From positions 70,286-134,285 of the forward strand of contig CAVWHO010000016.1 of assembly GCA_963754875.1 (NCBI GenBank): a DNA stretch of 64,000 nucleotides, given 5' to 3'. This document shows, one piece after another, positions 1-64,000 of the stretch. The translations under genes and the position numbers were made by a program. The DNA comes from Nitrospirota bacterium. Lineage in GTDB: Bacteria > Nitrospirota > UBA9217. How positions within the stretch are numbered: position 1 is the first letter of the stretch; the number at the start of each line of letters is the position of its first letter. Under the pieces are notes generated by a model, which had not been told where the DNA came from, ran no database searches, and saw only the letters and a program-made list of their open reading frames with translations.

Positions 1-889
1 CTATGTGCCGGCCGATGAGTTCCGCCTCAGCATAACCCAGCAACGTGCAGGCAGCGGCGTTCAGCCTCATGATCGTACCTTCGGGCGAAACCACGATCAG
101 TGTATCCAGCATGCTCGCAATGATGTTGTCGACATAATCCCGGGAAACCGTGGTCCTCTTGAGGTCCTCGGTCATCTGATTAAAGCCGTCAACCAGCATC
201 TGCAGTTCCCCCACTGTCTTGACCGTGACATGAGTGGAAAGATCGCCTTTTGCAACCCGCGCAGCGGCATGACCAAGTTCTATGATCGGATCTAATATTG
301 TCTTTTTTGAAGTAATAAACAGCACCCAACCAAGCACTATTGCTACCATAAGATTGAGCGTAACGACAAAGAGTGCTGTTTTCACGATCTGTTTACTGAT
401 ATTATGCTCCGACATGCCGATAGATACTTTGCCCAGAATGTCCGTGCCGATCATGATGGGAACAGAGATCTCTCTGACAGCAACGTGCTTTTTGATGGTT
501 TCGATAATGTCCGAAAGTTCGCTGTCTCTTGACAACATCGGGAGGATTTCTTTAAGCCCCGGCCACTTAAAGTTAACACTCTCAAATTGGGTGGTAAGAA
601 TTTTCCCGTTGTTGTCCTGGATAATCGTATAGATGATTTCTTCATCGGTAATCAATTCGCTGTAAACAGTACTCAGTTGGGTGCCGCCATTCATGATTAA
701 GGCGTTTTCGTTGCGTTTGGCTATGTTGGTCGCGAAACTGAGCCCCTTGCTCGTCAAAGCGTTTTCGAGTGTTGTTCCTACATTGAGTGCAATGACAGCG
801 CTCAGCACACAGGTGCCGACAAAAAGGATGACAGATATGTCCTTTAAGAATTTATATCGGATGCTTTTCTTAAAACCCTTTTTGAACAT
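1..889 (-). CDS. Membrane sensor protein, N-terminal part (TM helix, HAMP domain, start of a PAS domain); the 3' end runs off the window start
   Basis: Reverse-strand translation from the ATG at 889-887 gives MFKKGFKKSIRYKFLKDISVILFVGTCVLSAVIAL... (TM), then IVKTALFVVTLNLMVAIVLGWVLFI...GHAAARVAKGDLSTHVTVKTVGELQMLVDGFNQMTEDLKRTT (HAMP-like), then DYVDNIIASMLDTLIVVSPEGTIMRLNAAACTLLGYAEAELIGRH (PAS start). It is absent from the ORF track because no stop falls inside the window. An alternative in-frame start lies at 905. Confidence 0.55.
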   Translation of the reverse strand, partial: MFKKGFKKSIRYKFLKDISVILFVGTCVLSAVIALNVGTTLENALTSKGLSFATNIAKRNENALIMNGGTQLSTVYSELITDEEIIYTIIQDNNGKILTTQFESVNFKWPGLKEILPMLSRDSELSDIIETIKKHVAVREISVPIMIGTDILGKVSIGMSEHNISKQIVKTALFVVTLNLMVAIVLGWVLFITSKKTILDPIIELGHAAARVAKGDLSTHVTVKTVGELQMLVDGFNQMTEDLKRTTVSRDYVDNIIASMLDTLIVVSPEGTIMRLNAAACTLLGYAEAELIGRHI

Positions 890-938
890 GCTGCATTTCC
901 CCATGCCGACTATGGTTTTCGCAGTCGGCTCCACATTG

Positions 939-2327
939 CTATTCTATGGTCCTTGTTACTTTTTTCATAAAGTCAGCAGGAATCTGAAACTGGCCGGCGT
1001 TTGCCGACCTCATGTTGAGAATCAAGTCTAATTTTTTCTGAACTCCTATGGGAAGAGAGGATGGCTTTGCGCCGTTCAAAATCATTGCTGCCTTCCTTCC
1101 CGCCAGACGACCTACGCGATAGGAATTTGCGCATACCCCGAGGAGCGCCCCCTTCTCTGCCAGGTCATCGAGGTGGGTTATGGTGATCACTTTTGCTTTA
1201 TTCGCTATCGTTGCAATTATTGGAGCTGTCTCTCCGACAATACTGCTGCCCGTAAGATAGATTGCATCTGCGGTATGTACGACCTCCGGCAAAATCTGGC
1301 CCACTTCCTCTTTGTTGGTCAAAGGTACCGCGACGATCTTTATTTCAGCACCGGTTTGAAGCCCCTGCAGTTCTTTCAGTTGTGACTCTGAGTTTTTCTC
1401 GCCGGGAGTAAAAAGCACCGCCAGTCTCTTGAACGGCCCAAGTTCCTGCAGCCTTTGCATGAGGACCGACAAGGGGAACCGATTACTGGCACCGGTACTG
1501 TTGTTGCCTGAACTCTTCCAATTCCTGGTTATTCCTGCCTCTACAGGGTCATAAACCATGCTGAAGACTACCGGCACGTCTTTAATCTCTCTCGTGACCG
1601 CAGTGGTGGCAAGGGTGCCTAAGGTAACGATCAAATCCAATTTTGCTGCGGCCAATTTCGACACCTGTTCCGCCGCCCTTACATGACTGCCCTGCGCGTT
1701 TTCTATGATGAATGTTACTGCCGGTTTTTTATAACCGTCTCGCTCAAGCTGGTCCATAATGCCTTTCAGGGACTCGTCGTAACGGGTCTGTTCAAAAGAC
1801 ACAAGGATGCCTATTCTTTTCTCCGCCCATGGCTGGGCTTCTTTCCCGTATACGCCACAGCCTATCCAGATATTGTCGTCGATTTTTTTCACATAGGTCA
1901 TTTTTGCTTCGATCTTCTTTGTTACCGGGTTTGTCCATTTATAGACAGGGGACCAGCCGCTCCCTTTTTTAGATGCAATATCGATATGCCCCCTTATGTT
2001 ATATCTGCCGTCCGCATCCTGCCAGTCAAAGAGATTTTTCCCTACCAGCTTGGGGTTGTCCCCTTGCGCCAGACAAACGCCATGAAAATCGTAGGCGAAT
2101 ATATAAAGGTCCCTGTCTTTAAACGCGCCTTTCTTTTCAATTCCGGCGCGCGTGATCTCCGCCAGGGTCCTCTCTTTACCGTACTTTTTGAACCAATACG
2201 CAGCCTTTTCGACCAAGGCTTGTGCCTCTTCTTTTGTGCCCTGCTCGCTTTTTTGTTTGGCAAAGACAAAATTCACAGACCCTATCAAGAAAAGACTCGC
2301 CACAAGGGCTGCCAGTATCTTTTTCAT
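939..2327 (-). CDS. Periplasmic protein: signal peptide, Cache-like domain, then an ABC-type substrate-binding domain (COG2984 or ABC_sub_bind-like)
   Basis: 462-aa ORF. N-terminal MKKILAALVASLFLIGSVNFVFA signal. The segment YDFHGVCLAQGDNPKLVGKNLFDWQDADGRYNIRGHIDIASKKGSGWSPVYKWTNPVTKK...WIGCGVY resembles a single-Cache fold. The C-terminal half (VAVLFTPGEKNSESQLKELQ...ITHLDDLAEKGALLGVCANSYRVGRLAGRKAAMIL) resembles periplasmic ABC binding proteins. It lies directly downstream of a kinase and response regulator on the same strand. Confidence 0.6.
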   Translation of the reverse strand: MKKILAALVASLFLIGSVNFVFAKQKSEQGTKEEAQALVEKAAYWFKKYGKERTLAEITRAGIEKKGAFKDRDLYIFAYDFHGVCLAQGDNPKLVGKNLFDWQDADGRYNIRGHIDIASKKGSGWSPVYKWTNPVTKKIEAKMTYVKKIDDNIWIGCGVYGKEAQPWAEKRIGILVSFEQTRYDESLKGIMDQLERDGYKKPAVTFIIENAQGSHVRAAEQVSKLAAAKLDLIVTLGTLATTAVTREIKDVPVVFSMVYDPVEAGITRNWKSSGNNSTGASNRFPLSVLMQRLQELGPFKRLAVLFTPGEKNSESQLKELQGLQTGAEIKIVAVPLTNKEEVGQILPEVVHTADAIYLTGSSIVGETAPIIATIANKAKVITITHLDDLAEKGALLGVCANSYRVGRLAGRKAAMILNGAKPSSLPIGVQKKLDLILNMRSANAGQFQIPADFMKKVTRTIE

Positions 2328-2447
2328 CTTCTTGCCACCTTTTTATAAGACATTTTCAAGCACCGCGTCCTGTCTGCTGATCCTTGTTCCTTATCCATAA
2401 ATCACGCTGAATCTGCACTGTTCTTTTTCTTCTTCAGGGAGCGTCGA

Positions 2448-4694
2448 TCACCCTGTCTTCTCCTGCAGCGGCCCGTAAGAATGATGGTCCCGGGGGATGA
2501 CGAAGCTGAAGGTGCTGCCCACCCCCTCCTCGGAATCGCACCAGATCCGGCCCCCGTGCAGGCGGACGAGGGCCCGCACGAAGGCAAGACCCACCCCTTC
2601 GCCCGGCACGTCCAGTTGCCCCAGACGGCGGAAAATGTTGAAGAGTTTCGGCAGATCGTCCCGGCTGATACCGCGGCCGTTGTCCCGGACACGGTAGATC
2701 ACCCCGGTCGGAGTCCGTTCACCGCTGATTTCTATTCTTCCGGGCCGACCGCTGTCCAGGTATTTTACCGCATTGTCCAAAAGATTTCCCATTATCTGGT
2801 TCAGTGCCGTTCTGTCCGCCGTCACGTCCGGAAGGGAATTGACGATCACTGCAGCGTTCTTCTCCCGGGTTTGACAAGCAAGGCCGCGTATCGAGGACGC
2901 CACCAGGTCTTTCATGGAGATCGTCTCCGGTCTCAGTTCACGGTAGCCGATCTGTGACAGTTTTAGTAAAGCGTCGATGATACTCGCCATGCGTTCTACC
3001 GACGACCCGACAAAACCTGCTGCCGCCTGGATGTCATCCTCAAAAAGGGCGGCAAGACGTTTCCGGGCATAACCGGGAAGGTATTCAGCATTTCGATCGA
3101 CGATAGCCTGGATATCCTGGAGTGAGCGGACAATCTCGTCGGTAAAGCCCTTGATGTTCACCAGCGGCTGGCGGAGGTCATGGGCCGCGCTGTAGATGAA
3201 GGACTTAAGCTCAGCGTTGCTGTCCTGCAGTTCCTCTGAATAGTTCTTAAGCTGCTCCTCAGCCTGCTTGCGCTCTGAGACACTTCGAAAACTCCACACC
3301 CTGCCTACGCTCTTGCCTTCCAAACGGTGTGGGATGGAGTAGCGTTCGAAAATCCGTCCGTCCTTGAATTGGACCTCATCGAAGTCTTCGGCATACGGAT
3401 GATCATACAGCTCTCTGACCTTATTAACAAAAGACTCCGGATTCTTTAGCTGGCTGAGGACGTGCTGAAGAAGCCGATCATCATCCTTTTGCTCCATGAG
3501 ATCTGGAGGAATACCCCAAAGCTCCGTGAACTTGTTGTTAAAGTCGACAACTTTTCCCTGGCTGTTGACGACAAGTATTCCGTCCGCAGTGGATTCCAGC
3601 GTGGCCCGCTTTAGGGAGAGAGATTCCCTAAGTCGCTCCTCAGCCTGCTTGCGTTCGGTGATATCATGGGCTATATAGACAGTTCCCACAAACGAGCGGT
3701 CCCGGTCATCCATTGCCGGTGATGCGGATACGCTGACGTCAAACCGCCTTCCGTTCCTACCGTACCAAGTCATCTCGTGGGAAACTGCGCGCTCTCCGGC
3801 ATCGACGGTGGCTTTGAATTCGGCAAGAACGGGAAGAATCAAAACAAGATCGCTGTCGATAAGCTCCGTTTTTTGATAACCGAGCATCTCCTGGGCAGTA
3901 CGGTTGATAACCCGGATCCTGCCTTCAAGGTCTACGACGATCACGGCACCTTGCATGGTTTCAAGGACCTGTTTGGTTACCAACTCCGGCGTAATGTCTA
4001 CCAGCCGGTAGCGGAGGATGATGTATGCCATGCTCACGACGAAGATAGAAACAGGGATATAACCGAAAGCATAGAGGGGAATACCCAGCGCCGGGAGAAT
4101 GTCGATCGCACCCAGGTATCCGCTGCCGAAGGTCAGGATCATGGCTCTGAGTCTTTTCTTATGCAATTCCGTCGTACTTCGCCGGTATTCCTTCCAGAAG
4201 AGTCGAAGGCTGAACACCATCATGCAGACGAGATACGCCATGGCGAAAACGGCAAAGGGGCCGTACCGGGGATAGTATCCCCAGGAATAATGGTACAATC
4301 CCGATATATACTCATCGCCCGTATAGACGCCGCAGGCGAACAGGAAAGAGAGCAGCAGGCCGGCCCGAAGCACGATGCGAAACTGTTGTCTCCTCTGGAT
4401 GATCGCAAGCGTCAAGGCGATGATGCCGGCGGGGATGAAGACGACGCCCGCTTGCGCGGCCCTGATCCACCACAAGGCCTGGGTTTGATCGATACTCGCG
4501 TAGTCCGCACCATAGGCAAGAAGCCAGGTGCTGATGCACAGCGCAAGAAACAAAAACGTGAGGCCTAGATACGATCCGTGCTCCCGGATCATGACAAAAA
4601 GTCCAAGAGCCGCAATCGAGCCCCCCACCAGCAAAAGGGGGACGGCATAGATCGTGAGCGTGTAGTTGTCCGGATTCAGGACCTGCAGTATCAT
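2448..4694 (-). CDS. Sensor histidine kinase (N-terminal 7TM region, two PAS domains, HisKA, HATPase_c)
   Basis: 748 aa. The N-terminus is very hydrophobic with several helices, typical of 7TMR-DISM-type receptors. PAS-like segments follow (e.g. ETMQGAVIVVDLEGRIRVINRTAQEMLGY). The phospho-acceptor box is SFIYSAAHDLRQPLVNIKGF. The ATPase motifs LLDNAVKY...DNGRGI...GEGVGLAFV close the protein. Confidence 0.85.
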   Translation of the reverse strand: MILQVLNPDNYTLTIYAVPLLLVGGSIAALGLFVMIREHGSYLGLTFLFLALCISTWLLAYGADYASIDQTQALWWIRAAQAGVVFIPAGIIALTLAIIQRRQQFRIVLRAGLLLSFLFACGVYTGDEYISGLYHYSWGYYPRYGPFAVFAMAYLVCMMVFSLRLFWKEYRRSTTELHKKRLRAMILTFGSGYLGAIDILPALGIPLYAFGYIPVSIFVVSMAYIILRYRLVDITPELVTKQVLETMQGAVIVVDLEGRIRVINRTAQEMLGYQKTELIDSDLVLILPVLAEFKATVDAGERAVSHEMTWYGRNGRRFDVSVSASPAMDDRDRSFVGTVYIAHDITERKQAEERLRESLSLKRATLESTADGILVVNSQGKVVDFNNKFTELWGIPPDLMEQKDDDRLLQHVLSQLKNPESFVNKVRELYDHPYAEDFDEVQFKDGRIFERYSIPHRLEGKSVGRVWSFRSVSERKQAEEQLKNYSEELQDSNAELKSFIYSAAHDLRQPLVNIKGFTDEIVRSLQDIQAIVDRNAEYLPGYARKRLAALFEDDIQAAAGFVGSSVERMASIIDALLKLSQIGYRELRPETISMKDLVASSIRGLACQTREKNAAVIVNSLPDVTADRTALNQIMGNLLDNAVKYLDSGRPGRIEISGERTPTGVIYRVRDNGRGISRDDLPKLFNIFRRLGQLDVPGEGVGLAFVRALVRLHGGRIWCDSEEGVGSTFSFVIPRDHHSYGPLQEKTG

Positions 4695-4739
4695 GCCTTC
4701 CCCATCGCCTTCTTGCCCGGAAGAATTCTCATCAAGATA

Positions 4740-5183
4740 TCAGCACTTCTCCGGAACCTTGACGACCGCAAGAAACAGGCCGAGCCTCCGGATTGCCTCG
4801 CTAAACTTGTCGTACTCCACCGGTTTCGTAACATATGCATTACACCCCAGTTCGTAGCATCGCGAGACCTCGTGCGGCGTATCGGTGGTTGTGAGCATCA
4901 CGACCGGGATCTGTTTGGTACGATCGTCGTTCTTAATAATCGTGAGCACCTGAAAACCGTCCAGGACCGGGAGGTTCAAATCGAGCAGGATGAGGTGCGG
5001 TGCTGTGTGCTCGTCCCCGCTGTAGCTGCCCTGCTTGAAAAGAAAATCAACGGCCTTCCGCCCGTCGTCAAGCGTAATGATGTCATTAACGATCCCTGCT
5101 CTTCGAAGGTTCCTTTCGATGAGGAGAGCATGGCCTTTATCGTCCTCGACCAGAAGGAATGTTACGGGTTGATGTTTTTCCAT
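4740..5183 (-). CDS. Single-domain response regulator (CheY-like receiver)
   Basis: 147 aa. VTFLLVEDDKGHALLIERNLRRAG...HLILLDLNLPVLDGFQVL...TKP has the receiver signature: DD pair, phospho-acceptor Asp in LLDLNLP, and a conserved K. It sits 46 bp upstream of the kinase on the same strand. Confidence 0.8.
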   Translation of the reverse strand: MEKHQPVTFLLVEDDKGHALLIERNLRRAGIVNDIITLDDGRKAVDFLFKQGSYSGDEHTAPHLILLDLNLPVLDGFQVLTIIKNDDRTKQIPVVMLTTTDTPHEVSRCYELGCNAYVTKPVEYDKFSEAIRRLGLFLAVVKVPEKC

Positions 5184-5682
5184 GTTTAGTTTTTTTCCTC
5201 TCCGTCCGAGTTACGCTTTGCGCGAGACGCGGTCCGGCACCGTCGATGTGAACGTCGTTCCATCCCCGGCAGTGGATGGATACTGGAGGAGACTTTCGCG
5301 CAAGGGGACGCATCAGGACCAACCGCAGCCTTCTCGGGCAGTGAGGCGGCTACTTCGGCACCGGGTCGAAAAGCCGGTGCGCCCCAGGACGAAAGCATGC
5401 AAACCAGGGAGCCCCTCCGGCAGGAGCCGGGGGATTGCACGTCGTGGGATTCAAAACCGCTGTTGTTTCAATGTCTCGGCCAGACAGTCCTTGATGGGTG
5501 AATAAGCACGCTGACGGAAATCATGGAGACCACGCTGTACGGACGACAAGCGACGTCAACTGCATTTACGCGCACGGCCCATCATTACCGTTACGCTCAA
5601 AAACCCGGCAATGTACATTTTTTATCGGCATTTCATGCAAAATCTTTATGGATTTTTTTGTAGTTCAGCGCAGGTAACGGTC

Positions 5683-7008
5683 TCACGGCGACCAGGCCGG
5701 CGACGTATAGTTTGCATCATTTGGCGTTATTCGCTCGACGTCGGTGCCGTCCGCATTCATGATATAGAGGTTGAATTTTCCTTCGCGGTTCGAGCTGAAA
5801 ATAATCTGCCTGCCCGAGGGCGACCAGGAGGGGTTTTCATCGCTGCCCGGGCCGTTCGTAAGGATGCGGAAATCCGAACCGTCGGGGTTCACCGTCGCGA
5901 TCTTGAACAGGCCATGGACCTGTGAGGCGAACACGATCCGGTCTCCCCGCGATGACCAGTTTGGAGATGCATTGTAGCTTCCTTCAAACGTGACCCTGCG
6001 GACATCGGTCCCATCGGTGCCCATGATATACACCTGAGGCGTGCCTGCCTTGCCGGACGTAAAGGCGATCTCCCTGCCGTTTGGCGCCCACGTAGGAGAC
6101 ACATTGTCCGACGCCCCGTAAGTGAGACGCTCCAGGTCGTTTCCGTTCCGGCTCATGGTGTAGATTTCCGTGCCGCTGTCCTTGGTCAAGGCCAGCGCAA
6201 GACGCTTCCCATCCGGCGACCACGCCGGGGATATGTTCAAGCCTTCGGTACCGGACATTTTCCACCGTTTGCCGGTTTCCATGTCAAGTCCATAGAGATC
6301 GGGGTTCTTGTCGCGGTAGGATACGTAGGCGAGCACCTTGCCGTCCGGACTCCAGGCCGGTGACAGACAGATGGAGCGGTCCGCCGTGATTCGCAACGGG
6401 CTCTGGCCGTCGTAGTCCATGACGTATAGTTCTTTGAATCGAGTCTTGTCCGACACATAGGCGATATGGGTCCGTGCAATGCCACGCTCGCCCGTGTACC
6501 GGGACACAATCTCGTCGGCGAAGCTATGGACCATGCGCCGAAAGGTTTCTTCATTGCCAAAATACTCCTTGTTCGTGATGCGCATTCCCGATGCGGCATC
6601 AAAGAGCTTTCCCTGCAGCACGAGGTCCTTGTTTTTTCTCTTGAGATTGACCCAGACCACGCCGCTCAAGCCGAAGGTGCCGCCGCGCTTGATCACGTCC
6701 ACTGGCGGCTCGGTCTTGCCCGCGTAAACTACGTCCAACTTTTTCGGGTCCATGACGTCGAATATCTGGGAGCGCCTCAGATCGGCCTGCAGGACGTCGA
6801 GGGCCAGGGCGCGGAGCGCGGGCGAGCCTGCTTCATCGTTCACATCGAGCACTGCGATCGGGATCTTCTTGCTCTCTCCCTGAACGACTCCGAGGTAATA
6901 CTGAGCAGACACGGGTGCGCCCGTGAGAACGCAGAGCAGTATGAGCACTATGAGACGTTTTATCATGAGTAATGAGTAGAGGTCATGGACCAATGGCGTA
7001 CGCATCAA
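5683..7008 (-). CDS. tolB: TolB periplasmic beta-propeller protein
   Basis: 441 aa with a signal peptide and the TolB N-domain. Repeated WD40-like PD40 units follow (SPAWSPDGKVLAYVS..., ISPAWSPDGKRLA..., VSPTWAPNGREIAFTS..., ASPNWSSRGDRIVFAS..., ENPSWSPSGRQIIFSS...). It lies downstream of tolQ, tolR and tolA. Confidence 0.9.
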   Translation of the reverse strand: MMRTPLVHDLYSLLMIKRLIVLILLCVLTGAPVSAQYYLGVVQGESKKIPIAVLDVNDEAGSPALRALALDVLQADLRRSQIFDVMDPKKLDVVYAGKTEPPVDVIKRGGTFGLSGVVWVNLKRKNKDLVLQGKLFDAASGMRITNKEYFGNEETFRRMVHSFADEIVSRYTGERGIARTHIAYVSDKTRFKELYVMDYDGQSPLRITADRSICLSPAWSPDGKVLAYVSYRDKNPDLYGLDMETGKRWKMSGTEGLNISPAWSPDGKRLALALTKDSGTEIYTMSRNGNDLERLTYGASDNVSPTWAPNGREIAFTSGKAGTPQVYIMGTDGTDVRRVTFEGSYNASPNWSSRGDRIVFASQVHGLFKIATVNPDGSDFRILTNGPGSDENPSWSPSGRQIIFSSNREGKFNLYIMNADGTDVERITPNDANYTSPAWSP

Positions 7009-7053
7009 AAAAACATGCCCGATATACGCTTGACCGTGTACCTTGATTGATCG

Positions 7054-7797
7054 TTATTCCGCCATCAGATCGACGCTGAACTCCAGTGACTGCTTTCCAA
7101 ACTCTTCCGGCAACGGTGGAAAGGGGTTCGACGACTGTATTGCCCGTATCGCCGCCTGCATAAACATTGTAGCTCCGCTTGAGTGATCCCCGTCGATGTT
7201 CACATTCAATACCCAACCTGATCGGTTAATTGCAAATATGACCCTGGCCTTGGCATCCTTAGCGTCCGGCGGAGGTCTCCAATTCTGTCCTATCTTATCG
7301 CGGACTTGAGTGAGATACCAGGAATATTTAAATTCCTCCTGCGGTGTTGTTACTGCGACGTTTTCAGTCTTGGCCGTTGACTTCTGCAGCTGCCCCTCGG
7401 CCGCTTCTGAAGGTTTTATTTCTTCAGGTTTCTGTTTCTGTTTCTGTTTCTGTTTCTGTTTCTGTTGGGAGAACTCCGGCATAGCGGCTTTTTTTGCGGT
7501 TGTTCTGGCCGCCTTGGGCGCTGCCTTTTTTGCCTTTTTGGGTTCCGCCTTCCTTTCTTCCTTCGGCGGAGGAGGAAGCGGAGCAGTCTGCTGGACCGGC
7601 GTCGGCGGCGTGGTCTCCGCCGGCAATCCCACAAGCTTTACGTTATAGAGCGGAGGGACATACACTTTTGGGGACACTGCCATATAGAGGAAGAGCGCGG
7701 CGGCAATGATGGCGGCATGGATGAAAAAAGAAAAGAAGACCGCAAGCGCCAGTTCGTAGCCTGACTGCCCGATCCTCTTCCCGGAAAGCAGTTTCAT
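7054..7797 (-). CDS. tolA: TolA (TonB-family) protein with Pro-rich and Lys/Gln-rich linker and a TonB_C-like C-terminal domain
   Basis: 247 aa. It has an N-terminal TM anchor, a PPTPVQQTAPLPPPPKEERKAEPKKAKKAAPK linker with a (QK)7 run, and a C-terminal YLTQVRDKIGQNWRPP...RVIFAINRSGWVLNVNI...MFMQAAIRAIQSSNPFPPLP TonB_C/TolA-III-like fold. Its position between tolR and tolB supports the TolA call. Confidence 0.7.
   Translation of the reverse strand: MKLLSGKRIGQSGYELALAVFFSFFIHAAIIAAALFLYMAVSPKVYVPPLYNVKLVGLPAETTPPTPVQQTAPLPPPPKEERKAEPKKAKKAAPKAARTTAKKAAMPEFSQQKQKQKQKQKQKPEEIKPSEAAEGQLQKSTAKTENVAVTTPQEEFKYSWYLTQVRDKIGQNWRPPPDAKDAKARVIFAINRSGWVLNVNIDGDHSSGATMFMQAAIRAIQSSNPFPPLPEEFGKQSLEFSVDLMAE
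7428..7467. repeat. Hexanucleotide tandem repeat (TTTCTG, about 6.5 copies; CAGAAA on the coding strand), encoding (QK)n inside tolA
   Basis: Direct reading: gtttctgtttctgtttctgtttctgtttctgtttctgtt. Confidence 0.9.
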
Positions 7798-8213
7798 TTA
7801 CCGGTCTCGCCCCCGGACGAGGCTTCGGTCACCATCCCGAGTCGGTCGATGCCCGCCCGTTTCACTACGTCCATCACCTGCACTACGGCGCCGTAGGGCG
7901 CGTCTTTGTCCGCCCGGAGATACACATTGATGAGCGGCTTGGTTTTACGAATAGCGTCAAGCACGTCTTTCAGTTTTGCAACGCTCACCCGTTCTTTTTC
8001 AACGAAGACCTCCTGGTCACGGGTGACCGTCAGCACGATGCGGTCCTCGGGCTTGACGGTGTTGGCCTCGGACTTGGGAAGGTTCACATCCAGCCCCCTG
8101 CTCATCATGGGGGAGACGATCATATAGAAGAAAAGGATCGTCAGCAGCACGTCGATGAGCGGCACGAGGTTCAACTCGCGGATAATATGCCGTTCCCGCC
8201 GTTCGAAGCTCAT
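7794..8213 (-). CDS. tolR: TolR/ExbD biopolymer transport protein
   Basis: 139 aa. NLVPLIDVLLTILFFYMIV...VNLP is the ExbD/TolR signature. It overlaps tolQ by 4 bp. Confidence 0.85.
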   Translation of the reverse strand: MSFERRERHIIRELNLVPLIDVLLTILFFYMIVSPMMSRGLDVNLPKSEANTVKPEDRIVLTVTRDQEVFVEKERVSVAKLKDVLDAIRKTKPLINVYLRADKDAPYGAVVQVMDVVKRAGIDRLGMVTEASSGGETGK

Positions 8214-8926
8214 GACTTCCTCCGGAGGAGGTTCCGCTCGAGATAGCTCAGAAACTCCATGGAAAATGAATCACACCGGATCGCAATATCGCGGATTTTA
8301 TCGGCGAAATAATTGTAGGCGATGATCGCGGGAATCGCCACGAACAGTCCCGAGACAGTGTTGATCAGCGCCGCCGCAAGACCCGGGGCCAGTGCCCCGA
8401 TATCGCCTGCACCCTTGAGACCGATACCGTAAAAAGCGTCCATGATTCCCCAGACAGTTCCGAACAGTCCCAGGAGCGGCCCCACGGTCCCTGTAGTGCC
8501 CAGAAACGCAAGATAGCGCTCCATGTACACGATCTCGTCCTGCGTCGTGATCTTGAGCGAGCGCTCGATTTCCTGGGAGATGAGCGGCCGTTCGTCATCG
8601 GTCACCAAGCCATCGGGGAGGGTCTTGATGATGGACTCGGCTTCGCGGTACCCCTCGACAAAGAGCGTCGCCAGGGGGCTGAACTTCTTCGTTTCCGCGT
8701 ACTTCAAAAGATCATGAATATTTTTGGTCTTCCGGTAAGTCTGAAGGAAGGAATGGGATTCCTTCTCTGCTCTTCGCAGGAATTGATACTTGAGCAGGAT
8801 CATGGCCCAGGACACAACGGAAAAGCCCATCAGGATGAACACGATCCCCTTGCCGACCCATCCGGTCTCGCCGAAGAGACCGAGCACTCCCGTGCCCAAA
8901 CCGGGCATTGCTGCTATTGCGAGCAT
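8210..8926 (-). CDS. tolQ: TolQ/ExbB (MotA/TolQ/ExbB proton-channel family)
   Basis: 238 aa with three TM helices. The motif LATIASTAPFLGLFGTVWGIM is present as LGTTGTVGPLLGLFGTVWGIMDAF. Confidence 0.85.
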   Translation of the reverse strand: MLAIAAMPGLGTGVLGLFGETGWVGKGIVFILMGFSVVSWAMILLKYQFLRRAEKESHSFLQTYRKTKNIHDLLKYAETKKFSPLATLFVEGYREAESIIKTLPDGLVTDDERPLISQEIERSLKITTQDEIVYMERYLAFLGTTGTVGPLLGLFGTVWGIMDAFYGIGLKGAGDIGALAPGLAAALINTVSGLFVAIPAIIAYNYFADKIRDIAIRCDSFSMEFLSYLERNLLRRKS

Positions 8927-8956
8927 GTATAATACCTCCGTCAGTCAATTGTAAAT

Positions 8957-9021
8957 TGAAGATTAGAAATTTTAAATTTCGAGGCCTTACAACTACGATC
9001 TAAAATTTCTAATCTTCAATT
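8957..9021. promoter_or_regulatory. Perfect 21-bp inverted repeat (aattgaagattagaaatttta, 23-bp spacer, taaaatttctaatcttcaatt) in the AT-rich gap just upstream of tolQ
   Basis: Read directly from the sequence. It sits between the 3' end of the moeA-PBP gene and the tolQ start. It could be an operator, a terminator hairpin, or both. Confidence 0.5.
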
Positions 9022-9033
9022 TCCAATACCCCG

Positions 9034-11012
9034 TCAATAGACGCCGATCACTTTTCCCATCTCCGAAATATCATAGCCCCCCATGGCCACGATCTGGTCC
9101 CGGAATGCTTTGTCCTCACGAATGATGGCCAAGAGCGCCTGCATCATGGGCATGTCATAGAACTCCTGTCGTGATTGCCAGATCATACCGCTCCTGCGCC
9201 ACAGGGATGAAATCCAGCTGGAGCGCCTGGGCTGCAGAGAGTACGGCAAGCCCCGTATCCGCTGCCCCGGAGAGCACGGCGGCAGCCACGGCCATGTGCG
9301 TAAATTCCTCGTGATCATACCCTTTTACATTCTTTGGGTCAATCTTTAATCGTTTCAAGTACAGGTCCGTCAGAAGCCGCGTGCCTGCGCCGGCCTGGCG
9401 GTTCACAAAGACCACGTCCTCGCGCACAAGGTCTTCGAATCCTTTGATGCCCTTCGGATTGCCTTGGGGAACAATGAAGCCCTGGGTCCGGTACACGAGG
9501 TTAATGAGCACGGTTTTTTGGTCCAGGAAGCATTTTTTTGATATAGCTTACGTTATATTCCCCCGTCTCCTCGTCAAGAAGATGGGTCCCGGCGAGATGG
9601 GCCTCCCGGCGCTTCAGCGCCAACAGCCCGCCCATGCTGCCCACATGGGCCGAGGAGAACGAAAACTCGGGATGTTTTTTCTTGAGGAAGTTCGCAAGCA
9701 CGTCGAGCACATTGTCGTGAGAGCCGATACAGACGATCGTGTTCTCGATATCGTGGGAAGAACGAAGCAGTTCGACCGTTACCTCGTGGTTCGATGCAAT
9801 ACCCTCGCTCGAGGCCGGTACGCGGATGATGCCGTCAGCGCGTACGAGCGACATGAGTGCCCCGGCCCCCCGGGTCACTGGCGTGGCGATCAGGTTCCCT
9901 GCGACGCTGCCGAGCTTGACGCGGATGAATTCCTCCTGCCCCAGCGATGACGCCACCTGGCGGCTCAGCTTTGCCGTAATCGTTCCCGGGTTAGGAGGCA
10001 TAGTGCCGAGGAGGGCGTAGATGAGCGGCTTGACGAAGAGATTGAACGTGAGCGCTGCCGAGACCGGATATCCGGGGATGCCGACGACCGGTTTCCCATT
10101 CACGATGCCCAGAATGACCGGCTTCCCGGGTTTGATCGCGACACCGTGCACAACGACCTTGCCAAGGTCGGCGATCACATCGGAGGTAAAATCCTCTCTC
10201 CCGGCTGACGAGCCGGCGTTGATCACCACGATATCCGAGTCAGCGAGTGCAGCAAGAATCGTCTTGCGCAGGAGAGCGGCATCGTCCTTGACGATGTTCT
10301 TGCGAATCGCATGGGCGCCACACTCGCTCGCCATCGCGGACAGCATGGTTGAATTGAAATCGATGATATCGCCCTTTTTGGGTAGGCTCCCCGGATCGAC
10401 CAGCTCCGTTCCCGTAGGGATGATCGAGACAACGGGCCGCGGTCGCAACATGACTGAGGTATGCCCGCTCGCGATCATGGCGGCCATGTCCACAGGACGG
10501 ACCACGTGGTTCTCGGAGATGATGAGCTCCGTTGCAACGATGTCCTCGCCCACGAGCCGCACATGCTGCCACGGAGTGGACGGCTTCAAAATTTCGATCT
10601 CGGAGTCGGAAACTTTTTCCACGTCCTCGATCATGATCACGGCGTTAAACTCATCGGGCAGGGGATCGCCGGTGTCGATGGCAACGGCCTGGGTCGGTAC
10701 TGTGAGGCGTTTGGGTCTTGTTTCTGCGGCGCCGAAGGTGTCGATGAACCGGACGGCGTAACCGTCCATAGCAGCGGAATGGTAAAAGGGCGACGAGATT
10801 TTCGCGATCACGGCCTCGGACGTGACCCGGCCGAGCGCATCGCCTACTTGTATGCGTTCTCCTCCAAGCGATCCGCCAAGAACGGCGGTTTTGAGCGCTT
10901 CTTGATATTTCCGGATTGCATCGGCAAGCGGCTCGTTATCGAGATATTTTTTTTGCTTGAATGCCATATTGAGTGACCTGTCTGTTTCGCGGGGGTTATC
11001 CCGCCATCCCAC
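9034..11012 (-). pseudogene. moeA: MoeA molybdopterin molybdotransferase fused to a C-terminal periplasmic-binding-protein-like (PBP_like) domain, interrupted by two frameshifts (or base-call errors)
   Basis: The 503-aa ORF 9501-11012 is MoeA (MDGYAV..., GGVSMG-type fold, ...GIPGYPVSAALTF...) continuing into the first half of a PBP-like domain (CIGSHDNVLDVLANFLKK...YIKKMLPGPKN). The rest of that domain continues in a second frame (LINLVYRTQGFIVPQGNPKGIKGFEDL...FIPVAQERYDL, ORF 9155-9511) and a third frame (AIIREDKAFRDQIVAMGGYDISEMGKVIGVY, ORF 9034-9318). Removing one base in the run ccaaaaaacc near 9510-9520 restores ...PKNVLINLV... Confidence 0.65.
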
Positions 11013-11096
11013 GGTGCGTGATCAGCACAACCTCCGACTGGCGAGGCGAGGTTTTTTTGTTTCGACCTGTCACGGTGCCTCTGTGGCGAACATCCT

Positions 11097-12377
11097 TTAA
11101 AACAATCTCACTTCCACTTCTTCACCTGCTTCGATCCCGATTTTTTTTATTGGCACAACTACCGTGCCCACCGCCTTGACCAGCGTGCTGATAAGCCCTG
11201 AAGCGCCGAAGATGGGCCGGGCCCAGAGCCCGTCGTCCCGTTTTTCGAGCGCTACGCGAACATGGTCCTCGCGGCCGGGGCTGGAGGCGATACTTCGCGC
11301 GAGACGCGCCCTGACCGTGCGATAGGGCGTTACATTTTCGAGTGCAGGATCAAGGATCTCGCCGGCCAGACGGGTGAGTACCGGCTTAACAAAAAGCTCG
11401 AAGCAGATGCTGACTGCTGCCGGGTGGCCGGGCAATCCGAAGATCGGGACAAGGCCGTGGGACGACCCGACGAGGCCGACGACAAGGGGCTTGCCCGGTT
11501 TGATCGAAACACCGTGCACAAGTACGCCGGGCTGACCTGCACCGTTGATCACTTTTGCAGTGAGATCAGCCGTGCCGACCGAACTTCCGCCGGTCATCAG
11601 GACAAGAGCGCTGTCCTTGACCGCTCCATCGAGCGTTTGCCGCAGGCTTTCGTACTCGTCACGGATGATGCCCTTCTTCACCGGTTCGCCGTAACATTGC
11701 CTTATCAGACCTTCTAAATTATAAGAATTGCTGTCTCGTATCTGGCCCGGTCCTAGGGCCGCGTCTGCAGGTACGATCTCATTCCCCGTCGAGATAATGG
11801 CCACTTTCGGTTTTTTGAAAACACTGATGCTCATGATGCCCACGCTTGCGAGCGCCGACATGTCCTGAGGGCGCATGCGGTGGCCGCGGCCGAGGATGGT
11901 CTCGTCTTGTTTGATGTCGTCTCCGGCCTGGACGATATTTTCCAGCGGTGCAACGGACTTCACGACTTCGATATTACCGGCATCGACGGACTGGGTCTGC
12001 TCGAACATGACGACTGCATCGCCGCCCTTCGGCAGTGCGCCGCCGGTGGCGATCTTCATGGCTTCGCCTTTGGCAAGGGTACGATCCGGCATAGTCCCCA
12101 TAAGGATATCGCCCACGACATGAAGAAAAGCCGGCCGCGATTCTGCGGCTCCGAACGTGTCTGCGCTGCTAACCGCATATCCGTCCATGGTAGACCGGTC
12201 AAACTCGGGAAGGTTCGAAGGGGAGATAATGTCATTCGCGAGGACACGTCCCAAAGCGGAGCTGATCGAAATCTCTTCCGTGGAAAGGCCAGGGAGGACA
12301 AAGTGCTCGTTCAGGATCTTGAGTGCATCCTCACGGGTAATAACACCGCTCCTGCCAAGCATGTCTTTAACGGTCAT
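11097..12377 (-). CDS. moeA: MoeA molybdopterin molybdotransferase (second paralog, no C-terminal extension)
   Basis: 426 aa. STMDGYAV, GDD, IISTGNEIV, LMTGGSSVGTADL and GLPGHPAAVSICFELFV motifs are typical of MoeA/gephyrin E-domain proteins. Confidence 0.85.
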   Translation of the reverse strand: MTVKDMLGRSGVITREDALKILNEHFVLPGLSTEEISISSALGRVLANDIISPSNLPEFDRSTMDGYAVSSADTFGAAESRPAFLHVVGDILMGTMPDRTLAKGEAMKIATGGALPKGGDAVVMFEQTQSVDAGNIEVVKSVAPLENIVQAGDDIKQDETILGRGHRMRPQDMSALASVGIMSISVFKKPKVAIISTGNEIVPADAALGPGQIRDSNSYNLEGLIRQCYGEPVKKGIIRDEYESLRQTLDGAVKDSALVLMTGGSSVGTADLTAKVINGAGQPGVLVHGVSIKPGKPLVVGLVGSSHGLVPIFGLPGHPAAVSICFELFVKPVLTRLAGEILDPALENVTPYRTVRARLARSIASSPGREDHVRVALEKRDDGLWARPIFGASGLISTLVKAVGTVVVPIKKIGIEAGEEVEVRLF

Positions 12378-12481
12378 GAATTACCCCAAGATGAAACAAA
12401 TGAACCGTGAAGGTGTACGGTACCTGATGTTTTTTTATGATCGGAGCGTCCTTGCGGTTCGGTATTTATTTTATTGAGGAC

Positions 12482-13414
12482 TTACTTTCCTGCCGCCTTC
12501 GTCTTCAACTTGCGTACATAGGATGCAGCGCGCATGCCGGCAACGGACCCTTCACCGGCCGCTGCCACGATCTGCATGCCGCCGCAGGTGCAGTCCCCCG
12601 CCGCAAACACGCCGTCGAGGTTCATCCGCTGGTGTTTATCGACAATCAGGCAGCCGCGGTCATCGGTCAGACCTCCTGCCTTCAGGATAAGCTGCGAAAT
12701 GGGTGTGGAGCCCATGGCGATGAACACGCCTTCGAGGTCCAACACGGTCTCCGCGCTGTCGCGGCTGATCCGAAGTCCGGTGACCAGTTCATCGCCGACG
12801 ACCGCGTGGATCTTTGAGACCGGCAGAATTTCGACGTTCGATTTGGACTTGAGCCTGTTCATGACCGCAGTCACAACATTGAGTTCCCTGTGCGGGACCA
12901 TGATCACTTTCTCCGCGAGGTCGGCCAGGTGAAGCGCTTCTTCTGCCGCTTCATCATCGGCGCCAACGACCGCCACGGTTCGTCCTTTAAAGAAGTTGCC
13001 GTCGCAGGTTGCACAATAGGACACACCCTTGCCGAGGAACTCCTTGGCGCCGGGCACTTCAAGCTTCTTCCTGGCCACGCCGATTGCGATGATCACAACG
13101 TGGGCTTCGTACACCTCATCACGCGTGCGTACCCGCTTTACCTCGGACTGCAGTTCCATGTCCACGACTTCCACGGGAAAGGTTATCGTCGCGCCGAATT
13201 TTTCAGCTTGTTTTGCCATGATCTGGGTCAAATCCATGCCGTTGATGGTTTCATACCCTGGATAATTTTCGATGTGCGCGATCTTGGCCGTATAACCACC
13301 GACGAAATCTTTTTCCAGCACGATACATTTCTGGCCTGCTCTGCCGAGATAGAGTGCCGCAGTCAGCCCTGCCGGGCCGGAACCGATGATGATTACGTCA
13401 TAAAACTGTGCCAT
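12482..13414 (-). CDS. trxB: Thioredoxin reductase-like FAD/NAD(P)-dependent disulfide oxidoreductase
   Basis: 310 aa. The N-terminal FAD fold is YDVIIIGSGPAGLTAALY. The redox-active CATC in VSYCATCDG is present. A second Rossmann GRTVAVVGADDEAAEEA and the C-terminal GVFAAGDC are also present. Confidence 0.8.
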   Translation of the reverse strand: MAQFYDVIIIGSGPAGLTAALYLGRAGQKCIVLEKDFVGGYTAKIAHIENYPGYETINGMDLTQIMAKQAEKFGATITFPVEVVDMELQSEVKRVRTRDEVYEAHVVIIAIGVARKKLEVPGAKEFLGKGVSYCATCDGNFFKGRTVAVVGADDEAAEEALHLADLAEKVIMVPHRELNVVTAVMNRLKSKSNVEILPVSKIHAVVGDELVTGLRISRDSAETVLDLEGVFIAMGSTPISQLILKAGGLTDDRGCLIVDKHQRMNLDGVFAAGDCTCGGMQIVAAAGEGSVAGMRAASYVRKLKTKAAGK

Positions 13415-13610
13415 GCAAATCCCTCCTTGATGCCGATGAATACTCCATTTTATCCGAGAGCTGGGGACAAGTCAACTGCGTAAACGTTTTTGAAGTTTGA
13501 GAGAGCGGGTCCTGTCCCGGGAGTAACCAGAAAAGTGATGCTTGTTCTCTTCTTGTCTTGCGGAGAACGTCGCGATTCGGGTACTATGGTGCGATGCCAG
13601 AGGAGGGTTC

Positions 13611-13784
13611 ATGACAAAGGAAAAATTAATTGACGCGATTCGGTCCGGAACGGTTGACAACCGGCTCAGCTGCGAAAAGGCGCATGAGCTGTCTGCTGCG
13701 CTGCGCATCCCGTTACGGGAGATCGGCGTGCTTTGCAACGAATTGAAAATAAAAATATCCACCTGCCAGCTCGGCTGTTTTTAA
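13611..13784 (+). CDS. Small (57-aa) Cys-containing hypothetical protein
   Basis: The ATG at 13611 is preceded by GGAGGG. MTKEKLIDAIRSGTVDNRLSCEKAHELSAALRIPLREIGVLCNELKIKISTCQLGCF has four Cys spaced C-x20-C-x9-C-x3-C. The function is not recognised. Confidence 0.35.
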   Translation: MTKEKLIDAIRSGTVDNRLSCEKAHELSAALRIPLREIGVLCNELKIKISTCQLGCF

Positions 13785-13904
13785 CTTTGGCCACGAACGC
13801 GTTCGCTGGTGCACGGACACGGGCATCTGTCTTAGCCCGTAATGATAAGCGGTGAATGCTCTCGCTGGTTCAAGGTTCACGGGGAAATAGGCCAGGTTGG
13901 GGAA

Positions 13905-15063
13905 TCAGGAGATAGAGGTAGGGCCTGGGGAACTCTGGTCGCCCCTTATGCCGGGCATGGTCAACTTGTCGCAGTAACAGGTGACTCTGTTCTTGCCCAA
14001 TGATTTCGACCGGTAGAGAGCTATATCGGCTTCGTGGATCAGCTCGGAGACCGGCTTCATCGAGTCCACTTCCATGGTAGCGACGCCGAGACTGACGGTC
14101 ACTCTTTCATTCGGGTGGGCGACTTTTACGGTAAAGGGATACTCATCAACGGATTTTCGTACGCGTTCGGCAACTGCCATGGCTTCTTCGATGTCGGTCT
14201 CCGTGAGCAGGACGGAAAATTCCTCGCCGCCGTACCGGAAGCAGGTGTCAGTGCTGCCGGTCCGGCATGCCGCTTTCAGCAACGGGCCCATCTGCGCGAT
14301 CAGCCTGCTTCCTTCGAGGTGCCCGTAGCGGTCATTGATCCGTTTGAAATCGTCAATATCGATCATGATGAACGAAAACTCGCGGCCGGTTCGAAGCTTC
14401 CTGCGCACCTCGTCGTCAAGTTTTTCGAGCAGCACACGGTAGTTTAACATCCCCGTCAATTCATCTACCCGCGAAAGTTCAAGAGTCTTTCGAAAGAGTT
14501 CCGCCTTCTCCAACCCGGCCGAGATGAGGTGGGACAGGGTCCGGAGAAGGTCGAAATCCTCGACCCGAAATGCCGACGTTTTACTATGGCTGAATCCCAT
14601 GACGCCGACAATGCGGTTTTCATTCTTGAGCGGAATGCCGATATAACTGCCGTAGTCTTTCTGCTCATCGGGGTGGTGCAGAAAACTATCGAATAGGGCG
14701 GTGTCATCCAGAAAGAGCGGCTCGCCGCTGGCGGCAATAGTGCCCGGCGCCCCGTTATCGAAGTAGATGACGTCCTTCATTTTTGACTGCGAGGAGGGGA
14801 TTATACAGGAGGATCGGTTCCAGTCCCGTCAGGTCTTTTTTTACGATGTACACGGAAGCATCTTCAAAAATGATGGTCTTGCCTATGATGGCGACTATTT
14901 TTTGGATCAGTTCGGTCGGTTCGAGTTCCGACGCGATGATTTTCCCGACCTCATAAAAAAGATGAGTCTCCGTCAGTTTTCGGTAGAAGAGGGTCTTGAA
15001 ATCCCGTTCTCCGGCAGACGGCGTACCGAGTTTTTCCGCGGTTTTTTTCACTTTTGGCATCAC
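13905..15063 (-). pseudogene. GAF-GGDEF diguanylate cyclase, split by a +1 frameshift at an A5/T5 run near 14776-14786
   Basis: ORF 14755-15063 encodes the first half of a GAF domain (IIFEDASVYIVKKDLTGLEPILLYNPLLAVK). ORF 13905-14780 continues it (DVIYFDNGAPGTIAASGEPLFLDD...) into a GGDEF domain (RYGGEEFSVLL with the RxGGEEF-type active site). Deleting one A in gtcaaaaatgaagg fuses the two pieces into one uninterrupted ORF. Confidence 0.65.
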
Positions 15064-15354
15064 CCACCTGCTCGATCCATAAAATGGGTACTTCTACAAA
15101 AGGAGTATACCACATTTTTATTTTTTAAACCACAATTAATTTTCATTTTTTCTGCTTAAAACTTTTTGTTCATTAAAATGCTACTTTCTGTCTGTTCCAG
15201 CGGGCAATAGCCGTAGTTATGGCGGTACTTGACAAGTTTCGCGGGCGCTCGACGGAATCATGGACAGGCCGCATCAGACAGGCCGAATGCCGCTTGGGAA
15301 ATATGCTCTCTCTAAAGGACGAGGTCGGCAGTTCCCGTTTCGGCTACTCAAACA

Positions 15355-17955
15355 TCATAACGCTCCAACCGTCTGAACGCCCGTTCTGAAAACGAGATGT
15401 CTGTTCTCGCGGTCGATAACCACCCGCGTTCCTTCCTTCACTTCCCCGGAAAGGATCTTCGAGGCAAGCGTATTCAAAATTTCCCGCTGGATCACCCGCT
15501 TGAGCGGCCGTGCGCCGTACATGAGGTCGAAGCCATCTTCGGCCATCAGCTCTTTCGCACCGTCGGTAAGTTCGATCTCTATTTTCTTGTCCGCCAGCCG
15601 CTTCTGGACCTGACCGACCTGGATCGCAACGATCTTTTTCAACACCTCCGCATCGAGTGGATGGAAGATGATCGTGTCATCGACGCGGTTCAGGAATTCA
15701 GGCCGGAAGTGCTGTCGCATCGCCTCCGTCACGCGTCTCCGCATCTCGTCCTCGTCGTTCTGGAGGTCCTGAATATATTGACTCCCGATGTTCGACGTCA
15801 TGATGACCACCGTGTTCTTAAAATCCACTGTCCGTCCCTGGCCGTCGGTAAGCCTGCCGTCGTCAAGGAGCTGGAGCAAAACGTTAAACACTTCGGGATG
15901 CGCTTTCTCGATCTCGTCGAAGAGAATCACGGCATAGGGCCTGCGACGGACCGCTTCGGTAAGCTGTCCCCCTTCTTCATACCCGACGTATCCGGGAGGA
16001 GCTCCGATCAGGCGGGAAACCGTATGTCGCTCCTGGTATTCGGACATGTCGATGCGTATCATGGCCTGCTCGTCGTCGAAAAGAAACTCGGCAAGCGCAC
16101 GCGCGAGTTCGGTTTTGCCCACACCCGTGGGCCCCATGAAGATGAAGCTCCCGATCGGCCGGTTCGGGTCCTGGATCCCTGCGCGGGCACGGCGCACTGC
16201 ATCGGACACGGCAATGATCGCGTCGTCCTGGCCGATGACACGCATGCGCAGGCGGTCCTCCATATGAAGGAGCTTCTGCATCTCGCCCTCGAGCATCTTG
16301 CTCACCGGAATACCGGTCCACTTGGACACGATCTCCGCCACGTCCTCCTCGTCAACTTCCTCTTTCAGGATCTTTGTCTCGGCCTGCACGGCACTCAGTT
16401 TGACCGATTCCGCGTCGAGCTGCTTCTGCAAATCGAGCAGCTTGCCGTAGCGCAGTTCCGCCGCACGGCCGAGATTGCCTTCCCGTTCGGCCTTCTCAGC
16501 TTCGATCTTGGCCTTTTCGATCTGTTCCTTGGTGCCCCGTATTTTCTGGATGCCCTCTTTTTCCGATTGCCACTGCGCCCTGAGGCCGCTTTTCTTTTCA
16601 CCGAGCTCGGCGATTTCCTTCTCTATCTTCGCGAGCCGCTCGCGCGAGGCCGGATCATGCTCTTTTTTTACGGCTTCGCGTTCGATCTCGAGCTGCCGCG
16701 TCCTGCGTTCGACCTCATCAAGTTCGGTCGGCATGCTGTCGATCTCCATACGGAGGCGCGAGGCTGCTTCATCTATCAGATCAATGGCCTTGTCGGGAAG
16801 GAACCGGTCGGCAATATAGCGGTGCGAAAGGATCGCCGCGCTCACCAGCGCCGCATCCTTGATCTTGACGCCATGGTGGATCTCATAGCGCTCCTTGAGA
16901 CCGCGCAGAATGGATATTGAGTCCTCGACTGATGGTTCGCGCACAAGTACCGGCTGGAACCGCCGTGCGAGCGCCGGATCTTTCTCAATGTGCTTGCGGT
17001 ATTCGTTCAAGGTCGTTGCGCCCACGCACCGGAGTTCGCCGCGGGCAAGGGCCGGTTTCAGCATGTTCGATGCGTCCATGGCGCCTTCGGCTGCCCCTGC
17101 TCCCACGACGGTATGGAGCTCGTCAATGAATAAAATCACCTCGCCGCTCGCTTCGGTCACTTCCTTGAGAACCGCCTTGAGCCGGTCCTCAAATTCGCCG
17201 CGGTATTTTGCGCCGGCAATGAGGGCACCCATGTCGAGCGCAATGACGCGTTTGTCCTTGAGCCCCTCAGGCACGTCACCGGAGACGATACGCTGCGCGA
17301 GCCCCTCGGCGATCGCGGTCTTGCCCACGCCCGGCTCGCCGATAAGCACCGGGTTGTTCTTGGTCCTGCGGGAAAGCACCTGGACCACGCGCCGGATCTC
17401 TTCATCCCTGCCGATCACGGGATCGAGCTTGCCACGCCTGGCCAGATCGGTCAGATCCCGCCCATAACGGGCCAGGGCCTGGTACTTGTCTTCGGGATTC
17501 TGGTCCGTAACACGCTGGCTGCCGCGGATATCGACGAGGACCGTAAAGATCGCGTCTTTGGTAACCCCGTGCCTCGCAAGAATGTCCCGGGCCGCGCCGT
17601 CGCCGTCTGCAGCCGCGATCAGGAGATGTTCGGTGCTCACATATTCGTCCTTCAGCCGCTCAGCTTCCTGTTCGGCACGCTCGAACAACTTGCCGAGACG
17701 CGGAGAGAGATAGGTCTGCACCAGCCCTTCGACTTTCGGAAGTCTGTTTAAAACATCCTCAATATCCCCCTTGATCCTCCCCGGGTCTGCACCCAGTTTT
17801 TTGAGCAGGGGAGGAACAACCCCATCCGTCTGCTCAAGCAGCGCGAGCAGGAGATGTTCCGTTTCAATGTGCTGATGATGCCGCTTCGCCGCGCCGTCTT
17901 GCGCTGTTTGCAGTGCCTCTGACGCTTTCAACGTTAATTTATCGAACCGTGCCAT
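15355..17955 (-). CDS. clpB: ClpB AAA+ disaggregase chaperone
   Basis: Two AAA+ modules ([15 protein letters not shown] and [15 protein letters not shown]), a long middle coiled-coil and the Clp N-domain. The start is set at the ATG of MARFDKLT (17955), which is preceded by GGAGG. The ORF track extends it 7 codons further upstream. Confidence 0.93.
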
Positions 17956-18063
17956 GCTAACCTCCGTATGAATCAACGAGAGACGACAAATCCTGATGGA
18001 TATCGTTCGCTGCGCTCACTCGGATGATGGACGAAAACCTTTGCGCCCTTCATCCTTCGTCCC

Positions 18064-18444
18064 TCATCCCTCGTTTCTAATAATCCGGATCCTTCTCACC
18101 GGCACGAGGGCGTTCCGCAGCTCTTCCCTGCGCCTCATCTCGCGGGCAAGTTCCTCGCGGAGCTGCAGAATAGTATCCTCCATTTCCTTCTGCATCTGCT
18201 CCATTTTCTCGCGCATCGAGAGAATAACTTCCACACCGGCGAGGTTCACGCCGAGTTCCCTCGTGAGCCGCAGGATCATCTCGAGCTTTTCTACGTCTTC
18301 CTCGGAATAAAGCCGCGTGTTCCCATCGCTCCGCTTGGGCTTGATGAATCCCTCACGCTCGTAAAGCCTGAGTGTCTGGGGATGGATCCCCAGCATCTCC
18401 GACACGACGCTGATCATGAATAGCCGGTGCTCACGCGATGCCAT
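18064..18444 (-). CDS. hspR: HspR-like MerR-family heat-shock repressor
   Basis: MASREHRLFMISVVSEMLGIHPQTLRLYEREGFIKPKRSDGNTRLYSEEDVEKLEMILRLTRELGVNLAGVEVIL is a MerR HTH highly similar to HspR, with a C-terminal charged coiled-coil. It sits between dnaJ and clpB. The start is the ATG at 18444, preceded by AAAGGA. Confidence 0.75.
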   Translation of the reverse strand: MASREHRLFMISVVSEMLGIHPQTLRLYEREGFIKPKRSDGNTRLYSEEDVEKLEMILRLTRELGVNLAGVEVILSMREKMEQMQKEMEDTILQLREELAREMRRREELRNALVPVRRIRIIRNEG

Positions 18445-18519
18445 AATTTGTTCCTTTTGTACCAAGACAACCATGTTGCCGTTTTTTTATTTACGCCGAC
18501 GCGGTCGGCTCGCTCCACA

Positions 18520-19650
18520 TTACCTTTTCCTGAACCCCCTGAAGGTAATAGCGCTCCTCGGGTTGGAAGGGTGTAATCGGTCAAGCTCCCGAAGGAGTTC
18601 CTTGCCTCGATCAGAAAGTCCTATCGGCGTAACGACTTTAATCGTCACGTAGTGGTCACCTACGCCTACGCCGCCGAAATGGGGCACGCCTTTGCCTTTC
18701 AGTTTCATCTGTTGGCCCGTCTGCACCCCCTCCGGAAGGGTCAGAGATACGATTCCGTCAACCGTCGGGATCTCGATTTTCTCTCCCAGCGCAGCTTCCT
18801 TGACGGTAACGCTTGATTCCGAATACAGATTATCGCCTTTCCGTTCGAAATAGGGGTGCGACCTCACCTTGGTTACAATATATACATCACCCGGAGGTCC
18901 GCCTTTTTCGCCGGGACCGCCTAAGCCTGCCATACGTACTTTGGAACCGTTGTCAACACCCGGAGGGATCTTCACACTGATCCGGTCCGCCTTGGACGTA
19001 ACTCCCCGGCCCGCGCAGTTCTTGCAAGGATTCTGATTGATTGTTCCTTCGCCGCGGCAGGTGGGACAGGGCTGCGCGATTTGCATGAATCCTCTGCCCT
19101 GCGAGATGCTCCCTGTGCCCATACACGTCGGGCAGGTACGGGGCGTGGTCCCCGGCTGCGCACCTGAGCCGTTGCAGACCGTACACGTTACTTCACGCTG
19201 AAGGTCAACCTGCATGGTTTTACCGAGGATTGCATCCTCCAGGTCGACCTCGACGGCATAGGTAATGTCCTCACCTTTTACCGGTCCCCGCTGTCTTGCG
19301 CGCTCACTGAATATATTGCCGAATATGTCCTCAAAGCCGCGAACGCCGGAAAAACCAGCGTTGCGCCCAAACCCTTCAAACCCCTGCCCAGGACCGGCAC
19401 CTTGTCCAAAACTCTGATCAAATGCAGCATGGCCGAACTGATCGTACTGCTTTTTCTTTTTTGCGTCCGAGAGTACCTCATAAGCTTCATTGATTTCCTT
19501 AAACTTCCCCTCGGAAACTTTATCTCCAGGGTTGACATCTGGATGGTATTTTCTCGCGAGTTTTCTGAATGCCTTCTTTATTTCAGATTCAGTAGCGCCT
19601 TTTTTTATGCCGAGGAGCTCGTAATAATCTTTTTTTGTCGTTGGTCCCAT
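18520..19650 (-). CDS. dnaJ: DnaJ (Hsp40) co-chaperone
   Basis: J-domain ([33 protein letters not shown]), G/F-rich region, and four CxxCxGxG zinc-finger repeats ([32 protein letters not shown]). Confidence 0.92.
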
Positions 19651-19687
19651 AATGTATGCATACCTCTAATAATGTTATTATGTTAGT

Positions 19688-19716
19688 ATTATAAAATATG
19701 AGTGCATCATTGTCAA
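19688..19716 (-). promoter_or_regulatory. Consensus sigma-70 promoter for dnaJ-hspR-clpB: TTGACA, 17-nt spacer, TATAAT
   Basis: The minus strand reads gctatacTTGACAatgatgcactcatatttTATAATactaac... about 30 nt upstream of the dnaJ ATG. Confidence 0.6.
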
Positions 19717-19844
19717 GTATAGCAAAAAAAATTATGGTAGCGTATAACCACCATAAAGCAATACTTTCAAAAAAATGAGTACTATTACCCACTTTTATAT
19801 ACTTTTTAGCATTTTTTACATCAAACTAACTATTTCTTGACTGT

Positions 19845-20531
19845 TTATAGGTTATTTTTCAAATTGTCATAAGCTTTTTTTGCAACTTCCCTTACTTCCA
19901 AATCCTCAAATCCATCATTTCTATATACCCAAACCACGGCTCCATCCTGCTTCAGATTCTCAACCTGGCAGATTATTTTTTTAAAATCCTGAGGGCTAAA
20001 CCGTTCTTTTAACAGAGGTACAATTTCAAGAGCATAAATTCTGGCAAGCGGATCTTCCTCAGCAAGTCCGCGCAAAACCACGCTCTTGAACGGCACGATC
20101 GACTCGGGACGGGCCTCGGAGATCTTTTTCAGTGCATAGAGAACTCCGGGTCTGAAGACGCGTTCGTCAATTGCGAATATTTCGGCAATTAAGGGGATAA
20201 CATCCGACATTTTTACCGGATCAGCGCTGACAATTTCTCCCAGAATCTCAGGAGCTGACCATCCAATACCGCCGGATTCATCTGACAGGGACCATAACAG
20301 CTTCCGGATGGCATCTCGGAGGAAATCATAGTTGTTCTTTACGAACAGCGACGAAACGTGACCGATTGCCTTGATTGCCCGCCAGCCGACGAGCGTGGTC
20401 TTGTCATAGGAAAGCCGGACCAGAACGCTAAACACCTTCCTGCTCTGCAAGGCCAACGTTGTGACGGTTTCGTAATCATTTGCTTCCAGAGCATGCACAA
20501 GCGTCTGCTTCATTTCCAGCTGGGTTAACAT
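19845..20531 (-). CDS. HEAT/PBS-lyase-like repeat protein
   Basis: 228 aa with repeated helical units (e.g. VRLSYDKTTLVGWRAIKAIG, PVKMSDVIPLIAEIFAID, VRGLAEEDPLARIYALEIVPLL). The function is unknown. Confidence 0.5.
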   Translation of the reverse strand: MLTQLEMKQTLVHALEANDYETVTTLALQSRKVFSVLVRLSYDKTTLVGWRAIKAIGHVSSLFVKNNYDFLRDAIRKLLWSLSDESGGIGWSAPEILGEIVSADPVKMSDVIPLIAEIFAIDERVFRPGVLYALKKISEARPESIVPFKSVVLRGLAEEDPLARIYALEIVPLLKERFSPQDFKKIICQVENLKQDGAVVWVYRNDGFEDLEVREVAKKAYDNLKNNL

Positions 20532-20545
20532 CGTTCACCTGCAAT

Positions 20546-21052
20546 CTACACACGGACCTCTTTGAAGGTAATCAACTCCGACAGTGTCATGGCCAGCCAT
20601 GCCATGACCTGGACCGCGATGGGCAGGACCAGGCTGGAGAAAACTGCCATGGCGGCCCGGTTCTTCGAGGTCTTCTGTTCCTGCAGAACAGGCCCCTTGG
20701 CCGTTGTCAAGGCATAATTCAGCAGGATGGCGAGGGGCAGATAGGCAAGGACCCGAAAATAGAATTTCGTCTGGAGAATGACTAAAATCGCAACGAGGAG
20801 GACCACCTCAATGAAGGTGATAAGAGCTGTTCTTTTCATTGAAAGCTGCCATATTTTTTTAGAAAGGAAATATTTAACAACCAGCGTCAGGCCTACGCCG
20901 ATCACAAACATTGTCGAGACGAATACGAATGTGCAGAAACATCCCACTTCCACGGCGCTTGCGGACGACGGATATGCCAAGAGTCCCGCAATAAGGACTG
21001 CAGTGCAAAAAAAGGAATTTAACCCCGCCTTGAGCCTCCCCTGAACATCCAT
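20546..21052 (-). CDS. Hypothetical integral membrane protein (about 4 TM helices)
   Basis: 168 aa, strongly hydrophobic segments, no recognisable motif. Confidence 0.45.
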   Translation of the reverse strand: MDVQGRLKAGLNSFFCTAVLIAGLLAYPSSASAVEVGCFCTFVFVSTMFVIGVGLTLVVKYFLSKKIWQLSMKRTALITFIEVVLLVAILVILQTKFYFRVLAYLPLAILLNYALTTAKGPVLQEQKTSKNRAAMAVFSSLVLPIAVQVMAWLAMTLSELITFKEVRV

Positions 21053-21423
21053 ACGGACCTCCCTTGAAAAAAGGCCGCTCCTCCCCTTTTGATGAGCGTA
21101 CCCGCGGAACTAGGCTTGCCCTTTCCGGCAACAGACACCTTGCCCAGAATATTAATGAATGCGGTTCTTCTTGTCAAAGGAATTCGCAATAAAATGCAGC
21201 AGGACATGCCGATCACGTGAATTTTTGTTACAACTTTATGAGCTGCCCTCAAGAGGAAGGCGTGAAATACTCTATGACCAGTGCTTTTGCTTTAAGCGAA
21301 TAAATATAATCGAGGGGAAAATCAGGCTCCCTCAACTTTTTCATTTTTCGACTTGCGTCGCGACGGCTACGAACCGCCCCAACTTCGGCCCATTATTATC
21401 TTCATGCCGCACGCCCTTTCCTA

Positions 21424-21651
21424 TCACGGCCCTTTTTTATGACAGATGAGGCATTGCTCTTTGGGCGGATGAGTCGCCTTGAGCGGGGCCAGTTTGCCCG
21501 GAGCATGGCAATCTATGCAGGAAGCGTCGGTGGCCGCGTTTTTATGGCGTTCGTCCTGCGGAACAGGAGGAACTTTATGGTTCGAAGACAGGTAAAAGAG
21601 AAAGATCAGAATAAAAGCAGCTACGACAATAAGTATGCGGCTACTTTTCAC
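21424..21651 (-). CDS. Small membrane-anchored dihaem c-type cytochrome
   Basis: Two CxxCH motifs (SCIDCH and CLICH) follow an N-terminal TM helix (ILIVVAAFILIFLFYLSS). The start is set at the GTG (VKSSRIL...) at 21651, which is preceded by AGGAGG with a 5-nt spacer. The ORF track's upstream ATG lacks an RBS. Confidence 0.6.
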   Translation of the reverse strand: MKSSRILIVVAAFILIFLFYLSSNHKVPPVPQDERHKNAATDASCIDCHAPGKLAPLKATHPPKEQCLICHKKGP

Positions 21652-21727
21652 GGAGACCTCCTGTTTGCAGTAACGGGAAACGACGCCTGCCCGCACGAAA
21701 TCACGATCCTCGGGCGATTTTCTGCTC

Positions 21728-21757
21728 CCCTGATTTTCAGGGTACCGGCATTACGAG
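21728..21757. promoter_or_regulatory. Near-perfect palindrome gtaccggcat-tacgag-tatgccggtaa between the divergent cytochrome c and giant ETF genes
   Basis: 9-bp arms taccggcat and atgccggta. It lies in the shared intergenic region and is a candidate operator. Confidence 0.4.
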
Positions 21758-21933
21758 TATGCCGGTAACGAGAGCTTCTGTCAAGTCTTCATGAAGCTCA
21801 CTTCGCCAATTGCACGATCTAAACATGGTCAGAGGAGAAGGTTTCTGGTATACTTTTTCTTAGTAACTCTTTTCCTCCACAAACTTCAGACTTCACGCCT
21901 CTTCACATCGATTTTCTTGTATAAGGAGCGTCC

Positions 21934-24900
21934 ATGAACCATTATCGATTCGATGTCGCTATTATCGGGGCCGGACCTGCCGGAGTAGCTGCTGCAGGAT
22001 CGCTCGCCGGCTCCGGTATAACCGTGGCTCTGGTTGAAGCTGGTGTGTACGCCGGGGCCGAAAACTGGTCCGGCTGCGTTTACTTCACGGAAAACCTCGC
22101 TGAAAAGGATTGTTTCGGCGCCGAAGCAATAGAGGCGGCCCCTTTTGAACGGCGTATTGCGCGCCGGGGCACTCTTATGCACAACGGGATCGACGTCATC
22201 GGCATCGAACTTACGAGTCTGGAGGCATTCAAGAACTGCTATACCGTTCTCCGCCCTGTCTTCGATCCCTATTTTGCTCATCTTGCCCGGGAGAAGGGCG
22301 CGGTCCACATCACCGGCACGACGGTGACCTCACTCATCAGGAAAGAAGGAAGGGTCGTCGGCGTCATGACGGATCGCGGTCCGCTTTATGCCGGCGTCGT
22401 TTTCCTGGCAGAGGGCGATGCTTCTCACCTTGTCCGGTCGGAGCAACTCGAGAACACCGCGCAGCCGCACTTTCTTCAGGGAGTGAAAGCCGTACTTTCG
22501 CTCGCGTCGGAGGAGATCGAAAAACGGTTCAAACTCGATCCGGGCAAAGGCGCGGCCTACGAACTGCTCCTTCGGAACCCTTCCCTCTCCGGCAGGACCG
22601 CAAAACTGAACGTCGGCGGTTTCCTGTACACAAACCGGGACAGCCTTTCGATGGGCTACGTTGTCCCCCTCGACAATCTGCGGGACTATTACCGTGGCAG
22701 CCACGACATGCTCTTTGAATGGATGCGAGGCCTTCCGTATCTCCGGGAACTGACCGAGGGCGCGGCGCTATCGGCTTACGGCACGAAGATCATCAGAAGC
22801 GGTGGATGGCGCGAACGGCCCGTGCTCGTTCAAAACGGCCTTGCAGTCGGTGGAGCATCAACGGGCCTCGGCGTGGACATTCCCTTCCCGAACTTCACCG
22901 GCCCTGCATCCGCAACAGGACTCTATTTCGCGCGGGCAGTCAAAAATATTTTCAAACGAGGGGGCGCCTTTGATGCCAAAACACTGAGCCGGGAATATCT
23001 TGAGCCGCTCCTCGAAAGCGTACATGGGGAAAACTCCCGCTATCTTTCCGCGTGGCCGGGCTATTTCGGGAAATCGAACGTCCTCTTCAGCAGGACCGTG
23101 GACATGGCCTGCGGCAGCGTTCACTTCTTGTCAAAGAAAGATATTGTCGAAACAGGGCGGTTTCTCAGAAACCATGTCCTTTCCGTTCGGGGGATCAAGG
23201 AATCAATCGTTGACACGATGCATGCAATCAGCGCGCTCAGGCTCTGGAGGCCCCTGGCAAAAACAGTGATCAATCCCCTGACGATCGGTCGCTGGTTCGC
23301 CAATCTTTTTAAAAGAGCGCCCGCCCCGGACCGGAAACTCGGCTTCATCATACAGATTGCCGGAAAAGAAAGGAACGCTGCGTCGCTGCCCTGGCCTACG
23401 GGCTCGCTTGTCAGACGGCTCTCTCCTGCACTTGTCCTTGCGCTCGAACAGATCTATGCAAATGACAACCGGCCTGCAGAGAAAAAGTTTTCTCACGCTG
23501 TCCGGAGTCTTCTGCAGGGACTCAAGCTGACTGATTTCATAATCCTTCCCGCCTTTGGCTTCGTTCTCGTTTTCTTTGCGCTCGGAACTGCGCTCTGGGA
23601 TGCCTTTCGTTTCTATTTGCTCAAGACGCCTGTGGACAAGCTCCTTGCGGAACCGGTCATGGCGTACAATGAATCCCTAAGGAAAGCGCGTGATCTCGAC
23701 GCAGTGAAACCCCGGCAGAGCCTGGAGGCGAAACTGGCGACGAACACCTACCATGTCGGGGACGCGTCGCACATCAGGACGCTCTGGCCCGAGGCTATCC
23801 CCGCCCATCCGGACATGTCTCAGGCAGCGCTCTGGTGGCTATGCCCTGCGCGGGTCTACGTGTACGACGCTCCACTCGCAGGCCGCGGCAAGGTCACGGT
23901 AAACTTCGAGAACTGTATCAAGTGCGAATCCTGCTGGAGGGCGGAACCTCAACGCGTGCTCTGGGGGCGCCACACAGATCACAAGCTTATTTACCGGCCC
24001 GACAGCGCAGCGATACCGGTTCTCCTGCATGCTCTTCGGGAAAATCTCCCTTCAAGAAAAGGGACGCATCCGGCGATTGCCCCCCTGGACGAAAAGCTCT
24101 GGTACCTGAACGAAGACGTGCTGCAGCTTGGACAGGAGGCGTTCAATGCATCATCGGCTTTCATTGATGCCGTTGCAAAGCTGCCCGCTTCGTCCGACCG
24201 AGGCAGAAATGCCTGGCCGCTTTCGCTCGGGAAAAGACTGTCCGAAAAACTCTTGAAGCTCGAAGCCGCTTTCACGAACGACGGCAGATACGCGCAGGCT
24301 GAAATTATTCAGGTCGAAAGGAAAGACATCGAGCTCAAGCTTACGGAAGGAAGACTTCTCCATGCGCTCTATTGCTGCCGCAGGTTTGAGCAGGGCATTC
24401 TGTCGTGGGTGCGTGAGGATGATGGTTATACGATTCCCGCATCAACAGTGAAAAAATATGACCGCACCCTCTCTTACGAAGAAGTCTCCCGCATCTTCCC
24501 TGACCGGATCGTAAAACAGTGGGAGGAAGAATTCATGCCCGATGCATGGGCAGAAACACTGCGGCAATTCATCCTCGAGCAGCGCGATAAACCGCTTGAG
24601 GCAATACGGGCGCTCTCCTCAGTGAACCCGGCCCTCGGACTGATTGCAGCGCACCAGCTTCTTGCCAATGAACTGCTCACGAAATCGAGTATCGAGCCTG
24701 GCCCGGGCATCTGCGCCGCAGCCGCCGACCATCTCGATATCGAAGAGGAGGGCAGCGGCAGCGTCCGCATAAAAGGCCCCCTGTCACTCGTCCCTATTGC
24801 GGCGAGCCGCACCCTGCTGCTCACGTCCGGTGGGAAAGGATACATTATCCCCCTTGCCGACGCGGGTGTTACGATCTCACACACGCCGACGATCGGGTTC

Positions 24901-27900
24901 AGGGCTGCGGGATTTGCCGATGTTTCGCTTGACGTGACCGTAACAACGTACGCTGTGCTATCGGCCGAAAGAACAGACATCCCTGAAGCTGCTTCCTACC
25001 TCGCCATCGCACTTGGAGCCGGCGACTACCTCTGCAAGAGGATAAAAGAACACGCTGCAGGAAGAGTTCAATTCCCGGGCCAGATGCTCGACACCGAGGG
25101 CAGGGATGGTATTGCGAAGCTCGGCGCAGTCAAGGCCATGATCGCCAGAACTGAAGCGTGGCGGCTCCTGCTTGAGAACCTTTACGACGTTTATGCCAAA
25201 CCGGAAAGCCGAAATCCGCAAACCGAAATGAATTTCTCCCTCATCTGCACTTCGCTCGCTGCCATGTCTTTCAGCCCGGAGCCGGGCGCCATGGGATACG
25301 ATGCGGGCCAGGTCTTCGGCGGATTCGCGTACTCCGAAGACGACCTGCTCTCGCGGTTCTACCGGGACAGCGCTCTCTTCCGGTTCCTGGCGCCGGGATA
25401 CGGCGCATCGACTAAGCTGCATGCCGCTCTCGTCTCCCTCAGTGATGACATCGTGTTTTCCGGCTTTGGCGACCTCGGAAAAATTCAAAATGCACCGCTC
25501 AGGGACTTCGTGCACGGCCTTTCGGACGTTGAGAACAAATGCCGTACCCTGCCCGAAAAAGCAGATCCGGGTCTCACGGGTGAAGCGCAAGCCGTCATCA
25601 TCGGCATTCGCAGGCTTCTCATCAGCATTGAAAACGGACTGAACCAGGGCAGGAGCACGGAACGAGAAGCTGCTGCCGCAGAAGTGCTCCTTGGTCTGGC
25701 GGAAGACGCGCTTCAGAAGGCCCGTCTCTCAACAGGACGCGGCCGCGTATCGCCCTTTGCTCTGTTCCCGGTGGAGCCCGGAGGTACGCCCGCCACGCTC
25801 GACAGGGACTATGAATCCTTCTGCAGAGCGCCCGGCGCTCCGCATATATCGGGTAGCTTCCTCCTGTCTGCATTCGACCGGGCATTGCGTTTTGTCCCTG
25901 AAGTGCAGCTCCATGACGCCCGCCTCCGAAACCGCTGGACCGAACTCACTGATTGGTTCAAACAGAACTGCCGCGACAAGAAATTCGAGGGACTTTTTAT
26001 CGAACGGTATATCGAGAAAATCCACGGCCTTCCTGACGAGGTCATCGATGCCGTCAAGAACAATAAGTGGCTCGCCACGTACGTTCCGAAATCCGAGGAC
26101 GGGCTCGGATGGCGCAAGGCTGAATATTACATCCTGAATTCCGCGGCAGGGAGCTTCGGTGACGCAGGCATCGATCTCCTCATCATGGCAAGCACGAGCA
26201 TCGGCACAACACCCATTCTCCTGGGACTCGAGGACGAGCTGCCGCGCGTGCGCCAGGAACTGGCGCCCCTGGCACAGGATGCAGGCATTCTGGGCGAGAT
26301 CAACACAAAGCTTTCCAGGATCATCGGGATGTTCTCGAACCCCAACCCGTCCCTGATCAGGAAAGAATACGAAGCGCTGATAAAACTCGTGGACGTCCGG
26401 GTCCGCCGCACCCGAGTGGTCAAGTATCTGGCCGCAAATTTCCTGCGCGCTTTTTACAGCGCAGGCATTGCAGGCAGGCGCGGCGATTTCAGCGGGTTCA
26501 CTGCAAACCTCAAACACGCAGGCGGCCTTTTCGAAAACATCATGCCCGATGTCCGTGCCGCCCTGGAAGAACTTCCTCGGCGCGAGCGATGCCATAAACT
26601 TTTCCTCCGTTATCTTGGCCACGGCGGCGTGAGCGCCTTTGCTCTTACTGAACCGACCGCGGGCTCGGACTCCGGCGGTGTCAAGACCACGGCGAAGTTA
26701 GAGACGATAAAACTCCTTCCCCGTGATGACGGAAGGTATGCTTTCCAGCTTGACGGGCAGAACGACAAAAGCGAGCGCTATTTGATCGACGCAGACAAGA
26801 TTGCCTTTACCGATCGGGGTATCTCATATCAGACGCCGGACGGGCAGTCTGCGTTAATTCAATATGACCGCTATGATTATGCAACTGACCAGGGGACGAG
26901 ATACTACCTGTACCAGGGGAACGTCTGCGAGTTCCATGACATCGGCCAGGTGCGAAAGACCAATGCCGGGCTTACGTATGAGTATTACAGCCTGACCGGT
27001 GCGAAGATGTGGATCACGAACGGAAGCATCGCGACCCAATTTTCCCTTTTTGCCCAGACAAACGAAGGCGTCACAGGTTTCATGGTGGACCGGCACAGCG
27101 AAGGACTCAAGGTCGGGGCGGACGAAGAAAAAATGGGGCAGCGAGGCTCGCCTACGAACGAAATCTCGATCGACGCTGTGCGCGTTCCGCGCGAGGCCGT
27201 GATCGGCTACGAAGGCCACGGCCAGGTGAATGCCCTCGAAACGCTGAACGTCGGGCGCTGCGGTCTTTCCGTCGTGTCCGGCGCGCTCAGTCGCAAGCTG
27301 TTGGAAGAAGCACGCCGAAATATTCCCTCAACGCCGGAGCGGGACCGATTGCTCGGCGAAGCTGCAGCGATCATGTTCGGCAGCGAGTCCCTTGCCTACT
27401 ACCTCGTAGGCCTATTCGACCGGCCTCACGAGTCGGTCCGCATGGAGTCAGCAATTGCAAAATATGTCTGCTCCGACGATATCCATGAACTCATCTCGCT
27501 CGTCGAGTATGCCTACGGCCCCTCCGGCCAGACGGAAAAGTTCCTGCTCGAAAAAGCGCGGCGCGATGCGCGCATCCTGACCATCTACGAAGGAACGAAT
27601 GAAGTGCAGCGATTTTTGATCCTGAAGGACCTGATCGCCATGGCCCCAGCCTGGTCCGAGATACCCGTGCCGCAGGATGATCCCGCATCACGAACGCTTG
27701 CAGAATGGAAGAACAAGCTGAGAAACCAGGTGAAGGAAGCGGCCCGCTTGCTCGGCGATGCGTCGTGGTCCGACGCGATGCTCCAGCCCGCACTTTTCCC
27801 AATTGCCGATACGGCGGGTGAGGTCCTGCGGCTTGACTGCATATACTACCGCATGGAGTGGCTCGAACAGCAAAGAGCGGTCCTCGAACAGGGAGATCGG

Positions 27901-29853
27901 GACTACGTGCTCGATCTCCTTGATGCCGGCAATCGCGCTGCAGAAAGGTCCCTCGCGCGGCTTGCTTATCTCGACAAAAAGTACTCCTCTGCCCTGGCGC
28001 TCCTCCGGGAAAACAACACTATGCCCGAGGTACGCGCTGCGGATGCCGCCCTTGATGCTTTTGCGGAACACGAAAGGGTGGCTGGCCCTTCTCCCGGCAG
28101 CGTGCGGGCCCAACTGAACTGCCTCGTCATTGTCCGGCCCGTTGCCGAACTTTCTCCGCGCCCGAGGATCGCGGACAACGCGCTTCAGGAGATCCTGTGG
28201 CAACTTGATCCATGCGATCTTTCCGGTCTGGTCCAAATGCGGGAACTCAAACAAGCAAGCGATTCCAGCCTGACCATCGACGTGCTCATGCCCGGCGGCC
28301 CCGAGTTTGATCATCTTTTGAGAACAGCGGCAGGCGCCCGCGCAGACAACCTCCTTCGCCTTGCTGTCGATCCTGCGGCAGGTCCGGGATCTTACGTGAA
28401 GGCCGTGAAAGACCTCGAAGTGCTGAGACCATACGATCTCATCGTGATTGGTGCAGACTGCCTCGATGGCGACCGGAGTCTCGGCGCCTATTTGGCAGGA
28501 TGTTTCAAGAAGAACCTTTACCGCAGAGACCGAATCGAAGCCAAACCGGACGGGACCGGCTTGACCCGTGTCGTACTGCCGGCAGTGATCAGCATGACCT
28601 CGCCAGTGAAGGACAAGGGCTGCGACATGAAATCGGCCGTAGCCGCCGCCTTTTCGATTATACGGGTAATCGGGCCTTCGATGAATGAGCCATCGACCGA
28701 GCCCGGTCGTTACGAACGAGTATCCGGGAAAGAAACCATTGCGCAGACTGTGACGGACACGGCTTCGGCAGCGGTCTATCTCAAGGAGTTTGCAGCTTCA
28801 GCGAGTGCTGCAGCTGCCGGAGAGTATGCCGGTCCGGTAAAGAAGGGAACGTTTGCGCAGGACAGTGCGGTCTGGGCTTTGCTCGGACCTCATGAGCAGA
28901 AATCCAACATCGCGGTGCTCCGTGCTGCACGGCTTGCTGCCGACCTTACTGGCAGGAAGGCGCGTGCCGTCATCCCCGCACCGAGAGGAATGTGGCCAGC
29001 TCTCCTCGGGCTTGCAAAAGCCCAGGGGTGTGAGCAGGCATTCTGTGTGGACACGCAGGACAATAGGTTGTCGAGTGAGGGAAAGCGAAAAATCGTCCGC
29101 GTTGTCCAAAAGACAGCGGACGAGACATTTCTCTGTGCAGGGCCGGAATGGACAGGCGCATTCGCCTACGCCGGCGGCGAGTCCGACAACCCCAAGTCGC
29201 CTGTCCTTCTCTGCTCCGGAGTTACGGGAATTGAAAAAGGAGGGACCGGCTCTCTCGCCTTTGCGCTTCAGTCCTATGAAGGTAAACTCGTCCGGCGTTT
29301 AGTGCAGAAACGCGGTTCTTCTTTCATCACCACTGTCCCTGAAGCAGATTTCCCTGTTGCTCCGGAAGCGTTGACGTTCGACGCCGCAGTCCTCGACTTT
29401 GCAATTGACCCCGAATTACTCATGCCTTTGCCGCCCGTAGCAGCCCCAACGCTCTCGCAGGCGGACGTTATCATCGATCTCGGTTACGGTATCAAGGATA
29501 AGGCGGGGCGTGAACTGGCGGAAAAACTCAGGACAAAACTCGAGGCACTGGGACTCGCACCGATGTTCGGCGCAACGCGCAAGGTGACGCAGGACTTGAA
29601 GCTCCTGCCGCTGGACGCCCAGATCGGCCAGACGGGCATCCGCGTCAACCCGAAGCTCATCATTGCGCTCGGCATCTCGGGCGCGCCGCAGCATATCGAC
29701 TACGTCGGCACACGCGCGGAGATTCTCTGCTTCAATAAAGACCCCGAGGCTCCGCTCATGAAGCTGAACCAGACGAGGCCTTCACCGCGCGTTCATCCCA
29801 TCGTGGGTGATCTTTTCGTGACGGTGCGGGAGATCATCGCCAGGCTTTCGTAA
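21934..29853 (+). CDS. Giant 2,639-aa multidomain flavoprotein. Order: FixC-like ETF:quinone oxidoreductase (aa 1-480), hydrophobic helix (533-560), FixX-like ferredoxin (630-700), degenerate ACAD-like domain (720-1165), acyl-CoA dehydrogenase with an insertion (1440-1905), EtfB (2060-2310), EtfA (2320-2639)
   Basis: A single uninterrupted ORF with AAGGAG 5 nt before the ATG. The N-terminus DVAIIGAGPAGVAAAGSLAGSGITVALVEAG...AGAENWSGCVYF parallels FixC. CPARVYVYD...NFENCIKCESCWRA parallels FixX (CPAGLY...GCLECGTCR). LTEPTAGSD (26644) and ARRDARILTIYEGTNEVQRF (27589) are ACAD signatures. PKLIIALGISGAPQHIDYVGTRAEILCFNKDPEAPL...IVGDLF is the EtfA FAD-binding signature. DLIVIGADCLDGDRSLGAYLAGCF is EtfB-like. 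Confidence 0.85.
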   Translation: MNHYRFDVAIIGAGPAGVAAAGSLAGSGITVALVEAGVYAGAENWSGCVYFTENLAEKDCFGAEAIEAAPFERRIARRGTLMHNGIDVIGIELTSLEAFKNCYTVLRPVFDPYFAHLAREKGAVHITGTTVTSLIRKEGRVVGVMTDRGPLYAGVVFLAEGDASHLVRSEQLENTAQPHFLQGVKAVLSLASEEIEKRFKLDPGKGAAYELLLRNPSLSGRTAKLNVGGFLYTNRDSLSMGYVVPLDNLRDYYRGSHDMLFEWMRGLPYLRELTEGAALSAYGTKIIRSGGWRERPVLVQNGLAVGGASTGLGVDIPFPNFTGPASATGLYFARAVKNIFKRGGAFDAKTLSREYLEPLLESVHGENSRYLSAWPGYFGKSNVLFSRTVDMACGSVHFLSKKDIVETGRFLRNHVLSVRGIKESIVDTMHAISALRLWRPLAKTVINPLTIGRWFANLFKRAPAPDRKLGFIIQIAGKERNAASLPWPTGSLVRRLSPALVLALEQIYANDNRPAEKKFSHAVRSLLQGLKLTDFIILPAFGFVLVFFALGTALWDAFRFYLLKTPVDKLLAEPVMAYNESLRKARDLDAVKPRQSLEAKLATNTYHVGDASHIRTLWPEAIPAHPDMSQAALWWLCPARVYVYDAPLAGRGKVTVNFENCIKCESCWRAEPQRVLWGRHTDHKLIYRPDSAAIPVLLHALRENLPSRKGTHPAIAPLDEKLWYLNEDVLQLGQEAFNASSAFIDAVAKLPASSDRGRNAWPLSLGKRLSEKLLKLEAAFTNDGRYAQAEIIQVERKDIELKLTEGRLLHALYCCRRFEQGILSWVREDDGYTIPASTVKKYDRTLSYEEVSRIFPDRIVKQWEEEFMPDAWAETLRQFILEQRDKPLEAIRALSSVNPALGLIAAHQLLANELLTKSSIEPGPGICAAAADHLDIEEEGSGSVRIKGPLSLVPIAASRTLLLTSGGKGYIIPLADAGVTISHTPTIGFRAAGFADVSLDVTVTTYAVLSAERTDIPEAASYLAIALGAGDYLCKRIKEHAAGRVQFPGQMLDTEGRDGIAKLGAVKAMIARTEAWRLLLENLYDVYAKPESRNPQTEMNFSLICTSLAAMSFSPEPGAMGYDAGQVFGGFAYSEDDLLSRFYRDSALFRFLAPGYGASTKLHAALVSLSDDIVFSGFGDLGKIQNAPLRDFVHGLSDVENKCRTLPEKADPGLTGEAQAVIIGIRRLLISIENGLNQGRSTEREAAAAEVLLGLAEDALQKARLSTGRGRVSPFALFPVEPGGTPATLDRDYESFCRAPGAPHISGSFLLSAFDRALRFVPEVQLHDARLRNRWTELTDWFKQNCRDKKFEGLFIERYIEKIHGLPDEVIDAVKNNKWLATYVPKSEDGLGWRKAEYYILNSAAGSFGDAGIDLLIMASTSIGTTPILLGLEDELPRVRQELAPLAQDAGILGEINTKLSRIIGMFSNPNPSLIRKEYEALIKLVDVRVRRTRVVKYLAANFLRAFYSAGIAGRRGDFSGFTANLKHAGGLFENIMPDVRAALEELPRRERCHKLFLRYLGHGGVSAFALTEPTAGSDSGGVKTTAKLETIKLLPRDDGRYAFQLDGQNDKSERYLIDADKIAFTDRGISYQTPDGQSALIQYDRYDYATDQGTRYYLYQGNVCEFHDIGQVRKTNAGLTYEYYSLTGAKMWITNGSIATQFSLFAQTNEGVTGFMVDRHSEGLKVGADEEKMGQRGSPTNEISIDAVRVPREAVIGYEGHGQVNALETLNVGRCGLSVVSGALSRKLLEEARRNIPSTPERDRLLGEAAAIMFGSESLAYYLVGLFDRPHESVRMESAIAKYVCSDDIHELISLVEYAYGPSGQTEKFLLEKARRDARILTIYEGTNEVQRFLILKDLIAMAPAWSEIPVPQDDPASRTLAEWKNKLRNQVKEAARLLGDASWSDAMLQPALFPIADTAGEVLRLDCIYYRMEWLEQQRAVLEQGDRDYVLDLLDAGNRAAERSLARLAYLDKKYSSALALLRENNTMPEVRAADAALDAFAEHERVAGPSPGSVRAQLNCLVIVRPVAELSPRPRIADNALQEILWQLDPCDLSGLVQMRELKQASDSSLTIDVLMPGGPEFDHLLRTAAGARADNLLRLAVDPAAGPGSYVKAVKDLEVLRPYDLIVIGADCLDGDRSLGAYLAGCFKKNLYRRDRIEAKPDGTGLTRVVLPAVISMTSPVKDKGCDMKSAVAAAFSIIRVIGPSMNEPSTEPGRYERVSGKETIAQTVTDTASAAVYLKEFAASASAAAAGEYAGPVKKGTFAQDSAVWALLGPHEQKSNIAVLRAARLAADLTGRKARAVIPAPRGMWPALLGLAKAQGCEQAFCVDTQDNRLSSEGKRKIVRVVQKTADETFLCAGPEWTGAFAYAGGESDNPKSPVLLCSGVTGIEKGGTGSLAFALQSYEGKLVRRLVQKRGSSFITTVPEADFPVAPEALTFDAAVLDFAIDPELLMPLPPVAAPTLSQADVIIDLGYGIKDKAGRELAEKLRTKLEALGLAPMFGATRKVTQDLKLLPLDAQIGQTGIRVNPKLIIALGISGAPQHIDYVGTRAEILCFNKDPEAPLMKLNQTRPSPRVHPIVGDLFVTVREIIARLS

Positions 29854-30225
29854 CTGCAAGGGGATGTTGAAGAAACGGGGCTTTCATAAACCATAATGCC
29901 GACTCGATGCAGAATGAGGGACATGCGGTTTTGCGCACGATGTTTGGAGGGTGCGTCCCTTCGGGGGGAGCAGGCATCAACAGTTCTTTGTTACATGCAT
30001 TTTCCCGATATGTAGAAATGTATAAGTCAAAAACAGCGAGACGCTCCCCAGACGAGGTATCTCGTAGGCTATCAGCGGCAGCTCTGGGAGGATTTCACGC
30101 CGGACTCCCGTAGGAATTGGGGATCATTAGGTTATTGCCCGACCGGTCTTCTCTCGAATCGCAGTACCCCGCTTCGACCATTCCAGTATACCGACAGGTG
30201 TTAATAACCTTCACTCACTCGATAT

Positions 30226-30876
30226 CTACTGCCCCCCGCGCACAGGCCATACATAGAAATATCTGGTCTTATTGAGGTATTTCATGTTGCCCCAGACCAT
30301 GTCGACGGCCCATGCCATGGCTGCATCGTTGGTATACGAGGTAGACGACCAATAGAAGTCGCTGGCCCGTACATTGGTGAATCCCTGGCTATTCAGCCAT
30401 TCGGCGGTATTGGTCTGAGCGTTGTTAACAAGGCTTCCTATCTCCTTGAAGTTCGGCAAGCGCCAGTCATTATGTCCCAGGTATTTTTCAGCATTCAGTT
30501 TTGCCACATAATCAAGGGCATGCTGCCATGTAACCGCTCCGACGAATGTCTGGCTTTCTTTCCAATTAGGATCTCTTGTCTGCATAAGATTGCCGTTGGG
30601 CGCCCAGACAAGCCCCGTTAGATTGTCGGTAACCGTGGTATCAGCGTTTGCGGTAAACCGCTGAGTCGGCCAGGCAGCGCCTTTTTGCAGTTCTCCATCC
30701 TGCCCTGTATTCGTACAGGATATGACGTTGCCTGAGCTGTCATAACAAGTCGTCTGGCCGGTCTTGGGAAGTCTGATTGCGGTATCCTTACTTCCACCAT
30801 TGCCTACACTGACAATACCCGTCACTATAATAACCGGCAATAATGCCGCAAACCAAAAGCCCTGTCGTACTTTCAT
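30226..30876 (-). CDS. Secreted DUF1566 (Lcl C-terminal domain) protein
   Basis: 216 aa with a signal or TM start. HNDWRLPNFKEIGSLV and YWSSTSY...AWAVDM match the DUF1566/Lcl C-terminal domain signature. Confidence 0.65.
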   Translation of the reverse strand: MKVRQGFWFAALLPVIIVTGIVSVGNGGSKDTAIRLPKTGQTTCYDSSGNVISCTNTGQDGELQKGAAWPTQRFTANADTTVTDNLTGLVWAPNGNLMQTRDPNWKESQTFVGAVTWQHALDYVAKLNAEKYLGHNDWRLPNFKEIGSLVNNAQTNTAEWLNSQGFTNVRASDFYWSSTSYTNDAAMAWAVDMVWGNMKYLNKTRYFYVWPVRGGQ

Positions 30877-31077
30877 GTCATAACCTCCCTATATTGAAAT
30901 TAATCGATACGCTGTTAATGTCTACGACCATTTCATCGTATTTCCGTCTTGAAAAGCCAGCCCTGCGTCAACGTTATCAAAGCGGGCAGATACAGTATCG
31001 TCATTAAAGCGCTTAACAGCATCATGCTGACGATGAAAGCGCCCACCGTAATATAGGTGTAGACCTGGCACAGTTCG

Positions 31078-31461
31078 TCATGGACGCACATGATCGACAC
31101 ATTTTTTACTATTTTGGTCATAGTGTTTCTCCTTATACATGCCAAGTTCTTTTCTCCCTGTAACCGGAGCATCACCAAAAAGCTGTTCCAGGCCATCCTG
31201 CATCAGGCTGCATGCCTGACAAATTTTCTTGTTGGCGATTCCATAATAAACATTCGTGCCTTCTCTTCTTGTCGTGACGATGCGCTCCATGCGCATGAGG
31301 GCCAGGTGCTGCAACGAATTCGCCTTTGAAACTCCGAGTTTTTCGGTGATCTCGCCGGCAGTCAGTTCGCCTTCTCTAAGCAGGCAGAGTATCTCAAGCC
31401 TCGTGGGATTGGGAAATATCTTGCAAAAATCAGCGTGCAGCTTCAATATCTCTTTCTTCAT
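31078..31461 (-). CDS. ArsR/SmtB-family transcriptional regulator
   Basis: The C-terminal 127 aa of the 313-aa ORF (MKKEILKLHADFCKIFPNPTRLEILCLLREGELTAGEITEKLGVSKANSLQHLALMRMERIVTTRREGTNVYYGI...) is a complete ArsR HTH. There are Cys in DFC, EILCLL, CQAC and KKC. The start is set at the internal ATG at 31461. Confidence 0.7.
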   Translation of the reverse strand: MKKEILKLHADFCKIFPNPTRLEILCLLREGELTAGEITEKLGVSKANSLQHLALMRMERIVTTRREGTNVYYGIANKKICQACSLMQDGLEQLFGDAPVTGRKELGMYKEKHYDQNSKKCVDHVRP

Positions 31462-32019
31462 GGCAGATTGCTGAACCCCCTCTTCATCTTCCAGAGGAAG
31501 TATTTCTCGAACCGGACCTTCATCCACTTCGCCCAGATGGTCTTCTTCGAATAGGAACTCTGGCGCGGCGGAAGCACGGGATAGGCCTTCATGTATGCGG
31601 CTGTGTTTCCCATGTCCATGAGACAAACCACGCCGATTTCCGACGGAGGAGGCGGGGTCTTCCCGGTGATGCCGGCAGCGATAGTTGCCGCGGCAATCTT
31701 CGCCATCTTCACCGTCATAAATCCGGTCTTGGGAACGCCCCGTCGGCACCGGCGTCGCCTCCGGCGGTGCGATGGCCATGGTAACGCCGATGGCAAAAAT
31801 ATTTTTAAATTTCGTGTGACGATAGTTCTTGTCAACCGGGATGAACCCGCGGGGATTTCCCAACGGCATGACGGCAGGCACGCCTTTGAACGGCGGCGCG
31901 ATCATGGCGAGTTTGAAGGGTAGCTTTGTGCCGTCCTTGAGTTTGATTTCTCCGGGCGTCTTACGCCCGATTGCAGGGCCGGCGGGAGATCTTTTCCCAC
32001 GTATCCCCGTCCACCTCAT
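31462..32019 (-). pseudogene. Truncated remnant of a sulfide:quinone oxidoreductase-like flavoprotein (C-terminal about 80 aa only), read through in-frame into arsR
   Basis: EIKLKDGTKLPFKLAMIAPPFKGVPAVMPLGNPRGFIPVDKNYRHTKFKNIFAIGVTMAIAPPEATPVPTG matches the C-terminal FAD-domain end of SQR/NDH-2-type enzymes. The about 300 upstream residues are missing, with aspS immediately upstream. The stretch between this fragment and arsR is low-complexity. Confidence 0.4.
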
Positions 32020-32247
32020 TAATATACTCTTTGATCGAAAAAACTTTGCCGCACGACGTGCAGCGGAAGGTGATTGTTTTTCAGCCGATGCGGAGTTCGA
32101 CTTCTTTGCCGCAGATCTTACACTTCATAAAAACCTCGACAAAGAACAGGTGTCAGCAGCCAGAATCCAGTAGTCAGGAGAACACGCCGACAATAATCGC
32201 AACCAAGCTTCTGGATTCCAACTTCTGGCTCCTGCATACTGCGGCTC

Positions 32248-34020
32248 TTATTCCACCACATCCAGCTTGATCGACAGTTCTTTGAGCTGGGCCTGAGTCA
32301 CGCGTGACGGCGCCTCGGTCATGACGCAGACGGCCTTTTGTGTTTTGGGGAAGGCAATCACGTCTCGGATCGACTGCGCGCCCGTAAGGATCGCCGTGAT
32401 CCGATCGAGACCGAAGGCCAAGCCGCCGTGGGGCGGTGCGCCGTATTCGAGCGCTTCGAGCAGGAACCCGAACTTTTTCCTTGCATCTTCTTCTGCAATG
32501 TTCAGCAGGCCGAACATCTGTGACTGGACCTCCGACCGGTGGATACGGATGCTGCCGCCGCCGATCTCCGAGCCGTTCAACACGATATCATAGGCCTTGG
32601 CCCGTACCTTGAGCGGATCGGTTTTCATGAATTCGAAGTCTTCGTCCTTCGGCGCGGTAAAAGGATGGTGCATGGCGTCGTACCGCTTTTCATCGGCGTT
32701 CCATTCCACGAGCGGGAAGTCGGTGACCCAGAGGAAGTCCAGTTTGCTTTCGTCAATGAGGCCCAAGCGCTTAGCCACGAGCAGCCGCAGATAGCCCAGC
32801 GTCTCGGCAACAATCTTGGGGCTGTCGGCGATGAACATCATGAGGTCGCCGGGCTTTGCAGCAAGCCGCTCGGCCATGGATTTGACCTGGCCGTCTTTGA
32901 AAAATTTGGCGATCGGCGACTCAAACCCCGATGCGGTCACTTTGATCCAGGCAAGTCCTTTTGCTCCGAATACCTTTGCCTCATTCGTGAGGTCGTCCAC
33001 TTCCTTGCGCGAAAGACCGGCCATGCCGGGAGCGGCAAACCCCTTTACCTTGCCGCCGAGTTCCACGGCCTGAAGAAAGACCTTGAAGGCGGAAGCCTTG
33101 GCAATGTCGGAGATGTCCTTGAGTTCCAGCCCGAAACGCGTGTCCGGCTTGTCTGAGCCGTAGCGGTCCATGGCCACGTGATAGGGAAGACGTGGGAACG
33201 GCACGGCGATCTCGATGCCTTTCACCTGCCGGACAACTTCAGCAACGAGCTTTTCCATGAGCGCAATGACATCGTCTTCGTCGATGAACGACATCTCAAG
33301 ATCGATCTGCGTAAACTCGGGCTGCCGGTCCGCGCGAAGGTCCTCATCGCGGAAGCACTTGACGATCTGGTAATAACGTTCGAAGCCGGCCACCATCAGG
33401 ATCTGCTTGAAGAGCTGGGGCGACTGCGGAAGCGCGAAGAACATGCCGGGATTCACCCTGCTCGGAACAAGATAGTCCCGGGCGCCTTCGGGCGTGCTCT
33501 TCGTGAGGAAGGGTGTTTCGATGTCTACGAAGCCGTTGCTGTCGAGGAAGCGCCTCACGGTCTGGGTGATCTGATGGCGCGTGATCAGGACCTTTTGCAG
33601 GCTCGGCCGCCGCAAGTCAAGATAGCGGTACTTGAGCCTCAGCATCTCTGCGACATCTGTTTCGTCTTCGATCATGAAAGGAGGTGTCTTTGCCTGATTC
33701 AGGACCGTCAAATCGGTCACGAGCACTTCGATCTCGCCGGTCGGGAGCTTGGAGTTCACGGTATTGCCCGGCCGGGGCGCAACAGCGCCCGTGACAGCGA
33801 TCACGTATTCGCTCCTGATATCATGGGCCAAAGCATGGGCATTCGATGCCGTTTCGGGGTTGAAGACCACTTGCGTGATGCCGCCCCGGTCCCTAAGGTC
33901 CACGAAGATGAGTCCGCCGTGGTCTCGTCTCGTGTGCACCCATCCCATGAGCGTCACGACAGCAGCCACGTCTTTTTTTGTCAGTTCACCGCAGGTATGC
34001 GTTTTTTTTTGTGCTTTCAC
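32248..34020 (-). CDS. aspS: Aspartyl-tRNA synthetase
   Basis: Class II aaRS motifs and an anticodon-binding OB fold ([12 protein letters not shown]...[27 protein letters not shown]). The C-terminal GGGSIRIH...[22 protein letters not shown] is typical of AspRS. The start is set at the GTG (VKAQKK) at 34020, which is preceded by GAGGGG. The ORF continues upstream without a stop to 34236. Confidence 0.88.
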
Positions 34021-34299
34021 GGGCCTGATTCCCCTCTTTCGTCGTTTCAAAAACAGGCTGGATAATAGCATCTCATACAGCACAAAGTCAAGCGCCCAAT
34101 GCAGGGGAACAGCGCCACGCGCCCCTGAAATCGCTGTCTGTCTTGAACGGGTTATGCTATAGTAAAAGACATGTCCGCCCGGATTGTCGCACTCGTGCTT
34201 GCATTCTTGCTCCACGGTTCTGCGGGGCAGTCCCATTCCCAGCCAAAGTCCCTTATACTGAAGCTCGACTATATAGCGGAAAAGACGGACTTAAAATAG

Positions 34300-35047
34300 C
34301 GGTCCCTCCCACGGTCGGGGAAATGCCGAAACTCGGTCTCGCGCTGGCTGGCGGCGGAGCAAAGGCCGCTGCATCGACCGAGGGACTGAAGGTCCTGGAC
34401 AAAGAAGGTATCCCCGTGTCCTTCATTGCGGGGACAAGCATGAGTGCGGGCCCGTCGACACTTGAGACACGCGTGTCTGACCCCACTCCGGTATTCTTGT
34501 CAAGGGGTCCTACGAGATGGCGCAGCCCGGCTGTGGGAGCACCAATGCCTTTACGAAAGCATCAGTGTATGCTCAAGGGAACCTGCCGCTGGGAGATCGG
34601 CATACGATCATCATGGAAGGCTCCGGCAGGGTCGGCAGCGGCGAACTGCCGTACCAGGAAAAGTTCGGGATCGGCGGGGCAGACTATCTATTGGGATTTC
34701 CTCTCATGGGATACCAGCGCAGGGAATTCGTAGGTGCCGATGAGCTGAGGTTCTCGCTGTCCTACCGGTGGAAGATCAAGGACTACCAGCTCAAGGCCGT
34801 GAAGGCCCTCTGCCTGAACGTTGCCTGACAAGAGGCAAGTGTCTGGAACAGCAGGAGCTCGATGTCGTCCGGTAATTTGTGGAACGGGGTCGGCATCGGC
34901 CTGCACGCAGATACCATTATCGGGCCCGTTAAGCTCGATTACGCAGTCGGGGGACACGACCGTTACGCGGTCTATTTTTCAGCGGGATTCGATTTTTTGA
35001 AAGGGGGCTGCGAGCACACCTGCTCCCGGCACTCTGTACCGCTGTAA
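34300..35047 (+). pseudogene. Remnant of a PlpD-like patatin-Omp85 (type Vd) gene: a patatin N-terminal fragment plus an Omp85/BamA C-terminal barrel end, internally deleted, frameshifted, and carrying an in-frame TGA
   Basis: Frame 0: KLGLALAGGGAKAAASTEGLKVLDKEGIPVSFIAGTSMSAG is the patatin GGGxK...GTSxG start. Frame 2: SGELPYQEKFGIGGADYLLGFPLMGYQRREFVGADELRFSLSYRW...TGA(34826)...WNGVGIGLHADTIIGPVKLDYAVGG is the terminal part of an Omp85 beta-barrel. The whole locus is only about 750 bp, whereas an intact PlpD is about 2.2 kb. Confidence 0.45.
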
Positions 35048-35112
35048 TCATGCCTACCTGAACCGGTTCTGCTGAAGAGACGTCGAGGCACCGGTAACTC
35101 TGTGGCATTATC

Positions 35113-35466
35113 TTATGTTAGATAGCGCAGGTATTTTTTCAGCCTGTCCATTTCATGCCTTGCAAAGCATTCTTCCGCTCCCGCATCGATCAGACTTGCC
35201 CGGTCCTCGGTTGCAGCATGATTCGTGAATATGATAATCCGCGCTGCGGGGTTGTTCCTTTTCATACGTTTGAGCCGATTGAAGTAATCCAGACAGAACA
35301 TCCGCATATCGAGGAGAACGGCGATGTCCGTCGCGTTTCCAGGGAAAACGGTCTCGTTGAACGCCCCTTGATCTGCGACATCAACCGAGTGTCCTTCGTC
35401 TTCAAGCTCGTATTTGAGAACACTCGCGAGATTTTTTTCGATGTCTGCAATAAGTATCCGTGCCAT
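35113..35466 (-). CDS. Single-domain CheY-like response regulator
   Basis: 117 aa. ARILIADIE...DIAVLLDMRM...IIIFTNH has the receiver-fold pattern with the phospho-acceptor Asp in LLD. Confidence 0.65.
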   Translation of the reverse strand: MARILIADIEKNLASVLKYELEDEGHSVDVADQGAFNETVFPGNATDIAVLLDMRMFCLDYFNRLKRMKRNNPAARIIIFTNHAATEDRASLIDAGAEECFARHEMDRLKKYLRYLT

Positions 35467-35634
35467 AGTTCCTGTTCATTCTTGACGATGCGAGGGAGTA
35501 TTTTTCAATCTGGCATCGCTGCTCTTTTTGTCCAGACTGTTCCGTTCCTCTTTTACAAAGCTTTCCAGTTCCCAATAGAGATGCTTCAGTTTACCGAGTG
35601 CTGCAGACAGAGCGCATCAAGGTGATGCCGCTCG

Positions 35635-35952
35635 TCAGCCGCCCTTCAATCTATGGAAAAGACAGGCGTACAGCTGGAAGTTCGATCCCTCTTCTTCTCG
35701 TACCTTTAAATAAAAATCACATTGCTCGCAATGCTCGAACTTCATACCGCACATTCCCTGGACCTTGCCGCTGCACAAGGTGCCCGCGATCATCCAGCAG
35801 GCTCTTCCACTGTTTTTCCCGCCGTGCACGCCATTCAGACGGGTATCCGTCGTTGCCGGGCAAACGCCCGACACGGCGGCGCGTTCACCACCGGGTTCCC
35901 TTCCACAACCCTTCAATTCCCAGCAATTCAATTTTGTTATGACATCGTCCAC
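35635..35952 (-). CDS. Uncharacterised Cys-rich small protein, paralog A
   Basis: 105 aa. NCWELKGCGREPGG...GVCP...LNGVHGGKNSGRACWMIAGTLCSGK...HCEQCDF is about 50% identical over the core to the adjacent ORF and shares an ordered set of eight Cys. Confidence 0.5.
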   Translation of the reverse strand: MDDVITKLNCWELKGCGREPGGERAAVSGVCPATTDTRLNGVHGGKNSGRACWMIAGTLCSGKVQGMCGMKFEHCEQCDFYLKVREEEGSNFQLYACLFHRLKGG

Positions 35953-35993
35953 GATTTCACCGCGTCCGGAAAAAAGGTCTCCTCTGAGGCTTT

Positions 35994-36356
35994 CTATTTC
36001 TTGGGCTTCTCCTGGGGAGTGGCCGGAGCTATTGATGGAAATTTTTGTTTTTCAAGGCACCGCTCTATCCCGAGACGCGTGACCGAAAAACCCAAGGCTG
36101 AGGGTTCTTCTTCCTGTTTCACTCGTGTCATGAATTCACAGCGCCAGCAATTATGTAATTTCTGCGCATAGGTGCCTTCAATTTTTCCGCCGCACAGGGA
36201 TCCCGCCACGACCCAGCATGCCCTTCCTGCGTTCTGGCCGCCGTGGGCGCCGCCCAAGTCCTGAGATGTGGACACCGGGCAGATGCCGAGTTCTTGCGCT
36301 TTATGGCCGCCAGGCTGACGTCCGCAATTCTTGAATTCCCAGCAATTCTTTTTCAT
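35994..36356 (-). CDS. Uncharacterised Cys-rich small protein, paralog B
   Basis: 120 aa. MKKNCWEFKNCGRQPGG...GICP...LGGAHGGQNAGRACWVVAGSLCGGK...NCWRCEF. A sigma-54-type promoter lies upstream (see the next feature). Confidence 0.5.
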   Translation of the reverse strand: MKKNCWEFKNCGRQPGGHKAQELGICPVSTSQDLGGAHGGQNAGRACWVVAGSLCGGKIEGTYAQKLHNCWRCEFMTRVKQEEEPSALGFSVTRLGIERCLEKQKFPSIAPATPQEKPKK

Positions 36357-36509
36357 ACCGTCCCTCCTGTATACCGTTCTCGATAATGCTCATCCCGTAT
36401 CGCGATGAGGTGGCTGGTCCCATATTCTGTAAGACATTGCAGCAACCACGGAAAAACGTTTTTCCGTTTCCGACAGATTGACACCGAGGAATGCGCTGCA
36501 TGAATGTCT

Positions 36510-36525
36510 AGCAAAAATATTGCCA
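36510..36525 (-). promoter_or_regulatory. Sigma-54 (-24/-12) promoter TGGCAA-N5-TTGCT, reading toward Cys-rich protein B
   Basis: The minus strand reads gagaTGGCAAtatttTTGCTagac. GG and GC are separated by 10 nt as in the consensus TGGCAC-N5-TTGCW. It lies about 150 nt upstream of the ATG. The palindrome GGAAAAACGTTTTTCC (36449-36466) lies in the predicted 5' UTR. Confidence 0.55.
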
Positions 36526-36824
36526 TCTCTAACCAATTGTTTTTTAAATTTTTAAGCAGTGAGAGAGCTGAAATGCCGGGCAATTTATCTTGGCATGACG
36601 GCAGAATGCCTGATTGAGAAGATGCGAAGGACAAAAAAATATTCAGGGTTTTACAATCACGGGTCCTGATGTTGACCGCCTCAACCCAGCATCCGTTTTA
36701 TTCGCTCTTTCTGCTTCTATTTACACCACGCCTTATCGGGCATTCTGTCTTCCAGATAGGGAGAGATTCCCGACTGTGCAGCGTGCTCGCATCACTATAC
36801 TATAAAAAATCAGTGCGTTAGCAA

Positions 36825-36840
36825 TGGCAGCATTTATGCT
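36825..36840 (+). promoter_or_regulatory. Sigma-54-type promoter TGGCAG-N5-ATGCT upstream of cytochrome c7
   Basis: aaTGGCAGcatttATGCTagg with correct GG-N10-GC spacing. It ends 27 nt before the ATG at 36868. Confidence 0.45.
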
Positions 36841-36867
36841 AGGAGAAGACGGCGGGAGGGAGTGGGC

Positions 36868-37185
36868 ATGAAAAAATATATTTTTATGATCGAGCTTATT
36901 TCACTTTTTCTCACACCAACGGCATGGTCAAAGATCGGAGGCGGAGATATAACGTTCCTGGTGAAAGATGCGGGGAATGTTGTATACAACCATGATTCCC
37001 ATGTCGATAAATTGGGGCTGGGGTGTTCAGCGTGTCACTACGGTATTTTTGCCCGGGCCGCACATAACATCAGGGATAAAGCGACCATGACAGAGATGCA
37101 GAATGGGAAGTCTTGCGGCAGTTGCCATAACGGACGAAGAGCATTCGGGGTAGATAAAAACTGCTCACGCTGCCATCATAAATGA
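36868..37185 (+). CDS. Periplasmic triheme cytochrome c7 (PpcA family)
   Basis: Signal peptide, then GDITFLVKDAGNVVYNHDSHVDKLGLGCSACHYG...MQNGKSCGSCHNGRRAFGVDKNCSRCHHK. It has three CxxCH motifs in a mature protein of about 80 aa, with the same spacing pattern as Geobacter PpcA. The start is set at the ATG at 36868, preceded by GGGAGGG. The ORF track uses a GTG two codons earlier. Confidence 0.8.
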   Translation: MKKYIFMIELISLFLTPTAWSKIGGGDITFLVKDAGNVVYNHDSHVDKLGLGCSACHYGIFARAAHNIRDKATMTEMQNGKSCGSCHNGRRAFGVDKNCSRCHHK

Positions 37186-37408
37186 CAACGTGTCAGCAGG
37201 AAAGTAACATCCGTAATTCCCTGTAGACGGAGCGGCGGAGCTGCATTTCTCACCGAGGGGACACATGACCCTGTGAAGTGAGCGTTGCGACGTGAGGCGG
37301 TATTCGGGAAAATAAATTTTTGCTAGAATGTCGGCAGGTGCGTCAAGCATAAAAAAGCCAGTTCTGCACTTTGCAAATCTTACCTCTTAAGTTGAAAGAT
37401 CATGATAC

Positions 37409-40084
37409 ATGGAAAAAATTAAAAGAATAACCATCTCGGGCAAGCGGTATGATTTTTATCTGTTGTCGGCATGGACCGCGGTAATTGCTTTTGCTTTTAT
37501 TTTTTCTGCTTATTATTATCATCAAAACATGCTCGGCCAGGCCGCAATCGAAGCGCGAACACACTTGGATCTGGATATGGAATACAGGTCTTTTATAACA
37601 ACATTAGGAGGTGTGTATGTTCCCGCTTCGGTTGTTCGCCCGAATCCATTCCTCGTTGCCCGGAATAAAAATATCACGACAACCGAGGGAAATAAACTGA
37701 CGCTTGTTAACTCGGCATATATGACGAGATTGTTATTCGACACAGACAATACAAGTACGGGACAGCCCGCTATCAGCAAAATTACCAGTTTAAAGCCCAT
37801 TAATCCGGGCAACAAGCCGGACGCCTGGGAAAGGGACGCCTTGCTCTCCTTCGAGAAAGGTCGACAGGAGGCCCGTGAAGTCAAAACAATAAATGGAGAA
37901 CCCTTTTTGAGACTCATGCGACCGCTCGTCACCGAAAGAAGATGCCTCATGTGTCATGCATACCAGGGGTATAAGGACGGAGATATCCGCGGCGGCATCA
38001 GCGTGGCCGTTCCGTTAAAACAGTATCTGAAAACAGAATCAAGAACAAGAAGCAAATTATTTATTATCGATATTTTCGTTTGGCTTATCGGATGCGCAGG
38101 GATCGTCGGCTTTTCCAGGGTCAGGCAAGAACAGGAAAAAGATCTTGTGGAAAGCGAATGGAAGTTCAGGACTGTATCAGAATCAACTCATGACTGGGAG
38201 TATTGGGCTGCTGAAGATGGGTCAATAGCATATATGTCCCCTTCCAGCACGATCATCACCGGTTACAGCCCCGAGGAGTTCTTAACGAAGCCCGACCTTC
38301 TCATGGAAATCATGCATGATGAAGACAGAGCTACCTTTAGTTGTCACTTGAGTGATGTGAGGGCCAAGCAACACCGGGAAATAGAAATCAGAATTATCAC
38401 AAAGGACGGCCATCTGAAATGGATTGCTCATTCATGTTCTCCTCTCTATAAGAAGGAAAGATTCCTCGGAAGGCGTGTAAACAACAGGGACATTACCGAA
38501 CGCAAACAGGCCGAGGAGGCCCTGATCGAACAGGAGGGGTTTTCAGCAAATCTTATCGGGCACTCGGCAACGGCAACTTTCGTTTTGGATAAAAACCACA
38601 AGATCATGCTCTGGAATAGGGCATGCGAAGAACTTACCGGGCTTCGTGAATCCCAGATGATAGATACCGATGACCAGTGGAAACCCTTCTACAGCTACAA
38701 GAGGCCCACCATCGCAGATTTCATTATTGACAACGATTTCGAAGAGCTTTTTAAATATTATGACAATTATACAAAATCACCACTCCTCCCCCAGGGAATC
38801 AAGGCCGAAGGCTGGTATCGAGATCTCGGTGGCAAGGACAGATACATCATCTTTGAGGCGTCTCCGATACATAGCAGCAAAGGAAAGCTGATAGCCGCGA
38901 TTGAGACACTGCAGGATATAACGGAAAACAAAAAACTTGAGGAACAACTTCTTCAGTCCCAGAAGCTAGACGCCATCGGTAAACTCGCTGGCGGCGTGGC
39001 CCACGACTTTAATAATATACTGACCGCTATCATGGGGTTTTCTCATCTCACGCTTTCGAAACTGCCTGAAGACGATCCGTTGAGAGGCAACATGGATCAA
39101 ATTCTCCTCGCGTCGAACCGGGCAGTCGAGCTTACCCAGGGTCTTCTTTCTTTCAGCAGGAAACGTATTATGAACCCTGCGCCGCACAGCCTGACTGACA
39201 TTGTCGTGAAACTGAAAAAATTTTTGCTGCGGTTGATCAGGGAGGACATACAGCTGCTTATTACGCTGTCGGAGGAGGAACTGACTGTTTTCGTTGACAG
39301 CGGCCAGATTGAGCAGGTGCTGATGAACCTCGTTACAAATGCAAGAGATGCCCTGCCGACGGGTGGGCAAATAGCTATCCGAACTGAGTCTGCATACTTG
39401 GATGAGTCCTTTGCCGAGACGCATGGGTATGGGGAGGCGGGCAGATATGCCGTTCTCATTGTTTCTGATACAGGCAAGGGAATGGATGCAAAAACGAGAG
39501 ATAGGATATTCGAGCCTTTTTTTACAACAAAAGAACAGGGGAAAGGGACAGGTCTCGGCCTCGCAGTAGTATACGGCATCATCAAGCAGCATAATGGATT
39601 TATCAACGTCTATAGCGAGCCGGGGAAAGGTACGTCGTTTAAAATCTATCTGCCTCAATTGAGAGGGAGCCACAAGGTAGAGCAAAGAGAGGTGCAATCC
39701 AGCACAATACAAGGCGGCTCAGAGACGGTACTCATAGCCGAGGACGACGCAGTGTTGAGGGAACTATCGTCCACAATACTGCGCAATCACGGATACCACG
39801 TGATCGAGGCGGTTGACGGCGAAGACGTAGTGGTCAAATTCAACGAAAACAAGGGTCGCGTGAAATTGATTATCTTCGACGTCATTATGCCGAAGAAGAA
39901 CGGTTTAGAAGCGTATCAGGATATTCGGAGGATAGACCAAGCGGTGAAAGCAATTTTCGTCAGTGGTTATGCGGAAGACTTAATGAATAAAGAAGGTCTG
40001 CTTGAGCCCGGCATCAATTTCATTTCTAAACCCATTATCCCATCAACGTTGTTGCAGAATGTGAGAAAAGTGTTGACTTCGTAA
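37409..40084 (+). CDS. Hybrid sensor histidine kinase with a periplasmic c-type-haem (CxxCH) Tll0287/DUF3365-like sensor domain, PAS domains, HisKA, HATPase_c and a C-terminal receiver
   Basis: 891 aa. TM, then ...PGNKPDAWERDALLSFEKGRQEAREVKTINGEPFLRLMRPLVTERRCLMCHAYQGYKDGDIRGGISVAVPL matches the DUF3365 haem-binding sensor pattern. HDFNNIL is the H-box. The ATPase G-boxes are GKGMD...GTGLGLAVV. The C-terminal VLIAEDDAVLREL...LIIFDVIMP...KP is a receiver. Confidence 0.8.
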   Translation: MEKIKRITISGKRYDFYLLSAWTAVIAFAFIFSAYYYHQNMLGQAAIEARTHLDLDMEYRSFITTLGGVYVPASVVRPNPFLVARNKNITTTEGNKLTLVNSAYMTRLLFDTDNTSTGQPAISKITSLKPINPGNKPDAWERDALLSFEKGRQEAREVKTINGEPFLRLMRPLVTERRCLMCHAYQGYKDGDIRGGISVAVPLKQYLKTESRTRSKLFIIDIFVWLIGCAGIVGFSRVRQEQEKDLVESEWKFRTVSESTHDWEYWAAEDGSIAYMSPSSTIITGYSPEEFLTKPDLLMEIMHDEDRATFSCHLSDVRAKQHREIEIRIITKDGHLKWIAHSCSPLYKKERFLGRRVNNRDITERKQAEEALIEQEGFSANLIGHSATATFVLDKNHKIMLWNRACEELTGLRESQMIDTDDQWKPFYSYKRPTIADFIIDNDFEELFKYYDNYTKSPLLPQGIKAEGWYRDLGGKDRYIIFEASPIHSSKGKLIAAIETLQDITENKKLEEQLLQSQKLDAIGKLAGGVAHDFNNILTAIMGFSHLTLSKLPEDDPLRGNMDQILLASNRAVELTQGLLSFSRKRIMNPAPHSLTDIVVKLKKFLLRLIREDIQLLITLSEEELTVFVDSGQIEQVLMNLVTNARDALPTGGQIAIRTESAYLDESFAETHGYGEAGRYAVLIVSDTGKGMDAKTRDRIFEPFFTTKEQGKGTGLGLAVVYGIIKQHNGFINVYSEPGKGTSFKIYLPQLRGSHKVEQREVQSSTIQGGSETVLIAEDDAVLRELSSTILRNHGYHVIEAVDGEDVVVKFNENKGRVKLIIFDVIMPKKNGLEAYQDIRRIDQAVKAIFVSGYAEDLMNKEGLLEPGINFISKPIIPSTLLQNVRKVLTS

Positions 40085-40123
40085 GCCGGCAGGCGCCCTT
40101 AATAGAGTTACCGTTGAATAATT

Positions 40124-40138
40124 CGGCAGAGGGATTGC
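40124..40138 (+). promoter_or_regulatory. Sigma-54-type promoter CGGCAG-N5-TTGCG upstream of the haem-sensor chemoreceptor gene
   Basis: attCGGCAGagggaTTGCGatt with GG-N10-GC spacing, about 55 nt upstream of the start. Confidence 0.45.
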
Positions 40139-40195
40139 GATTCCACGCTTCTCAAACCGAACACTTACTACAGCTGAAAAGCGAGGAGTTGAACC

Positions 40196-41803
40196 GTGAT
40201 AATGAAAAAAACTATTAACGGCAATATGTCATTGTCTTCGAAAATTGGTGCCCCCATTGTTGTCGCTGTATTTATTGGTATTGCCATTTCCGTACTTGTT
40301 ACTGGCTATACAATGAAATTAATTGTTATTCAGGAGGTGGAGAAATCGACGCTGGAAACAACGCGAGATACGGTTCTGAATTCCCTTACAACAATGATGG
40401 TGAGTAATGATATTCAAAATTCAAAGAAATTATTCATCGACCAGATGAAGAATATTGTCGATCTGAAAGTAATCAGGTCAGATAAATTAAACGAACAATT
40501 TGGCACGGTTGAAAAAAGTTATACAAAAGATGATATTCAAGCGGAAGTACTCAGCAAAGGAGTAGAGAAAATAGTCCTTGAAGGTGAGTCTATAAGAGGG
40601 GTTTATCCCTATATTGCCAAGCGGAATATTATGGGGAGAAACTGCCTGAGCTGTCACAATGTGCCCGAAGGGACTGTCCTGGCGGCTGTGGACATAACAG
40701 TACCCCTCGGCGCCTCCTATGCGAGAATTAAAAAATTACAGTGGCTATTTGTCCTTTTGGGTCTTGCAGGAATTTTGACGCTCTTGTTTATTGTCCGTTA
40801 CATAATGAAAGTCATGCTGCGGCCCCTCCACGAAGTTATAAGCAAAATAAAGGAAGTTTCAACGGGCGATCTTACCGTACATTTCCCTTATCATAATAAT
40901 GACGAAATAGGGGTTCTCTCACGAAACATGGAAACAATGACGCAGTCGATTTCCTTATTAATCACGCGTATTCTGACAACATCCTCAAAAGTTGTTGATT
41001 CTGTCGATGCTCTTCAGCAAAGCGGAGACCGTCTGTTTACTAGCGCTAAAAACCAAGCCGTGCAGGCTCAACATATTGCGTCAGCGTCGGAAGAGATGAG
41101 CCTGACGATCGGAGACATAGCAAAAAATTCTTCCGTAGCGGCATCAATTACTTCAAACGCCATGAACATGGCGAACGGAGGAAAATCTGTCGCCGAAGGG
41201 GCCGTGCAAATAATCACTAATGTGGATGCCTGCAGTGCTGAGTTGCAGCACCTCATTAATGATTTGAATGAAAGCGCTATGGATATAGGCAACATTGTAA
41301 CTATTATCAATGGAATTGCCGATCAGACCAATTTGCTTGCGTTAAATGCATCGGTCGAAGCAGCGCATGCCGGCGATAAGGGCCGTGGTTTTGCTGTTGT
41401 TGCTGATGAAGTCCGCAAATTGGCCGAAAAAACGATTAATGCTACAATAGAAATATCCAGCAAAACAAAAGCAGTACAGCAAAAAACAAACCAAGCTACT
41501 ATATCGATGGAAAGTTCCTCGAAGGAAGTAAGTAAAGCCACTACACATATGAAGAGCGTGGGAGAACAATTACACCACATCGTGGATGCTGTTCAAAAAG
41601 CCAAGGACGAAATAATATCCATTGCTACAGCTGTTGAGGAACAGTCCTCGGTTGCCGAGAATGTCACGAAAAACATAGCAATAACATCTAATACCGCTCA
41701 AAGCATGGAAGATCTGGCAAACAATATTTCACATCAGGTTAATGCTTTAACCAAAGTAGTTACCGAGATGAGAGAATATTCCTCTGAGTTCAAAACTGCC
41801 TAA
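40196..41803 (+). CDS. Methyl-accepting chemotaxis protein whose periplasmic domain carries a CxxCH haem-binding motif
   Basis: 535 aa with two TM helices. Its periplasmic domain carries [23 protein letters not shown], and it has a HAMP domain. The MCP signalling domain carries the highly conserved [34 protein letters not shown]. Haem-containing chemoreceptors of this kind are known in Geobacter. Confidence 0.8.
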
Positions 41804-41849
41804 GGCGAACTGATAATGTTGGACCGCTGAAACAGATCACCGTTAGAGG

Positions 41850-44679
41850 TCACTGTCGCGGCAGCGTGATGGAAAAGGTCGTTCCCCTCCCCAATTCGGT
41901 CGTAACGCGGATATCGCCATGATGGTCAACAAGTATTTTTTTTGTAATCGCAAGTCCGAGGCCGGTCCCCCCGTTGGCAGCTTTCGTCGTATAGAAGGGG
42001 TCAAAGATCCTATTGATCTGCTCCGGCAATATGCCGCCTCCCGTATCGCTGATCCTGATGTTGACCGCCTCCTCCTCAGCAACCGTCTCGATGGCCAAGG
42101 CGCCTTTGTCGTCCATGGCGTCGAGGCCGTTTGTAATCACCGTGAGAAAGACCTGCCTCAGTTCCCCTTCGTTCCCATAGACGGTAAGGTTCCCTTGTGT
42201 ATAGCCTCTCACCACCTCGACTTCTTTTAATCTGCCTTGAAGGCTGATGACCTCCAGTGTCCTGTCGATCATCTCATGGACATCGATCGTCTTTTTGTCC
42301 GGCGAGCCTTTCCGTACGAACGAAAGCATGCCTGTGGTTATATTTTTGCACCGCGCAATCTCTTCTTCGATGATCTCCAGATATTTCTTGAACAGCGCCG
42401 GCTCAAAGTGTCCCTGGTTAACCCGGTTCAAGAGACCTTCCGCACATCCCCTGATCGCGGCCAACGGGTTGTTGATCTCATGGGCGATGCTCGCCGCCAT
42501 CTGTCCGAGAGATGCCAACCGCTCGTTCATGATGAACCGCATCTCTCGTTCCCGTTCCTGCGTCACGTCTCTTACGATATTGATGGTCCCGCCGGGGGCC
42601 CCATCGGGGTTCAGGTAAGGAAAGTGCGTGGTCACCAACGTTCTTTTATTTATCGGGTCCACCTGTTGGACATCAGCCGCGATGCCTGTTTCCTGTATCC
42701 TATGGTGCGGACAATCAGTATAGGGATCACGTGATTCGTGGACCAGTTCGTAGCATTTCTGATTGAGAATTGACGAAAAGCTCTTCCCAACATACGCAGC
42801 AAAGGCCTTGTTCGCCTTGATAATCCTGTATTCCCTGTCGGTGATGCAGATGGGGTCCTGGATATTATCGAAAGTATCACTCCATTCTTTCTCGGAACGG
42901 CTGACCTGAGCGACCAGATACTGAAGCTCCATGACGAACTTCTCCCGTTCCATCTCCATCCGCTTTCGCTGTGAAATATCGACCACCGCGATCCGGATCT
43001 GACCTGCCTTATCGTCGACATTATCGGCGATCGTACTCTGGAGTTGGGCGTAAAATGCCGGGGCATTTCTCGGTACTATCCTCAACTCGCAGGTCTGTAA
43101 TGCTTGGCTCCTGAATGTTTCCTTACGATGGCCTTCGTAAACTGCAAGATCGCCCTTTTCGATAAAAGGGGTAAAAGATTCCCCTATCAACAGATGCCTG
43201 GTTACGCCCACCATATTGGCCCCGGTAAGATTCGCTTCCCGGATCCGACCGCTTGCATCAATCAAGAAATACCCGAACCGGAGAGAAATCAAAGAGGTCC
43301 CTATATCTGGCGCGGGAGGATTCAAGCTCCACCCGCGCGCGGTGCAACGTTTTTTCCGCCTGTTTGCGCTCAGAGATATCGCGTACGATCGCCACCATGT
43401 ATCGCTTCCCCCCCTCGGCAACAGGCATGACGTTGATTTCAACGGGGAAGACACTGCCGTCTTTTCGCCGATGCAAACTCTCGATCATAAACGATCGACG
43501 CTTGAGGACGTCTTCGCACCTTTGTTTCCATGAGTGATCGTCCGGAATATTTAGGTCGAAGTCCCTTACCGACAAAGACAGCACTTCCGGGCGGGTGTAA
43601 CCATACCTCTCGCAGACTTTCTCGTTGCAGTCCGAAAAACGGCCGGTTTCGTGATCAGTTACGAATATGCAATCGTTTGACCGGTCGATAAGCGCGCGAA
43701 ACAGCCTCAGGTCCTTCTCAGCCTGCTTCCGGCTGGTAATGTCCCTCGCTACTTCAACAGCCGCGACGACCTCCCCCGACACATCGCGCACCGGAGATGC
43801 AATAAGTTCGTACGTTACTTCGCCCCGTTGTTCGATCAGGCCAGTTCGCTCCACGATATGGCGCTTCCCATCCTGGAAGGACAGCACAAGGGGGCAATCT
43901 TCACAGACAGCGTCCTTCTTCCGGTACGCCTTGTAGCAATACTCGCCGACATGGTCTCCGCCGACAAGTTCCCTGTGGAGCCGATTCTGATAAATGACCC
44001 TGAAATCCCTGCCCTGCATGCTGACGCCATCGGCTATAGCCACTATGATAGCCTCGGACTTGTTTTTTTCTTCTACGGTTTTTGCCAGCGCCCGACGCAA
44101 CGTTTCTTCCGCCTGTTTGCGCTCGGAGATGTCCACAACGGCAATTCGGATCAGACCGTTCGCCTTGCCATCCTGTTCGACAGCCAAGCAGTGCAACTGA
44201 GCAAAAAACGGGGAACCGCTCTTTCTTTTGAGTTTAACTTCGCAAGGTTGCTGGTACTTCTTCTCGATGACTTCGGCAAAATGAGAGAGGAACACCCGCT
44301 GTTCTTTCCTGTCCGCGAGAAAAACGGAGAAGGGTCCGTTGATCACTTGCAGCCGGTTGACGCCGAGCAGGGTCGCACAGGCGAGGTTAATTTCCTTGAT
44401 CGCGCCGCGGGCATCGAGCGCAAGATAGCCGACAGGCGCAAAATCGTACAAATCGGCCAACTTGTCGCGGGACGATTCCAGTGCCTCCCTCGTACGTCTG
44501 AGCTCTTCGTTCTGCATTTCGAGCTCGATCTGGTGAGTTCCGAGCTCATTGACGAGCTGTTTTAAATCATAGGTCGTGAGCTTGCTCAAGCCTTTCGTCT
44601 GTTCACCGAGCTTTTTCTTCGCCTTCCGTCGAAGGGCGGCGAGGGTTTCCGATTTTGAACTGGATTTTTTCGTAGGCAT
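41850..44679 (-). pseudogene. Large multi-PAS sensor histidine kinase split into two ORFs by a 1-nt insertion near 43274-43280
   Basis: ORF 43258-44679 encodes a coiled-coil plus about 4 PAS domains ending ...RARYRDLFDFSPV. ORF 41850-43454 continues in the +1 frame (GYFLIDASGRIREANLTG...) through more PAS, HisKA (HEINNPLAAIRG) and HATPase_c (DTGGGI...GTGLGLAI). Deleting the c in ccggttcgggtat joins them. The 5' end is set at the internal ATG at 44679, which overlaps the upstream regulator gene by 18 bp. Confidence 0.65.
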
Positions 44680-44695
44680 TCTTCTCACCGAATCC

Positions 44696-46012
44696 TCATT
44701 CTTCCACCCCGTAGCTTGCCAGCTTCCGGTACAAGGTCTTCGGGTCAATGCCGAGCAGTTCCGCCGCCTTGCCCCGCTGTCCTGCCGATGCGTCGAGGAC
44801 GCGCAGGATGTGCTCCCTCTCGACGTCTTCGAGCCGCGTGGAGGCTGCCTTCGGGCCCGTGACAAGATCGAGAGGGAGGTCGTAGGGTTCAATCACATCG
44901 CTGCGCGACAGGAGGAGCGTCCGGTGCACGACGTTCTGCAGTTCCCGCACGTTTCCGGGCCACGGGTATGCTGTGAGGACGCGGAGCGCCGACTCGCTGA
45001 ACCGCTTTTGCTTGAAAGCGGCGTCACGCTTCGTAAAGTAATCGATCAACGCCCGGATGTCCTCCTTGCGCTCCCGCAAGGGCGCAATCGGCACGGTGAG
45101 CGCCGTGACCCGGTAATACAGGTCTTGCCTGAAGGCCCCTTTCCGGATTTCTTCCTTAAGGTCCTTGTTCGAAGCAGCAAGTATCCTGATGTCCACCTTC
45201 TGCTCACGGGTGCCGCCGAGCCTGAAGAAACTCCCAGTTTCAATGACCCGGAGCAGCTTTATCTGGAGCGCAAGGGGCATGTCACCGATCTCATCGAGGA
45301 AGAGCGTCCCGCTGTTCGCGACTTCCAGGAGTCCGGGTTTTCGTGCTGAAGCGCCGGTAAATGCACCTTTTTCAAAACCGAACAATTCGCTCTCGATCAT
45401 GTTCTCGGGAATCGCCCCGCAGTTGATCGGGACAAAGGGACCGCCGGCGCGCTTCGACTCCCGGTGGATGCTCGCTGCAATCAGTTCTTTGCCCACGCCG
45501 CTCTCGCCGGTAATGAGCACGGGGAAATCGGATTGAGCGACCTTTTTCGCGGTCTCCTGCAATTCCTGCATTACGCGACTCGCGGCAATAAGGTGTTTCC
45601 GTTCCGTCTGCCGCTGAATTTGCGTTTTTAAAAGAATATTCTCGCTGCGGAGCTTCTTTTTTTCGTAGGCTTTATCGATGATCGGTCCAAGTTCTTCCAG
45701 GCGGAATGGCTTCGACAGGTAATCATAGGCCCCGAGTTTCATGGCCTCGACGGCAGTCGATATGGTTGCGTTCGCTGTCAGCACGATCACTTCGGTGGGA
45801 ATATCGAGAGACTTTATTTTTTTTAGGACATCGATGCCCACGAGTCCGGGCATGTTCAGATCGAGAAGGAGAACATCATATTCGTCCTGATCGAGCAGTT
45901 CCAGAGCCCGCCGTCCGTTTTCCACCTCATCTACATGAGTGTGATCGTTCGAAAGCTCCGTACGCAACACCTGCCTGATGTTCTTTTCATCGTCGGCAAC
46001 GAGCAGTTTCAT
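44696..46012 (-). CDS. Sigma-54-dependent response regulator (NtrC family: receiver, AAA+ sigma-54 activator, Fis-type HTH)
   Basis: 438 aa. KLLVADDEKNIRQVL...DVLLLDLNMPG is the receiver. GESGVGKELIAASIH...GAFTGA...GTLFLDEIGDMP, GSFFRLGG and the ESELFG motif mark the AAA+ sigma-54 activator. The C-terminal EREHILRVLDASAGQRGKAAELLGIDPKTLYRKL is the HTH. Confidence 0.9.
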   Translation of the reverse strand: MKLLVADDEKNIRQVLRTELSNDHTHVDEVENGRRALELLDQDEYDVLLLDLNMPGLVGIDVLKKIKSLDIPTEVIVLTANATISTAVEAMKLGAYDYLSKPFRLEELGPIIDKAYEKKKLRSENILLKTQIQRQTERKHLIAASRVMQELQETAKKVAQSDFPVLITGESGVGKELIAASIHRESKRAGGPFVPINCGAIPENMIESELFGFEKGAFTGASARKPGLLEVANSGTLFLDEIGDMPLALQIKLLRVIETGSFFRLGGTREQKVDIRILAASNKDLKEEIRKGAFRQDLYYRVTALTVPIAPLRERKEDIRALIDYFTKRDAAFKQKRFSESALRVLTAYPWPGNVRELQNVVHRTLLLSRSDVIEPYDLPLDLVTGPKAASTRLEDVEREHILRVLDASAGQRGKAAELLGIDPKTLYRKLASYGVEE

Positions 46013-46243
46013 GACAGCTTGCCCCCGAAAACCATATCAACCGTGCTGGATAATCACGACAAGCCATTACGGCTCAATTAAAATAGTATACAACAGGACC
46101 GGTCTCTATGCAAGAGCGACCAGATTGTGCGACCAGATTGTGGAATCTGCCGTTGAGGGAATAGGTAATTTAAAAAAAGGGGGGGGAAGATGGGGGAGGT
46201 CAAAAAAAGACCGTCCAATTGAACACGCTTGCGAGGGAATGTT

Positions 46244-46489
46244 TTATGACTTTTTGGCGGCCTTCAAAAGTTTTTCGAGTTTATCTGATCCGACGCACTC
46301 TTTGGCGTAGGCGCACCACTCGATACAGGACGTGCCGATGGGCCGTGCATTCAAGTGACCGCACTTCTTGCACTCGGTCTCGGGCTCGTCGCTCCAGATC
46401 TCAATCTTCTCGCCGCACTTCTGGCACCGGATGTCTTCCGGTTTCGGCGACCGTATTTCCGCGCTTCCTGGACAGCCTTCTTTAAACAT
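46244..46489 (-). CDS. Small zinc-ribbon-like Cys-rich hypothetical protein
   Basis: 81 aa. CQKCGEKI...ECKKCGH forms a CxxC-x16-CxxC ribbon. An extra CIEWCAYAKEC is present. No family is recognised. Confidence 0.35.
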   Translation of the reverse strand: MFKEGCPGSAEIRSPKPEDIRCQKCGEKIEIWSDEPETECKKCGHLNARPIGTSCIEWCAYAKECVGSDKLEKLLKAAKKS

Positions 46490-46550
46490 GGTCTTACTCT
46501 ACACGACTTGCATCACTACGGCTATGATCTACATCATACCTTCCGTGAGC

Positions 46551-47357
46551 TTAATTCTTGACCGTCTCTTTTACGGCATCGATGATCTCGATTTTAAAAT
46601 TATAGGGAATGATTGCCCGGTCTACTTCAACCGGAATAAAAAGATTGAACGACTTTCCCTTCAGACCCGCTGCAACATCACTGTCGAGCGGGAACAGCGG
46701 GTGAATGTCGTATCCCCTTCTTTGCTGGGAAAGAAACACATTGGTCACCGGGATCACGGCTTCCTGTATCGAGCTCTTTGCCAGGACGATCTGATCAGGG
46801 AACGGGTTATTCCTGTCCGGGAAACGGACCGTTGAAGGCATGATCCGGTGCGTCTGGTTGTTCACATCACTGTACTCGGAACGTTCCCACAAGATCCTGA
46901 CATCGCGATCGCTTCGGTTGTCGAAGCGCATGTTGAACGACTGCTCCCCGACTGTGAAAGCGATCGCAATGACCCTGTCCCGGAACCGCAGTTCATTCGA
47001 TGCCACGGGGTCCGTCATCCGGAATTTCAAGCCATACTTCGCGAGATTCTGGATAATCTTCTCGAGCCTGATATTGAGCGTCTCTCCCGTTTTGACGTCC
47101 TGGAGAGGGACGACCCTCGGTTTATAATTTTCTTTCTGTACTTCGAGAATCGCTTTCGACGCAAGCGCGGGGTCGGTCGGCACGTCGGCCGTTACCGTTG
47201 CCGGTGAGCGATACGTCTGTTCCTTCAAGTCCTTACCGGAGACGACCCTGATGACCGCATCCGGCGGATCGGCAAACACTTTGAAGTTCTTCGTGACCGT
47301 GCTTGAGCAACCAGCTGCAAGGACCGCTGCAAGGGCCACCACAACATATCGTCTCAT
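46551..47357 (-). CDS. Hypothetical lipoprotein
   Basis: 268 aa with a signal peptide and lipobox (ALAAVLAAGCSS). No recognisable domain. Confidence 0.5.
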   Translation of the reverse strand: MRRYVVVALAAVLAAGCSSTVTKNFKVFADPPDAVIRVVSGKDLKEQTYRSPATVTADVPTDPALASKAILEVQKENYKPRVVPLQDVKTGETLNIRLEKIIQNLAKYGLKFRMTDPVASNELRFRDRVIAIAFTVGEQSFNMRFDNRSDRDVRILWERSEYSDVNNQTHRIMPSTVRFPDRNNPFPDQIVLAKSSIQEAVIPVTNVFLSQQRRGYDIHPLFPLDSDVAAGLKGKSFNLFIPVEVDRAIIPYNFKIEIIDAVKETVKN

Positions 47358-47426
47358 TTATCCCTCCTCATAACACCTATGAACCATATAATAGTACCAT
47401 ATCCGGTCCGGGCTGTCACAAAAATC

Positions 47427-48644
47427 TCATTGCAGCACCACGTTGAACTCCAATTCCTTGTTTCCCAGCAGAAAAGGCTTCCGCATCACCTTCACCTTGA
47501 TGGTTTCACCATGGTGTTTATAAAAAAGCACGATCTTGAGATCGTCAATCGTTCTGACCGGCGAGCCGTCAACGTCCAGGAGGACATCACCGGACCTGAG
47601 ACCCGCCTTTCGGGAAACGCTGTCCGCGGGAAAATCCGTAATCAGGACCTTGACGCCCTCCTCCTTGAGCATGACCATCAGTTTGGGTGCAGTCACGCCC
47701 TCCTCCTCCTCGGAGAATATCAGGTAGTCGGCGATGCCCCGGTCCACATCAGCATCGTTCAGGATGGTCACATACTCATAGCCATTGCGCCGGAAAGCCC
47801 GTTTAGGAATTCCCGAGCCGTAGGCAAGGTGTCCCGATCCCGCAACCACGATCATTTGGCGCAAGGGGTTCTTCCGCAGATACTCATCAAGGGACATTGC
47901 CATGGTCTCGTCCCAGAGCACCTGTGCTTCATAAAAAAAATCGAAATTCATTTCTTCGCGGTTTTTATGCTCCGCGAAGGCTTGTTTCAACCGGTCGCGG
48001 TAGTCGTTATCGGAGAGGTCCAACTGCGAGGGGATATCCTTTTTTTCTTCGACGGAGAGGGAAGCGACGCCGCCCTTCGCCACTTTATCGATGATTTCCC
48101 TCTTCGCGTTCAAGGCAACGACCGGGATCTTCTCGGCCCGGGCGAAGTCGAGGATCGGCTTGTACAAATTGAAGTCAAAAACCCATCGCGAAAAATATTC
48201 CGTCTTCTTGAGGAACTCCCGCTCCCCGATTGCCCCGCCGATATAGTCATCCAGCACCTGTTGGAAAGGTCGCTGAAACATCTCCATGCCGATGGCGATC
48301 CTTGGGTTCTTTTTGAACAGTCCCTTGATGACCTGCAGCTCGACGGTATGGTTGCTGAAGCGGTCGTGATATTCCCCCACGTAAACGATCTTTTTACTTG
48401 CAACCTGTTCAATGACGCGGGAAAGCGTCTTGAGGTCCGCCATGTCGATGGCCACGGGCTCCGTTCCCTGTTCCATAGTCTTTTTCTTCTCCGATCCGGG
48501 TTTTTTTTGTGAGATCGCTTCCTGCGAGCCAGCTGGCGAAGAGCCGGCTTCACTGGAAGACGCGATGCAATCCCTTGTCCTTGAGGACAGAAGGAGGAGA
48601 GTGGCAAAAATAACAATCCCGATACTAACATATTGTTTTTTCAT
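47427..48644 (-). CDS. ChaN-like (haem-binding/uptake, Tiki/TraB superfamily) secreted protein with a C-terminal PDZ domain
   Basis: 405 aa with a signal peptide. IVYVGEYHDRFSNHTVELQVIKGL...IGMEMF...VVAGSGHLAYGSGIP matches the ChaN/Cofac_haem_bdg pattern. The C-terminal RSGDVLLDVDGSPVRTIDDLKIVL is PDZ-like. Confidence 0.55.
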   Translation of the reverse strand: MKKQYVSIGIVIFATLLLLSSRTRDCIASSSEAGSSPAGSQEAISQKKPGSEKKKTMEQGTEPVAIDMADLKTLSRVIEQVASKKIVYVGEYHDRFSNHTVELQVIKGLFKKNPRIAIGMEMFQRPFQQVLDDYIGGAIGEREFLKKTEYFSRWVFDFNLYKPILDFARAEKIPVVALNAKREIIDKVAKGGVASLSVEEKKDIPSQLDLSDNDYRDRLKQAFAEHKNREEMNFDFFYEAQVLWDETMAMSLDEYLRKNPLRQMIVVAGSGHLAYGSGIPKRAFRRNGYEYVTILNDADVDRGIADYLIFSEEEEGVTAPKLMVMLKEEGVKVLITDFPADSVSRKAGLRSGDVLLDVDGSPVRTIDDLKIVLFYKHHGETIKVKVMRKPFLLGNKELEFNVVLQ

Positions 48645-48934
48645 GTGTTCCCCGTATCCGAGATATAAAATAATGATCTCATATTACCAGAAAATGCGCA
48701 GGATGGCTATGTTTCCATCATAGGTTAATTGATATACGTGCTTTACCGTGTTACCTGAGCGAACTTAATGAAGTCAAAAAAGCCTAAGTTACCACGGAGT
48801 CAGCCAAGTAAACCACTCCGGGACCAGTTTCGGCCTTGCAGGAAACTCAGAAAAAACAGAATTTTATTATCTCTGTGCCGTCGTGTATTTGGTGCCTTTT
48901 TATGAGATTATGAATTTTAAAATGACAAATTGAC

Positions 48935-48963
48935 TTGAATTTGCTTAAATAGATATCTATAAT
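48935..48963 (+). promoter_or_regulatory. Sigma-70-type promoter TTGAAT-17-TATAAT upstream of the dksA-like gene
   Basis: cTTGAATttgcttaaatagatatcTATAATgg, about 45 nt before the ATG at 49010. Confidence 0.5.
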
Positions 48964-49009
48964 GGTTTCTTAGTACCGACTCTGGACATCAAGAGGGGGA
49001 ATTTCGAAT

Positions 49010-49594
49010 ATGGCTGCAAAAAAGAGCGCCAAGAAGAAAGCTGCCAAACAGGTCAAAAAGAAGGTGGCAAAAAAATCTACCAGAAAAGCAACAGTAAAAG
49101 CCGCAAAGAAAGCGGTCAAGAAAGTCGTTAAAAAAACTGCTCGCAAGGCGGTCTCTGCCAAAAAGGCCGCTGAACCGAAACCCATTCGAGTTTCTCCGGC
49201 CGTGCAAAAACGCCACGAACTCCTGAAGAAAATCCTTCTGAAAAAGCGAAATGAAGTGGTAGACGGCCTGGAAACGCAGATGGGCCGCAGGCTGACGAGG
49301 GACATGGGCCAGAAGATCGACTCGGCAATGGACAGCGCCGATCAGTCCGCGCTGGACGTTGATCAGGGCATCGACTATTCCCTGCTGGAAATGAAGTACG
49401 AACAGTACAAGGACATCGCCGACGCCTTCCGCAAGCTCCAGAACAAAACCTTCGGCCTCTGCGAGGAATGCGGCGAAGAGATCGACATCAAGCGGCTCGA
49501 GGTGAACCCTCTCGCCAGGTACTGTATCTCCTGCAAAACGAAAAAAGAAGAAATCGAGAGGATACAGAAGGAAGAAACGAGATTCAAGGAGTAG
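49010..49594 (+). CDS. DksA/TraR-family C4 zinc-finger protein with a histone-H1-like Lys/Ala-rich N-terminal tail
   Basis: The N-terminal 60 aa is AKK/KKV repeats. The C-terminus (FGLCEECGEEIDIKRLEVNPLARYCISCKTKKE) is the DksA/TraR CxxC-x17-CxxC finger with a preceding coiled-coil. Confidence 0.75.
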   Translation: MAAKKSAKKKAAKQVKKKVAKKSTRKATVKAAKKAVKKVVKKTARKAVSAKKAAEPKPIRVSPAVQKRHELLKKILLKKRNEVVDGLETQMGRRLTRDMGQKIDSAMDSADQSALDVDQGIDYSLLEMKYEQYKDIADAFRKLQNKTFGLCEECGEEIDIKRLEVNPLARYCISCKTKKEEIERIQKEETRFKE

Positions 49595-49778
49595 GTTTTC
49601 AAACACAGCCTCACGGAGTCTTAATCCGGGTTCAAACCGTGTGCAGCCTCTGCCCCGCGTCTCTTACGAGAGACACAGAGCGGGGGAGCCGCCTGTGTTA
49701 CGTAAGTTCGTGGTCAGTTACGGTTTTTCTTGACAAAAAGGCAGTAATCCAGTATCTTATGCCTCTAATTTTTCTTGG

Positions 49779-49854
49779 GGCGGTGTAGCTCAGCTGGTAG
49801 AGCAGGGGAATCATAATCCCTGTGTCCGGGGTTCGAGTCCCTGCACCGCCACCA
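49779..49854 (+). tRNA. tRNA with anticodon CAT (elongator Met or lysidine-modified Ile2), with CCA encoded
   Basis: The cloverleaf reads by hand: acceptor ggcggtg/caccgcc, D-arm gctc-agctggta-gagc, anticodon stem gggga/tccct with loop atCATaa, T-arm ccggg-gttcgagt-cccgg, then discriminator A and CCA. G1-C72 and A31-U39 argue against an initiator. Confidence 0.9.
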
Positions 49855-49889
49855 TTTTTCCCTTCACTGAACTCATTTTCCCCTTTTCC

Positions 49890-51278
49890 ATGCTGCTCAA
49901 TAAAATCAAAGACACTATCTCGCGTTTTGTCATGCTGGAACCTGGAAACCGGGTGCTTGTAGCCGTCTCGGGTGGACCGGATTCGGTATGCCTCCTTTCT
50001 GCCCTCCACGCTCTTTCCGCGGAATTAAAAATTTCCCTGCATATCGCCCATCTCGATCATATGTTCCGGGGTAAGGAGTCGGCAGAGGAAGCGAACTTCG
50101 TCGACGACCTGGGCAGGAAGCTGGGTATCCCGTCCACCATCGAACACATCGATGTCCCCTCCTATTGCCGTGAACACGGCCTCTCCCCCCAAGTCGGGGC
50201 GCGGGAAGTGCGGTACTCGTTCTTATCGCGGGTCGCGCTGTCGGCAGGAGCCGCTCGGGTCGCAACAGGACACACGGCCACGGACCAGGCGGAAACGTTC
50301 CTGATGCGTCTCCTTCGCGGCGCCGGGGCCGCTGGGCTTTCGGCCATTCCGCCCGTACGCAGAAACATCATCAGACCGCTTATCGAATCAACGAGAGATG
50401 ATGTCCTGGAATATCTCGGGACTACCGGCCTGTCGTACGTGACCGATCCCTCGAATGCCAAGCCGCTCTACACGCGAAACAGGATCAGGCTGGAGCTTCT
50501 GCCGGTTTTGAAGCGGTTTAATCCCCGCATCGAAGAAAGACTCGCTTCAGAGGCCGGCCTGCTTCGTGACGAAGACTCGGCGATCGATGCGCACCTTGAA
50601 ACTATTATGGAAAGCATTATCACAAAAGATCACGATTTCCTCACAATGAGACGGGATGAATTCAATGCCCTGCCCCATGCCTTCCGGCGCAGGATTTTCA
50701 GAACAATCACAGCCCTGGTCGGCCGGGAACCATCGGAACTGTCCCTGGTCCAGATCGATGAGACGCTTGCTTTCATGGCCACGTCTCAGACGGGCAGGTC
50801 CATGAACCTGCCGCGCGGTCTCGCGGTTGGGCGTGAGTACGATCGGTTCATCATCGGCACGTCAAGTGCTGTACAGGACTTTTCCTATGCGCTTGCCCTT
50901 CCCGGAACCACACTGATTCCCGAGCTCGGCCTGGCCGTGGAAACGCGGCTCACGGGAGACGGGGAAGAACATCCGGAGGGAGAAAATAATCTCTGGCAGG
51001 CCGTGTTCGATTATGATAAAATAAGCCCGCTTTTGACTGCCAGAAACAGACGTCCGGGCGATACGTTCTGCCCTTCGGGCATGGGAGGCAAGAGCAAAAA
51101 GCTTCAGGACTATCTGGTCGACAAAAAGGTCCCGCAACGGCAGCGGGGCAGGGTTCCTCTCCTCTATGCAGGAGCAGACCTCATTTGGGTCGTGGGATAC
51201 AGGACGGATTTCCGGTTCCTGCCCGGACCCGACACGACGCGGACGTTGGTCGTCAGCGTAAAACGACGACAGGTATAA
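49890..51278 (+). CDS. tilS: tRNA(Ile)-lysidine synthetase
   Basis: The PP-loop SGGPDS in VLVAVSGGPDSVCLL, HLDHMFRG and the TilS C-terminal domain are present. It starts 36 nt after the tRNA-CAT gene. Confidence 0.85.
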   Translation: MLLNKIKDTISRFVMLEPGNRVLVAVSGGPDSVCLLSALHALSAELKISLHIAHLDHMFRGKESAEEANFVDDLGRKLGIPSTIEHIDVPSYCREHGLSPQVGAREVRYSFLSRVALSAGAARVATGHTATDQAETFLMRLLRGAGAAGLSAIPPVRRNIIRPLIESTRDDVLEYLGTTGLSYVTDPSNAKPLYTRNRIRLELLPVLKRFNPRIEERLASEAGLLRDEDSAIDAHLETIMESIITKDHDFLTMRRDEFNALPHAFRRRIFRTITALVGREPSELSLVQIDETLAFMATSQTGRSMNLPRGLAVGREYDRFIIGTSSAVQDFSYALALPGTTLIPELGLAVETRLTGDGEEHPEGENNLWQAVFDYDKISPLLTARNRRPGDTFCPSGMGGKSKKLQDYLVDKKVPQRQRGRVPLLYAGADLIWVVGYRTDFRFLPGPDTTRTLVVSVKRRQV

Positions 51279-51366
51279 TGCAAGGTTCACAATGCACGAG
51301 AGAAGGGCGTCGTGCATCCGGCATCAGGCTGCGCGCCGTACATTGTCATTTTTCGAGGAGGAATTC

Positions 51367-51897
51367 ATGGTAGGTATCGATTTCGGCAAACCGCTTTTTA
51401 CGAGCGAAGAAATTCAACGGAAGATCCACGAACTCGGATCAAGACTCTCTGCAGATTATGCCGAGAAGGACCTGCTGGTTGTGGGCGTGCTCAAGGGCGC
51501 CATATTTTTCATGTCCGATCTGCTTCGTTCGCTGAAAATCTCCGTCCGGATGGATTTCATTCACTGCACCAGTTCCAAAGGCAGCCATCCTGTCCAGATC
51601 ATCGCCGACATGAAGGAGGACATCAAGGGAAAAGACGTCCTTCTTGTAGAGGACATCATGGACTCGGGCGTCACCGTCGATTTCGTGAAGAAAATGCTGC
51701 TGGAACGCGGTCCTGCATCGCTCAAGGTCTGCGTGCTCCTGGACAAGCCCGGACGAAGGAAAGTGCAGATCGAGGCTGACTACCTCGGCTTTCGCATCCC
51801 GAACAAATATGTCGTCGGCTACGGTCTGGATTACAAGGACCGGTACCGAAATTTGCCGTACATCGCCGTACTCCCGTACGAGGAACGGCAAGCGTAA
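51367..51897 (+). CDS. hpt: Hypoxanthine-guanine phosphoribosyltransferase
   Basis: VLLVEDIMDSGVTVDFV is the PRPP-binding motif. The length and position match the conserved tilS-hpt-ftsH order. The start is set at the internal ATG (MVGIDFG). The ORF track extends it 25 codons upstream. Confidence 0.85.
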   Translation: MVGIDFGKPLFTSEEIQRKIHELGSRLSADYAEKDLLVVGVLKGAIFFMSDLLRSLKISVRMDFIHCTSSKGSHPVQIIADMKEDIKGKDVLLVEDIMDSGVTVDFVKKMLLERGPASLKVCVLLDKPGRRKVQIEADYLGFRIPNKYVVGYGLDYKDRYRNLPYIAVLPYEERQA

Positions 51898-51962
51898 CCC
51901 CCCCGAACGAGCCTCAAACAGGATAAATTTGTTGTCACGCTGTCTTCAATATGTTAATATAA

Positions 51963-53810
51963 ATGAATTCCGATAGGATTGGACACCTGTCGGCTTTTCA
52001 GGAGGTTCCCTTCGTGAGTGCATTCTATAAAAATCTGGCACTGATACTGCTGTTCGTCGTGGTATCGGTGCTCATCTTTAATCTGTTCAACCCCGTGAGC
52101 CAGACGGCGATGCAGATCCCCTTCAGCGACGTCATGGACAAGATCTCGAACGGTGAAGTGAACGACGTTACGATCAAGGGCGCAGAAATGTCCGGCACGT
52201 TCAAGACCGGCAAGTCCTTTAAGACGAATCTTCCCGACTATCCTGACCTGGTCAAGGATCTGCGGACCAAGGGTGTCAAGATCAACGTGGAACCGATCAA
52301 GGAATCAGGATGGTACAACTTCCTCGTGGTATGGGCACCGCTCATCCTCATGGCGCTCTGGTTCTTGTTCATCATGCGCAACATGCAGATGGGCGGAAAC
52401 AAGGCCATGTCCTTCGGCAAAAGCAAGGCCAAACTCCTGAACGAAAGCTCCAAGAAGGTGACCTTCAATGAGGTTGCCGGCATGGATGAAGCGAAGGTGG
52501 AAGTCCAGGAGATCATCGAGATCCTGAAGGACCCGCAGAAGTTCCAGAAACTAGGCGGCAAGATCCCCAAGGGAGTGCTGCTGGTCGGCCCTCCGGGCAC
52601 GGGAAAGACGCTCCTTGCGCGCGCTATTGCGGGCGAGGCGGGCGTGCCGTTCCTTTCGATCAGCGGTTCGGATTTCGTCGAGATGTTCGTGGGTGTGGGC
52701 GCATCCCGTGTCCGCGACCTCTTCGAGCAGGGCAAGAAGAATGCTCCCTGCATCATCTTTATCGACGAAATCGACGCCGTGGGCAGGCACCGCGGTGCAG
52801 GCCTCGGCGGCGGCCACGATGAACGCGAGCAGACGTTAAACCAGCTTTTGGTCGAGATGGATGGTTTTGAAAGCAACGAAGGAGTCATCCTCGTGGCCGC
52901 AACGAACCGGCCCGACGTGCTCGATCCGGCATTGCTCCGTCCCGGCAGGTTCGACCGCCAAGTCGTGATCCCCCGGCCCGATTTGAACGGAAGGGTCGGC
53001 GTTTTGAAGGTCCATACGCAGAAGATAAAGCTTGCCCCGCACGTTGATCTTGAAGCGATTGCCCGCGGCACCCCCGGGCTCTCCGGAGCAGAACTCGCGA
53101 ACCTCGTGAATGAAGCAGCGCTCCTCGCCGGCAGAATGGGCAAGACACAGGTTGAAAACGACGACTTCGACCGCGCGAAGGACAAAGTCCTCATGGGCCT
53201 TGAACGGAGGTCCATGATTATCAGCGACGAAGAAAAGAAGAACACGGCGTACCATGAGGCGGGTCATACTATGGTCGCAAGGCTCATTCCCGGCACCGAC
53301 CCCGTGCACAAGGTCTCGATCATCCCGCGCGGCATGGCCTTGGGTATCACGCTCCAATTACCGACTGCTGACCGCTACTCCTATGACCGGGAACATCTCT
53401 TGAACAACATAGCAATCCTGCTCGGCGGCAGGGCTGCGGAGGAAATCGCACTCAAGCACATGACCACCGGCGCAGGCAATGATATCGAACGCGCGACGGC
53501 GCTCGCCCGAAAAATGGTGACCGAATGGGGCATGAGCGACAAGATGGGCCCCCTCGCCTACGGCAAGAAGGAAGAGCAGATATTCCTCGGCCGCGAGATT
53601 GCACAGCACCGCGACTACAGCGAGCATACGGCCATTGAGATCGACGAAGAAGTCAAACGCATCGTATCGGACAACTACGAACGGGCCAAAAAATTGATCA
53701 GCGACCGCCGGGAAACGCTCGACCAGCTTACCAAGGCACTCCTTGAGAAGGAAACACTCGACGCTTCCGAAATCGATGCCATTGTCAACGGCCAGCCCGC
53801 GGTGGCGTAG
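51963..53810 (+). CDS. ftsH: FtsH ATP-dependent zinc metalloprotease
   Basis: Two N-terminal TM helices, then Walker A GPPGTGKT, the second region of homology, and the zinc-binding HEAGH. Confidence 0.95.
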
Positions 53811-53819
53811 GAGGCAGGC

Positions 53820-54980
53820 ATGGGGCCTGTTCTTCGGATTTCCGGCCATGAAGTGTTCTCTATAACCGTGGATGGGCTCACGTCCGGACAGGAAGCGGCC
53901 ATCCGCGACGCCATTACCGCATCAGACAACGGGGCAGGTCTTGGACTTGCCCCGTTTTTTTCTTCCTCGCAGCCTTTTTCGGAACTGGTTCTGAGCGGGA
54001 CCGGGGACCGGATCAAGCGCGCCTCCCGAATGATTTCTGCCTCCGGCGGTTTTACCGCTGAACTTTCAAAAAAAATTGACTCTCTTCTTGACAACTATGC
54101 ACGCTCAGATTATAAGATTGAGTGCAAGGGGAAAGTTCTCGATGTCGGCAGCCGCACCCATATCATGGGCATCCTGAACGTGACTCCTGATTCGTTCTCC
54201 GACGGAGGCCTGTTCGCTGATGTGGAAAAAGCTATTTCCCATGCATGGGAAATGGCAACAGCAGGAGCGGACATCATCGACATCGGAGGAGAATCAACCA
54301 GGCCGGGGTCGGAACCCCTTGCCGAAGAAGAAGAACTGCGAAGGATCATCCCGCTCATTGAGCGGTTGTCAAAAGAACTGACCGTCCCCATTTCCGTCGA
54401 CACTTACAAAGCATCAGTGGCAAAAAAGGCGCTCGAAGCAGGCGCCTCCATCGTAAACGACATCAGCGGCCTCCGGTTCTCGCCGGACATGGCAAGAGTG
54501 GTTGCCGAGCACGGAGCGGCCGTCATCATCATGCACATCAAAGGCACGCCGCGCAACATGCAGCAGGACCCGGTGTATGATGATGTGATCGGAGAAATCA
54601 TAGCCTACCTCGACGAAGGGATCGCGATTGCCGAGCGGGCCGGTGTTGACCGGGAAAAAACGCTTATCGACCCCGGCATAGGATTCGGGAAAACACCCGA
54701 GCACAACCTCACGATCCTGGACCGGCTCGATGAGTTCCGGGCCCTCGGCAGACCGATCGTACTCGGGACATCGAGGAAGAAGTTTATCGGCACGGTCTTG
54801 GATATTCCGGCACCCGAGCAGCGCGTCGAGGGAACAGCCGCAACCGTGGCTATCGGGATCGACCGGGGCGCGAACGTCGTACGGGTCCACGACGTGGCGC
54901 GCGTGGCGCAGGTCGTCCGGATGACCGATGCGATCGTTCGAGCAGGCATCAAACACCAAATCACCTATGAACACGAGTGA
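53820..54980 (+). CDS. folP: Dihydropteroate synthase with an about 110-aa N-terminal extension of unknown function
   Basis: The pterin-binding core from HIMGILNVTPDSFSDGG through DIGGESTRPG, NDISG and GIGFGKT is DHPS. The preceding 110 aa (MGPVLRISGHEVFSITVDGLTSGQEAAIRDA...) has no recognisable match. Confidence 0.8.
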   Translation: MGPVLRISGHEVFSITVDGLTSGQEAAIRDAITASDNGAGLGLAPFFSSSQPFSELVLSGTGDRIKRASRMISASGGFTAELSKKIDSLLDNYARSDYKIECKGKVLDVGSRTHIMGILNVTPDSFSDGGLFADVEKAISHAWEMATAGADIIDIGGESTRPGSEPLAEEEELRRIIPLIERLSKELTVPISVDTYKASVAKKALEAGASIVNDISGLRFSPDMARVVAEHGAAVIIMHIKGTPRNMQQDPVYDDVIGEIIAYLDEGIAIAERAGVDREKTLIDPGIGFGKTPEHNLTILDRLDEFRALGRPIVLGTSRKKFIGTVLDIPAPEQRVEGTAATVAIGIDRGANVVRVHDVARVAQVVRMTDAIVRAGIKHQITYEHE

Positions 54981-55216
54981 AAGTACCCCGCAGCAGAGCT
55001 GCGGGGCATCTGGCCTTGGAACCTAAAGATACATCGAAACAAGAGGCTAATCCTGACTACGTCAGGATGTCCTTTTCATCCCAGCAGCAGAGCTGCTGGG
55101 TATTTCAGGACGCTTTTATAAACACAGGCAAAAACCGCACAGCTTGGAATTTAGAGATTGCCGCTTGGGATTCATTCGGGATGTGAGATTCGCAATTTGG
55201 GACTTTTCTTTGCTCA

Positions 55217-56011
55217 ATGCTCAATAATTTCACTGACATACGCGGTGCCCTTGCACACTTCCGCTGGTTCAACGATACAGTAGACATCGCGCTGGTATAT
55301 TATCTTTTTTACCGGCTGCTCCTTCTCATCAAGGGCACGCGCGCATTCCAGATGCTCATCGGCATTGGTCTGATCGTACTGGTACTCGTTGCCTCCCAGA
55401 CGTTCGAATTCTTCACCCTCGACTGGCTCATTCATAGTTTCTGGTCCCAGATCGTGCTCGCTGTCGTGATCCTGTTCCAGCCCGAGATCAGAAGGACCCT
55501 CGCCCGGGTCGGCGAACGCCCTCTGTTCCGGTCACTCTCAACGGTTGAAGGCTCCAAGTTCATCGAGGAAACGGTCAAGGCGGCCGTATCCATGGCGAAC
55601 AAGCGGATTGGGGCGCTCATCGTGCTCGAACGGGACACCGATCTCACGACGATCGTAGAGATGGGCACCGATCTCGATGCCAAAGTCACCAAGGAGATCC
55701 TGGTGAGCATCTTCCTCCCCTACTCCCCGATCCACGATGGCGCCGCCATAATCAGGAACGGGAGGATCGTTGCCGCCGGCTGTTTCCTGCCGCTCACGCT
55801 TTCATCGAACCTTTCAAAGGCGCTCGGTACACGCCACCGAGCCGCGGTCGGTCTCACGGAAGAAGCGGACGCCGTGGTGGTGGTCGTATCGGAGGAAACC
55901 GGCGAAATTTCCGTGGTCAGGAACGGCGCGATCGAGCACAATACAGACGCGTCTGCGCTCAGGACGACGCTATCCAATATTTTCATCCAGAGGAAAAATA
56001 GGAAGGCATAG
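55217..56011 (+). CDS. cdaA: Diadenylate cyclase (c-di-AMP synthase) CdaA/DacA
   Basis: Three N-terminal TM helices, then a DisA_N/DAC domain with the DGA motif (IHDGAAII) and RHRAA (GTRHRAAVGL). Confidence 0.85.
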   Translation: MLNNFTDIRGALAHFRWFNDTVDIALVYYLFYRLLLLIKGTRAFQMLIGIGLIVLVLVASQTFEFFTLDWLIHSFWSQIVLAVVILFQPEIRRTLARVGERPLFRSLSTVEGSKFIEETVKAAVSMANKRIGALIVLERDTDLTTIVEMGTDLDAKVTKEILVSIFLPYSPIHDGAAIIRNGRIVAAGCFLPLTLSSNLSKALGTRHRAAVGLTEEADAVVVVVSEETGEISVVRNGAIEHNTDASALRTTLSNIFIQRKNRKA

Positions 56012-56012
56012 C

Positions 56013-56669
56013 ATGGATGTCCGGAAACTTCTCTTCGAAAATTGGGGCATCAAACTCCTCTCGCTGGTTTTATCGGTCTCTCTTTGGTTCTATGTCACTT
56101 CAAAAGGCAAGACCGAGATGACGCTCACCGTGCCGCTCGAGCTGCGAAACATCCCGCAAAACATGGCCGTGGTCGGTAACGTGGCCGGTTCCCTCGACGT
56201 GCGTGTGCAAGGACAGGAGCGGGCGCTCCGTGACATTACGATCGGGAAAAAGGTGTATGGTTCCCTCGACCTGTCCCTGACCAAAATCGGCGAGAATGTC
56301 GTGCCAATTTCGCCCGACGATATTCGCCGGCCTTCAGGGGTGACCGTCATGCATATTTCCCAGTCAGAAGTCAAAGTGAAGCTGGAACCGCTAGTACGAA
56401 AAACCTTCCGCCTCAAGCCCATCCTCTATGGCCTTCCCGCCGCAGGCTATCGTGTCAGAAGGATTGCAGTCACTCCTCACCACATAACGGCGGAAGGCCC
56501 GGAAAGTGTTATCAAGACACTGGAAAGCCTCCAAACCATGCCGATCGACGTTCAGGGGGCAACCACGGGCTTGACCGTCGAACCCAAGATCGACTATCAG
56601 GGGAAATCAATCAAGATCATTGATACCAATATATCTGTCCGGATAACAATCGAAAGGGCAAACAGATGA
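56013..56669 (+). CDS. cdaR: CdaR/YbbR-like regulator of CdaA
   Basis: N-terminal TM, then YbbR-like repeats. It starts 1 nt after the cdaA stop. The start is set at the ATG (MDVRKLLF). The ORF track's upstream extension overlaps cdaA out of frame. Confidence 0.65.
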
Positions 56670-58018
56670 AAAAACTATTTGGAACCGATGGGGTCCGGGG
56701 AGTGGCGAACAAGGATCCCATGACTTCGGAGATGGCGCTCCGCATCGGCAGGGCCGCGGCCCATGTGTTCCGCGATTCTGCACGCAGGCACCGCATCGTT
56801 ATCGGCAAAGACACGAGATTGTCGGGCTATATGATCGAAAGCGCACTGACATCGGGCCTCTGCTCCATGGGTATGGACGTGCTGCTCATCGGGCCGGTGC
56901 CCACGCCGGGGATTGCATTCCTGACCAGGAGTCTGCGGGCCGACGCAGGTGTCGTTATTTCTGCGTCGCATAACCCCTACGAAGACAACGGGATCAAATT
57001 CTTCGGCAGGGACGGATTCAAGCTTCCTGATGAGACGGAAGAAAAGATGGAGGAACTGATCTATTCCGGCGAGATCGACGCCATCCGGCCCACGGCCGCA
57101 GAAATCGGCAAGGCGAACCGCATCGACGATGCAATCGGCAGATACAATGAGTTTGTGAAATCATCGATTCCCCGCGGCATGGACCTCTCGGGACTGCGCA
57201 TTGTCGTCGATTCGGCAAACGGCGCGGCATACAAGATAGGCCCGCGCATCCTCATGGAACTGGGAGCAGACGTTATTTCCCTGTACGACCAGCCAACCGG
57301 CATGAACATCAACCAGGGTTGCGGCTCGCTCTATCCCGAAGTCATCTCACGGGCCGTCGTGGCCAACCAGGCACAGGTCGGGATCGCTTTTGACGGGGAC
57401 GCGGACCGGATCATTTTCTGCGACGAACGCGGCACGGTGGTGGACGGCGACACAGTCATGGCGATCTGCGCACTCAGGATGATGAAGGAAGGCAGGCTCA
57501 AGCAGAACACGCTTGTTGCCACGGTCATGAGCAATCTCGGTCTTGAACTCGCAATGCAGCACGCGGGCGGCAAGCTGGTTGCGAGCTGCAGTCGGCGACC
57601 GGTATGTCATGGAGAAAATGCTGTCGGGCGGCTTCAATCTCGGAGGCGAGCAGTCGGGCCACATCATCTTCCTGGACCACAATACTACGGGCGATGGCCT
57701 CATTTCCGCGCTCCAGGTCCTTACGATCATGAAGCAGTCGAACAAACCCTTGTCCGAGCTGGCGACGTGCATGAAGACCTATCCCCAGATCCTTGTGAAC
57801 GTGAAAGGTAAAACAACGGCAGCGACCTCTTATCGATTCCCGAAATTTCGAAGCACATGGCCGAGATCGAGAAGAAGCTTGACGACACCGGACGTCTGCT
57901 CGTGCGGTACTCCGGTACGGAACCCAAGGTCCGCGTCATGATCGAAGGAGAAAATCAGCAGGAGATCAAGGTGCTTGCCGAGGACCTGGCCGGGCTTATC
58001 AAGGAAAAGCTCGGCTGA
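56666..58018 (+). pseudogene. glmM: Phosphoglucosamine mutase GlmM, carrying two compensating frameshifts: a +1 near 57580, and a -1 in an A-run near 57806-57813
   Basis: Frame 2 from 56666 gives [15 protein letters not shown]...[16 protein letters not shown]...[20 protein letters not shown]. Frame 0 from about 57581 continues [47 protein letters not shown]...QILVNVKGK. Frame 2 from about 57808 finishes [67 protein letters not shown], with the stop at 58016-58018. Confidence 0.7.
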
Positions 58019-58087
58019 GAATCGGATCCAGGCTTAAAATGTAGATACCGTTTCGCGCGTCTCGTTGATAATGCGGATAGGGAATAG

Positions 58088-60664
58088 ATGGGATACGTGT
58101 CATTCAGTACTCGCAGGTTTCTACTCTCTCTATGCACAAACCCGTCATCACTATCGCGCTCGCTTACCTCGCAGGCCTTCTGCTCGGGCACGGGTTTCTG
58201 TACTTCCCTCTTTCCCATCAGCATCATTTTTGTTCTCAGCCTGCTGGCATTAGGCATTGCCACCTGGTCTCGTAAATGCACTCTCCGCCAGTATCTGATC
58301 CTCACCATCCCGGGTGTCATCGGCATGGCAGCATATATCTATGCCGCAGCCTGGCTTCCTTCGGACCACTATACCCGGGTTTTCCAGCCTGACAGGAATG
58401 TCGCGGCTCATTACGGGCATGGTCGCTTCGCCGCTCGATCGTAACCCGGGCCGAACTGCATTCGATTTGAGCCTGCTCGATATTGACGGAACCCGCGTCA
58501 GCGGCAGGGTCCGCGTGAACGTACGCGAGGAACTGACGGCCTTGGGCTACGGCGACCGCATCCGCGTCTCCGGCATGCTGTCCGAACCGAGAGGGTCCAA
58601 TAACCTGGGCGGCTTTGATTACCCTGCATACCTGGCCCAGAACGGCATCTATTTCACGGTGAATGTAAAGAACGCCGAGAAAATCGACATCCTCAGCCGC
58701 GGCACGGGCATTTTCAGGACGATCCAGGACTGGCGCGAGCGAATCCGCCAGGCGTTCCTCGCGTCAACGACCGGTCAAGGCTCTGCCATCATCCAGGCCA
58801 TGGTGCTGGGAGAAGAGGGCGGGCTGACGGACGAAGTGCGCGACCGGTTCATGGCAGCGGGGGTCACGCACATCATCTCCATCTCCGGGTCTCACCTCGG
58901 CATGGTGGCGGTCCTTTGCTTCGGCCTGATCAGGGGCCTGCTGTTCCTGATGCCGGAACGGCTTCTACCACCGTTTGACCCTCTTCACCGACCCGAAAAA
59001 AATTGCCGCATGGCTTACCTTGCCGCTCGTGATTTTTTACACGCTCCTCGCAGGCGGACAGGTCGCCACGGTCCGCTCGCTCGTCATGATAGCGGCCGGG
59101 CTGGCCGCGCTCATCCTGGACCGCGAACATGCGCTCATGCAGTCCCTCGCGCTTGCGGCCCTCCTCATCCTGGGAACAAACCCGCAGGCCATCTTCGACA
59201 TCTCCTTCCAGCTTTCCTTTCTCTCGGTTTTCGTCATCGGCGCCGCTGTTGACCTCTGGAATGAACTGCAGATCGAGGCGAAGACTACGCCTGCAAAAAA
59301 TCAGGAATACACTGGTTCTTCTCATCATCATTTCTCTGTCCACCAGCCTTGCGACAGGGCCGCTCGTGGCTCATTATTTCAACCAGATCTCGTTCGCCGG
59401 TCTCCTATCGAATATCGTCGTGGTGCCGTTTGCCGGCATGGTCGTCGTGCCGCTGGGACTTTTCTCGGGCATTCTTTCCCTCTTTACCCATCATCTGCCC
59501 CTCGCCGGTCTTAACCAAACCGTGGCCGACGTCTTTATCGCCGTCGTTGCCTTTTTCGCGGATTTCCCGTTCGCTGAATTTCATCCTCCTTCGCCCAACA
59601 TTCTGTGGTTGATGTTTGCAGCAATCTTTCTTTTCTCTTTGTTTGGAGTAGTCAGAGCGTGGCTGCTTTTCCGGTTCAACCCTTTTGAAAACACGTCCCG
59701 GATATCAAGAGGTTCCCTGCTTGGGATGGCAATCGCAGGCGGTACCCTTCTCTTCCTCTCAGTACATGCCGCCCTGCCGAGCGGAAGAACGGAGGTCGCC
59801 TTTCCTGACGTCGGCCAGGGAGACTGCGCGCTCGTAGAACTGGCGACAGGCAAGAGGGTCCTGATAGATTCCGGCGGCACGCGCGACAACAGATTTGATA
59901 TGGGGAGACACGTGGTGGCCCCGTATCTCTGGAATAGGGGTGTGTATAAGCTTGATCTTGTCGTGTTGTCTCATCCCCATCCGGACCATATGAACGGGCT
60001 CTTGTTTATTCTGAAGAAGTTCAGGGTGGGAGAGGTCTGGACCACAGGCCGTGATACAGAATTGCCCGGTTACGCCGAATTGTTACGCATTGCCGTAGAA
60101 AAAGGGATCGCCACACACATTGTATCGGCTGACGACCCTCCGGTCATGCTCGGCGGAGCGGAACTACGTGTCCTCCATCCGGCCGCAACATTTAAGCCCC
60201 GGACGAAAAAAGCGTACGATGCCGAGAACAACGATTCCCTGGTCCTGCGCATCGCTGATGATCAGAAAGTATTTTTATTTCCCGGGGACATCGGGGCGCC
60301 GGCGGAGAGCTACCTGGTACAGCATGCGTCCGGGCTTGCATGCGACCTGCTCAAGGTCCCGCACCATGGAAGCAAAAGTTCGAGCACCGAAGGCTTTGTT
60401 GCACTCAGCCGGCCGAAGATCGTTGTGGTGACCGTGGGCAGAGGCAACCTCTATCATCATCCCGCGGATGATGTCCTCGCGCGGTACGAGAGCATAGGGA
60501 GCCGGATCTTCCGGACGGACAATGACGGCGAAGTCATGATAAGAAATCTCTCAGGCAAGCTCGAGGTAGAATCGTGGAACACGCTGGTTCTGAGAAAAAT
60601 AGACTTGAGGCGATCGGGCGTCCTGGAGAGAGCGGGAACGAGGAGAACTGGAGGAGGCTGGTGA
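58088..60664 (+). pseudogene. comEC: ComEC/Rec2 DNA-uptake channel (DUF4131, Competence domain, metallo-beta-lactamase), fragmented into four ORFs by three +1 shifts
   Basis: The pieces are 58088-58444 (frame 2, N-terminal TM), 58314-59252 (frame 0: GGFDYPAYLAQNGIYF...AAGVTHIISISGSHLGMVAVL), 58975-59514 (frame 1, TM region) and 59129-60664 (frame 2: TM region plus MBL fold VLSHPHPDHMNGL...VPHHGS). The shift sites are near 58314-58444, 58957-58977 and 59265-59280. Confidence 0.65.
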
Positions 60665-61574
60665 TCAGGACAGCGGGGACTTGATGGGATAGACCTTCAG
60701 AAAATTCAGAAACTCCTTGGCAGTATGGGTGCAGTAATTGCGCTTCGGCGAAATGATGCTGAAATTTCTATGGAACTTGACGTCCTTAAAGGTCAGTGCC
60801 TTGAGGGTGCCGTGCTTGAGCGCCGGGCGCGCCGCCCAGGCTGACACGATCGAGACGCCCATCCCCTCTTCCACGGCGCTTTTGATCGCTTCGATGCTGC
60901 CGAGTACAAGGGCTATCTTGAGGTGGTCCAGCTTGATGCCGTGGTCTTCGAGGTGTTTCAGGATGATCTGGCGCGTGCCGGACCCCTCTTCCCGGAGAAT
61001 GAGCGGTTCCTTGATCAGGTCCATGCCCGGGAATGTTGCGGCGATCGGCCCAGGGGTGGGCAGGCGACACGATCACCACCAGTTCATCGGACAATAGTGT
61101 GTCGACGGTAAAGCGCTGTTTGCTCACGTCGCCTTCCACCAGGGCCATGTCGATCTCGCCTGCATTCAGTTTCTCGGTTATGATCTTCGTATTGTTTATG
61201 ACCAGCGAAATATTGACCTGGGGGACCTTTTTCTTGAAGGCGGCAATGATCGACGGGAGAAGATAGTTGCCGATCGTCATGCTGGCGCCGACGGAGAGCG
61301 AGCCTTTGATGGCGCCGGTGATCTCACTGATGTTTTTCTGAGCCTCGGCGTAAAGTGCGAGGATTTCTTTCGCCCGCTTATAGAGGATCTCGCCGGCCGG
61401 CGTCAGGTTGATGGTATTCCCCGACCGGTCGAACAGCCGCGTCTCATACAGTTCTTCCATGGCTTGCACCTGCAAGCTCACAGCCGGCTGGGTCAGATGA
61501 ATCAGCTCCGAAGCCTTGGAAAAGCTTTTGGTGTCTGCGACAGCGCAGAATACTCTCAGTTTATGGTCTTCCAT
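60665..61574 (-). pseudogene. LysR-family transcriptional regulator split by a 1-nt insertion near 61040-61065
   Basis: ORF 60786-61574 encodes the HTH (FSKASELIHLTQPAVSLQVQAMEE) and the first half of the substrate-binding domain, up to VIVSPAHPWA. The rest (DLIKEPLILREEGSGTRQ...) is in the +1 frame (ORF 60665-61024). Confidence 0.65.
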
Positions 61575-61816
61575 AATTTAACAAGATTGTTCGAACTAGT
61601 TATGTACTCCGATGATGAGTTGCTATGAGAACAGCCCGGATGTGGCACTTCGTTTATTATTTATAAATCAAACCCCTAGCGAAGTCAAGGAGTTTATAGA
61701 CGCGAGGCCGTGCGAGCCAGCGTGTAAAAAAGTGCAACGCTAAATTTAGCTTGACATTTTCCCCTGGATGGTTAAAATGCACAGGTTTTCCTGATATTAA
61801 TGGAGGTGAAGTTACC

Positions 61817-61990
61817 ATGGCAGAAATGAGCAAAACCGCAAAAGCAGCCACCAAGAAGGCTGTTGTCAATCTCAACGTGCCACAGTGCTGCGGCAAACCC
61901 ATGCAGGCGGCGAAGATGATGACGACGACCGGAAAGGTCCGCGGTATGATGTGGTTGTGTGACAAGTGTTGGAAAGAAAAGGCGATTTAG
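61817..61990 (+). CDS. Small (57-aa) Cys-containing protein, possible zinc ribbon
   Basis: GGAGGTG 7 nt upstream of the ATG. MAEMSKTAKAATKKAVVNLNVPQCCGKPMQAAKMMTTTGKVRGMMWLCDKCWKEKAI. A strong terminator follows. Confidence 0.45.
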   Translation: MAEMSKTAKAATKKAVVNLNVPQCCGKPMQAAKMMTTTGKVRGMMWLCDKCWKEKAI

Positions 61991-62019
61991 ACTAATCGTC
62001 GAATTTGAGGTTTAATCAA

Positions 62020-62047
62020 GGCGGTGAGCATCTCACCGCCTTTTTTT
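62020..62047 (+). terminator. Rho-independent terminator (9-bp GC-rich stem ggcggtgag/ctcaccgcc, 3-nt loop, T7 tail)
   Basis: ggcggtgagcatctcaccgccttttttt read directly from the sequence. Confidence 0.7.
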
Positions 62048-62440
62048 GCGCTAACTGGTTTCTTCCTGTTTTGAGCTTTGAACCGGCAATACTGCAAGCA
62101 GCGCCAGGTCGTGCTTCAGCACATCTCATGCTTCCATATCTTGATCTTGGCAAAGTCGTGCAACGCTCACTGGTGTGGTGATTCCTCGCCCGTACTTCGG
62201 ACAATTCATTTCATTCTCCCTATTTCACGCTTCCGTCTTCGTCCCGGCCTGACCAGTTCAACAGATAAAGTTCTTCAGTCATATCATAAAGATCCGCCTC
62301 TTGTGAAGGCAGGAGTTCCCTGTTGCAAATACGTGCCGTTTGTGATATTTTAGGGTCGTTTCAAAAATGGCGACGAGCACCAGTATCCCGATTCGTGCAT
62401 CATCAATTCATCCTGCCCCGAAGGAGCGTTACCGAAACCC

Positions 62441-63067
62441 ATGGCCCTTTTCCCGAAAAAAATAGACTTTTTTGAAATGTTCGACCGCGCCCTTGAAAAT
62501 CTGACGCGGGCAGCAGACGTGCTCGTCGACATGTTCAGTAACTTCGAAAGTTTTGAAAAATTCGAAAAAAGGGCAAAATCGATCTACGAATTCGAGCAGG
62601 AAGGCGACATGCTCACGCATGACATCATGAAGGAACTGAACAAAACGTTTCTCACGCCCATCGACCGCGAGGACATTCACGCATTAGCGTCCCGGATCGA
62701 CGATGTGCTCGACCTGATCTGGGCCGCTGTGGACAGGATGGTCGTGTACCGGATCGACAAGCCTACAGCCGAGGTCATTTCCATAGCCGAAGATCTGCAG
62801 ATGACGGCAGACGTTCTGAAGAAGTCACTCCGCGAACTCCGTACGAAACAGTACTCCCATGTGCAGGAACACTGCATCGAAGTCAACCGGCTCGAGAACA
62901 GGATCGACCGCAAGTATCGCGACGCTCTCGGCAAACTACTGAACGACCACAGCGATCCCATCTATATCATCAAATGGAAGGACATCTACCAGCTCTTCGA
63001 AGACGCCTCGGACCGGGCGGAAGACATCGCCAACATCCTCGAAACCATAGTCCTCAAACATGCATGA
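62441..63067 (+). CDS. PhoU-like (DUF47/TIGR00153) phosphate-transport regulator, partner of Pit
   Basis: 208 aa helical protein with the paired three-helix PhoU-like repeats typical of Pit-associated PhoU_div proteins. It overlaps the downstream pit start by 8 nt. Confidence 0.75.
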   Translation: MALFPKKIDFFEMFDRALENLTRAADVLVDMFSNFESFEKFEKRAKSIYEFEQEGDMLTHDIMKELNKTFLTPIDREDIHALASRIDDVLDLIWAAVDRMVVYRIDKPTAEVISIAEDLQMTADVLKKSLRELRTKQYSHVQEHCIEVNRLENRIDRKYRDALGKLLNDHSDPIYIIKWKDIYQLFEDASDRAEDIANILETIVLKHA

Positions 63068-64000
63068 AATCCTGGTTCTGATCATAGTTCTCGCGGTATT
63101 TTTCGATATCGCGAATGGATGGCATGACAGTGCAAACGCCATCGCCACCGTCGTATCGACCAAGGTGCTCTCGCCAATGACGGCCGTAGTCATGGCCGCC
63201 GGCATGAACATCCTGGGCGCCTTCCTCTCGACTGCCGTGGCGAAAACCATCGGCTCGGGCATCGTCGACCCCCTGGCGGTCACGGACCTGGTAATCATCT
63301 CCGCGCTGCTTTCTGCCATACTGTGGAACCTCATAACGATCCTCATGGGCCTTCCCGTCAGTTCCTCACACGCACTCTTTGGTGGGCTCGCAGGAGCCGC
63401 CATGGCGCACGGCGGTGCCGGCATCCTGAACGGCGGCGGGATCATCAAGATCCTCACCTCGCTCCTCATCTCTCCAATCTTCGGGCTCGTGTTCGGCTAT
63501 CTCTTCATGAAGCTGATTCTGTATTTGTTCGGGCAGCTCTCTCCCGGCGTGATCAGCAAGTACTTCGGCAGACTCCAGATAGTATCCTCGGCATTCATGG
63601 CCTTCGGCCACGGCTCCAATGACGCACAGAAAGCCATGGGCATCATTACCATGGCCCTTATGAGTGGCGGCGTAATCACGACCCTCGACGTGCCGAAGTG
63701 GGTCATCCTGATCTGTGCCCTGGCCATGGGCTTCGGTACGCTCTTTGGTGGGTGGAAGATCATCAAGACCCTCGGCGTGAAAATGTTGAAACTCGAACCC
63801 ATTCACGGGTTCGCTGCGGAAACGTCCTCGACGGCGATAATCATTGCAGCAAGCCATATCGGTATGCCGGTAAGCACCACCCATGTTGTTTCCGCGGCCA
63901 TCCTCGGCGTCGGCGCAACAAAACGTCTCTCAGCCGTCCGCTGGGGCATCGCCGGTAAAATCGTCATGGCCTGGGTGCTTACGCTGCCGGCCTGCATCGC
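63060..64000 (+). CDS. pit: Inorganic phosphate transporter, PiT/PHO4 family (N-terminal part; the 3' end is beyond the window)
   Basis: Translation from the ATG at 63060 gives MHEILVLIIVLAVFFDIANGWHDSANAIATVVSTKVLSPMTAVVMAAGMNILGAFL... The GxHDxANxIAT motif is the PHO4 signature. The frame stays open to the window end, so it is absent from the ORF track. Confidence 0.8.
   Translation, partial: MHEILVLIIVLAVFFDIANGWHDSANAIATVVSTKVLSPMTAVVMAAGMNILGAFLSTAVAKTIGSGIVDPLAVTDLVIISALLSAILWNLITILMGLPVSSSHALFGGLAGAAMAHGGAGILNGGGIIKILTSLLISPIFGLVFGYLFMKLILYLFGQLSPGVISKYFGRLQIVSSAFMAFGHGSNDAQKAMGIITMALMSGGVITTLDVPKWVILICALAMGFGTLFGGWKIIKTLGVKMLKLEPIHGFAAETSSTAIIIAASHIGMPVSTTHVVSAAILGVGATKRLSAVRWGIAGKIVMAWVLTLPACI

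Follow-up and report, generated by a model that had tools for sequence, protein, structure and literature searches.

The open reading frames of six genes in the 64,000-nt window (the whole stretch of Nitrospirota DNA that was analysed) are interrupted by single-base frameshifts, and these breaks most probably represent a consensus-error artefact of long-read metagenome assembly rather than decaying genes. Judged from the sequence, with the platform deduced indirectly, we give this reading a probability of about 0.9. The frameshifts are present in the deposited sequence; the real MoeA-PBP, GAF-GGDEF, PAS kinase, glmM, comEC and lysR genes are almost certainly intact in the organism. As to base-call error versus decay, the evidence is indirect but strong, and it settles the matter on the side of error. 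The original prediction had kept two branches. The first, that in the case of base-call errors every pseudogene call would be wrong and the proteins full length, is backed by the restored, stop-free reading frames and by dN/dS values like those of neighbouring genes. The second, in which the organism would be shedding its competence along with regulators and a MoeA-PBP fusion, finds no support, since the corrected genes are full length, lack stops and have the dN/dS of their intact neighbours, while glmM is hit three times.

Refinement by nucleotide alignment to relatives, or by frame order for the kinase, placed 14 frameshift sites in the six genes: two in MoeA-PBP, one each in GAF-GGDEF, the PAS kinase and lysR, three in glmM and six in comEC (Table 1). 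The existence of at least ten such sites had been predicted, and the count is thus raised. Pfam domains are divided between reading frames in each of the six genes named, so their identification as frameshifted held in every case, and the giant ORF, clpB, ftsH, aspS and tilS proved intact, as had been claimed. A Viterbi scan based on codon usage, run over the entire window, revealed no frame switch outside the six genes, and Pfam found no split domain in the weak-coding stretches at 21.0-21.9, 29.8-31.1 and 35.5-37.4 kb, a search made without relatives and not exhaustive. An Rfam scan of the window returned tRNA-Met only.

Table 1 Frameshifted genes of the window and the inserted bases (in square brackets) located in them
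Feature	Position	Strand	Remarks
MoeA-PBP fusion gene (molybdopterin biosynthesis protein)	9034..10967	-	Three frames as deposited; 643 aa minus two bases
MoeA-PBP insertion	9168	-	ACGA[C]AGG (gene strand), non-homopolymer; alignment to short-read contig L081
MoeA-PBP insertion	9524	-	CCT[G]GAC (G to GG), 5 nt upstream of A6 run, outside the run; alignment to L081
GAF-GGDEF diguanylate cyclase gene	13905..15063	-	Pfam; 385 aa minus one base
GGDEF insertion	14789	-	TCG[C]AGT, outside the neighbouring A5 run; alignment to L081
Multi-PAS histidine kinase gene	41850..44679	-	Pfam; about 942 aa from first ATG minus one base, open frame
Kinase insertion	43275, +/- about 2 nt	-	GTT[C]GGG; frame order, without orthologue
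glmM (phosphoglucosamine mutase)	56666..58018	+	Pfam; 449 aa minus three bases
glmM insertion	57579..57581	+	CTGG[T]TGCG; absent in 13/13 relatives and L163
glmM insertion	57802..57804	+	GTG[A]AAGG (AA to AAA); absent in 13/13 relatives and L163
glmM insertion	57821	+	CGGC[A]GCG, non-homopolymer; absent in 13/13 relatives and L163
comEC (DNA internalisation competence protein)	58132..60684	+	Frames 1-2-3-1-2-3-1 as deposited (tblastn); 848 aa minus six bases
comEC insertion	58210..58214	+	CTTT[C]CCAT; alignment; missed by the original prediction
comEC insertion	58403..58408	+	Placement uncertain within about 58395-58411; tblastn and alignment
comEC insertion	58962	+	ACGG[C]TTC, non-homopolymer; alignment
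comEC insertion	59286..59289	+	ACTAC[G]CCTG, non-homopolymer; alignment
comEC insertion	60609..60616	+	Near comEC 3' end; alignment; missed by the original prediction
comEC insertion	60640	+	GAAC[G]AGG; alignment; missed by the original prediction
LysR-family regulator gene	60665..61574	-	Pfam; 302 aa minus one base
lysR insertion	61029..61032	-	TTCC[C]GGG; absent in 8/8 relatives and L163

The lesions form a uniform class. Each of the 14 sites carries a single extra base (sign test P = 1.2e-4), so that the predicted +1 direction, which had been ascribed to most of the sites, applies to all of them. The coding sequence of the affected genes contains no nonsense codon, no multi-base indel and no deletion. 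Ten of the sites lie within 57579-61029, that is, within 3451 nt of the 64-kb window (binomial P = 1.7e-10). Including the inserted base, the run length is 1-3 at every site, and in eight cases the inserted base is unlike both of its neighbours; the placement of several frameshifts at homopolymer runs could consequently not be upheld, most sites being free of runs. Homopolymer miscalls were considered as the cause and rejected: neither the A5 run near 14780 nor the A6 run near 9515 is an indel site. No common sequence or methylation motif was seen among the 14 sites.

Alignment also changed several individual positions. In MoeA-PBP, the site predicted at about 9160-9200 was recovered, and the other moved out of the T6/A6 run at about 9515. 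The GGDEF frameshift stood, although not its location in the A5 run at about 14780, and that of lysR was relocated from about 61050. The kinase site, expected at about 43277, was placed practically where it had been put. Two sites had been proposed for glmM and three for comEC; both genes are indeed frameshifted, with three and six insertions, respectively. An interim description of glmM as carrying one insertion and one deletion in an A-run was replaced by three insertions after 13 relatives had been aligned. The N and C termini of ComEC are encoded in other frames.

The comparison with related genomes for which the original prediction had called was carried out on Nitrospirota MAGs, and 13 of the 13 insertions compared are private to the window, the kinase site being excluded. 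The comparison sets comprised 13 relatives and L163 for glmM, eight relatives and L163 for lysR, L001 and L163 for comEC (its insertions are absent from both), and L081 for MoeA-PBP and GGDEF. In intergenic DNA, about 11 insertions and six deletions of 1 nt separate the window from L081, which is uninformative at 87% identity.

Removal of the 13 tested bases yielded unbroken ORFs without internal stops for GlmM (449 aa), ComEC (848 aa), LysR (302 aa), MoeA-PBP (643 aa) and GGDEF (385 aa). These lengths agree with those of the relatives: glmM measures 1350 nt in all 13 of them, ComEC orthologues in more than 100 clusters have mostly 848 aa, about 30 LysR relatives are unbroken at 298-302 aa, and MoeA-PBP orthologues in more than 120 clusters are unbroken at 642-644 aa. 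GGDEF relatives have 384 and 389 aa, the L081 orthologue being unbroken, 384 aa long and 97% identical. The NCBIfam equivalog cut-offs are exceeded by the corrected GlmM (TIGR01455, 626.7 bits against 447.55, covering model positions 1-441 of 442), ComEC (TIGR00361, 281 against 190), LysR (NF040786, 268.8 against 250) and MoeA-PBP (NF011068, 784 against 534, end to end). A metagenome scan did not find a close orthologue of the PAS kinase, only distant matches with 32-50% partial identity; its site therefore rests on frame order and on an internal PAS repeat, the junction between DLFDFSPV and GYFLIDASG matching an earlier PAS module of the same protein, DLYDFAPVGYLALDARG.

Relaxed selection was not found in the affected genes by dN/dS or by Tajima relative-rate counts, a test that a very recent inactivation would escape. 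The dN/dS values of the corrected genes are 0.03-0.20 against 0.024-0.235 for 15 intact neighbours, and the Tajima counts, 21 vs 32 for ComEC and 5 vs 3 and 6 vs 11 for GlmM, reveal no acceleration in the window lineage.

The dependence of such lesions on sequencing technology was examined with a control in which the same conserved gene set was followed through 80 loci of relatives, 13 from MFD Nanopore-only assemblies and 67 from others. Frameshifts numbered 15 in 148 kb of the former and two in 370 kb of the latter (Fisher P = 5e-7), and private 1-nt insertions numbered 19 in 114 kb and one in 260 kb, respectively (P = 2e-9), with no single-base deletion among the private indels of the relatives. 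Lesions of this kind are thus about 20-40 times rarer in those assemblies of the same clade that are not Nanopore-only. The genes struck in the MFD MAGs are ftsH, tilS, hpt, folP, cdaA and glmM; the insertions there are likewise clustered and mostly outside homopolymers, 12 of them lying in the ftsH of L042. In L082, an ENA assembly with 'contig_' names, the genes for DnaJ, ClpB, ExbD and TonB are split. The usual description of consensus errors from Nanopore data is one of indels in homopolymers, frequently deletions. The insertion-only, mostly non-homopolymer pattern departs from this textbook picture, and the support for attributing it to the platform comes solely from the MFD MAG control.

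Of the other explanations, the one that survives best, while still being quite improbable, is mixed: most sites would be errors, and comEC with its six sites a true pseudogene heading for a larger deletion. The gene is demonstrably dispensable in the clade and has the highest lesion density. Moreover, two close relatives, L002 and L036, have truly lost comEC through one 2.4-kb deletion, so decay of this gene alone was not implausible beforehand. However, the comEC lesions share their signature with those of glmM and lysR, with which they form one contiguous cluster, and the restored ComEC has exactly 848 aa and no stop. Its dN/dS (0.17-0.20) is similar to that of tilS and folP, and at outgroup-conserved sites it has accumulated fewer private changes than the intact sister gene (21 vs 32).

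Real and recent decay, with 14 true frameshifts and an ongoing loss of competence (comEC), several regulators, MoeA-PBP and glmM, is less probable again. It draws on the presence of the frameshifts in the deposited sequence, on the annotation of the fragments as separate proteins and on the genuine comEC losses just described. Bacterial indels that are genuine tend to be deletions and arise chiefly by slippage in runs, and in natural decay deletions are expected to be no fewer than insertions, indels to fall in runs or repeats, and nonsense codons and larger deletions to accompany them. Against this spectrum stand 14 insertions, mostly outside runs, with orthologue lengths recovered on correction, and dN/dS and relative rates equal to those of intact genes; the one genuine loss in the clade is, moreover, a single deletion. 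In most bacteria, glmM is essential for peptidoglycan synthesis. Three hits in this gene (a TIGR01455 equivalog, one window copy considered) do not suit the loss of dispensable functions, and ftsH, tilS and glmM are similarly hit in other Nanopore-only MAGs, where such lesions are far commoner than in the remaining assemblies of the clade. We regard it as equally doubtful that the insertions are real but of another origin, namely a local burst of +1 insertions around comEC caused by error-prone repair or an insertion-prone polymerase, or the onset of comEC loss, in either case tolerated or bypassed even in glmM. Recoding by programmed +1 ribosomal frameshifting or transcriptional slippage, with shifts that are real but harmless, is the least credible of all: the direction is uniform and the sums for glmM (three) and comEC (six) are multiples of three, but the 14 sites have no common motif, no slippery or stop-codon context and no long A/T run, none is conserved in any relative compared, as programmed sites such as that of prfB are, and up to six sites per gene would leave a negligible yield.

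Under the preferred reading, that of consensus error, the sequence would be a metagenome-assembled Nitrospirota consensus built from long, error-prone reads, with platform and pipeline deduced from the comparison with other MAGs. The most likely source would be Nanopore-only reads assembled by Flye and polished once by Medaka, as was done for the long-read MAGs of Microflora Danica, with no short-read polishing at any stage. A stray extra base would shift the frame by +1, and gene callers would then break a single gene up into between two and seven separately deposited pieces. The concentration of 10 of the 14 errors in and around comEC suggests a stretch poorly supported by reads, possibly owing to low local coverage or strain heterogeneity. 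The MFD-LR pipeline consists of Flye --meta --nano-hq and one Medaka round without short-read polishing, and its authors acknowledge Nanopore-associated errors in low-coverage MAGs (PMC12313526). For R10.4 data, bins with less than 40x coverage require Illumina polishing because indels break up gene calls (PMC9262707).

Among known systems, the closest likeness is to the indel errors of long-read-only (Nanopore) assemblies, of the type detected by IDEEL (PMC9262707; PMC12313526), which, like those of the window, are private, technology-dependent, found also in essential genes and correctable to full length. The occurrence of lesion clusters in some MAGs and none in others fits a dependence on coverage. 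The difference is that the literature stresses homopolymers, whereas the window and the MFD MAGs examined display insertions only, mostly elsewhere. Pseudogenes of reductive decay, for example in recently host-restricted pathogens and symbionts, resemble the present case in that several genes close together are frameshifted, some of them with dispensable roles in competence or regulation; the window differs in lacking deletion bias, nonsense codons and relaxed selection, in the triple hit to an essential gene and in that the lesions follow technology. Programmed +1 frameshifting of the prfB type and rescue by transcriptional slippage in endosymbionts share the +1 direction and a downstream frame encoding conserved protein. 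However, conservation, a slippery or stop-codon context and a long poly(A/T) tract are lacking at the window sites, of which there are several per gene.

Out-of-frame fragments from the window, for example a 'GlmM' of 381 aa in which the final 75 residues are read in the wrong frame, already form singleton clusters in public protein collections. When related Nanopore-only MAGs are used to count pseudogenes, to estimate completeness, to call pangenome presence/absence or as a source of protein-family seeds, frameshift-aware handling or short-read polishing is needed. For the organism itself, the breaks have no biological significance: because they are a consensus artefact, in all probability, the six genes should be scored as intact, and neither a loss of competence nor genome decay should be claimed from them.

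Pfam domains of six genes in this gene-dense bacterial stretch (GC 43–60%) were distributed over overlapping ORFs in differing frames (table), and a seven-state codon-usage Viterbi scan, trained on the window's long ORFs, confined within-gene frame switches to the same six genes. The frameshifting of recognisable genes claimed in the original prediction is therefore real. Moreover, a public protein collection contains two window proteins, both singleton clusters from a 648,585-bp contig (sources NCBI and ENA): an out-of-frame 381-aa fragment of GlmM, the phosphoglucosamine mutase (56666–57811), and a 291-aa GGDEF fragment (13905–14780). Thus, the frameshifts are present in the deposited record, and the pieces are annotated as separate proteins.

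Split genes of the window, with Pfam domains divided between frames, and positions of the extra bases
Gene	Coordinates	Strand	Inserted bases	Remarks
MoeA-PBP (molybdopterin biosynthesis fusion)	9034–11012	−	9524, 9168	two insertions
GAF-GGDEF	13905–15063	−	14789	one insertion
multi-PAS histidine kinase	41850–44892	−	~43275	frame order and internal PAS-module match
glmM	56666–58018	+	57579–81, 57802–04, 57821	missing from 13/13 relatives and L163
comEC (DNA internalisation competence protein)	58132–60684	+	~58210–14, ~58403–08, 58962, 59286–89, ~60609–16, 60640	six insertions
LysR regulator	60665–61574	−	61029–32	missing from 8/8 relatives and L163

Scanning of GTDB species representatives with repaired GlmM (extra bases deleted) provided 80 related loci, nearly all from uncultured Nitrospirota MAGs and exclusive of the window's own genome, the closest GlmM match having 92% amino-acid identity. 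Protein searches and contig look-ups added two JGI metagenome contigs from short reads, L081 (sharing synteny with 5.6–20.6 kb at 87% nucleotide identity) and L163 (with 52–64 kb at 84%), together with L082, a locus of an ENA "contig_" assembly. In a TonB-like gene that contains a (CAGAAA)n repeat (7054–7797, minus strand), the proline/lysine-rich linker differs in length from that of L081 at several places, always in frame, and identity to L081 is only 54%, against 92–94% for the flanking genes.

Nucleotide alignment to relatives placed the sites, except for that of the PAS kinase, which was placed by frame order; its junction, DLFDFSPV/GYFLIDASG, matches an earlier PAS module of the same protein, DLYDFAPVGYLALDARG. 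The total was 14 sites, each with one extra base in the window. The frameshifts are thus more numerous than the at least ten reported earlier, and all, rather than most, are +1. Six sites instead of three were found in comEC (frame order as deposited 1-2-3-1-2-3-1), the first 25 and last 14 codons of which had gone unrecognised, and the A5 and A6 runs that had been named as sites merely adjoin them. Counting the inserted base, run length was 1–3 at all 14 sites; the inserted base differed from both neighbours at eight, and comparison of the 14 site contexts gave no common motif. Ten sites lay within 57579–61029, that is, comEC and about 450 nt on either side (binomial P = 1.7e-10), and at the insertion rate prevailing outside it, a 7.9-kb ORF that stays intact is no surprise (P = 0.59). 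Two more single-base insertions relative to L163 are intergenic (53812, which follows the ftsH stop and precedes the folP start, and 62416, upstream of a PhoU_div gene) and could be errors or natural differences, which are indistinguishable at 84% identity.

We consider single-base insertion errors of an unpolished long-read consensus to be the best explanation of the frameshifts (probability about 0.9). Frameshifts in conserved genes (tilS, hpt, ftsH, folP, cdaA, cdaR, glmM, comEC, lysR, and others) of the 80 loci served as a technology control. By tblastn frame changes, 13 loci from the Nanopore-only Microflora Danica long-read (MFD) MAGs (148 kb) carried 15 frameshifts, of which 13 were +1, against two in 370 kb for the 67 other, mostly short-read loci (Fisher P = 5e-7). 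By nucleotide alignment, private single-base events were 19 insertions and no deletions in 114 kb of MFD loci, against one insertion and no deletions in 260 kb of the others (P = 2e-9). The MFD insertions, every one private to a single MAG, struck ftsH, tilS, glmM, folP, hpt, and cdaA, essential genes among them, and were clustered and mostly outside homopolymers; ftsH of L042 (MFD00905.bin.2.216) alone had 12, and other carriers include L012, L047, L051, L023, and L027. Some MFD MAGs were free of such insertions, which would fit a coverage-dependent rate. In L082 (1600–13700), the DnaJ, ClpB, ExbD, and TonB genes are split. One of the only two frameshifts outside Nanopore-only MAGs was a 2-nt deletion in tilS of L017, a short-read MAG with a k141 contig (alignment columns 677–678), which differs in type from the insertions.

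For the MFD MAGs, Nanopore reads were assembled by Flye (--meta --nano-hq), followed by a single Medaka round and no short-read polishing, and the authors remark on Nanopore-associated errors in lower-coverage MAGs (PMC12313526). The same group found that R10.4 bins below ~40x need Illumina polishing, with indels fragmenting gene calls (PMC9262707). The window has the same insertion signature as these MAGs, and its contig was probably also obtained by long-read (Nanopore-type) sequencing. Its 648-kb length, its NCBI+ENA label, and its derivation from an uncultured soil-type Nitrospirota would be compatible with such an origin.

Decay of comEC only is the least improbable of the alternatives, although we regard it as very unlikely. 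Intact 848-aa comEC is kept in L001, L163, and about 25 other relatives, but in L002 (11351–11743) and L036 (11351–11613) glmM is followed directly by lysR, with a ~125-nt comEC 3′ remnant (aa ~791–840) between them. The presence of comEC therefore varies within this Nitrospirota clade; the gene is dispensable, so that decay of comEC alone has a higher prior. However, both loci truly lost comEC through a single ~2.4-kb deletion, which shows that natural loss takes another form than the single-base insertions of the window. If comEC-bearing and comEC-less strains coexisted in the sample, read support on the comEC path would be thin or conflicting, which suggests strain mixture as a possible cause of the insertion cluster around this gene.

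Decay of all six genes, which would include the shedding of competence, regulators, and a MoeA-PBP fusion that the original prediction gave as one of two alternatives, is even less probable and does not agree with the state of the repaired genes. Deletion of 13 bases in five genes gave uninterrupted ORFs of 449, 848, 302, 643, and 385 aa, which matched the orthologue lengths and contained no internal stop codons or multi-base indels; deletion of the kinase base likewise gave an open frame. The repaired proteins passed NCBIfam equivalog cut-offs: GlmM, TIGR01455 (626.7 against 447.55 bits); ComEC, TIGR00361 (281 against 190); MoeA-PBP, NF011068 (784 against 534); and LysR, NF040786, "selenium metabolism-associated LysR" (268.8 against 250). 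Pairwise dN/dS to the nearest relatives was 0.03–0.20 for repaired genes and 0.024–0.235 for 15 intact neighbours, and Tajima relative-rate counts at outgroup-conserved sites revealed no acceleration in the window lineage for ComEC (21 changes private to it, against 32 for L001, its intact sister), GlmM (5 against 3 and 6 against 11), or LysR (1 against 0), both tests being blind to very recent inactivation. Six independent frameshifts in one gene without other signs of decay are unlike a neutral pseudogene. In addition, glmM, an essential gene in most bacteria through its role in making peptidoglycan precursors, carries three insertions. Spontaneous bacterial indels are biased to deletion and concentrated in runs; the window has 14 insertions against no deletions, mostly outside runs. 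Recoding is hardly credible.

Other features of the window were also recorded. The repaired LysR gene adjoins a PhoU_div/PHO4 phosphate-transporter pair (62441–63067, plus strand). For the PAS kinase (41850–44679, minus strand), JGI metagenomes yielded no close orthologue (at best 32–50% over parts), whereas the genes around it show good conservation in related MAGs. The stretch at 35465–42000 (GC 43–48% against ~55%), which may be acquired DNA, lacks a confident coding signal over ~1.9 kb (35465–37406) and encodes a hybrid histidine kinase-receiver with a Tll0287-like sensor (37409–40084) and a methyl-accepting chemotaxis protein (40196–41803). The intact ORF at 21934–29853 (plus strand) encodes an unusual giant fusion of 2,639 aa, with Pfam matches only to an N-terminal FAD-oxidoreductase fold (aa 5–167), acyl-CoA dehydrogenase middle and C-terminal domains (aa 1681–1899), and an ETF-alpha FAD domain (aa 2507–2588), and ~1,500 aa without a family match.

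The frameshifts themselves hold little biological interest; in practice, they caution against taking pseudogene calls and protein fragments from long-read-only MAGs at face value, the 381-aa GlmM and 291-aa GGDEF fragments illustrating how artefactual sequences reach protein databases.

Follow-up and report, generated by a model that had tools for sequence, protein, structure and literature searches.

A single 7.9-kb gene was found to encode, on one polypeptide of 2,639 amino acids, every module of a chain leading from acyl-CoA through ETF to a quinone reductase. The gene occupies 21934..29853 on the (+) strand of the 64-kb stretch of DNA analysed here (the window), and its product consists, in order, of a FixC-type flavoprotein, a hydrophobic anchor helix, a one-cluster 4Fe-4S domain, two acyl-CoA dehydrogenase-like domains (ACAD1 and ACAD2), EtfB and EtfA. 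A preliminary description had proposed such a complete chain, with FixC, FixX, two ACAD-like domains, EtfB and EtfA in this order in one uninterrupted ORF. Profile and structure comparisons supported each assignment, every motif that it quoted is present in the translation, and the gene proved to be real and conserved. Judging from the domains, their order, the state of their motifs, conservation and purifying selection, the protein most likely functions as an acyl-CoA:(mena)quinone oxidoreductase that is complete in itself and anchored to the membrane, a reading in which we have reasonable though not high confidence.

The ORF is intact, conserved and under purifying selection

The ORF starts with ATG and runs for 2,639 codons to its stop codon without interruption. 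A Shine-Dalgarno sequence, AAGGAG, can be read directly at 21923..21928 (+), 5 nt upstream of the ATG, as expected from the good ribosome-binding site reported earlier. Further upstream, about 80 nt before the start codon, is a weak match to a sigma-70-like promoter (TGGTCA-17-TATACT with an extended -10 TG; 21826..21854, +), which is a comparison with the consensus alone, agrees with it at 9/12 positions and says nothing of function.

Apparent frameshift errors in GlmM, ComEC and probably MoeA-PBP, elsewhere in the window, indicate that its assembly is not error-free, and a long ORF could then be an artefact, either an assembly chimera or neighbouring genes merged by sequencing errors that deleted their stop codons. 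We consider this extremely improbable. We found at least 115 full-length homologues (identity 33–84%, length 2,490–3,026 aa) with the same module order in independent assemblies from Nitrospirota, Acidobacteriota, Planctomycetota and Verrucomicrobiota, which rules out an assembly chimera, the refutation that the preliminary description itself had put forward. The nearest orthologue (L020) aligns collinearly over the full 2,636 residues and contains no stop codon, and dN/dS, linkers included, points the same way (see below). An identical protein (P0001) sits on a 648-kb contig. The carriers, more than 100 bacteria, are all uncultured MAGs.

The intactness of the ORF among frameshifted neighbours had earlier been read as a sign of selection. 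The frameshifted genes do exist, but they lie further off, and the genes adjoining the ORF (ClpB, MerR/HspR, DnaJ and AspRS) are all intact; with roughly three frameshifts in the 64 kb, a 7.9-kb ORF would escape disruption in about two cases out of three, and the unbroken reading frame is therefore no evidence of selection. Selection is supported instead by conservation and by dN/dS, which was 0.18 for the whole protein against the nearest orthologue and below 0.4 for each module, and the gene is under purifying selection. The cofactor modules were the most constrained (FixC-type, 0.16; 4Fe-4S, 0.09; ACAD2, 0.10; EtfA domain II, 0.10), followed by the looser EtfB (0.18), EtfA domain I (0.23) and ACAD1 (within 0.18–0.23), with the helical linker at aa 691–859 highest at 0.36. 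This pattern of constraint fits the machine proposed below.

Across the 56 loci compared, no neighbouring gene was conserved, and the flanking genes are mostly on the opposite strand; a stand-alone gene is in keeping with an enzyme that works without partner subunits. Database names of family members are generic ("acyl-CoA dehydrogenase family protein", "ETF-quinone oxidoreductase", "FAD-binding protein"). The architecture already occurs in more than 100 database entries, though only under such automatic names.

A FixC-type module, a probable anchor helix and a single cluster

By homology to FixC, aa 1–480 (21934..23373, +) form a FixC/EtfC-type FAD-dependent quinone-reductase module, whose Rossmann motif, GxGxxG, lies at aa 12–17 and in which Pfam FAD Rossmann families cover aa 5–167. 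Thermotoga maritima FixC (7koe_C) matches aa 5–359 at E 7e-30, and the module is nearer to it than to porcine ETF-QO (2gmh, E 3.5e-10); the Pfam ETFQO_UQ-bd match was very weak (E 0.18, 12.8 bits vs a gathering score of 27.7). Among NCBIfam models, those of FixC/YdiS type scored best for it (PRK10015, E 1e-42; PRK10157, E 1e-38), but missed their curated cut-offs widely (145 bits vs 466 and 130 vs 610, respectively). By these comparisons the module is a distant relative of the NCBIfam FixC/YdiS families and not an orthologue.

The only strongly hydrophobic segment of the protein, aa 529–558 (23518..23607, +; Kyte-Doolittle peak 2.43), is a helix and a probable membrane anchor. Its position and hydrophobicity are kept in 20/20 aligned family members, while its sequence varies. 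A full span of one helix would split the FixC module and the cluster domain across the membrane, which requires a monotopic reading, and the topology is probably monotopic or re-entrant. The preliminary description had overlooked this helix.

Next comes a single [4Fe-4S] domain of FixX/ETF-QO type (aa 603–690; 23740..24003, +) with Cys637, Cys661, Cys664 and Cys667 as ligands, the only four cysteines between aa 560 and 800. This Cys4 motif is invariant in the family alignment and was found in 113 of the 115 homologues. The segment aligns with residues 492–566 of 2gmh, the cluster domain of porcine ETF-QO, including FCPAGVY and NCVHCKTC, although the Pfam Fer4_ETF_QO match fell under its cut-off (20.1 bits vs 24). 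A FAD module followed by one [4Fe-4S] domain with CPA..Y...C..C..C is the pattern of ETF-QO; the eight cysteine ligands that two clusters of a FixX/EtfX would call for are not present. The earlier assignment to FixX therefore holds for a 4Fe-4S domain, but not for the two clusters of T. maritima EtfX (PMC10734219). Between this domain and ACAD1 is a linker (aa 691–859; 24004..24510, +), the least conserved segment, of which aa 781–859 are helical in the AF2 model; no Pfam family matched it.

Two ACAD domains with one predicted active site

The second ACAD domain (aa 1330–1905; 25921..27648, +) has the features of a catalytic acyl-CoA dehydrogenase by Pfam, profile, Foldseek and motifs alike: the three-domain fold, LTEPxAGSD, W-I-T-N-G and the Glu of Y-E-G-T. 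LTEPTAGSD is found in 114 of the 115 homologues and IYEGTNEVQ in all 115. Pfam Acyl-CoA_dh_M and Acyl-CoA_dh_1 matched above cut-offs, the best PDB match of the family profile was CarC (E 1e-52, in three pieces), with ACAD9, VLCAD and Bcd also matched, and the Foldseek TM-score against Bcd reached 0.81 (normalised to target length). NCBIfam matches were to FadE, AcrC, cyclohexanecarbonyl-CoA dehydrogenase and CaiA-like crotonobetainyl-CoA dehydrogenase, with prolyl-carrier-protein dehydrogenases among the weaker ones. ACAD2 also carries two large conserved insertions that are specific to the family, at about aa 1430–1560 and 1605–1695.

ACAD1 (aa 860–1300; 24511..25833, +) is far more divergent and becomes visible only by family profile, whose top 24 PDB matches are all ACADs (best E 4.8e-8). 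PF00441 matches it in 11 of 12 family members, and in the AF2 prediction it forms an alpha-beta-alpha unit. Opposite LTEPxAGSD the alignment has a gap, and in place of the catalytic Glu there is Ala, then Pro (RFLAPG vs IYEGT); R1044-x-Q1046-F1047 and Q1126-x-F-G-G1130 are retained. From the MCAD structure, we take RxxFG and QxxGG to be contacts across the dimer interface. Judged by its motifs, ACAD1 has the ACAD fold but appears non-catalytic; of the two ACAD domains noticed earlier, both are ACAD-like and ACAD2 alone looks catalytic.

The two domains seem to have degenerated in complementary ways: ACAD1 lacks FAD, substrate and catalytic motifs, and ACAD2, which keeps the motifs of its own site, has in the alignment a deletion where CarC has ERKQFG. 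On this basis the pair is predicted to have only one active site, like the steroid ACADs of alpha2beta2 type. In ChsE4-ChsE5, one subunit has the isoalloxazine site, catalytic Glu and substrate site, and the other contacts only the ADP-ribose of FAD (PMC11153573). The motif split in ChsE4-ChsE5 and ChsE1-ChsE2 is like that of ACAD2 and ACAD1; in the window protein, however, the halves are fused, 'beta-like' then 'alpha-like', and ACAD1 has diverged much further. An hhalign comparison of ACAD1 with ACAD2 was not significant, and the AF2 model of the ACAD1-ACAD2 region had a pTM of 0.69. A connector (aa 1906–2054; 27649..28095, +), with long helices at aa 1921–2045 in the AF2 model and no Pfam family match, leads on to EtfB.

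An ETF with one intact FAD site and a degenerate base

The EtfB-like module (aa about 2055–2290; 28096..28803, +) was identified by family profile (human ETFB 1efv_B, E 9.5e-21) and Foldseek; this part of the window protein had no Pfam match of its own. The EtfA-like module (aa about 2315–2639; 28876..29850, +) was found by profile (CarE 6fah_A, E 4e-30; FixB 7koe_B, E 1.4e-25), by Pfam ETF_alpha over aa 2507–2588 (E 2.6e-17) and by Foldseek. The AF2 model of EtfB/EtfA (pLDDT 83.6) matches ETF structures in Foldseek, EtfB chains included. The two modules thus have the fold of EtfB and both domains of EtfA, and their electron-transfer FAD site (Arg, QTG, SGAxQH) is intact. Domain II, which holds this site, is highly conserved, with ATRKVTQ and SGAPQH invariant in the family members compared, and domain I poorly so.

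The ETF base, where the second nucleotide site would lie, is another matter. Bifurcating (group 2) ETFs carry the EtfB motif DGDTAQ (Thr 100%, Gln 93%), and canonical (group 1) ETFs the AMP-site motif DDDxNQ (Asn 98%, Gln 92%) (PMC8958531). The window protein has DGDRSL (aa 2178–2183), a degenerate nucleotide 'zipper' in which Arg and Leu stand in place of the bifurcating motif's Thr and Gln. An EtfA Arg present in 447/449 canonical ETFs and in bifurcating ETFs too (PMC8958531), which adjoins the bifurcating FAD (Rpa R165, Tm R140; PMC8958531, PMC10734219), is absent from 11/11 family members checked; its position holds Leu or Gln. The Acidobacteriota/Planctomycetota clade retains a bifurcating-like DT[GS]Q in EtfB, yet it too is without the EtfA Arg. 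By these nucleotide-site signatures the base fits neither group 1 nor group 2, and the loss of bifurcating and canonical signatures, the universal Arg included, argues against the bifurcation or confurcation suggested in the preliminary description. In all described ETFs, the nucleotide (AMP or FAD) of the 'zipper' is needed for subunit assembly.

Proposed mechanism and alternatives

From the domain content and the known unfused systems we infer the following electron path. Acyl-CoA would be dehydrogenated at the lone active site, that of ACAD2, by the FAD of this domain with Glu1886 of IYEGT as catalytic base. The electrons would then go singly to the electron-transfer FAD that sits in domain II of EtfA, the part of an ETF that acts as its mobile head. 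From there they would reach the single [4Fe-4S] cluster and then the FAD of the FixC-type module, which would reduce (mena)quinone at the membrane, where the aa 529–558 helix would hold the protein. ACAD1 would be the non-catalytic partner of ACAD2 within the same chain, probably contributing the residues with which each subunit of an ordinary ACAD dimer binds the ADP part of its neighbour's FAD, and EtfB with EtfA domain I would serve as a structural base rather than a bifurcating site. The predicted cofactors per chain are 3 FAD and one [4Fe-4S].

The same machine might run in the opposite direction, as a (mena)quinol:enoyl-CoA reductase with an enoyl-CoA-type compound as electron sink, a possibility that we regard as doubtful. 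By textbook potentials (menaquinone, -74 mV; acyl-CoA oxidation, about -10 mV), acyl-CoA oxidation by menaquinone is slightly uphill and electron flow from menaquinol to enoyl-CoA downhill, so that this direction is thermodynamically equally natural, and the carrier phyla are, as far as is known, all menaquinone users. E. coli CaiA-FixABCX is thought to run so in carnitine reduction, and the 'enoyl-CoA respiration' of syntrophs is similar. The reductases AcrC and CaiA-like crotonobetainyl-CoA dehydrogenase among the NCBIfam matches of ACAD2, the reductase CarC as its best PDB match and FixC/FixX-type modules closer than ETF-QO would all suit this reading. Nothing in the sequence fixes direction, however; no gene of a specific enoyl-CoA-forming pathway lies near the ORF in the window or at the homologue loci, and many carrier lineages come from oxic soils or groundwater, where an oxidised quinone pool favours acyl-CoA oxidation.

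Two further alternatives concern the ETF base and the substrate. To our knowledge, bifurcating ETF systems have one high-potential partner, never an ACAD and a quinone reductase together as in the window protein, and EtfB and EtfA domain I are among its least conserved modules. Together with the replaced Thr and Gln and the missing Arg, this makes it improbable that a second FAD in the ETF base reacts with NAD(H) and ferredoxin/flavodoxin, with the quinone and/or the ACAD as high-potential partner, even though the window EtfB keeps the D-G-D start of the motif, the Acidobacteriota/Planctomycetota clade keeps more of it, and the nearest solved relatives of FixC, EtfA and ACAD2, the FixABCX/EtfABCX, Bcd and CarCDE complexes, all bifurcate (PMC10734219), which also counts against a plain oxidoreductase. 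It is likewise quite unlikely that ACAD2 acts on something other than free acyl-CoA, such as a carrier-protein-bound acyl group or another thioester, in a specialised pathway and not in beta-oxidation. The family-specific insertions and the weaker matches to prolyl-carrier-protein dehydrogenases would be in keeping with this, as would the absence of beta-oxidation genes near the ORF in the window and in the neighbourhoods of homologue loci; but the strongest matches are to FadE, AcrC, cyclohexanecarbonyl-CoA dehydrogenase, CarC, VLCAD, ACAD9 and Bcd, and the window holds no carrier-protein or NRPS/PKS genes near the ORF.

Comparison with known systems

An acyl-CoA:(mena)quinone oxidoreductase of this make-up has close unfused counterparts. 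E. coli CaiA with FixABCX and YdiO with YdiQRST comprise the same parts (an ACAD, EtfB, EtfA, a FixC-type flavoprotein and an Fe-S partner), and ydiO with ydiQRST reportedly codes for the ACAD complex that serves anaerobic beta-oxidation (Gulevich 2016, cited in PMC10318755). These systems use five separate polypeptides and the window protein one, which adds a degenerate ACAD domain, the anchor helix and helical connectors and differs in its single-cluster Fe-S domain and the degenerate second nucleotide site of its ETF base.

T. maritima EtfABCX (FixABCX; 7KOE), a membrane-associated bifurcating NADH:ferredoxin/menaquinone oxidoreductase (PMC10734219), supplies the closest solved FixC and a close FixB (Foldseek TM-score 0.72, target-normalised). 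Its route from the electron-transfer FAD through Fe-S and the quinone-reducing FAD to menaquinone models the second half of the proposed path; it has no ACAD, however, takes electrons from NADH at the bifurcating FAD and carries two [4Fe-4S] clusters in EtfX (PMC10734219), whereas the window protein carries a single Cys4 motif and has neither the bifurcating-site Arg nor the Thr/Gln signature. The mitochondrial and proteobacterial chain from ACAD through ETF to ETF-QO follows the same logic, with a single-FAD ETF and a monotopic Fe-S flavoprotein that reduces quinone, and ETF-QO shares the order of FAD module and cluster domain. That chain consists of separate diffusible proteins with AMP in the ETF; the window protein is tethered, lacks DDDxNQ, and has a flavoprotein module of FixC type. 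Bcd-EtfAB (5OL2) and CarCDE (6FAH), which gave the best PDB matches for ACAD2 and EtfA, illustrate that an ACAD and an ETF are able to act as a permanent assembly, but both are non-covalent, soluble complexes that bifurcate, their ACADs are homo-oligomeric, and neither includes a quinone reductase.

The monomeric ETF of Sulfolobus acidocaldarius consists of EtfB then EtfA, binds two FADs and behaves as bifurcating (PMC12042025). Like the window protein it places EtfB before EtfA in one chain, but the fusion is of the ETF only, with ACAD and FixCX/ETF-QO partners in separate neighbouring genes (PMC12042025). Our literature search found no other ETF subunit fusion and no paper describing the full fusion, in line with the earlier impression that it had not been described: the unfused counterparts are known, and we found no description of the single-chain fusion itself.

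The usual route from ACAD through ETF to a quinone reductase relies on transient encounters between separate proteins, so that structures of the full path are hard to obtain. A single chain made by nature, with fixed 1:1:1 stoichiometry, would be a ready object for cryo-EM and for kinetics of the whole path, and would allow the motion of the ETF head to be studied from donor to acceptor. It can also be read as a natural experiment on what a fused protein can do without, namely another ACAD active site and the nucleotide by which ETF subunits are otherwise joined. Metabolic models built from genomes that look for separate etfAB, etfQO and fadE could miss or misassign a stand-alone gene of this kind in abundant uncultured phyla of soil and groundwater, and the present automatic names each cover one fragment of the protein. 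Tentatively, the family may represent a class of stand-alone respiratory dehydrogenases that has so far gone unrecognised, in which fusion has reshaped the ACAD (a pseudo-dimer with one active site) and the ETF (without its nucleotide 'zipper'), a new hydrophobic anchor fixes the whole chain to the membrane, and the Acidobacteriota/Planctomycetota branch might still hold a fourth flavin and couple its acyl-CoA/quinone chemistry to NAD(H) or ferredoxin.

An intact giant gene without conserved neighbours

The giant gene is an uninterrupted ORF of 2,639 aa at 21934..29853 on the (+) strand. Its ATG start is preceded at 5 nt by the Shine-Dalgarno sequence AAGGAG (21923-21928, (+) strand), so the unbroken frame and good ribosome binding site reported in the preliminary description are borne out, and every peptide motif quoted there was found in the translation. 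Upstream, a weak promoter-like consensus match lies at 21826-21854; a promoter and terminator scan at the gene gave nothing stronger than weak consensus matches, and a search for regulatory RNAs and riboswitches upstream found none. Two small overlapping candidate ORFs of 96 and 109 aa (21159-21768, (+) strand) directly precede the gene; they have no Pfam or family match and are not kept beside it in related loci. Downstream lies a convergent gene (30226..30876, (−) strand). Across 56 related loci we found no conserved neighbour of the giant gene, and its flanking genes there are mostly on the opposite strand or unrelated housekeeping genes, which is consistent with an enzyme needing no partner subunits. 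Neighbours in the window, and those that recur across the 56 loci, are likewise unrelated housekeeping genes. A heat-shock cluster encoding ClpB, a MerR/HspR-type regulator and DnaJ (15355-19650, (−) strand) lies divergently about 2.3 kb upstream, and a similar DnaJ-like neighbour was seen at four related loci; this recurrence appears to reflect local synteny rather than a link in function.

Selection on the giant gene had earlier been argued from its being intact among frameshifted neighbours. That argument is weak, since the immediate neighbours are intact, the frameshifts lie elsewhere in the window, and at their rate a 7.9-kb ORF may well stay intact by chance. Among the genes concerned, glmM (phosphoglucosamine mutase; 56666-58020, (+) strand) appears frameshifted: its ORF stops at 381 aa, in domain III, and the C-terminal domain runs on in another frame, probably through an assembly indel or else because the gene is a pseudogene. 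A ComEC-like competence protein at about 58400-60664 ((+) strand) also appears frameshifted, with its N-terminal part in one frame to about 59100 and the remainder in an ORF at 59129-60664, whose Competence domain match begins at profile position 134. In a MoeA-PBP fusion gene (9155-11012, (−) strand) the PBP_like domain is reduced to the first 58 of 193 positions; a small ORF at 9155-9511 may be the rest, making a third frameshift possible. An intact second moeA (11097-12377) adjoins it. Assembly indels most likely explain the glmM and comEC breaks and the probable one in MoeA-PBP. The window also carries a single tRNA-Met (CAT; 49779-49854, (+) strand) immediately upstream of tilS (49890-51278), which is followed by an hpt-like gene, ftsH and folP in an ordinary housekeeping arrangement.

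The fusion is widespread and constrained

Searching 5.8 billion protein clusters, we recovered an identical protein, encoded on a 648-kb contig, and over 100 full-length relatives. These are 2,490-3,026 aa long and 33-84% identical, and every one shows the same Pfam domain set. In contigs from one genome per species, 238 stretches code for a relative. The best 78 of these loci are mostly near-full-length and all come from metagenome-assembled genomes; the majority belong to Nitrospirota and the others to Acidobacteriota, Planctomycetota, Verrucomicrobiota, Lentisphaeraceae and a few further taxa. The nearest orthologue (L020) is 78% identical and collinear, without stop codons. Compared with it, dN/dS was 0.18 for the whole protein and stayed under 0.4 in each module, being lowest in the cluster domain (0.09), ACAD2, the catalytic acyl-CoA dehydrogenase (0.10), EtfA domain II (0.10) and FixC (0.16), and highest in the linker (0.36). 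This constraint and the set of homologues rule out an assembly chimera or read-through, and we consider the chance that the long ORF is an artefact to be negligible.

We also searched 1.84 billion cluster-representative proteins with a profile of ACAD1, the degenerate acyl-CoA dehydrogenase-like domain. At E≤1e-30, 75 clusters matched, and the position of the domain in the long hits is constant, at about residue 850-970. Of the shorter hits inspected, most lack a starting Met or end abruptly, as gene fragments do, and the weak hits are ordinary acyl-CoA dehydrogenases (ACADs) of 350-390 aa. This search thus gave no convincing case of a split or unfused natural variant.

FixC module, probable membrane anchor and iron-sulfur domain

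The N-terminal module (aa 1-480) is homologous to FixC-type flavoproteins, matching Thermotoga maritima FixC (7koe_C) at E 7e-30 over aa 5-359 and porcine ETF-QO more weakly (E 3.5e-10); NCBIfam models of the FixC/YdiS type reach E 1e-38 to 1e-42, far under their curated cut-offs. It is followed by the sole strongly hydrophobic segment of the fusion, a helix at aa 529-558 with a Kyte-Doolittle peak of 2.43. In 20 aligned relatives the position and hydrophobicity of this helix are kept while its sequence varies, as is typical of an anchor that faces lipid. The preliminary description, right about the FixC and Fe-S parts, had missed it.

The Fe-S domain (aa 603-690) has one Cys4 motif (C637, C661, C664 and C667), which 113 of 115 homologues share and which aligns with the [4Fe-4S] domain of ETF-QO, at a Pfam score below cut-off. 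In T. maritima EtfX there are two clusters (PMC10734219). With its one motif, the segment is closer in character to the cluster domain of ETF-QO than to a FixX with two clusters, so that the earlier assignment to FixX holds for the presence of an Fe-S domain and not for its type.

A catalytic ACAD and a pseudo-ACAD

Both ACAD domains proposed earlier are ACAD-like, and only the second, ACAD2, has the features of a catalytic enzyme. Taken alone, ACAD1 (aa 860-1300) has a sub-threshold Pfam match (E 0.015), and profile-profile alignment to ACAD2 with hhalign was not significant. Its homology to ACADs is therefore shown through the PDB and Pfam: the top 24 PDB matches of the family profile are ACADs (best E 4.8e-8, covering the beta and C-terminal domains), and PF00441 matches this region in 11 of 12 family members. 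An AF2 prediction gives it an alpha-beta-alpha unit. ACAD2 (aa 1330-1905) matches the Pfam M and C domains above their cut-offs, CarC at E 1e-52 by family profile, and Foldseek targets with TM-scores (normalised to target length) of up to 0.81. The CarC match is split in three by two large, conserved, family-specific insertions: a helical one in the N-terminal domain (aa 1430-1560; nt about 26221-26613) and a conserved beta-rich one in the middle domain (aa 1605-1695; nt about 26746-27018), the latter with invariant F1604, R1615, D1619, Y1632, R1656, F1667 and D1669. It may be on these insertions that the tethered ETF head docks.

ACAD2 keeps LTEPTAGSD in 114 of 115 homologues and IYEGTNEVQ, with Glu1886, in all 115; WITNG is also kept. 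ACAD1 has a gap at the LTEPxAGSD position and Ala-Pro in place of the catalytic Glu, marking it as a pseudo-ACAD, and its invariant motifs are R1044-x-Q-F and Q1126-x-F-G-G. In medium-chain ACAD both of these presumably belong to the adjacent subunit, which uses them to bind the ADP moiety of FAD. Aligned to CarC, ACAD2 has a deletion exactly at ERKQFG. From this complementary loss of motifs, each ACAD1-ACAD2 pair is predicted to hold a single FAD and a single active site. An AF2 model of aa 781-1920 has two ACAD-like units (pLDDT 74.5, pTM 0.69). The motif split is like the division of work between subunits in the alpha2beta2 ACAD ChsE4-ChsE5 (PMC11153573).

The ETF modules keep one flavin site

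Long helices (aa 1906-2054) lead from ACAD2 to the EtfB region (aa about 2055-2290), which has no Pfam match in this protein alone and matches human ETFB at E 9.5e-21 by family profile. EtfA (aa about 2315-2639) is complete (CarE, E 4e-30; FixB, E 1.4e-25), and the PDB matches of an AF2 model of aa 1921-2639 (pLDDT 83.6) are ETF subunits only. Within this ETF fold, the electron-transfer FAD site of EtfA domain II is intact, with ATRKVTQ and SGAPQH invariant.

For the second nucleotide site we used published motifs, by which the EtfB "zipper" reads DGDTAQ in bifurcating and DDDxNQ in canonical ETFs, and an EtfA Arg contacting the nucleotide phosphate is conserved both in bifurcating ETFs and in canonical ones, where 447 of 449 have it (PMC8958531); its T. 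maritima counterpart is R140 (PMC10734219). In the present protein the zipper reads DGDRSL, and none of the 11 family members examined has the Arg, so that neither signature fits. Few modules are under weaker constraint than EtfB and EtfA domain I. Judged by these motifs, the base of this ETF looks structural, and covalent fusion may have made a nucleotide-mediated subunit zipper dispensable. Unlike the Nitrospirota clade, a second clade from Acidobacteriota, Planctomycetota and Verrucomicrobiota (proteins P0100-P0120; loci L041, L053, L059, L072 and others), whose members are 200-400 aa longer, at 2,850-3,026 aa, has a bifurcating-like DT[GS]Q in EtfB.

Proposed electron path

Profile and structure matches confirm the modules and support the proposal that a single gene encodes a complete acyl-CoA-to-quinone chain. 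Electrons would pass linearly from acyl-CoA to the ACAD2 FAD, the EtfA electron-transfer FAD, the [4Fe-4S] cluster, the FixC FAD and quinone, with the aa 529-558 helix holding the whole chain at the membrane. The FixC flavin and the cluster domain would have to be near enough to each other for electron transfer, and a helix between them that crossed the membrane completely would part the two; the anchor is therefore probably monotopic or re-entrant.

On balance we favour a self-contained, non-bifurcating acyl-CoA:quinone oxidoreductase. Bifurcation, raised as a possibility in the preliminary description, finds no support in this protein given the state of its second nucleotide site, and we regard it as improbable; the DT[GS]Q retained in the Acidobacteriota/Planctomycetota branch makes a second flavin less safely excluded there. 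Physiological flow from quinol to enoyl-CoA is unlikely but the more credible rival: with menaquinone this direction is thermodynamically favourable, and reductases are among the nearest relatives. That the substrate is something other than an acyl-CoA we give a slim chance, and genomic context holds no clue to it.

Relation to known systems

Escherichia coli has the same set of parts as separate proteins, in caiA-fixABCX and ydiO-ydiQRST, the latter reported to be the ACAD complex of anaerobic beta-oxidation (Gulevich 2016, as cited in PMC10318755). T. maritima EtfABCX is a model for the second half of the proposed path (PMC10734219), and Bcd-EtfAB and CarCDE are known permanent ACAD-ETF assemblies. 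Sulfolobus acidocaldarius has a characterised fused EtfB-EtfA, with ACAD and FixCX/ETF-QO partners encoded by separate nearby genes (PMC12042025). Full-text literature searches found no description of the complete fusion, it scores below the cut-off of every curated NCBIfam model, and the names in source annotations are generic and cover only part of it ("acyl-CoA dehydrogenase family protein", "electron transfer flavoprotein-quinone oxidoreductase", "FAD-binding protein"). The fusion is already common in sequence databases, yet so far as we could find it has been neither described nor characterised. It is not a new kind of system: a known pathway has been joined in a Rosetta-stone fusion and remodelled in ways specific to the family. 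Its interest lies chiefly in serving as a model for structure and mechanism, and in the metabolic annotation of uncultured soil and groundwater phyla.

Follow-up and report, generated by a model that had tools for sequence, protein, structure and literature searches.

The window analysed here, a 64,000-nucleotide stretch of DNA from a Nitrospirota bacterium, includes an ORF of 2,639 aa (21934-29853, + strand) that encodes a giant bacterial flavoprotein. Two acyl-CoA dehydrogenase (ACAD) folds lie in this chain. In the following, the first (dead) fold, aa ~715-1165, is named D1 and the second (live) fold, aa ~1335-1905, D2.

Domain organisation

The ORF was divided into the following modules, with coordinates given for the window:

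21934..29853, + strand: whole ORF, in the order FixC-like, hydrophobic segment, FixX-like, D1, linker, D2, C-terminal helical extension, ETF-beta-like, ETF-alpha
21934..23013, + strand: FixC-like FAD oxidoreductase, aa 1-360 (NCBIfam FixC 9e-38; PDB 7koe_C FixC 5.8e-30)
23521..23607, + strand: hydrophobic segment, aa 530-558 (Kyte-Doolittle 19-residue mean 2.4)
23833..23952, + strand: FixX / ETF-QO-type 4Fe-4S motif, Cys 637, 661, 664 and 667 (Pfam Fer4_ETF_QO E 5.7e-4, under the gathering score)
24076..25428, + strand: D1, a complete ACAD fold (helical, beta, helical) by AF2, Foldseek and profile search
25429..25935, + strand: helical linker between D1 and D2, aa 1166-1334 (AF2 secondary structure, model residues ~330-495)
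25936..27648, + strand: D2, VLCAD-type (Pfam N, M and C domains; profile against PDB; Foldseek)
27649..28023, + strand: C-terminal helical extension of D2, aa 1906-2030 (helices at model residues 1078-1187)
28024..29850, + strand: ETF module, with a beta-like part, an alpha N-domain and an alpha FAD domain (aa 2507-2588)

The segment at aa 530-558 is the sole strongly hydrophobic one of the ORF and a possible membrane anchor. No Pfam family matched the linker. The ETF module matches ETF_alpha (2.6e-17) and PDB 1efp_A (3e-13); the PDB entries matched best by its alpha FAD domain are the ETFs of Paracoccus and human, which do not bifurcate. PF01012 was not detected by Pfam search in the window protein, and is present at both equivalent places in the homologues P0024, P0097 and P0122. 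The same architecture was found in more than 100 full-length homologue clusters, and the Nitrospirota MAG loci hold 17 complete ORFs with this fusion.

D1 is a diverged ACAD fold

An earlier note had proposed an ACAD-like domain at 24091-25428. This segment is in frame with the ORF and encodes aa 720-1165, and the suspected ACAD fold was borne out by predicted structure and profile alike. The AF2 model (aa 700-1180) has a pLDDT of 81.8, and Foldseek against PDB gave 257 matches at E<=1e-3 with a best E of 1.6e-9, the top 50 all being ACAD-superfamily chains aligned over ~380-410 columns (the full chain) with TM up to 0.69. All 18 matches of the D1 profile among PDB sequences (HMMER, best E 9.1e-5) were ACADs. 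Single-sequence Pfam and PDB searches barely detect D1 because it is so diverged, and profile-profile alignment (hhalign) gave no match between D1 and D2. When 1.84 billion representatives were searched exhaustively with phmmer, D1 turned up solely within the long fusion proteins or their fragments.

Residue conservation was counted over 74 homologues. The D1 columns at least 97% identical all fall inside aa 988-1152, the C-terminal, dimer-facing half, while the N-terminal helical domain and first strands have no conserved column among these homologues.

Division of the FAD-binding residues

In ordinary ACADs two subunits hold each FAD. One, the cofactor's own subunit, contacts the isoalloxazine with its TEPxxGSD loop and WIT motif and supplies the catalytic Glu; the other, the neighbouring subunit, holds the ADP part of the FAD with three residues (Arg, Gln and Gly). 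The counterparts of these elements in D1, and one insertion, are:

24706..24741, + strand: GICAAAADHLDI, aa 925-936, a short turn at the site of the FALTEPxxGSD flavin loop of canonical ACADs, without S/T-E-P and without G-S-D
25063..25074, + strand: R1044-V-Q-F1047, equivalent of ACAD R-x-x-F-G (aligned with eRVQFg of 4m9a; rat SCAD ...YAENR273)
25075..25134, + strand: PGQMLDTEGRDGIAKLGAVK, aa 1048-1067, a nearly invariant family-specific insertion relative to 4m9a
25306..25323, + strand: G1125-Q-V-F-G-G1130, where Q1126 and G1130 correspond to human SCAD Q365 and G369 (rat SCAD Q341/G345)
25387..25404, + strand: L1152-A-P-G-Y-G1157, replacing Y-E-G-T-x-E

The string QVFGGFAYSEDDLLSRFYRDSALFRFLAPGYG (aa 1126-1157) had been likened to the ACAD C-terminal motif, and HMMER alignment agrees, the D1 profile GQVFGGFAYSEDDLLSRFYRDS aligning with rat SCAD 1jqi 320-362 and the profile also with 4m9a residues 191-366. 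The catalytic-Glu position was set by +27 from the Gln, as from Q365 to E392 in SCAD. It falls on A1153, with YEGT opposite LAPG, so that the Glu is indeed replaced; the column varies among the homologues (A29/gap14/S10/P9/T5/E3/L2/V1). A conserved alternative base was sought at the IVD/LCAD-type position, aa 1018, which is not conserved either (D38/E9/L6 and others). At the flavin-loop site the columns are variable, and in the AF2 model that covers both domains D1 has four residues between strands 87-91 and 96-100 in place of a TEPxxGSD loop, whereas in D2 strands 728-733 and 747-754 are joined by a loop of 13 residues. The WIT-threonine position is Pro954, Pro in 71 of the 74 homologues. Both the alignments and the models support D1 as a probable ACAD-fold pseudoenzyme without catalytic equipment. 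It should be noted that residue 1018, the IVD-type position, is Glu in the window protein and that the homologue L001 has Glu at 1153. These count against a fully dead D1 and leave a small chance of D1 activity in individual members.

The residues for a neighbour's FAD are retained. By alignment R1044 maps to human SCAD R297, and human SCAD R297, Q365 and G369 contact the FAD of the adjacent monomer (PMC13027082). R1044, Q1046, F1047, G1125, Q1126, F1128, G1129 and G1130 are each found in 74 of 74 homologues, which reach down to ~25-28% identity in the D1 region. Within the insertion D1053, G1056, K1062 and G1064-K1067 are at least 97% identical, and its pLDDT is below 50 in both AF2 models; the pseudo-dimer model proposed below does not account for it.

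The corresponding elements of D2 are:

26638..26670, + strand: F1569-ALTEPTAGSD-1579, own-FAD loop (every position in 72-74 of 74)
27004..27021, + strand: K1691-MWITN-1696, own-FAD threonine motif (74/74)
27313..27351, + strand: RRNIPSTPERDRL, aa 1794-1806, degenerate, shortened R-x-x-F-G counterpart, partner-FAD Arg lost
27502..27531, + strand: VEYAYGPSGQ, aa 1857-1866, degenerate Q-x-x-G-G-x-G counterpart by its column counts
27586..27597, + strand: Y1885-E1886-G-T1888, catalytic base motif (Y, E and G 74/74)

In PDB the D2 profile matched VLCAD (9e-39), CarC, ACAD9 and Bcd, and the top Foldseek matches were VLCAD, ACAD9 and 3owa. Two stretches of D2, aa ~1432-1558 and ~1588-1681, are insertions relative to VLCAD. 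A second ACAD domain had been placed at aa 1440-1905; the domain is present and retains TIYEGTNEVQ (aa 1883-1892) as claimed, but its start lies further upstream, near aa 1335-1360, with the Pfam N-domain at aa 1360-1430. Together with its extension D2 gives Foldseek alignments of ~775 columns to long ACADs of 550-590 residues; a similar C-terminal extension is also seen in VLCAD, ACAD9 and B. anthracis 3owa. The own-FAD loop probably corresponds to SCAD F152/L154/S155/G160/S161, in agreement with the numbering in PMC13027082. HMMER alignment with VLCAD and CarC revealed a deletion of ~10 residues at the R-x-x-F-G stretch, with Ser opposite the Arg. Column 1800 is S42/T16/R8 over the 74 homologues, aa 1859 is R36/Q13/Y9 and others, and aa 1863 is P58/L12 without a single Gly.

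Pairing of D1 and D2

The fold, the lost and retained motifs and their conservation are shown by the models and alignments, and the losses are complementary: D1 keeps only the residues for a neighbour's FAD, and D2 only the own-FAD motifs and Glu1886. In the AF2 model of D1, linker and D2 (1,191 residues, pTM 0.86, pLDDT 86.2) the two folds are placed in one confident arrangement; with such a pTM D1, which makes up 28% of the residues, is therefore not arbitrarily placed. We suggest, with a probability of roughly three in four, that D1 is the obligate non-catalytic partner of D2 in an ACAD-type dimer of two different domains. The 'built-in pseudo-homodimer' of the earlier note is supported as to the pairing of a dead with a live domain, given the complementary residue loss and the pTM, and fails as to 'homo': since hhalign finds no match between the strongly diverged D1 and D2, pseudo-heterodimer is the better term.

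From these data we infer the dimer geometry, FAD stoichiometry and direction of electron flow. D2 would supply the own-FAD set and Glu1886, and D1 the neighbour set only (R1044, Q1126 and G1130). Since the two FAD jobs would be split between the folds, one FAD and one active site are expected per D1-D2 pair, both in D2 and completed by D1.

The same division of labour might instead operate between chains, D1 completing D2 of a second polypeptide in a domain-swapped homodimer that mimics an alpha2beta2 tetramer, as in the CasC homodimer. The linker of ~170 residues is long enough for this, the motif complementarity fits within or between chains alike, and CasC and FadE34 reportedly act as homodimers. 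Yet the single-chain model sets D1 confidently against the rest, and the VLCAD-type extension of D2 is typical of dimeric, not tetrameric, ACADs, hence we regard pairing between chains as unlikely, though it is the strongest competitor.

It is quite improbable that D1 is a structural scaffold or docking platform only, with the tethered ETF flavin domain or FixCX as possible partners, and has no role in FAD binding by D2. Its position between the FixX and ACAD modules would suit such a role, as would the family-unique insertion, whose low model confidence would fit a partner-dependent loop; but it would be left unexplained that exactly the three partner-FAD residues never vary in D1 and are missing from D2, and the FAD of D2 would be without any partner contacts. 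Still more remote is a D1 that acts as a second dehydrogenase with a non-canonical base and its own FAD. The complete fold and the acidic residues of the window protein and L001 speak for it, but neither acidic position is conserved, the flavin loop and the WIT Thr are missing, the N-terminal part has no conserved column, and D2 is without the residues to complete a FAD bound to D1.

Comparison with known systems

The principle of pairing a dead with a live ACAD is already known from ChsE4-ChsE5 and the fused CasC of steroid-degrading bacteria, and D1-D2 is a new, very divergent form of it. In alpha2beta2 ACADs one subunit carries the Glu, the substrate site and the isoalloxazine while the other contacts the FAD through its ADP-ribose only, and each heterodimer holds one FAD at its interface (PMC11153573, PMC8399759). 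The one-FAD division in ChsE4-ChsE5, ChsE1-ChsE2, IpdE1-IpdE2 and Scd1AB resembles that proposed for D1-D2, but these heterotetramers are built from separate genes, whereas D1-D2 is a fusion. Beta subunits of alpha2beta2 ACADs are absent from the PDB matches of the D1 profile, which makes it likely that D1-D2 arose independently.

In CasC two ACAD domains are fused; the Glu lies only in the C-terminal one, and FAD binding requires the N-terminal one (PMC8399759). Like the window protein, CasC (Rhodococcus jostii RHA1) and FadE34/ChsE3 (M. tuberculosis) have two ACAD folds per chain, and their domain order and division of labour match those suggested for D1-D2. They are, however, stand-alone steroid side-chain enzymes of ~700 aa from Actinobacteria, whereas D1-D2 lies within the 2,639-aa FixCX-ACAD'-ACAD-ETF chain and its D2 resembles VLCAD, carries large insertions and is extended at the C-terminus. 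The D1 profile had no specific sequence relationship to the steroid ACADs among PDB sequences. VLCAD, ACAD9 and the Bacillus anthracis long ACAD (7s7g, 8phf and 3owa), which D2 and its extension resemble in structure and sequence as given above, form homodimers that hold two FAD, have two active sites and keep R-x-x-F-G and Q-x-x-G-G in each protomer; in D2 both motifs are gone, and the dead D1 is the partner presumed for it.

The set of modules in the ORF is shared with EtfABCX/FixABCX (Thermotoga maritima, 7koe, matched at its FixC by the N-terminus of the window protein) and with the mitochondrial chain of ACAD, ETF and ETF:QO, an electron path from acyl-CoA to quinone. The known systems are multi-subunit, in contrast to the one polypeptide found here. 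This single-chain FixC-FixX-ACAD'-ACAD-ETF fusion is common among uncultured Nitrospirota and apparently undescribed so far. In it D1 and D2 would form a single ACAD unit between an N-terminal FixC/FixX-like quinone-reductase module and a C-terminal tethered ETF module, in 1:1:1 stoichiometry, and electrons would pass from acyl-CoA to the membrane quinone pool.

Architecture of the giant ORF

The acyl-CoA dehydrogenase (ACAD) domain that the earlier note called catalytically dead (D1, aa ~715-1165) and a second, VLCAD-like ACAD domain (D2, aa ~1335-1905) belong to the product of one giant ORF. The features are given below by window position or by amino acid (aa) number in this product.

21934-29853 (+): giant ORF of 2,639 aa, enclosing window 24091-25428 (aa 720-1165)
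aa 1-360: FixC-like flavoprotein (NCBIfam FixC, 9e-38; PDB 7koe_C, 5.8e-30)
23521-23607, aa 530-558: hydrophobic segment (19-residue Kyte-Doolittle mean 2.4)
Cys 637, 661, 664 and 667: FixX/ETF-QO-like four-cysteine motif, Pfam match under the cut-off
D1 region: Acyl-CoA_dh_1 as the only Pfam match, sub-threshold (E 0.016)
aa 1360-1905: D2, with clear Pfam ACAD N, M and C domains, M and C above the gathering cut-off
aa 2507-2588: ETF-alpha FAD domain, clear domain match
15355-21052 and 30226-34236 (-): neighbours of the giant gene, encoding ClpB, a MerR-family regulator, DnaJ, an Lcl_C-domain protein, an ArsR-type HTH protein and aspartyl-tRNA synthetase

The whole ORF reads as a one-chain fusion of FixC-like, hydrophobic, FixX-like 4Fe-4S, dead ACAD, live VLCAD-type ACAD and ETF beta- and alpha-like parts. 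Within this FixABCX/EtfABCX-like set, FixC and the ETF-alpha FAD domain are clear, the FixX match stays below the cut-off with its four cysteines present, and the ETF N-terminal domains are seen in homologues only: Pfam did not detect PF01012 in aa 2031-2506 of the window protein (window 28024-29451), and the same family is found at two equivalent places in homologues, as an alpha N-domain in P0024 and as a beta-like domain in P0097 and P0122. The ETF-alpha FAD domain scores highest against the non-bifurcating Paracoccus and human ETFs, not against bifurcating ones.

The protein has a single strongly hydrophobic stretch, aa 530-558, which lies between the FixC-like and FixX-like parts and might anchor it in a membrane. 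The homologous gene calls P0135 and P0183 begin just upstream of the equivalent segment. Four minus-strand ORFs of 168-297 aa were also seen within the giant gene (24474-24980, 24958-25590, 25729-26622 and 27688-28314); all of them fall entirely within a conserved reading frame of 2,639 aa, and they are therefore in all likelihood shadow ORFs due to the high G+C content rather than genuine genes. We found no description of a FixCX-ACAD'-ACAD-ETF fusion in the literature searched, the coverage of which was incomplete, and database sources label members of the family generically only ('acyl-CoA dehydrogenase family protein', 'ETF-quinone oxidoreductase').

D1 has an ACAD fold

Searches with the single D1 sequence were undecided (Pfam Acyl-CoA_dh_1, E 0.016, below the cut-off; PDB, E 0.17). 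As these were too weak, the question was addressed with a profile of the family and a model of the structure. Run against all PDB sequences, the profile gave 18 matches at E<=10, all 18 of them ACADs; the best, 4m9a (E 9.1e-5), is matched from the end of the beta-domain through the entire C-terminal helical domain. The AF2 model of aa 700-1180, computed from a 28-row alignment (the residue column counts below come from a 74-sequence alignment), reached a pLDDT of 81.8 and shows the order helices-strands-helices. With this model Foldseek returned 257 PDB matches at E<=1e-3 (best E 1.6e-9, TM up to 0.69), and the best 50 all belong to the ACAD superfamily, with alignments of ~380-410 columns that span essentially the whole target chain. 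AF2, Foldseek and the profile search agree that the three-part ACAD fold (N-terminal helical, middle beta, C-terminal helical) is present in D1, which removes the objection foreseen in the earlier note that the region might not be an ACAD fold. The peptide quoted there for D1, QVFGGFAYSEDDLLSRFYRDSALFRFLAPGYG, is present at aa 1126-1157, and TIYEGTNEVQ at aa 1883-1892 of the same ORF.

Comparison of the D1 and D2 profiles by hhalign was not significant, either with 26/19 sequences or with 74/74. Since the two do not match each other, the possibility that D1 is a recent copy of D2 was discarded; the failure of hhalign is no evidence against the ACAD fold of D1, which Foldseek shows.

Catalytic and flavin-binding residues of D1

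In human SCAD the base is E392, and FAD is contacted by F152, L154, S155, T187, G160, S161, T364 and E396 of the own monomer and by R297, Q365 and G369 of the adjacent one (PMC13027082). D1 positions were assigned from an HMMER alignment with rat SCAD (1jqi: Q341, G345) together with this human SCAD structure paper. Counted from Q1126, the catalytic-Glu position in D1 is A1153, a variable column in the 74-sequence alignment (A29/gap14/S10/P9/T5/E3/L2/V1); the 74 homologues reach down to ~25-28% identity in the D1 region. The position that we take to be that of the IVD/LCAD-type (helix-G) base, located by reference to the IVD sequence, is aa 1018, and this column is not conserved (D38/E9/L6 and others). 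A scan of aa 840-1165 for acidic columns with D+E at or above 90% returned E864, E1039, D1053, D1058, E1135-D1137 and D1145, of which E1135-D1137 and D1145 lie within ACAD-typical motifs and D1053 and D1058 within a family-specific insertion; no conserved acidic column was found at a known base position in this range. An alternative catalytic base is rejected on grounds of conservation, with aa 1018 variable and the conserved acidic residues off the known base positions. This bears on two points of the earlier note: the conserved replacement base that it named as evidence to the contrary was looked for in the homologue columns and not found, and D1, with no conserved catalytic Glu at the YEGT position or at aa 1018, does appear to be dead as proposed.

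The flavin-binding part is reduced as well. The place of the flavin loop in D1 is GICAAAADHLDI (aa 925-936), with just four residues between two strands, where D2 carries FALTEPTAGSD followed by a long loop. Judged by sequence and predicted secondary structure, the own-FAD motif (S/T)EPxxGSD is absent from aa 925-936, and the position of the WIT threonine is Pro954 in 71 of 74 sequences. All D1 columns at least 97% identical fall within aa 988-1152, in the C-terminal half. Without a conserved catalytic Glu and its own FAD-binding motifs, D1 would not be a catalytically competent ACAD.

Complementary loss in D1 and D2

The residues that would contact the FAD of a partner are kept in D1 in 74/74 sequences: R1044 (= R297, in R-V-Q-F), Q1126 (= Q365) and G1130 (= G369). 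Q1046, F1047, G1125, F1128 and G1129 are likewise invariant. D2 has retained the other set, as its own-FAD and catalytic motifs, namely the TEPxxGSD loop, WIT and the YEGT Glu, are conserved in 72-74 of the 74 sequences (FALTEPTAGSD, KMWITN, Y-E-G); the YEGT Glu is thus kept in the second domain as first read, and by its motifs D2 would be a catalytically competent ACAD. In HMMER alignments with VLCAD and CarC, D2 lacks ~10 residues of the R-x-x-F-G stretch and has Ser/Thr in place of the Arg; the Gln position of Q-x-x-G-G is occupied by R36/Q13/Y9 and others, and the second Gly of this motif is Pro or Leu, never Gly.

In a D2 homodimer neither FAD would be contacted by the other subunit, and a D1:D1 dimer could offer such contacts but would hold no flavin; only the D1:D2 combination would be complete. 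The residue pattern fits a role of D1 as the source of residues contacting the ADP part of the FAD of D2. The built-in pseudo-dimer suggested in the earlier note gains support from this complementary loss, with the partner-FAD residues at 74/74 in D1 and the own-FAD set kept in D2. Foldseek and the column counts together show two ACAD-fold modules with the catalytic Glu in one only. As a mark of obligate pairing that can be read from sequence, this complementary loss is unusually clean, and further pseudo-dimeric flavoenzymes could be sought by means of it.

An AF2 model of aa 840-2030, covering D1, the linker, D2 and the C-terminal extension, has a mean pLDDT of 86.2 and a pTM of 0.86. D1 makes up 28% of its residues and, from the definition of pTM, a value of 0.86 should be out of reach if the position of D1 were uncertain; we therefore infer that D1 and D2 are modelled in one fixed arrangement, although the pTM does not imply the canonical ACAD dimer orientation.

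Features of D2 and a loop specific to D1

Together with the following C-terminal helices D2 resembles the dimeric long ACADs in Foldseek, the best 12 matches being VLCAD, ACAD9, T. thermophilus 2z1q and B. anthracis 3owa over ~750-800 aligned columns. Like the VLCAD type, in which a C-terminal helical domain of ~120-180 residues follows the ACAD core, it has both a core and such a helical domain. In VLCAD-type homodimers each protomer contributes R-x-x-F-G and Q-x-x-G-G to the FAD site of its partner, and these two motifs are degenerate or deleted in D2. Two large insertions relative to VLCAD were seen in D2, both conserved in the family: ~117 helical residues in the N-terminal domain (aa ~1432-1558, window 26227-26607), and ~90 beta-rich residues in the middle domain (aa ~1588-1681, window 26695-26976; TTAKLETIKLLPRDDGRY...YEYYSLTG).

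D1 carries an insertion of its own, PGQMLDTEGRDGIAKLGAVK (aa 1048-1067, window 25075-25134), which is family-specific, nearly invariant and placed directly after R-V-Q-F. Its pLDDT is below 50 in both AF2 models. Being invariant yet modelled with low confidence, the loop may contact a ligand or another module, such as the FAD adenosine or ETF.

Relation to known half-dead ACAD pairs

A built-in pseudo-dimer is a kind of solution already known. The alpha2beta2 ACADs of cholesterol and bile-acid catabolism (ChsE4-ChsE5, ChsE1-ChsE2, Scd1AB, IpdE1-E2) have the catalytic Glu in one subunit only and one FAD at the interface, with the isoalloxazine bound by the alpha subunit and the ADP-ribose by the beta subunit (PMC8399759; PMC11153573). 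In CasC of Rhodococcus jostii two ACAD domains are fused in the same order as D1-D2: the Glu is found in the C-terminal domain only, and FAD binding requires the N-terminal one as well (PMC8399759). Unlike in the steroid ACAD pairs, D1 is extremely divergent, the live domain resembles VLCAD and contains two large insertions, and the pair is embedded in one chain with FixC/FixX-like and ETF modules.

The PDB profile searches detected no sequence kinship between D1-D2 and the ChsE, IpdE or CasC proteins. The 18 PDB matches of the D1 profile at E<=10 are all ordinary homomeric ACADs with no ChsE4/5 chain among them, and the best profile matches of D2 are VLCAD, CarC and ACAD9. D1 probably works like the modules of ChsE, IpdE and CasC and is probably not a member of that family by descent; D1-D2 would then be a new variant of the half-dead ACAD pair, probably evolved independently.

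Homologues and genomic neighbourhood

A genome scan gave 28 related loci, nearly all in uncultured Nitrospirota MAGs, and in 17 of these the ORF is complete, ~2,630-2,720 aa long and built like that of the window protein. Searching proteins with the full-length query brought up more than 100 full-length clusters (33-84% identity), whose named source organisms are Nitrospirota/Nitrospiria, Acidobacteriota, Leptospirillia and a 'Betaproteobacteria' MAG, mostly uncultured Nitrospirota. Many public gene calls of the family (P0001-P0014, related to window 24001-25500) are short fragments with alignments switching mid-way into unrelated sequence, the usual mark of frameshift errors in assemblies of long reads. 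Owing to such fragments a domain-only search badly under-reports the family: D1 alone retrieved 14 frameshifted fragments, as against the more than 100 full-length clusters.

An exhaustive phmmer search with D1 in 1.84 billion cluster representatives gave only 110 matches at E<=1e-3. Every long match places the D1-like stretch ~430-1,290 residues from the start of a protein of ~1,000-2,900 aa (some incomplete), and the short ones are fragments, e.g. the 430-aa P0145, annotated 'partial' on a 4-kb contig. As no stand-alone D1 or unfused system was found among these representatives, D1 appears to occur only together with D2.

Downstream of the giant gene aspS is syntenic in 9 related loci. No beta-oxidation genes lie beside the giant gene or recur as conserved neighbours across the 28 loci, hence it appears to stand alone. 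The genomic context was uninformative as a clue to the substrate, the neighbours being housekeeping or stress genes.

Proposed mechanism and significance

From the evidence gathered here, D2 would bind the acyl-CoA and the FAD isoalloxazine with Glu1886 as the base, while D1 would clamp the ADP part of the same FAD and give a dimer-like interface. Going by domain content, the tethered ETF module may take up the electrons next and hand them to the FixCX-like module, from which they would reach quinone. We tentatively propose, with a joint probability of roughly 35%, that D1:D2 is an independently evolved one-flavin ACAD pseudo-dimer forming the hub of a single-polypeptide, membrane-anchored acyl-CoA:quinone oxidoreductase of 2,639 aa (ACAD, ETF and FixCX-type ETF:quinone reductase), in which the dead half enables a 1:1:1 single-chain electron wire and the loop at aa 1048-1067 is where the tethered ETF flavin domain docks or is gated.

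The host architecture is more unusual than the half-dead pair itself. If expressible, the giant protein would be an attractive single-particle target, having ACAD, ETF and FixCX-type quinone reductase in one chain; such work could reveal how a mobile ETF flavin domain moves from donor to acceptor and back, a motion that is difficult to observe in transient complexes of several subunits. Neither the architecture nor the dead domain is apparent from the generic annotation labels of these genes. Half-dead ACAD pairs had been seen as peculiar to steroid-degrading bacteria, and the same solution would here be found in a very different lineage and context, that of uncultured Nitrospirota, Acidobacteriota and their relatives.

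Follow-up and report, generated by a model that had tools for sequence, protein, structure and literature searches.

NtrB/NtrC-type systems such as AtoSC, ZraSR and DctBD possess a REC/AAA+ (GAFTGA)/HTH_8 activator adjoining a kinase, palindromes in pairs that are spaced by two helical turns and lie some 55-90 bp upstream of a GG-N10-GC promoter, and an IHF-like site between the palindromes and the promoter (IHF-assisted looping in the known systems), all of which are also found in the locus described here. In contrast to these systems, the locus has a mirror-image promoter pair, each promoter with its own pair of sites. Cytochromes of the c7 family (PpcA-E of Geobacter and the GSU1996-like 'nanowire' TIGR04257 domains) share with our locus three CxxCH motifs in about 80 mature residues and a signal peptide. 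The chemoreceptors GSU0582 and GSU0935 of G. sulfurreducens (PDB 3B42 and 3B47; PF21563) likewise have a periplasmic MCP sensor of about 135-140 aa with a single c-haem, and were placed in the DUF3365 superfamily (PMC12889525). The kinase sensor of the locus has the CXXCH motif of the sCache_heme family PF11845 and, like the HAMP-linked NO-binder of P. azotoformans in that family (PMC12889525; 'Cluster 2' type), is fused to signalling domains and lacks an axial Cys.

The window that we analysed is a 64,000-nt (64-kb) stretch of DNA from an uncultured Nitrospirota-like bacterium. Within its signalling island (35113-46012), Pfam/NCBIfam profile searches found every gene that the original prediction had listed, and two divergent gene sets appear to stand under one sigma-54 activator. 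The genes are as follows:

35113-35466, minus strand: atypical stand-alone receiver, 117 aa (PF00072, E 2.8e-11)
35635-35952, minus strand: two-CW domain protein B, 105 aa (NF045718, 106 bits, cutoff 35)
35994-36356, minus strand: two-CW domain protein A, 120 aa (NF045718, 101 bits, cutoff 35)
36862-37185, plus strand: periplasmic triheme c7-type cytochrome (PF14522, E 2.7e-17; TIGR04257, 84.9 bits, cutoff 40)
37409-40084, plus strand: hybrid histidine kinase, 891 aa (TM1, haem-c Cache of Tll0287/DUF3365 type, TM2, two PAS, HisKA, HATPase, REC)
40196-41803, plus strand: methyl-accepting chemotaxis protein (MCP), 535 aa (TM1, periplasmic domain of about 140 aa, TM2, HAMP, MCPsignal)
41850-44649, minus strand: cytoplasmic multi-PAS histidine kinase (Pfam PAS, HisKA, HATPase)
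44696-46012, minus strand: NtrC-family sigma-54 activator (REC, AAA+ with GAFTGA, HTH_8; receiver canonical)

We consider a two-tier sigma-54-dependent signalling system to be the best explanation of the island as a whole, and a reasonably probable one. In the first tier, the multi-PAS kinase would phosphorylate the adjoining activator, which would recognize the GGGCA-N3-TGCCC palindromes of the spacer 36357-36861, present as two pairs, and fire both divergent sigma-54 promoters. In the second tier, the leftward transcript would encode the pair of cytoplasmic two-CW proteins and, probably, also the degenerate receiver, and the rightward transcript would encode the periplasmic c7 and then, probably via read-through, the hybrid kinase and the chemoreceptor, with chemotaxis and a phosphorelay from the hybrid kinase as the predicted outputs. 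We infer these regulatory links from sequence patterns and synteny. The island genes include neither an Hpt protein nor a terminal response regulator that could serve the hybrid kinase. The haem parts are ordinary and of known kinds, the Cys-rich two-CW domain is not, and the novel lead is the two-CW link, not the haem parts.

Only two convincing sigma-54 promoters were found; they are divergent, both lie within the spacer, and both have a common layout of two palindromes 21 bp apart, an IHF-like site and a -24/-12 element. The promoter features, together with one weak match elsewhere, are:

36510-36525, minus strand: sigma-54 -24/-12 element of the two-CW operon, TGGCAATATTTTTGCT, 153 nt upstream of the two-CW-A ATG
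36530-36542, minus strand: IHF-like site on the two-CW side, AAACAATTGGTTA, abutting the -24 element upstream
36578-36611, no strand: putative UAS pair of the two-CW promoter, 36578-36590 GGGCAATTTATCT and 36599-36611 CGGCAGAATGCCT
36738-36771, no strand: putative UAS pair of the c7 promoter, 36738-36750 GGGCATTCTGTCT and 36759-36771 GGGAGAGATTCCC
36808-36820, plus strand: IHF-like site on the c7 side, AATCAGTGCGTTA, abutting the c7 -24 element upstream
36825-36840, plus strand: sigma-54 -24/-12 element of the c7 unit, TGGCAGCATTTATGCT, 11.5 bits
40124-40139, plus strand: weak sigma-54-like match, CGGCAGAGGGATTGCG, 56 nt upstream of the MCP, 9.0 bits

The two-CW-side element had the top PWM score of the window (14.4 bits) and one mismatch to TGGCAC-N5-TTGCW, and the c7-side element ranked fifth among the sigma-54 matches. 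The palindrome pairs show mirror-image geometry, 21 bp centre to centre and 53 bp (two-CW side) or 54 bp (c7 side) upstream of the -24 element. The IHF-like site on the two-CW side has one mismatch to the IHF consensus WATCAA-N4-TTR, and an A-rich ...TCAA-N4-TTA block is kept at this position in related promoters; moreover, a 38-nt inverted repeat (76% matched), which includes the IHF-like site on the c7 side, links both promoter regions. Three sigma-54 promoters had originally been proposed. The PWM scan bore out the two in the spacer, but the third, probably 40124-40139, reached only a level that occurs at 22 positions in the window, with no tandem palindromes or activator sites upstream of it, and no score above 5 bits was obtained upstream of the receiver or of the hybrid kinase.

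The same layout of palindromes, IHF-like site and -24/-12 element precedes the Cys-rich homologues in 14 further loci of Nitrospirota, where an orthologous activator and PAS kinase are mostly encoded upstream; the GGGCA-N3-TGCCC palindromes there are in tandem and spaced 19-23 bp (21 bp in 8/14). With a PWM trained on these 14 loci alone, the window sequence being left out and the palindromes having been chosen by eye before the PWM was built, 36738-36750 was the top match of the window (15.0 bits), 36578-36590 ranked fifth (11.6 bits) and 36599-36611 eleventh (9.8 bits); the second c7-side palindrome was read from the sequence. In 22 related loci a sigma-54 site of at least 11.4 bits precedes the first two-CW gene; its distance to the gene start is 229 nt in L027 and 39-102 nt in the other 21. 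An activator homologue (AAA+ domains 62-77% identical) was located upstream on the same strand in 11/22 of these loci versus 1/58 loci without a sigma-54 promoter (Fisher p = 7e-7, the loci not being independent), and such counts overstate the independent support because many of the related loci belong to closely related MAGs. To our knowledge, no described regulon matches this palindrome together with the genes placed under it, two-CW proteins and haem sensors.

The triheme cytochrome c7 with three CxxCH motifs was recognized as predicted (PF14522; TIGR04257, E 3.2e-24), with a likely start at ATG 36868, a signal-peptide-like N-terminus ending ...TAWS before KIGG, and the motifs CSACH, CGSCH and CSRCH at 37024-37038, 37114-37128 and 37162-37176. 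It is 'PpcA-like' at the level of the domain family but not an orthologue of PpcA (Geobacter c7 equivalog NF043011, 21 bits versus a cutoff of 120); it differs from PpcA in belonging to a Nitrospirota-like genome and in being apparently sigma-54-driven, as is a homologue in the metagenomic locus L083, which has a 15.6-bit sigma-54 site in the GTTAGCAA(C)TGGCA context as in the window. The kinase sensor is flanked by two hydrophobic segments and is therefore predicted to be extracytoplasmic; its assignment as a DUF3365/Tll0287-like domain with CLMCH (37943-37957) was upheld by a Pfam match to PF11845 well above threshold (E 1.6e-17; sensor alone 1.3e-18). Read off the translation, this domain has Cys only within CxxCH, and among its 240 homologues PF11845 was carried by 120/120 of the matches listed. 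In contrast to the P. azotoformans member, it is part of a two-PAS hybrid kinase, downstream of a sigma-54 promoter and adjoining c7.

The MCP possesses the predicted CLSCH (40643-40657), HAMP and MCPsignal, with Cys in the sensor domain only within CxxCH, but its sensor missed the Pfam threshold for Tll0287 (E 0.039, 14.8 bits versus 24.1). Comparison with Tll0287 sensors by hhalign gave a probability of 95.1% (E 3e-8, 71 columns) for an alignment limited to residues 119-195, the C-terminal, haem-binding half, which is all that it shares with the PF11845 family. This sensor had only 2 homologues in 5.8 billion sequences, and AlphaFold2 gave no usable model of it (pLDDT 49). The suggested likeness to the Geobacter haem-chemoreceptors is a resemblance in haem, size and MCP context rather than a demonstrated orthology, with weak evidence at the sequence level: PF21563 scored 21 bits on the kinase sensor (cutoff 27), the match to 3b47 had an E of 1.9, and the MCP sensor matched none of the GSU0582/GSU0935 models or structures.

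A 2026 preprint reported that a signalling-linked Tll0287/DUF3365 member without axial Cys behaves as an NO sensor and not as an O2 sensor, with tight NO binding and no O2 binding, that CXXCH is 99% conserved across the haem family, and that redox-type behaviour, in the only direct comparison, was that of stand-alone, Cys/His-ligated members (PMC12889525). The periplasmic domains of the kinase and the MCP would each hold one covalent c-haem with no axial Cys and report its ligand or redox state. By extrapolation from that single characterized Pseudomonas protein, we favour NO binding to ferrous haem as the signal, and the co-expressed c7 may keep the sensor haems reduced or link them to the periplasmic electron pool. 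Because of the NO-sensor result, 'redox state or electron-acceptor availability', as originally proposed, becomes one of two live readings. On the redox reading the haem domains would sense redox potential, not a gas, c7 would shuttle electrons from the periplasmic or quinone pool to the sensor haems, and the Fe(II)/Fe(III) ratio would set kinase and MCP activity; we regard this as a real possibility, if short of a probable one. A dedicated triheme cytochrome under a common promoter with the sensors and an apparently anaerobic Nitrospirota lineage speak for it, and the haem-MCP sensor domains of GSU0582 and GSU0935, which the preprint places in the same family, have been discussed as redox sensors. 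What argues against it is the behaviour of the signalling-linked member, the lack of Cys outside CxxCH in both window sensors, and a c7-sensor pairing that is not conserved elsewhere (L082, L083).

The two unusual Cys-rich small proteins were present as predicted, but they are members of a large signalling-domain family, NF045718. This two-CW domain exists in NCBIfam only, with no Pfam family, solved relative or paper found, and two-CW-B matched nothing in Pfam even at E<=10. The domain comprises about 80 aa with two conserved Trp and seven Cys, each at least 93% conserved, in the pattern C-x5-C-x14-C-x20-C-x7-C-x14-C-x2-C with two Cys-Trp pairs, and the family has 1586 representative clusters and is multi-copy in Nitrospirota. 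Two-CW-A, whose C-terminal tail GFSxTRLGxE is of the Nitrospirota type, had 640 homologous clusters (66-90% identity for the best 120 of 640), in which Cys5, 11, 26, 47, 55 and 73 do not vary and Cys70 is almost invariant; two-CW-B shares 62-67% identity with its counterpart, the second of the paired genes, in L001, L002, L004 and L020. The true start of two-CW-B may lie a few codons further in.

Among 153 two-CW domains, 58 are in multidomain proteins, at a terminal position. In 30 long members the fusion partners were HATPase_c (11), HisKA (8), PAS (8) and REC (7), and further Pkinase, PP2C, GGDEF, GAF, cNMP-binding, MCPsignal and cyclase domains; L080 encodes a two-CW/HisKA/HATPase/REC/REC/Hpt protein. 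Since the domain replaces or accompanies sensor domains in His kinases, Ser/Thr kinases, PP2C, GGDEF proteins and cyclases, we take it to be most likely a cytoplasmic module for input or adaptation that houses a metal or Fe-S centre. WhiB-like Fe-S sensors are a functional analogy only: these are also small and cytoplasmic, with a dense invariant Cys set, several paralogues per genome and a tie to transcriptional signalling, but neither sequences nor profiles show any similarity, the cysteines are spaced differently, the two-CW cofactor is putative, and two-CW also occurs as a domain within kinases and cyclases. That the two-CW proteins are not sensors at all, but structural zinc adaptors, negative-feedback partners of the activator (PspA acts as such a partner of PspF) or modified-peptide precursors, we judge unlikely. 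They are small, without an enzymatic domain and presumably induced by the activator that they might regulate, roughly half of the loci have them as a tandem pair, and AlphaFold2 gave no usable model (pLDDT 49), as for a protein with no stable fold without its cofactor; however, conservation covers the entire 80-aa domain, unlike in a peptide precursor, the terminal position within signalling proteins is that of an input domain, and two-CW is often the only domain apart from the catalytic ones, L080 being one example. Sensing could coexist with a role as zinc adaptor or in feedback.

The activator, PAS kinase, two-CW pair and atypical receiver co-travel in other Nitrospirota genomes, and L001, L004 and L020 have the order activator, PAS kinase, two-CW-A, two-CW-B, atypical receiver and hybrid kinase, with an MCP in addition in L020. 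Over 322-394 aa the core of the window hybrid kinase shares 49-55% identity with hybrid kinases that adjoin two-CW loci, members of a subfamily that was found at 6/22 sigma-54-type loci versus 2/58 others (p = 0.005). Co-regulation of the periplasmic and cytoplasmic sensors is thus well supported by the common promoter layout, the genes that co-travel elsewhere and the recurrent hybrid-kinase subfamily. The combination of c7, haem kinase and haem MCP did not turn up at any of the few related sites examined, and the GC content of c7, kinase and MCP is 0.42-0.47 versus 0.54-0.58 in the activator, PAS kinase and housekeeping neighbours; the block has the appearance of an insertion or sensor swap specific to this lineage. 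The neighbourhood might even be accidental: the block would be a recent insertion between the two-CW promoter and the PAS kinase, functionally unrelated to the two-CW/activator module, and only c7 would be sigma-54-driven while the kinase and the MCP use promoters of their own. In addition to the GC difference, the closest MCP-sensor homologue lies within a che cluster (L081), neither c7 nor MCP accompanies the closest kinase-sensor homologue (L082), the L083 c7 homologues are solitary on a 2.2-kb contig, one with its own sigma-54 promoter and different upstream sites, and c7 is 223 nt away from the kinase. This gap and those between kinase and MCP (111 nt) and between two-CW-B and receiver (168 nt) contain sigma-70-like hexamers and could hold separate promoters, a point against the two-tier explanation. 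We nevertheless hold an accidental neighbourhood to be improbable, as the c7-side palindromes match the motif specific to two-CW promoters, with the top match of the window and equal spacing and distance, the hybrid-kinase subfamily is enriched at sigma-54-type two-CW loci, and no terminator-like site was predicted on the plus strand between c7, kinase and MCP. The coherent sensing module of the original prediction is partly supported, as regards co-regulation and shared promoter layout, but with the activator most likely above the haem sensors and with two readings of the signal.

The activator is of the NtrC type as predicted, with REC (PF00072, E 4.8e-30), sigma-54 AAA+ (PF00158, E 1.3e-69) and HTH_8 (PF02954, E 1.5e-13) domains and a GAFTGA motif read off the translation. 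In this sequence the PAS kinase is split by a 1-nt frameshift at about 43266-43281 into ORFs 43258-44892 and 41850-43454, and tblastn matches to it span two reading frames; if the frameshift is real, tier 1 would be impaired. Over its C-terminal 366-410 aa the PAS kinase shares 51-62% identity with the kinases found after the activator in L001, L020, L040 and L062, and it is the probable cognate kinase of the activator. The activator and its own PAS kinase most likely form the top of the hierarchy, above the haem sensors, since they are a conserved pair elsewhere. The wiring first proposed, in which the haem hybrid kinase senses for the activator, with the sigma-54 promoters under direct control of periplasmic redox state and the PAS kinase as an accessory, is very improbable: the two genes lie less than 5 kb apart, both encode two-component proteins and the frameshift would leave the activator here without a neighbour kinase, but the PAS-kinase orthologue comes directly after the activator, and a haem kinase is absent, in L001, L020, L040, L062 and further loci, the hybrid-kinase core is of a different subfamily (about 30% identity to activator-cognate kinases), the hybrid kinase has its own receiver, as in phosphorelays with an Hpt step, and its gene is itself downstream of one sigma-54 promoter.

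When the stand-alone receiver, which lies downstream of the two-CW pair, was aligned with a CheY reference sequence, D12, D57 and T87 were kept, whereas D13 was Ile and K109 was Arg. The description as CheY-like is borne out by the PF00072 match but not by the active site, in which the second Mg-binding Asp is absent and the conserved Lys is Arg. The DD pair is missing from the syntenic receivers in L001, L002, L004 and L020 too, and D57 from that of L001.

An ORF list combined with Pfam and NCBIfam profile scans gave the gene inventory below, and every gene named in the original prediction (c7 cytochrome, hybrid kinase, chemoreceptor, Cys-rich pair, receiver and activator) was confirmed by it.

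Genes of the island (coordinates, strand, product, supporting evidence)
35113-35466, minus strand, stand-alone receiver, 117 aa (ORF list, Pfam)
35635-35952, minus strand, two-CW-B, Cys-rich protein (NF045718, 106 bits, cutoff 35)
35994-36356, minus strand, two-CW-A, Cys-rich protein (NF045718, 101 bits, cutoff 35)
36862-37185, plus strand, c7-type triheme cytochrome (PF14522, E 2.7e-17; TIGR04257, E 3.2e-24)
37409-40084, plus strand, hybrid histidine kinase, 891 aa (PF11845 sensor; PF00512, PF02518, PF00072)
40196-41803, plus strand, chemoreceptor, MCP (HAMP PF00672, E 1.5e-10; MCPsignal PF00015, E 1.4e-42)
41850-44649, minus strand, multi-PAS histidine kinase, PAS kinase (Pfam scan)
44696-46012, minus strand, NtrC-family activator (REC PF00072, AAA+ PF00158 with GAFTGA, HTH_8 PF02954)

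The conserved Cys set of NF045718 is present in both Cys-rich proteins, as is its pair of Cys-Trp motifs. With a two-CW profile, 1586 proteins were found at E<=1e-3 among 1.84 billion cluster representatives, 939 of them at E<=1e-10, which sets the family size at no fewer than 1586 representative clusters at 50% identity. Conservation was counted over 153 domains from 148 representatives, in which seven Cys (positions 6, 12, 27, 48, 56, 71 and 74) were conserved at >=93% and two Trp at >=95%. Ninety-five of these domains were stand-alone; of the rest, 37 were at the N-terminus, 19 at the C-terminus and 2 internal. Among 30 long members HATPase_c was present in 11, HisKA in 8, PAS in 8 and REC in 7, with further fusions to cNMP-binding, protein kinase, PP2C, GAF, GGDEF, MCPsignal and nucleotide cyclase domains. 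The clearest case of a two-CW domain predicted to be placed as the input of a phosphorelay kinase is a 908-aa protein of Nitrospinota (L080, 775-3501), in which an N-terminal two-CW is followed by HisKA, HATPase, REC, REC and Hpt. From the lack of a signal peptide in two-CW proteins and from this placement in fusions, we infer that the domain occupies a position typical of input domains, and the dense set of invariant Cys suggests that it holds a metal or Fe-S centre. Fusions of two-CW to kinases were rejected as members of the core subfamily of the window hybrid kinase (23-36% identity), and therefore the fusion argument is valid at the level of the domain family only. Pfam matched neither of the two window proteins even at E<=10 and none of three two-CW sequences at that level, the two-CW profile had no relative in the PDB (the best hit, a plant ferredoxin cluster loop at E 0.5, is a curiosity only), and a literature search for two-CW found no relevant paper. 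An AlphaFold2 model of two-CW-A from a 20-sequence alignment reached pLDDT 49.0, which was too poor for a fold search. One 462-aa two-CW protein (P0242) has the source annotation 'rhodanese-related sulfurtransferase', which hints at a tie to sulfur chemistry.

Sigma-54 sites were searched with the consensus GG-N10-GC (TGGCAC-N5-TTGCW-like) and then with a crude weight matrix across the 64-kb window. Three such promoters had been proposed, and two of them stood:

Sigma-54 -24/-12 elements in the spacer between two-CW-A and the c7 gene
36510-36525, minus strand, two-CW side, TGGCAATATTTTTGCT, 14.4 bits, best in the window
36825-36840, plus strand, c7 side, TGGCAGCATTTATGCT, 11.5 bits, fifth best in the window

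These two strong promoters point outward, back to back, across the 505-bp spacer. The third candidate, at 40124-40139 upstream of the MCP, was dismissed as background (9.0 bits, a level reached 22 times in the window), and ahead of the receiver and kinase genes no sigma-54 site exceeded 5 bits. The second-best match in the window (TGGCACTGATACTGCT, 52036-52051, plus strand, 14.0 bits) falls within the ftsH ORF (51963-53810), near its 5' end, and is probably due to chance.

Over 38 nt, the two promoter regions of the spacer repeat each other in inverted orientation (76% match). Alignment on the -24 element revealed that both window promoters, as in related promoters, have an A-rich ...TCAA-N4-TTA block directly upstream of -24; the IHF consensus is WATCAA-N4-TTR, and the block resembles it as a putative site. 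Further upstream, pairs of the palindrome GGGCA-N3-TGCCC were present in 14 related loci (19-23 bp spacing, 21 bp in eight), and a matrix built from these 14 loci alone, with the window excluded, had its best match in the 64 kb at 36738-36750 (15.0 bits) and also picked, at a spacing of 21 bp, 36578-36590 (11.6 bits) and 36599-36611 (9.8 bits). The c7-side site at 36738-36750 has a partner palindrome, GGGAGAGATTCCC, at a distance of exactly 21 bp, and each pair ends 53-54 bp from its own -24 element. Therefore, with palindrome spacing and -24 distance matched on both sides, the spacer consists of two mirror-image copies of one promoter design. Other matches to the palindrome matrix (11.1-12.2 bits) were located at 46012-46024, which abuts the activator start codon and raises the possibility of autoregulation, and at 30465-30477 and 30516-30528, both inside an Lcl_C-domain ORF. 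The two-CW operon has an unusually long leader of 153 nt, with a perfect 20-nt palindrome (ACGGAAAAACGTTTTTCCGT, 36448-36467) that could be a protein-binding site; the predicted RNA fold of this leader was no better than that of shuffled sequences (z = -0.36), giving no evidence of a structured leader, and the sole Rfam match in 34000-47000 was to FMN and below threshold (E 0.48).

Two-CW-A has 640 homologous clusters, the best 120 of which are 66-90% identical to it, and among those listed the few with a source name are Nitrospirota MAGs. At one genome per species, at least 535 two-CW loci were counted, nearly all in Nitrospirota/Thermodesulfovibrionales MAGs and often several per genome. Eighty loci were fetched for comparison. 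About half of them have a tandem two-CW pair, and the window triad of two-CW-A, two-CW-B and receiver is repeated in L001, L002, L004 and L020. A sigma-54 site of >=11.4 bits was located upstream of the first two-CW gene in 22 of the 80 loci, with a distance to the start of 39-102 nt in 21 of these and of 229 nt in L027. Twelve of the 80 loci have a same-strand upstream activator whose AAA+ domain is 62-77% identical to that of the window, and this activator was found in 11 of the 22 sigma-54-type loci compared with 1 of the 58 others (Fisher p = 7e-7, with many loci from related genomes). The activator gene is directly followed by a kinase in L001, L020, L040 and L062, the C-terminal 366-410 residues of which are 51-62% identical to the window PAS kinase, and in several loci the activator-linked kinase ends immediately upstream of the palindromes. 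The conserved order, as predicted from these loci, is thus activator, PAS kinase, palindromes and sigma-54 promoter, and two-CW genes.

A different pair of two-CW paralogues was observed in 25 loci (L005-L032 and others), where its place in the chromosome is conserved, with a SpoU-type methylase upstream and ftsZ, ftsA and ddl convergent downstream. These pairs have a strong sigma-54 site in some loci (e.g. L007, L015, L022, L038) and none in others, and sigma-54 control therefore probably does not extend to all two-CW paralogues. In another conserved context, also unrelated to that of the window, a two-CW gene adjoins a NapH-like ferredoxin. By these gene contexts, a single two-CW subfamily appears to belong to the sigma-54 circuit.

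The c7-kinase-MCP block lies in reverse orientation, with the PAS kinase on one side and the two-CW promoter on the other, and its GC content is 0.42-0.47, compared with 0.54-0.58 for the activator, the PAS kinase and the housekeeping neighbours. Together with the conserved order, these features suggest that activator and PAS kinase would be the top tier, with the haem sensors as genes under their control. The original prediction of a single coherent sigma-54-driven sensing module is thus partly supported, while control probably runs in the direction opposite to the flow that it implied, from haem sensing to the activator. Translation and alignment showed canonical receiver residues in the activator (DD, D51, T79 and K101) and the GAFTGA motif. 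The PAS kinase is split into two overlapping ORFs at 43266-43281 (within 41850-44892, minus strand) by an apparent extra C, GTTCGGG being present where GTTGGG is expected; its removal restores '...DFSPV|GYFLIDASG', and homologues align across both frames. Either a sequencing error or a true pseudogene could account for the frameshift. In L037 an ORF between the activator and a kinase fragment (6906-7556) has an N-terminal membrane segment, two CxxCH and no Pfam match, and may be another haem-type sensor wired to a like circuit.

The haem block might instead be an accidental neighbour of the two-CW circuit. A search at the nearest homologues of each gene did not find c7, kinase and MCP as a unit: the MCP sensor has its closest relative in a che cluster (L081), no c7 or MCP gene adjoins the closest relative of the kinase sensor (L082), and the c7 homologues of L083 stand alone on a short contig. 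However, the palindromes on the c7 side are of the two-CW type, and the triad loci have a hybrid kinase after the two-CW and receiver genes (GAF/PAS-HisKA-HATPase-REC in L001, L004 and L020), with a four-helix-bundle MCP as well in L020. Moreover, the core of the window hybrid kinase (residues 500-891) is 49-55% identical, over 322-394 residues, to hybrid kinases beside two-CW loci (L001, L002, L004, L020, L035, L039, L040 and L072) whereas its identity to the kinases cognate to the activator is about 30% only. This hybrid-kinase subfamily is enriched, being present at 6 of the 22 sigma-54-type loci compared with 2 of the 58 others (p = 0.005). The simplest reading of these comparisons is that activator, two-CW proteins, receiver and hybrid kinase, sometimes joined by an MCP, form a circuit that is conserved in the lineage. 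The window would contain a variant of it in which hybrid kinase and MCP have predicted periplasmic haem-c sensors and a c7 cytochrome is added. In the metagenome contig L083, where two tandem c7 homologues (359-664 and 1179-1490) are 46% identical to the window c7, a sigma-54 site of 15.6 bits (1067-1082) precedes the second of them in the same GTTAGCAA(C)TGGCA context with other upstream sites; the palindromes before it are TGCA-type, not GGGCA-type, which suggests a different activator at that promoter.

The cytochrome matched the c7 profiles (PF14522, 62.8 bits against a cutoff of 24.8; TIGR04257, 84.9 against 40) with three CxxCH in total (CSACH, CGSCH and CSRCH, residues 55-105), a likely start at ATG 36868 and a hydrophobic signal-like segment at the N-terminus, as read by eye from the translation; it is predicted to be a periplasmic protein of about 70-80 mature residues. 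It had been called PpcA-like, which is correct as to the c7 family but not as to orthology with PpcA (Geobacter equivalog NF043011, 21.3 bits against a cutoff of 120). The hybrid kinase has HisKA with its phospho-acceptor His (H-box AHDFNN), HATPase_c and a C-terminal receiver with residues DD/D/S/K, as read from the translation. Its periplasmic domain, predicted to be DUF3365/Tll0287-like with CLMCH, proved to be so (PF11845, residues 78-202, 68.3 bits against a gathering score of 24.1; CLMCH at 179-183); all 120 kinase-sensor homologues listed carry PF11845, and the match to the PDB was to 3b47 at E 1.9 only.

The MCP has HAMP and the signalling domain behind two hydrophobic segments, which were read from the sequence. 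The CLSCH described in its sensor is present, although assignment of the sensor to PF11845 failed (14.8 bits against 24.1, E 0.039, residues 110-158 only). Only two homologues of this sensor were found in 5.8 billion sequences, and neither sequence nor profile search found a PDB relative. When it was compared with 25 relatives of the kinase sensor by hhalign, a probability of 95.1% (E 3e-8) was obtained over 71 columns only; the aligned half consists of strand, strand, CxxCH, strand and TM2, and the N-terminal 80 residues do not align. AlphaFold2 with three sequences gave pLDDT 48.8, too poor for judging the fold. The MCP sensor is best described, from these alignments, as a putative divergent or reduced Tll0287/DUF3365 relative. 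The original prediction was largely right, save for the third promoter and this family assignment.

A 2026 preprint (PMC12889525) reclassified the PF11845 family, in which CXXCH is 99% conserved, as haem-c-containing Cache domains. A stand-alone Cys/His-ligated member behaved like a redox protein, and a HAMP-linked member without an axial Cys bound NO with a slow off-rate and formed no stable O2 complex (PMC12889525). In the translations, neither window sensor domain has a Cys outside CxxCH, and therefore both appear to resemble the HAMP-linked, NO-binding type. As to the sensed signal, both NO and redox remain live readings. Because a dedicated cytochrome is predicted to be co-expressed with the sensors, the haem block offers a natural test case for deciding between NO and redox poise as the signal of signalling-type DUF3365 domains. 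The predicted haem-c kinase, the predicted haem-c chemoreceptor and the c7 are new members of already recognised families; what is new here is the assembly and its tie to the uncharacterised two-CW domain, which merit modest follow-up. A ChaN-type haem-binding protein with a C-terminal PDZ (47427-48644, minus strand; Cofac_haem_bdg, E 2e-65) is encoded 1.4 kb beyond the activator gene and could possibly supply haem to the sensors.

The stand-alone receiver had been described as CheY-like, and this stood at the level of the fold (Pfam, 44 bits against 30.2) but not for the canonical phospho-accepting residues. When aligned with CheY and with the activator REC, D12, D57 and T87 were kept, while the acidic pair is incomplete (D13 is Ile) and K109 is Arg; four syntenic homologues also have no DD pair, and one of them has no D57. 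The receiver is probably degenerate and would work by protein contact rather than by ordinary phosphotransfer.

We tentatively propose, with rather more doubt than conviction, that two-CW is a family of cytoplasmic sensor domains, so far uncharacterised, whose core is a seven-Cys metal or Fe-S centre. It would represent a new kind of input module in bacterial signal transduction, for redox, gas or metal, amplified to many paralogues per Nitrospirota genome. One lineage-wide subfamily would be controlled by a sigma-54 activator of its own, alongside a degenerate receiver and one particular subfamily of hybrid kinases, and in the window this circuit would have been extended to the periplasm by recruitment of a c7 and two haem-c sensors. 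We regard two-CW, a Cys-rich signalling domain that is joined, in fusion proteins, to most of the major output classes of bacterial signalling, as the more useful result. Its regulatory context is clear (activator, palindrome motif and sigma-54 promoter), and therefore a Cys-rich domain of the poorly studied anaerobic Nitrospirota is open to experiment.

Elsewhere in the window, short ORFs in different frames at 34143-35047 (plus strand) together resemble one broken gene, with a patatin-like motif in the translation (GGGAK...GTSMS) and a weak Omp85 match (E 2e-4); this is a possible further frameshift cluster and would fit an error-prone assembly. An uninterrupted ORF of 2639 aa (21934-29853, plus strand) encodes an unusual giant fusion. 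Its N-terminal part is an FAD/NAD oxidoreductase region; the middle and C-terminal domains of an acyl-CoA dehydrogenase follow at about residues 1680-1900, and an ETF-alpha FAD-binding domain at about 2507-2588. Pfam has no match for over half of this ORF. Just upstream and divergent from it is a small open frame (21427-21750, minus strand) with a membrane-anchor-like segment and two CxxCH (CIDCH and CLICH).
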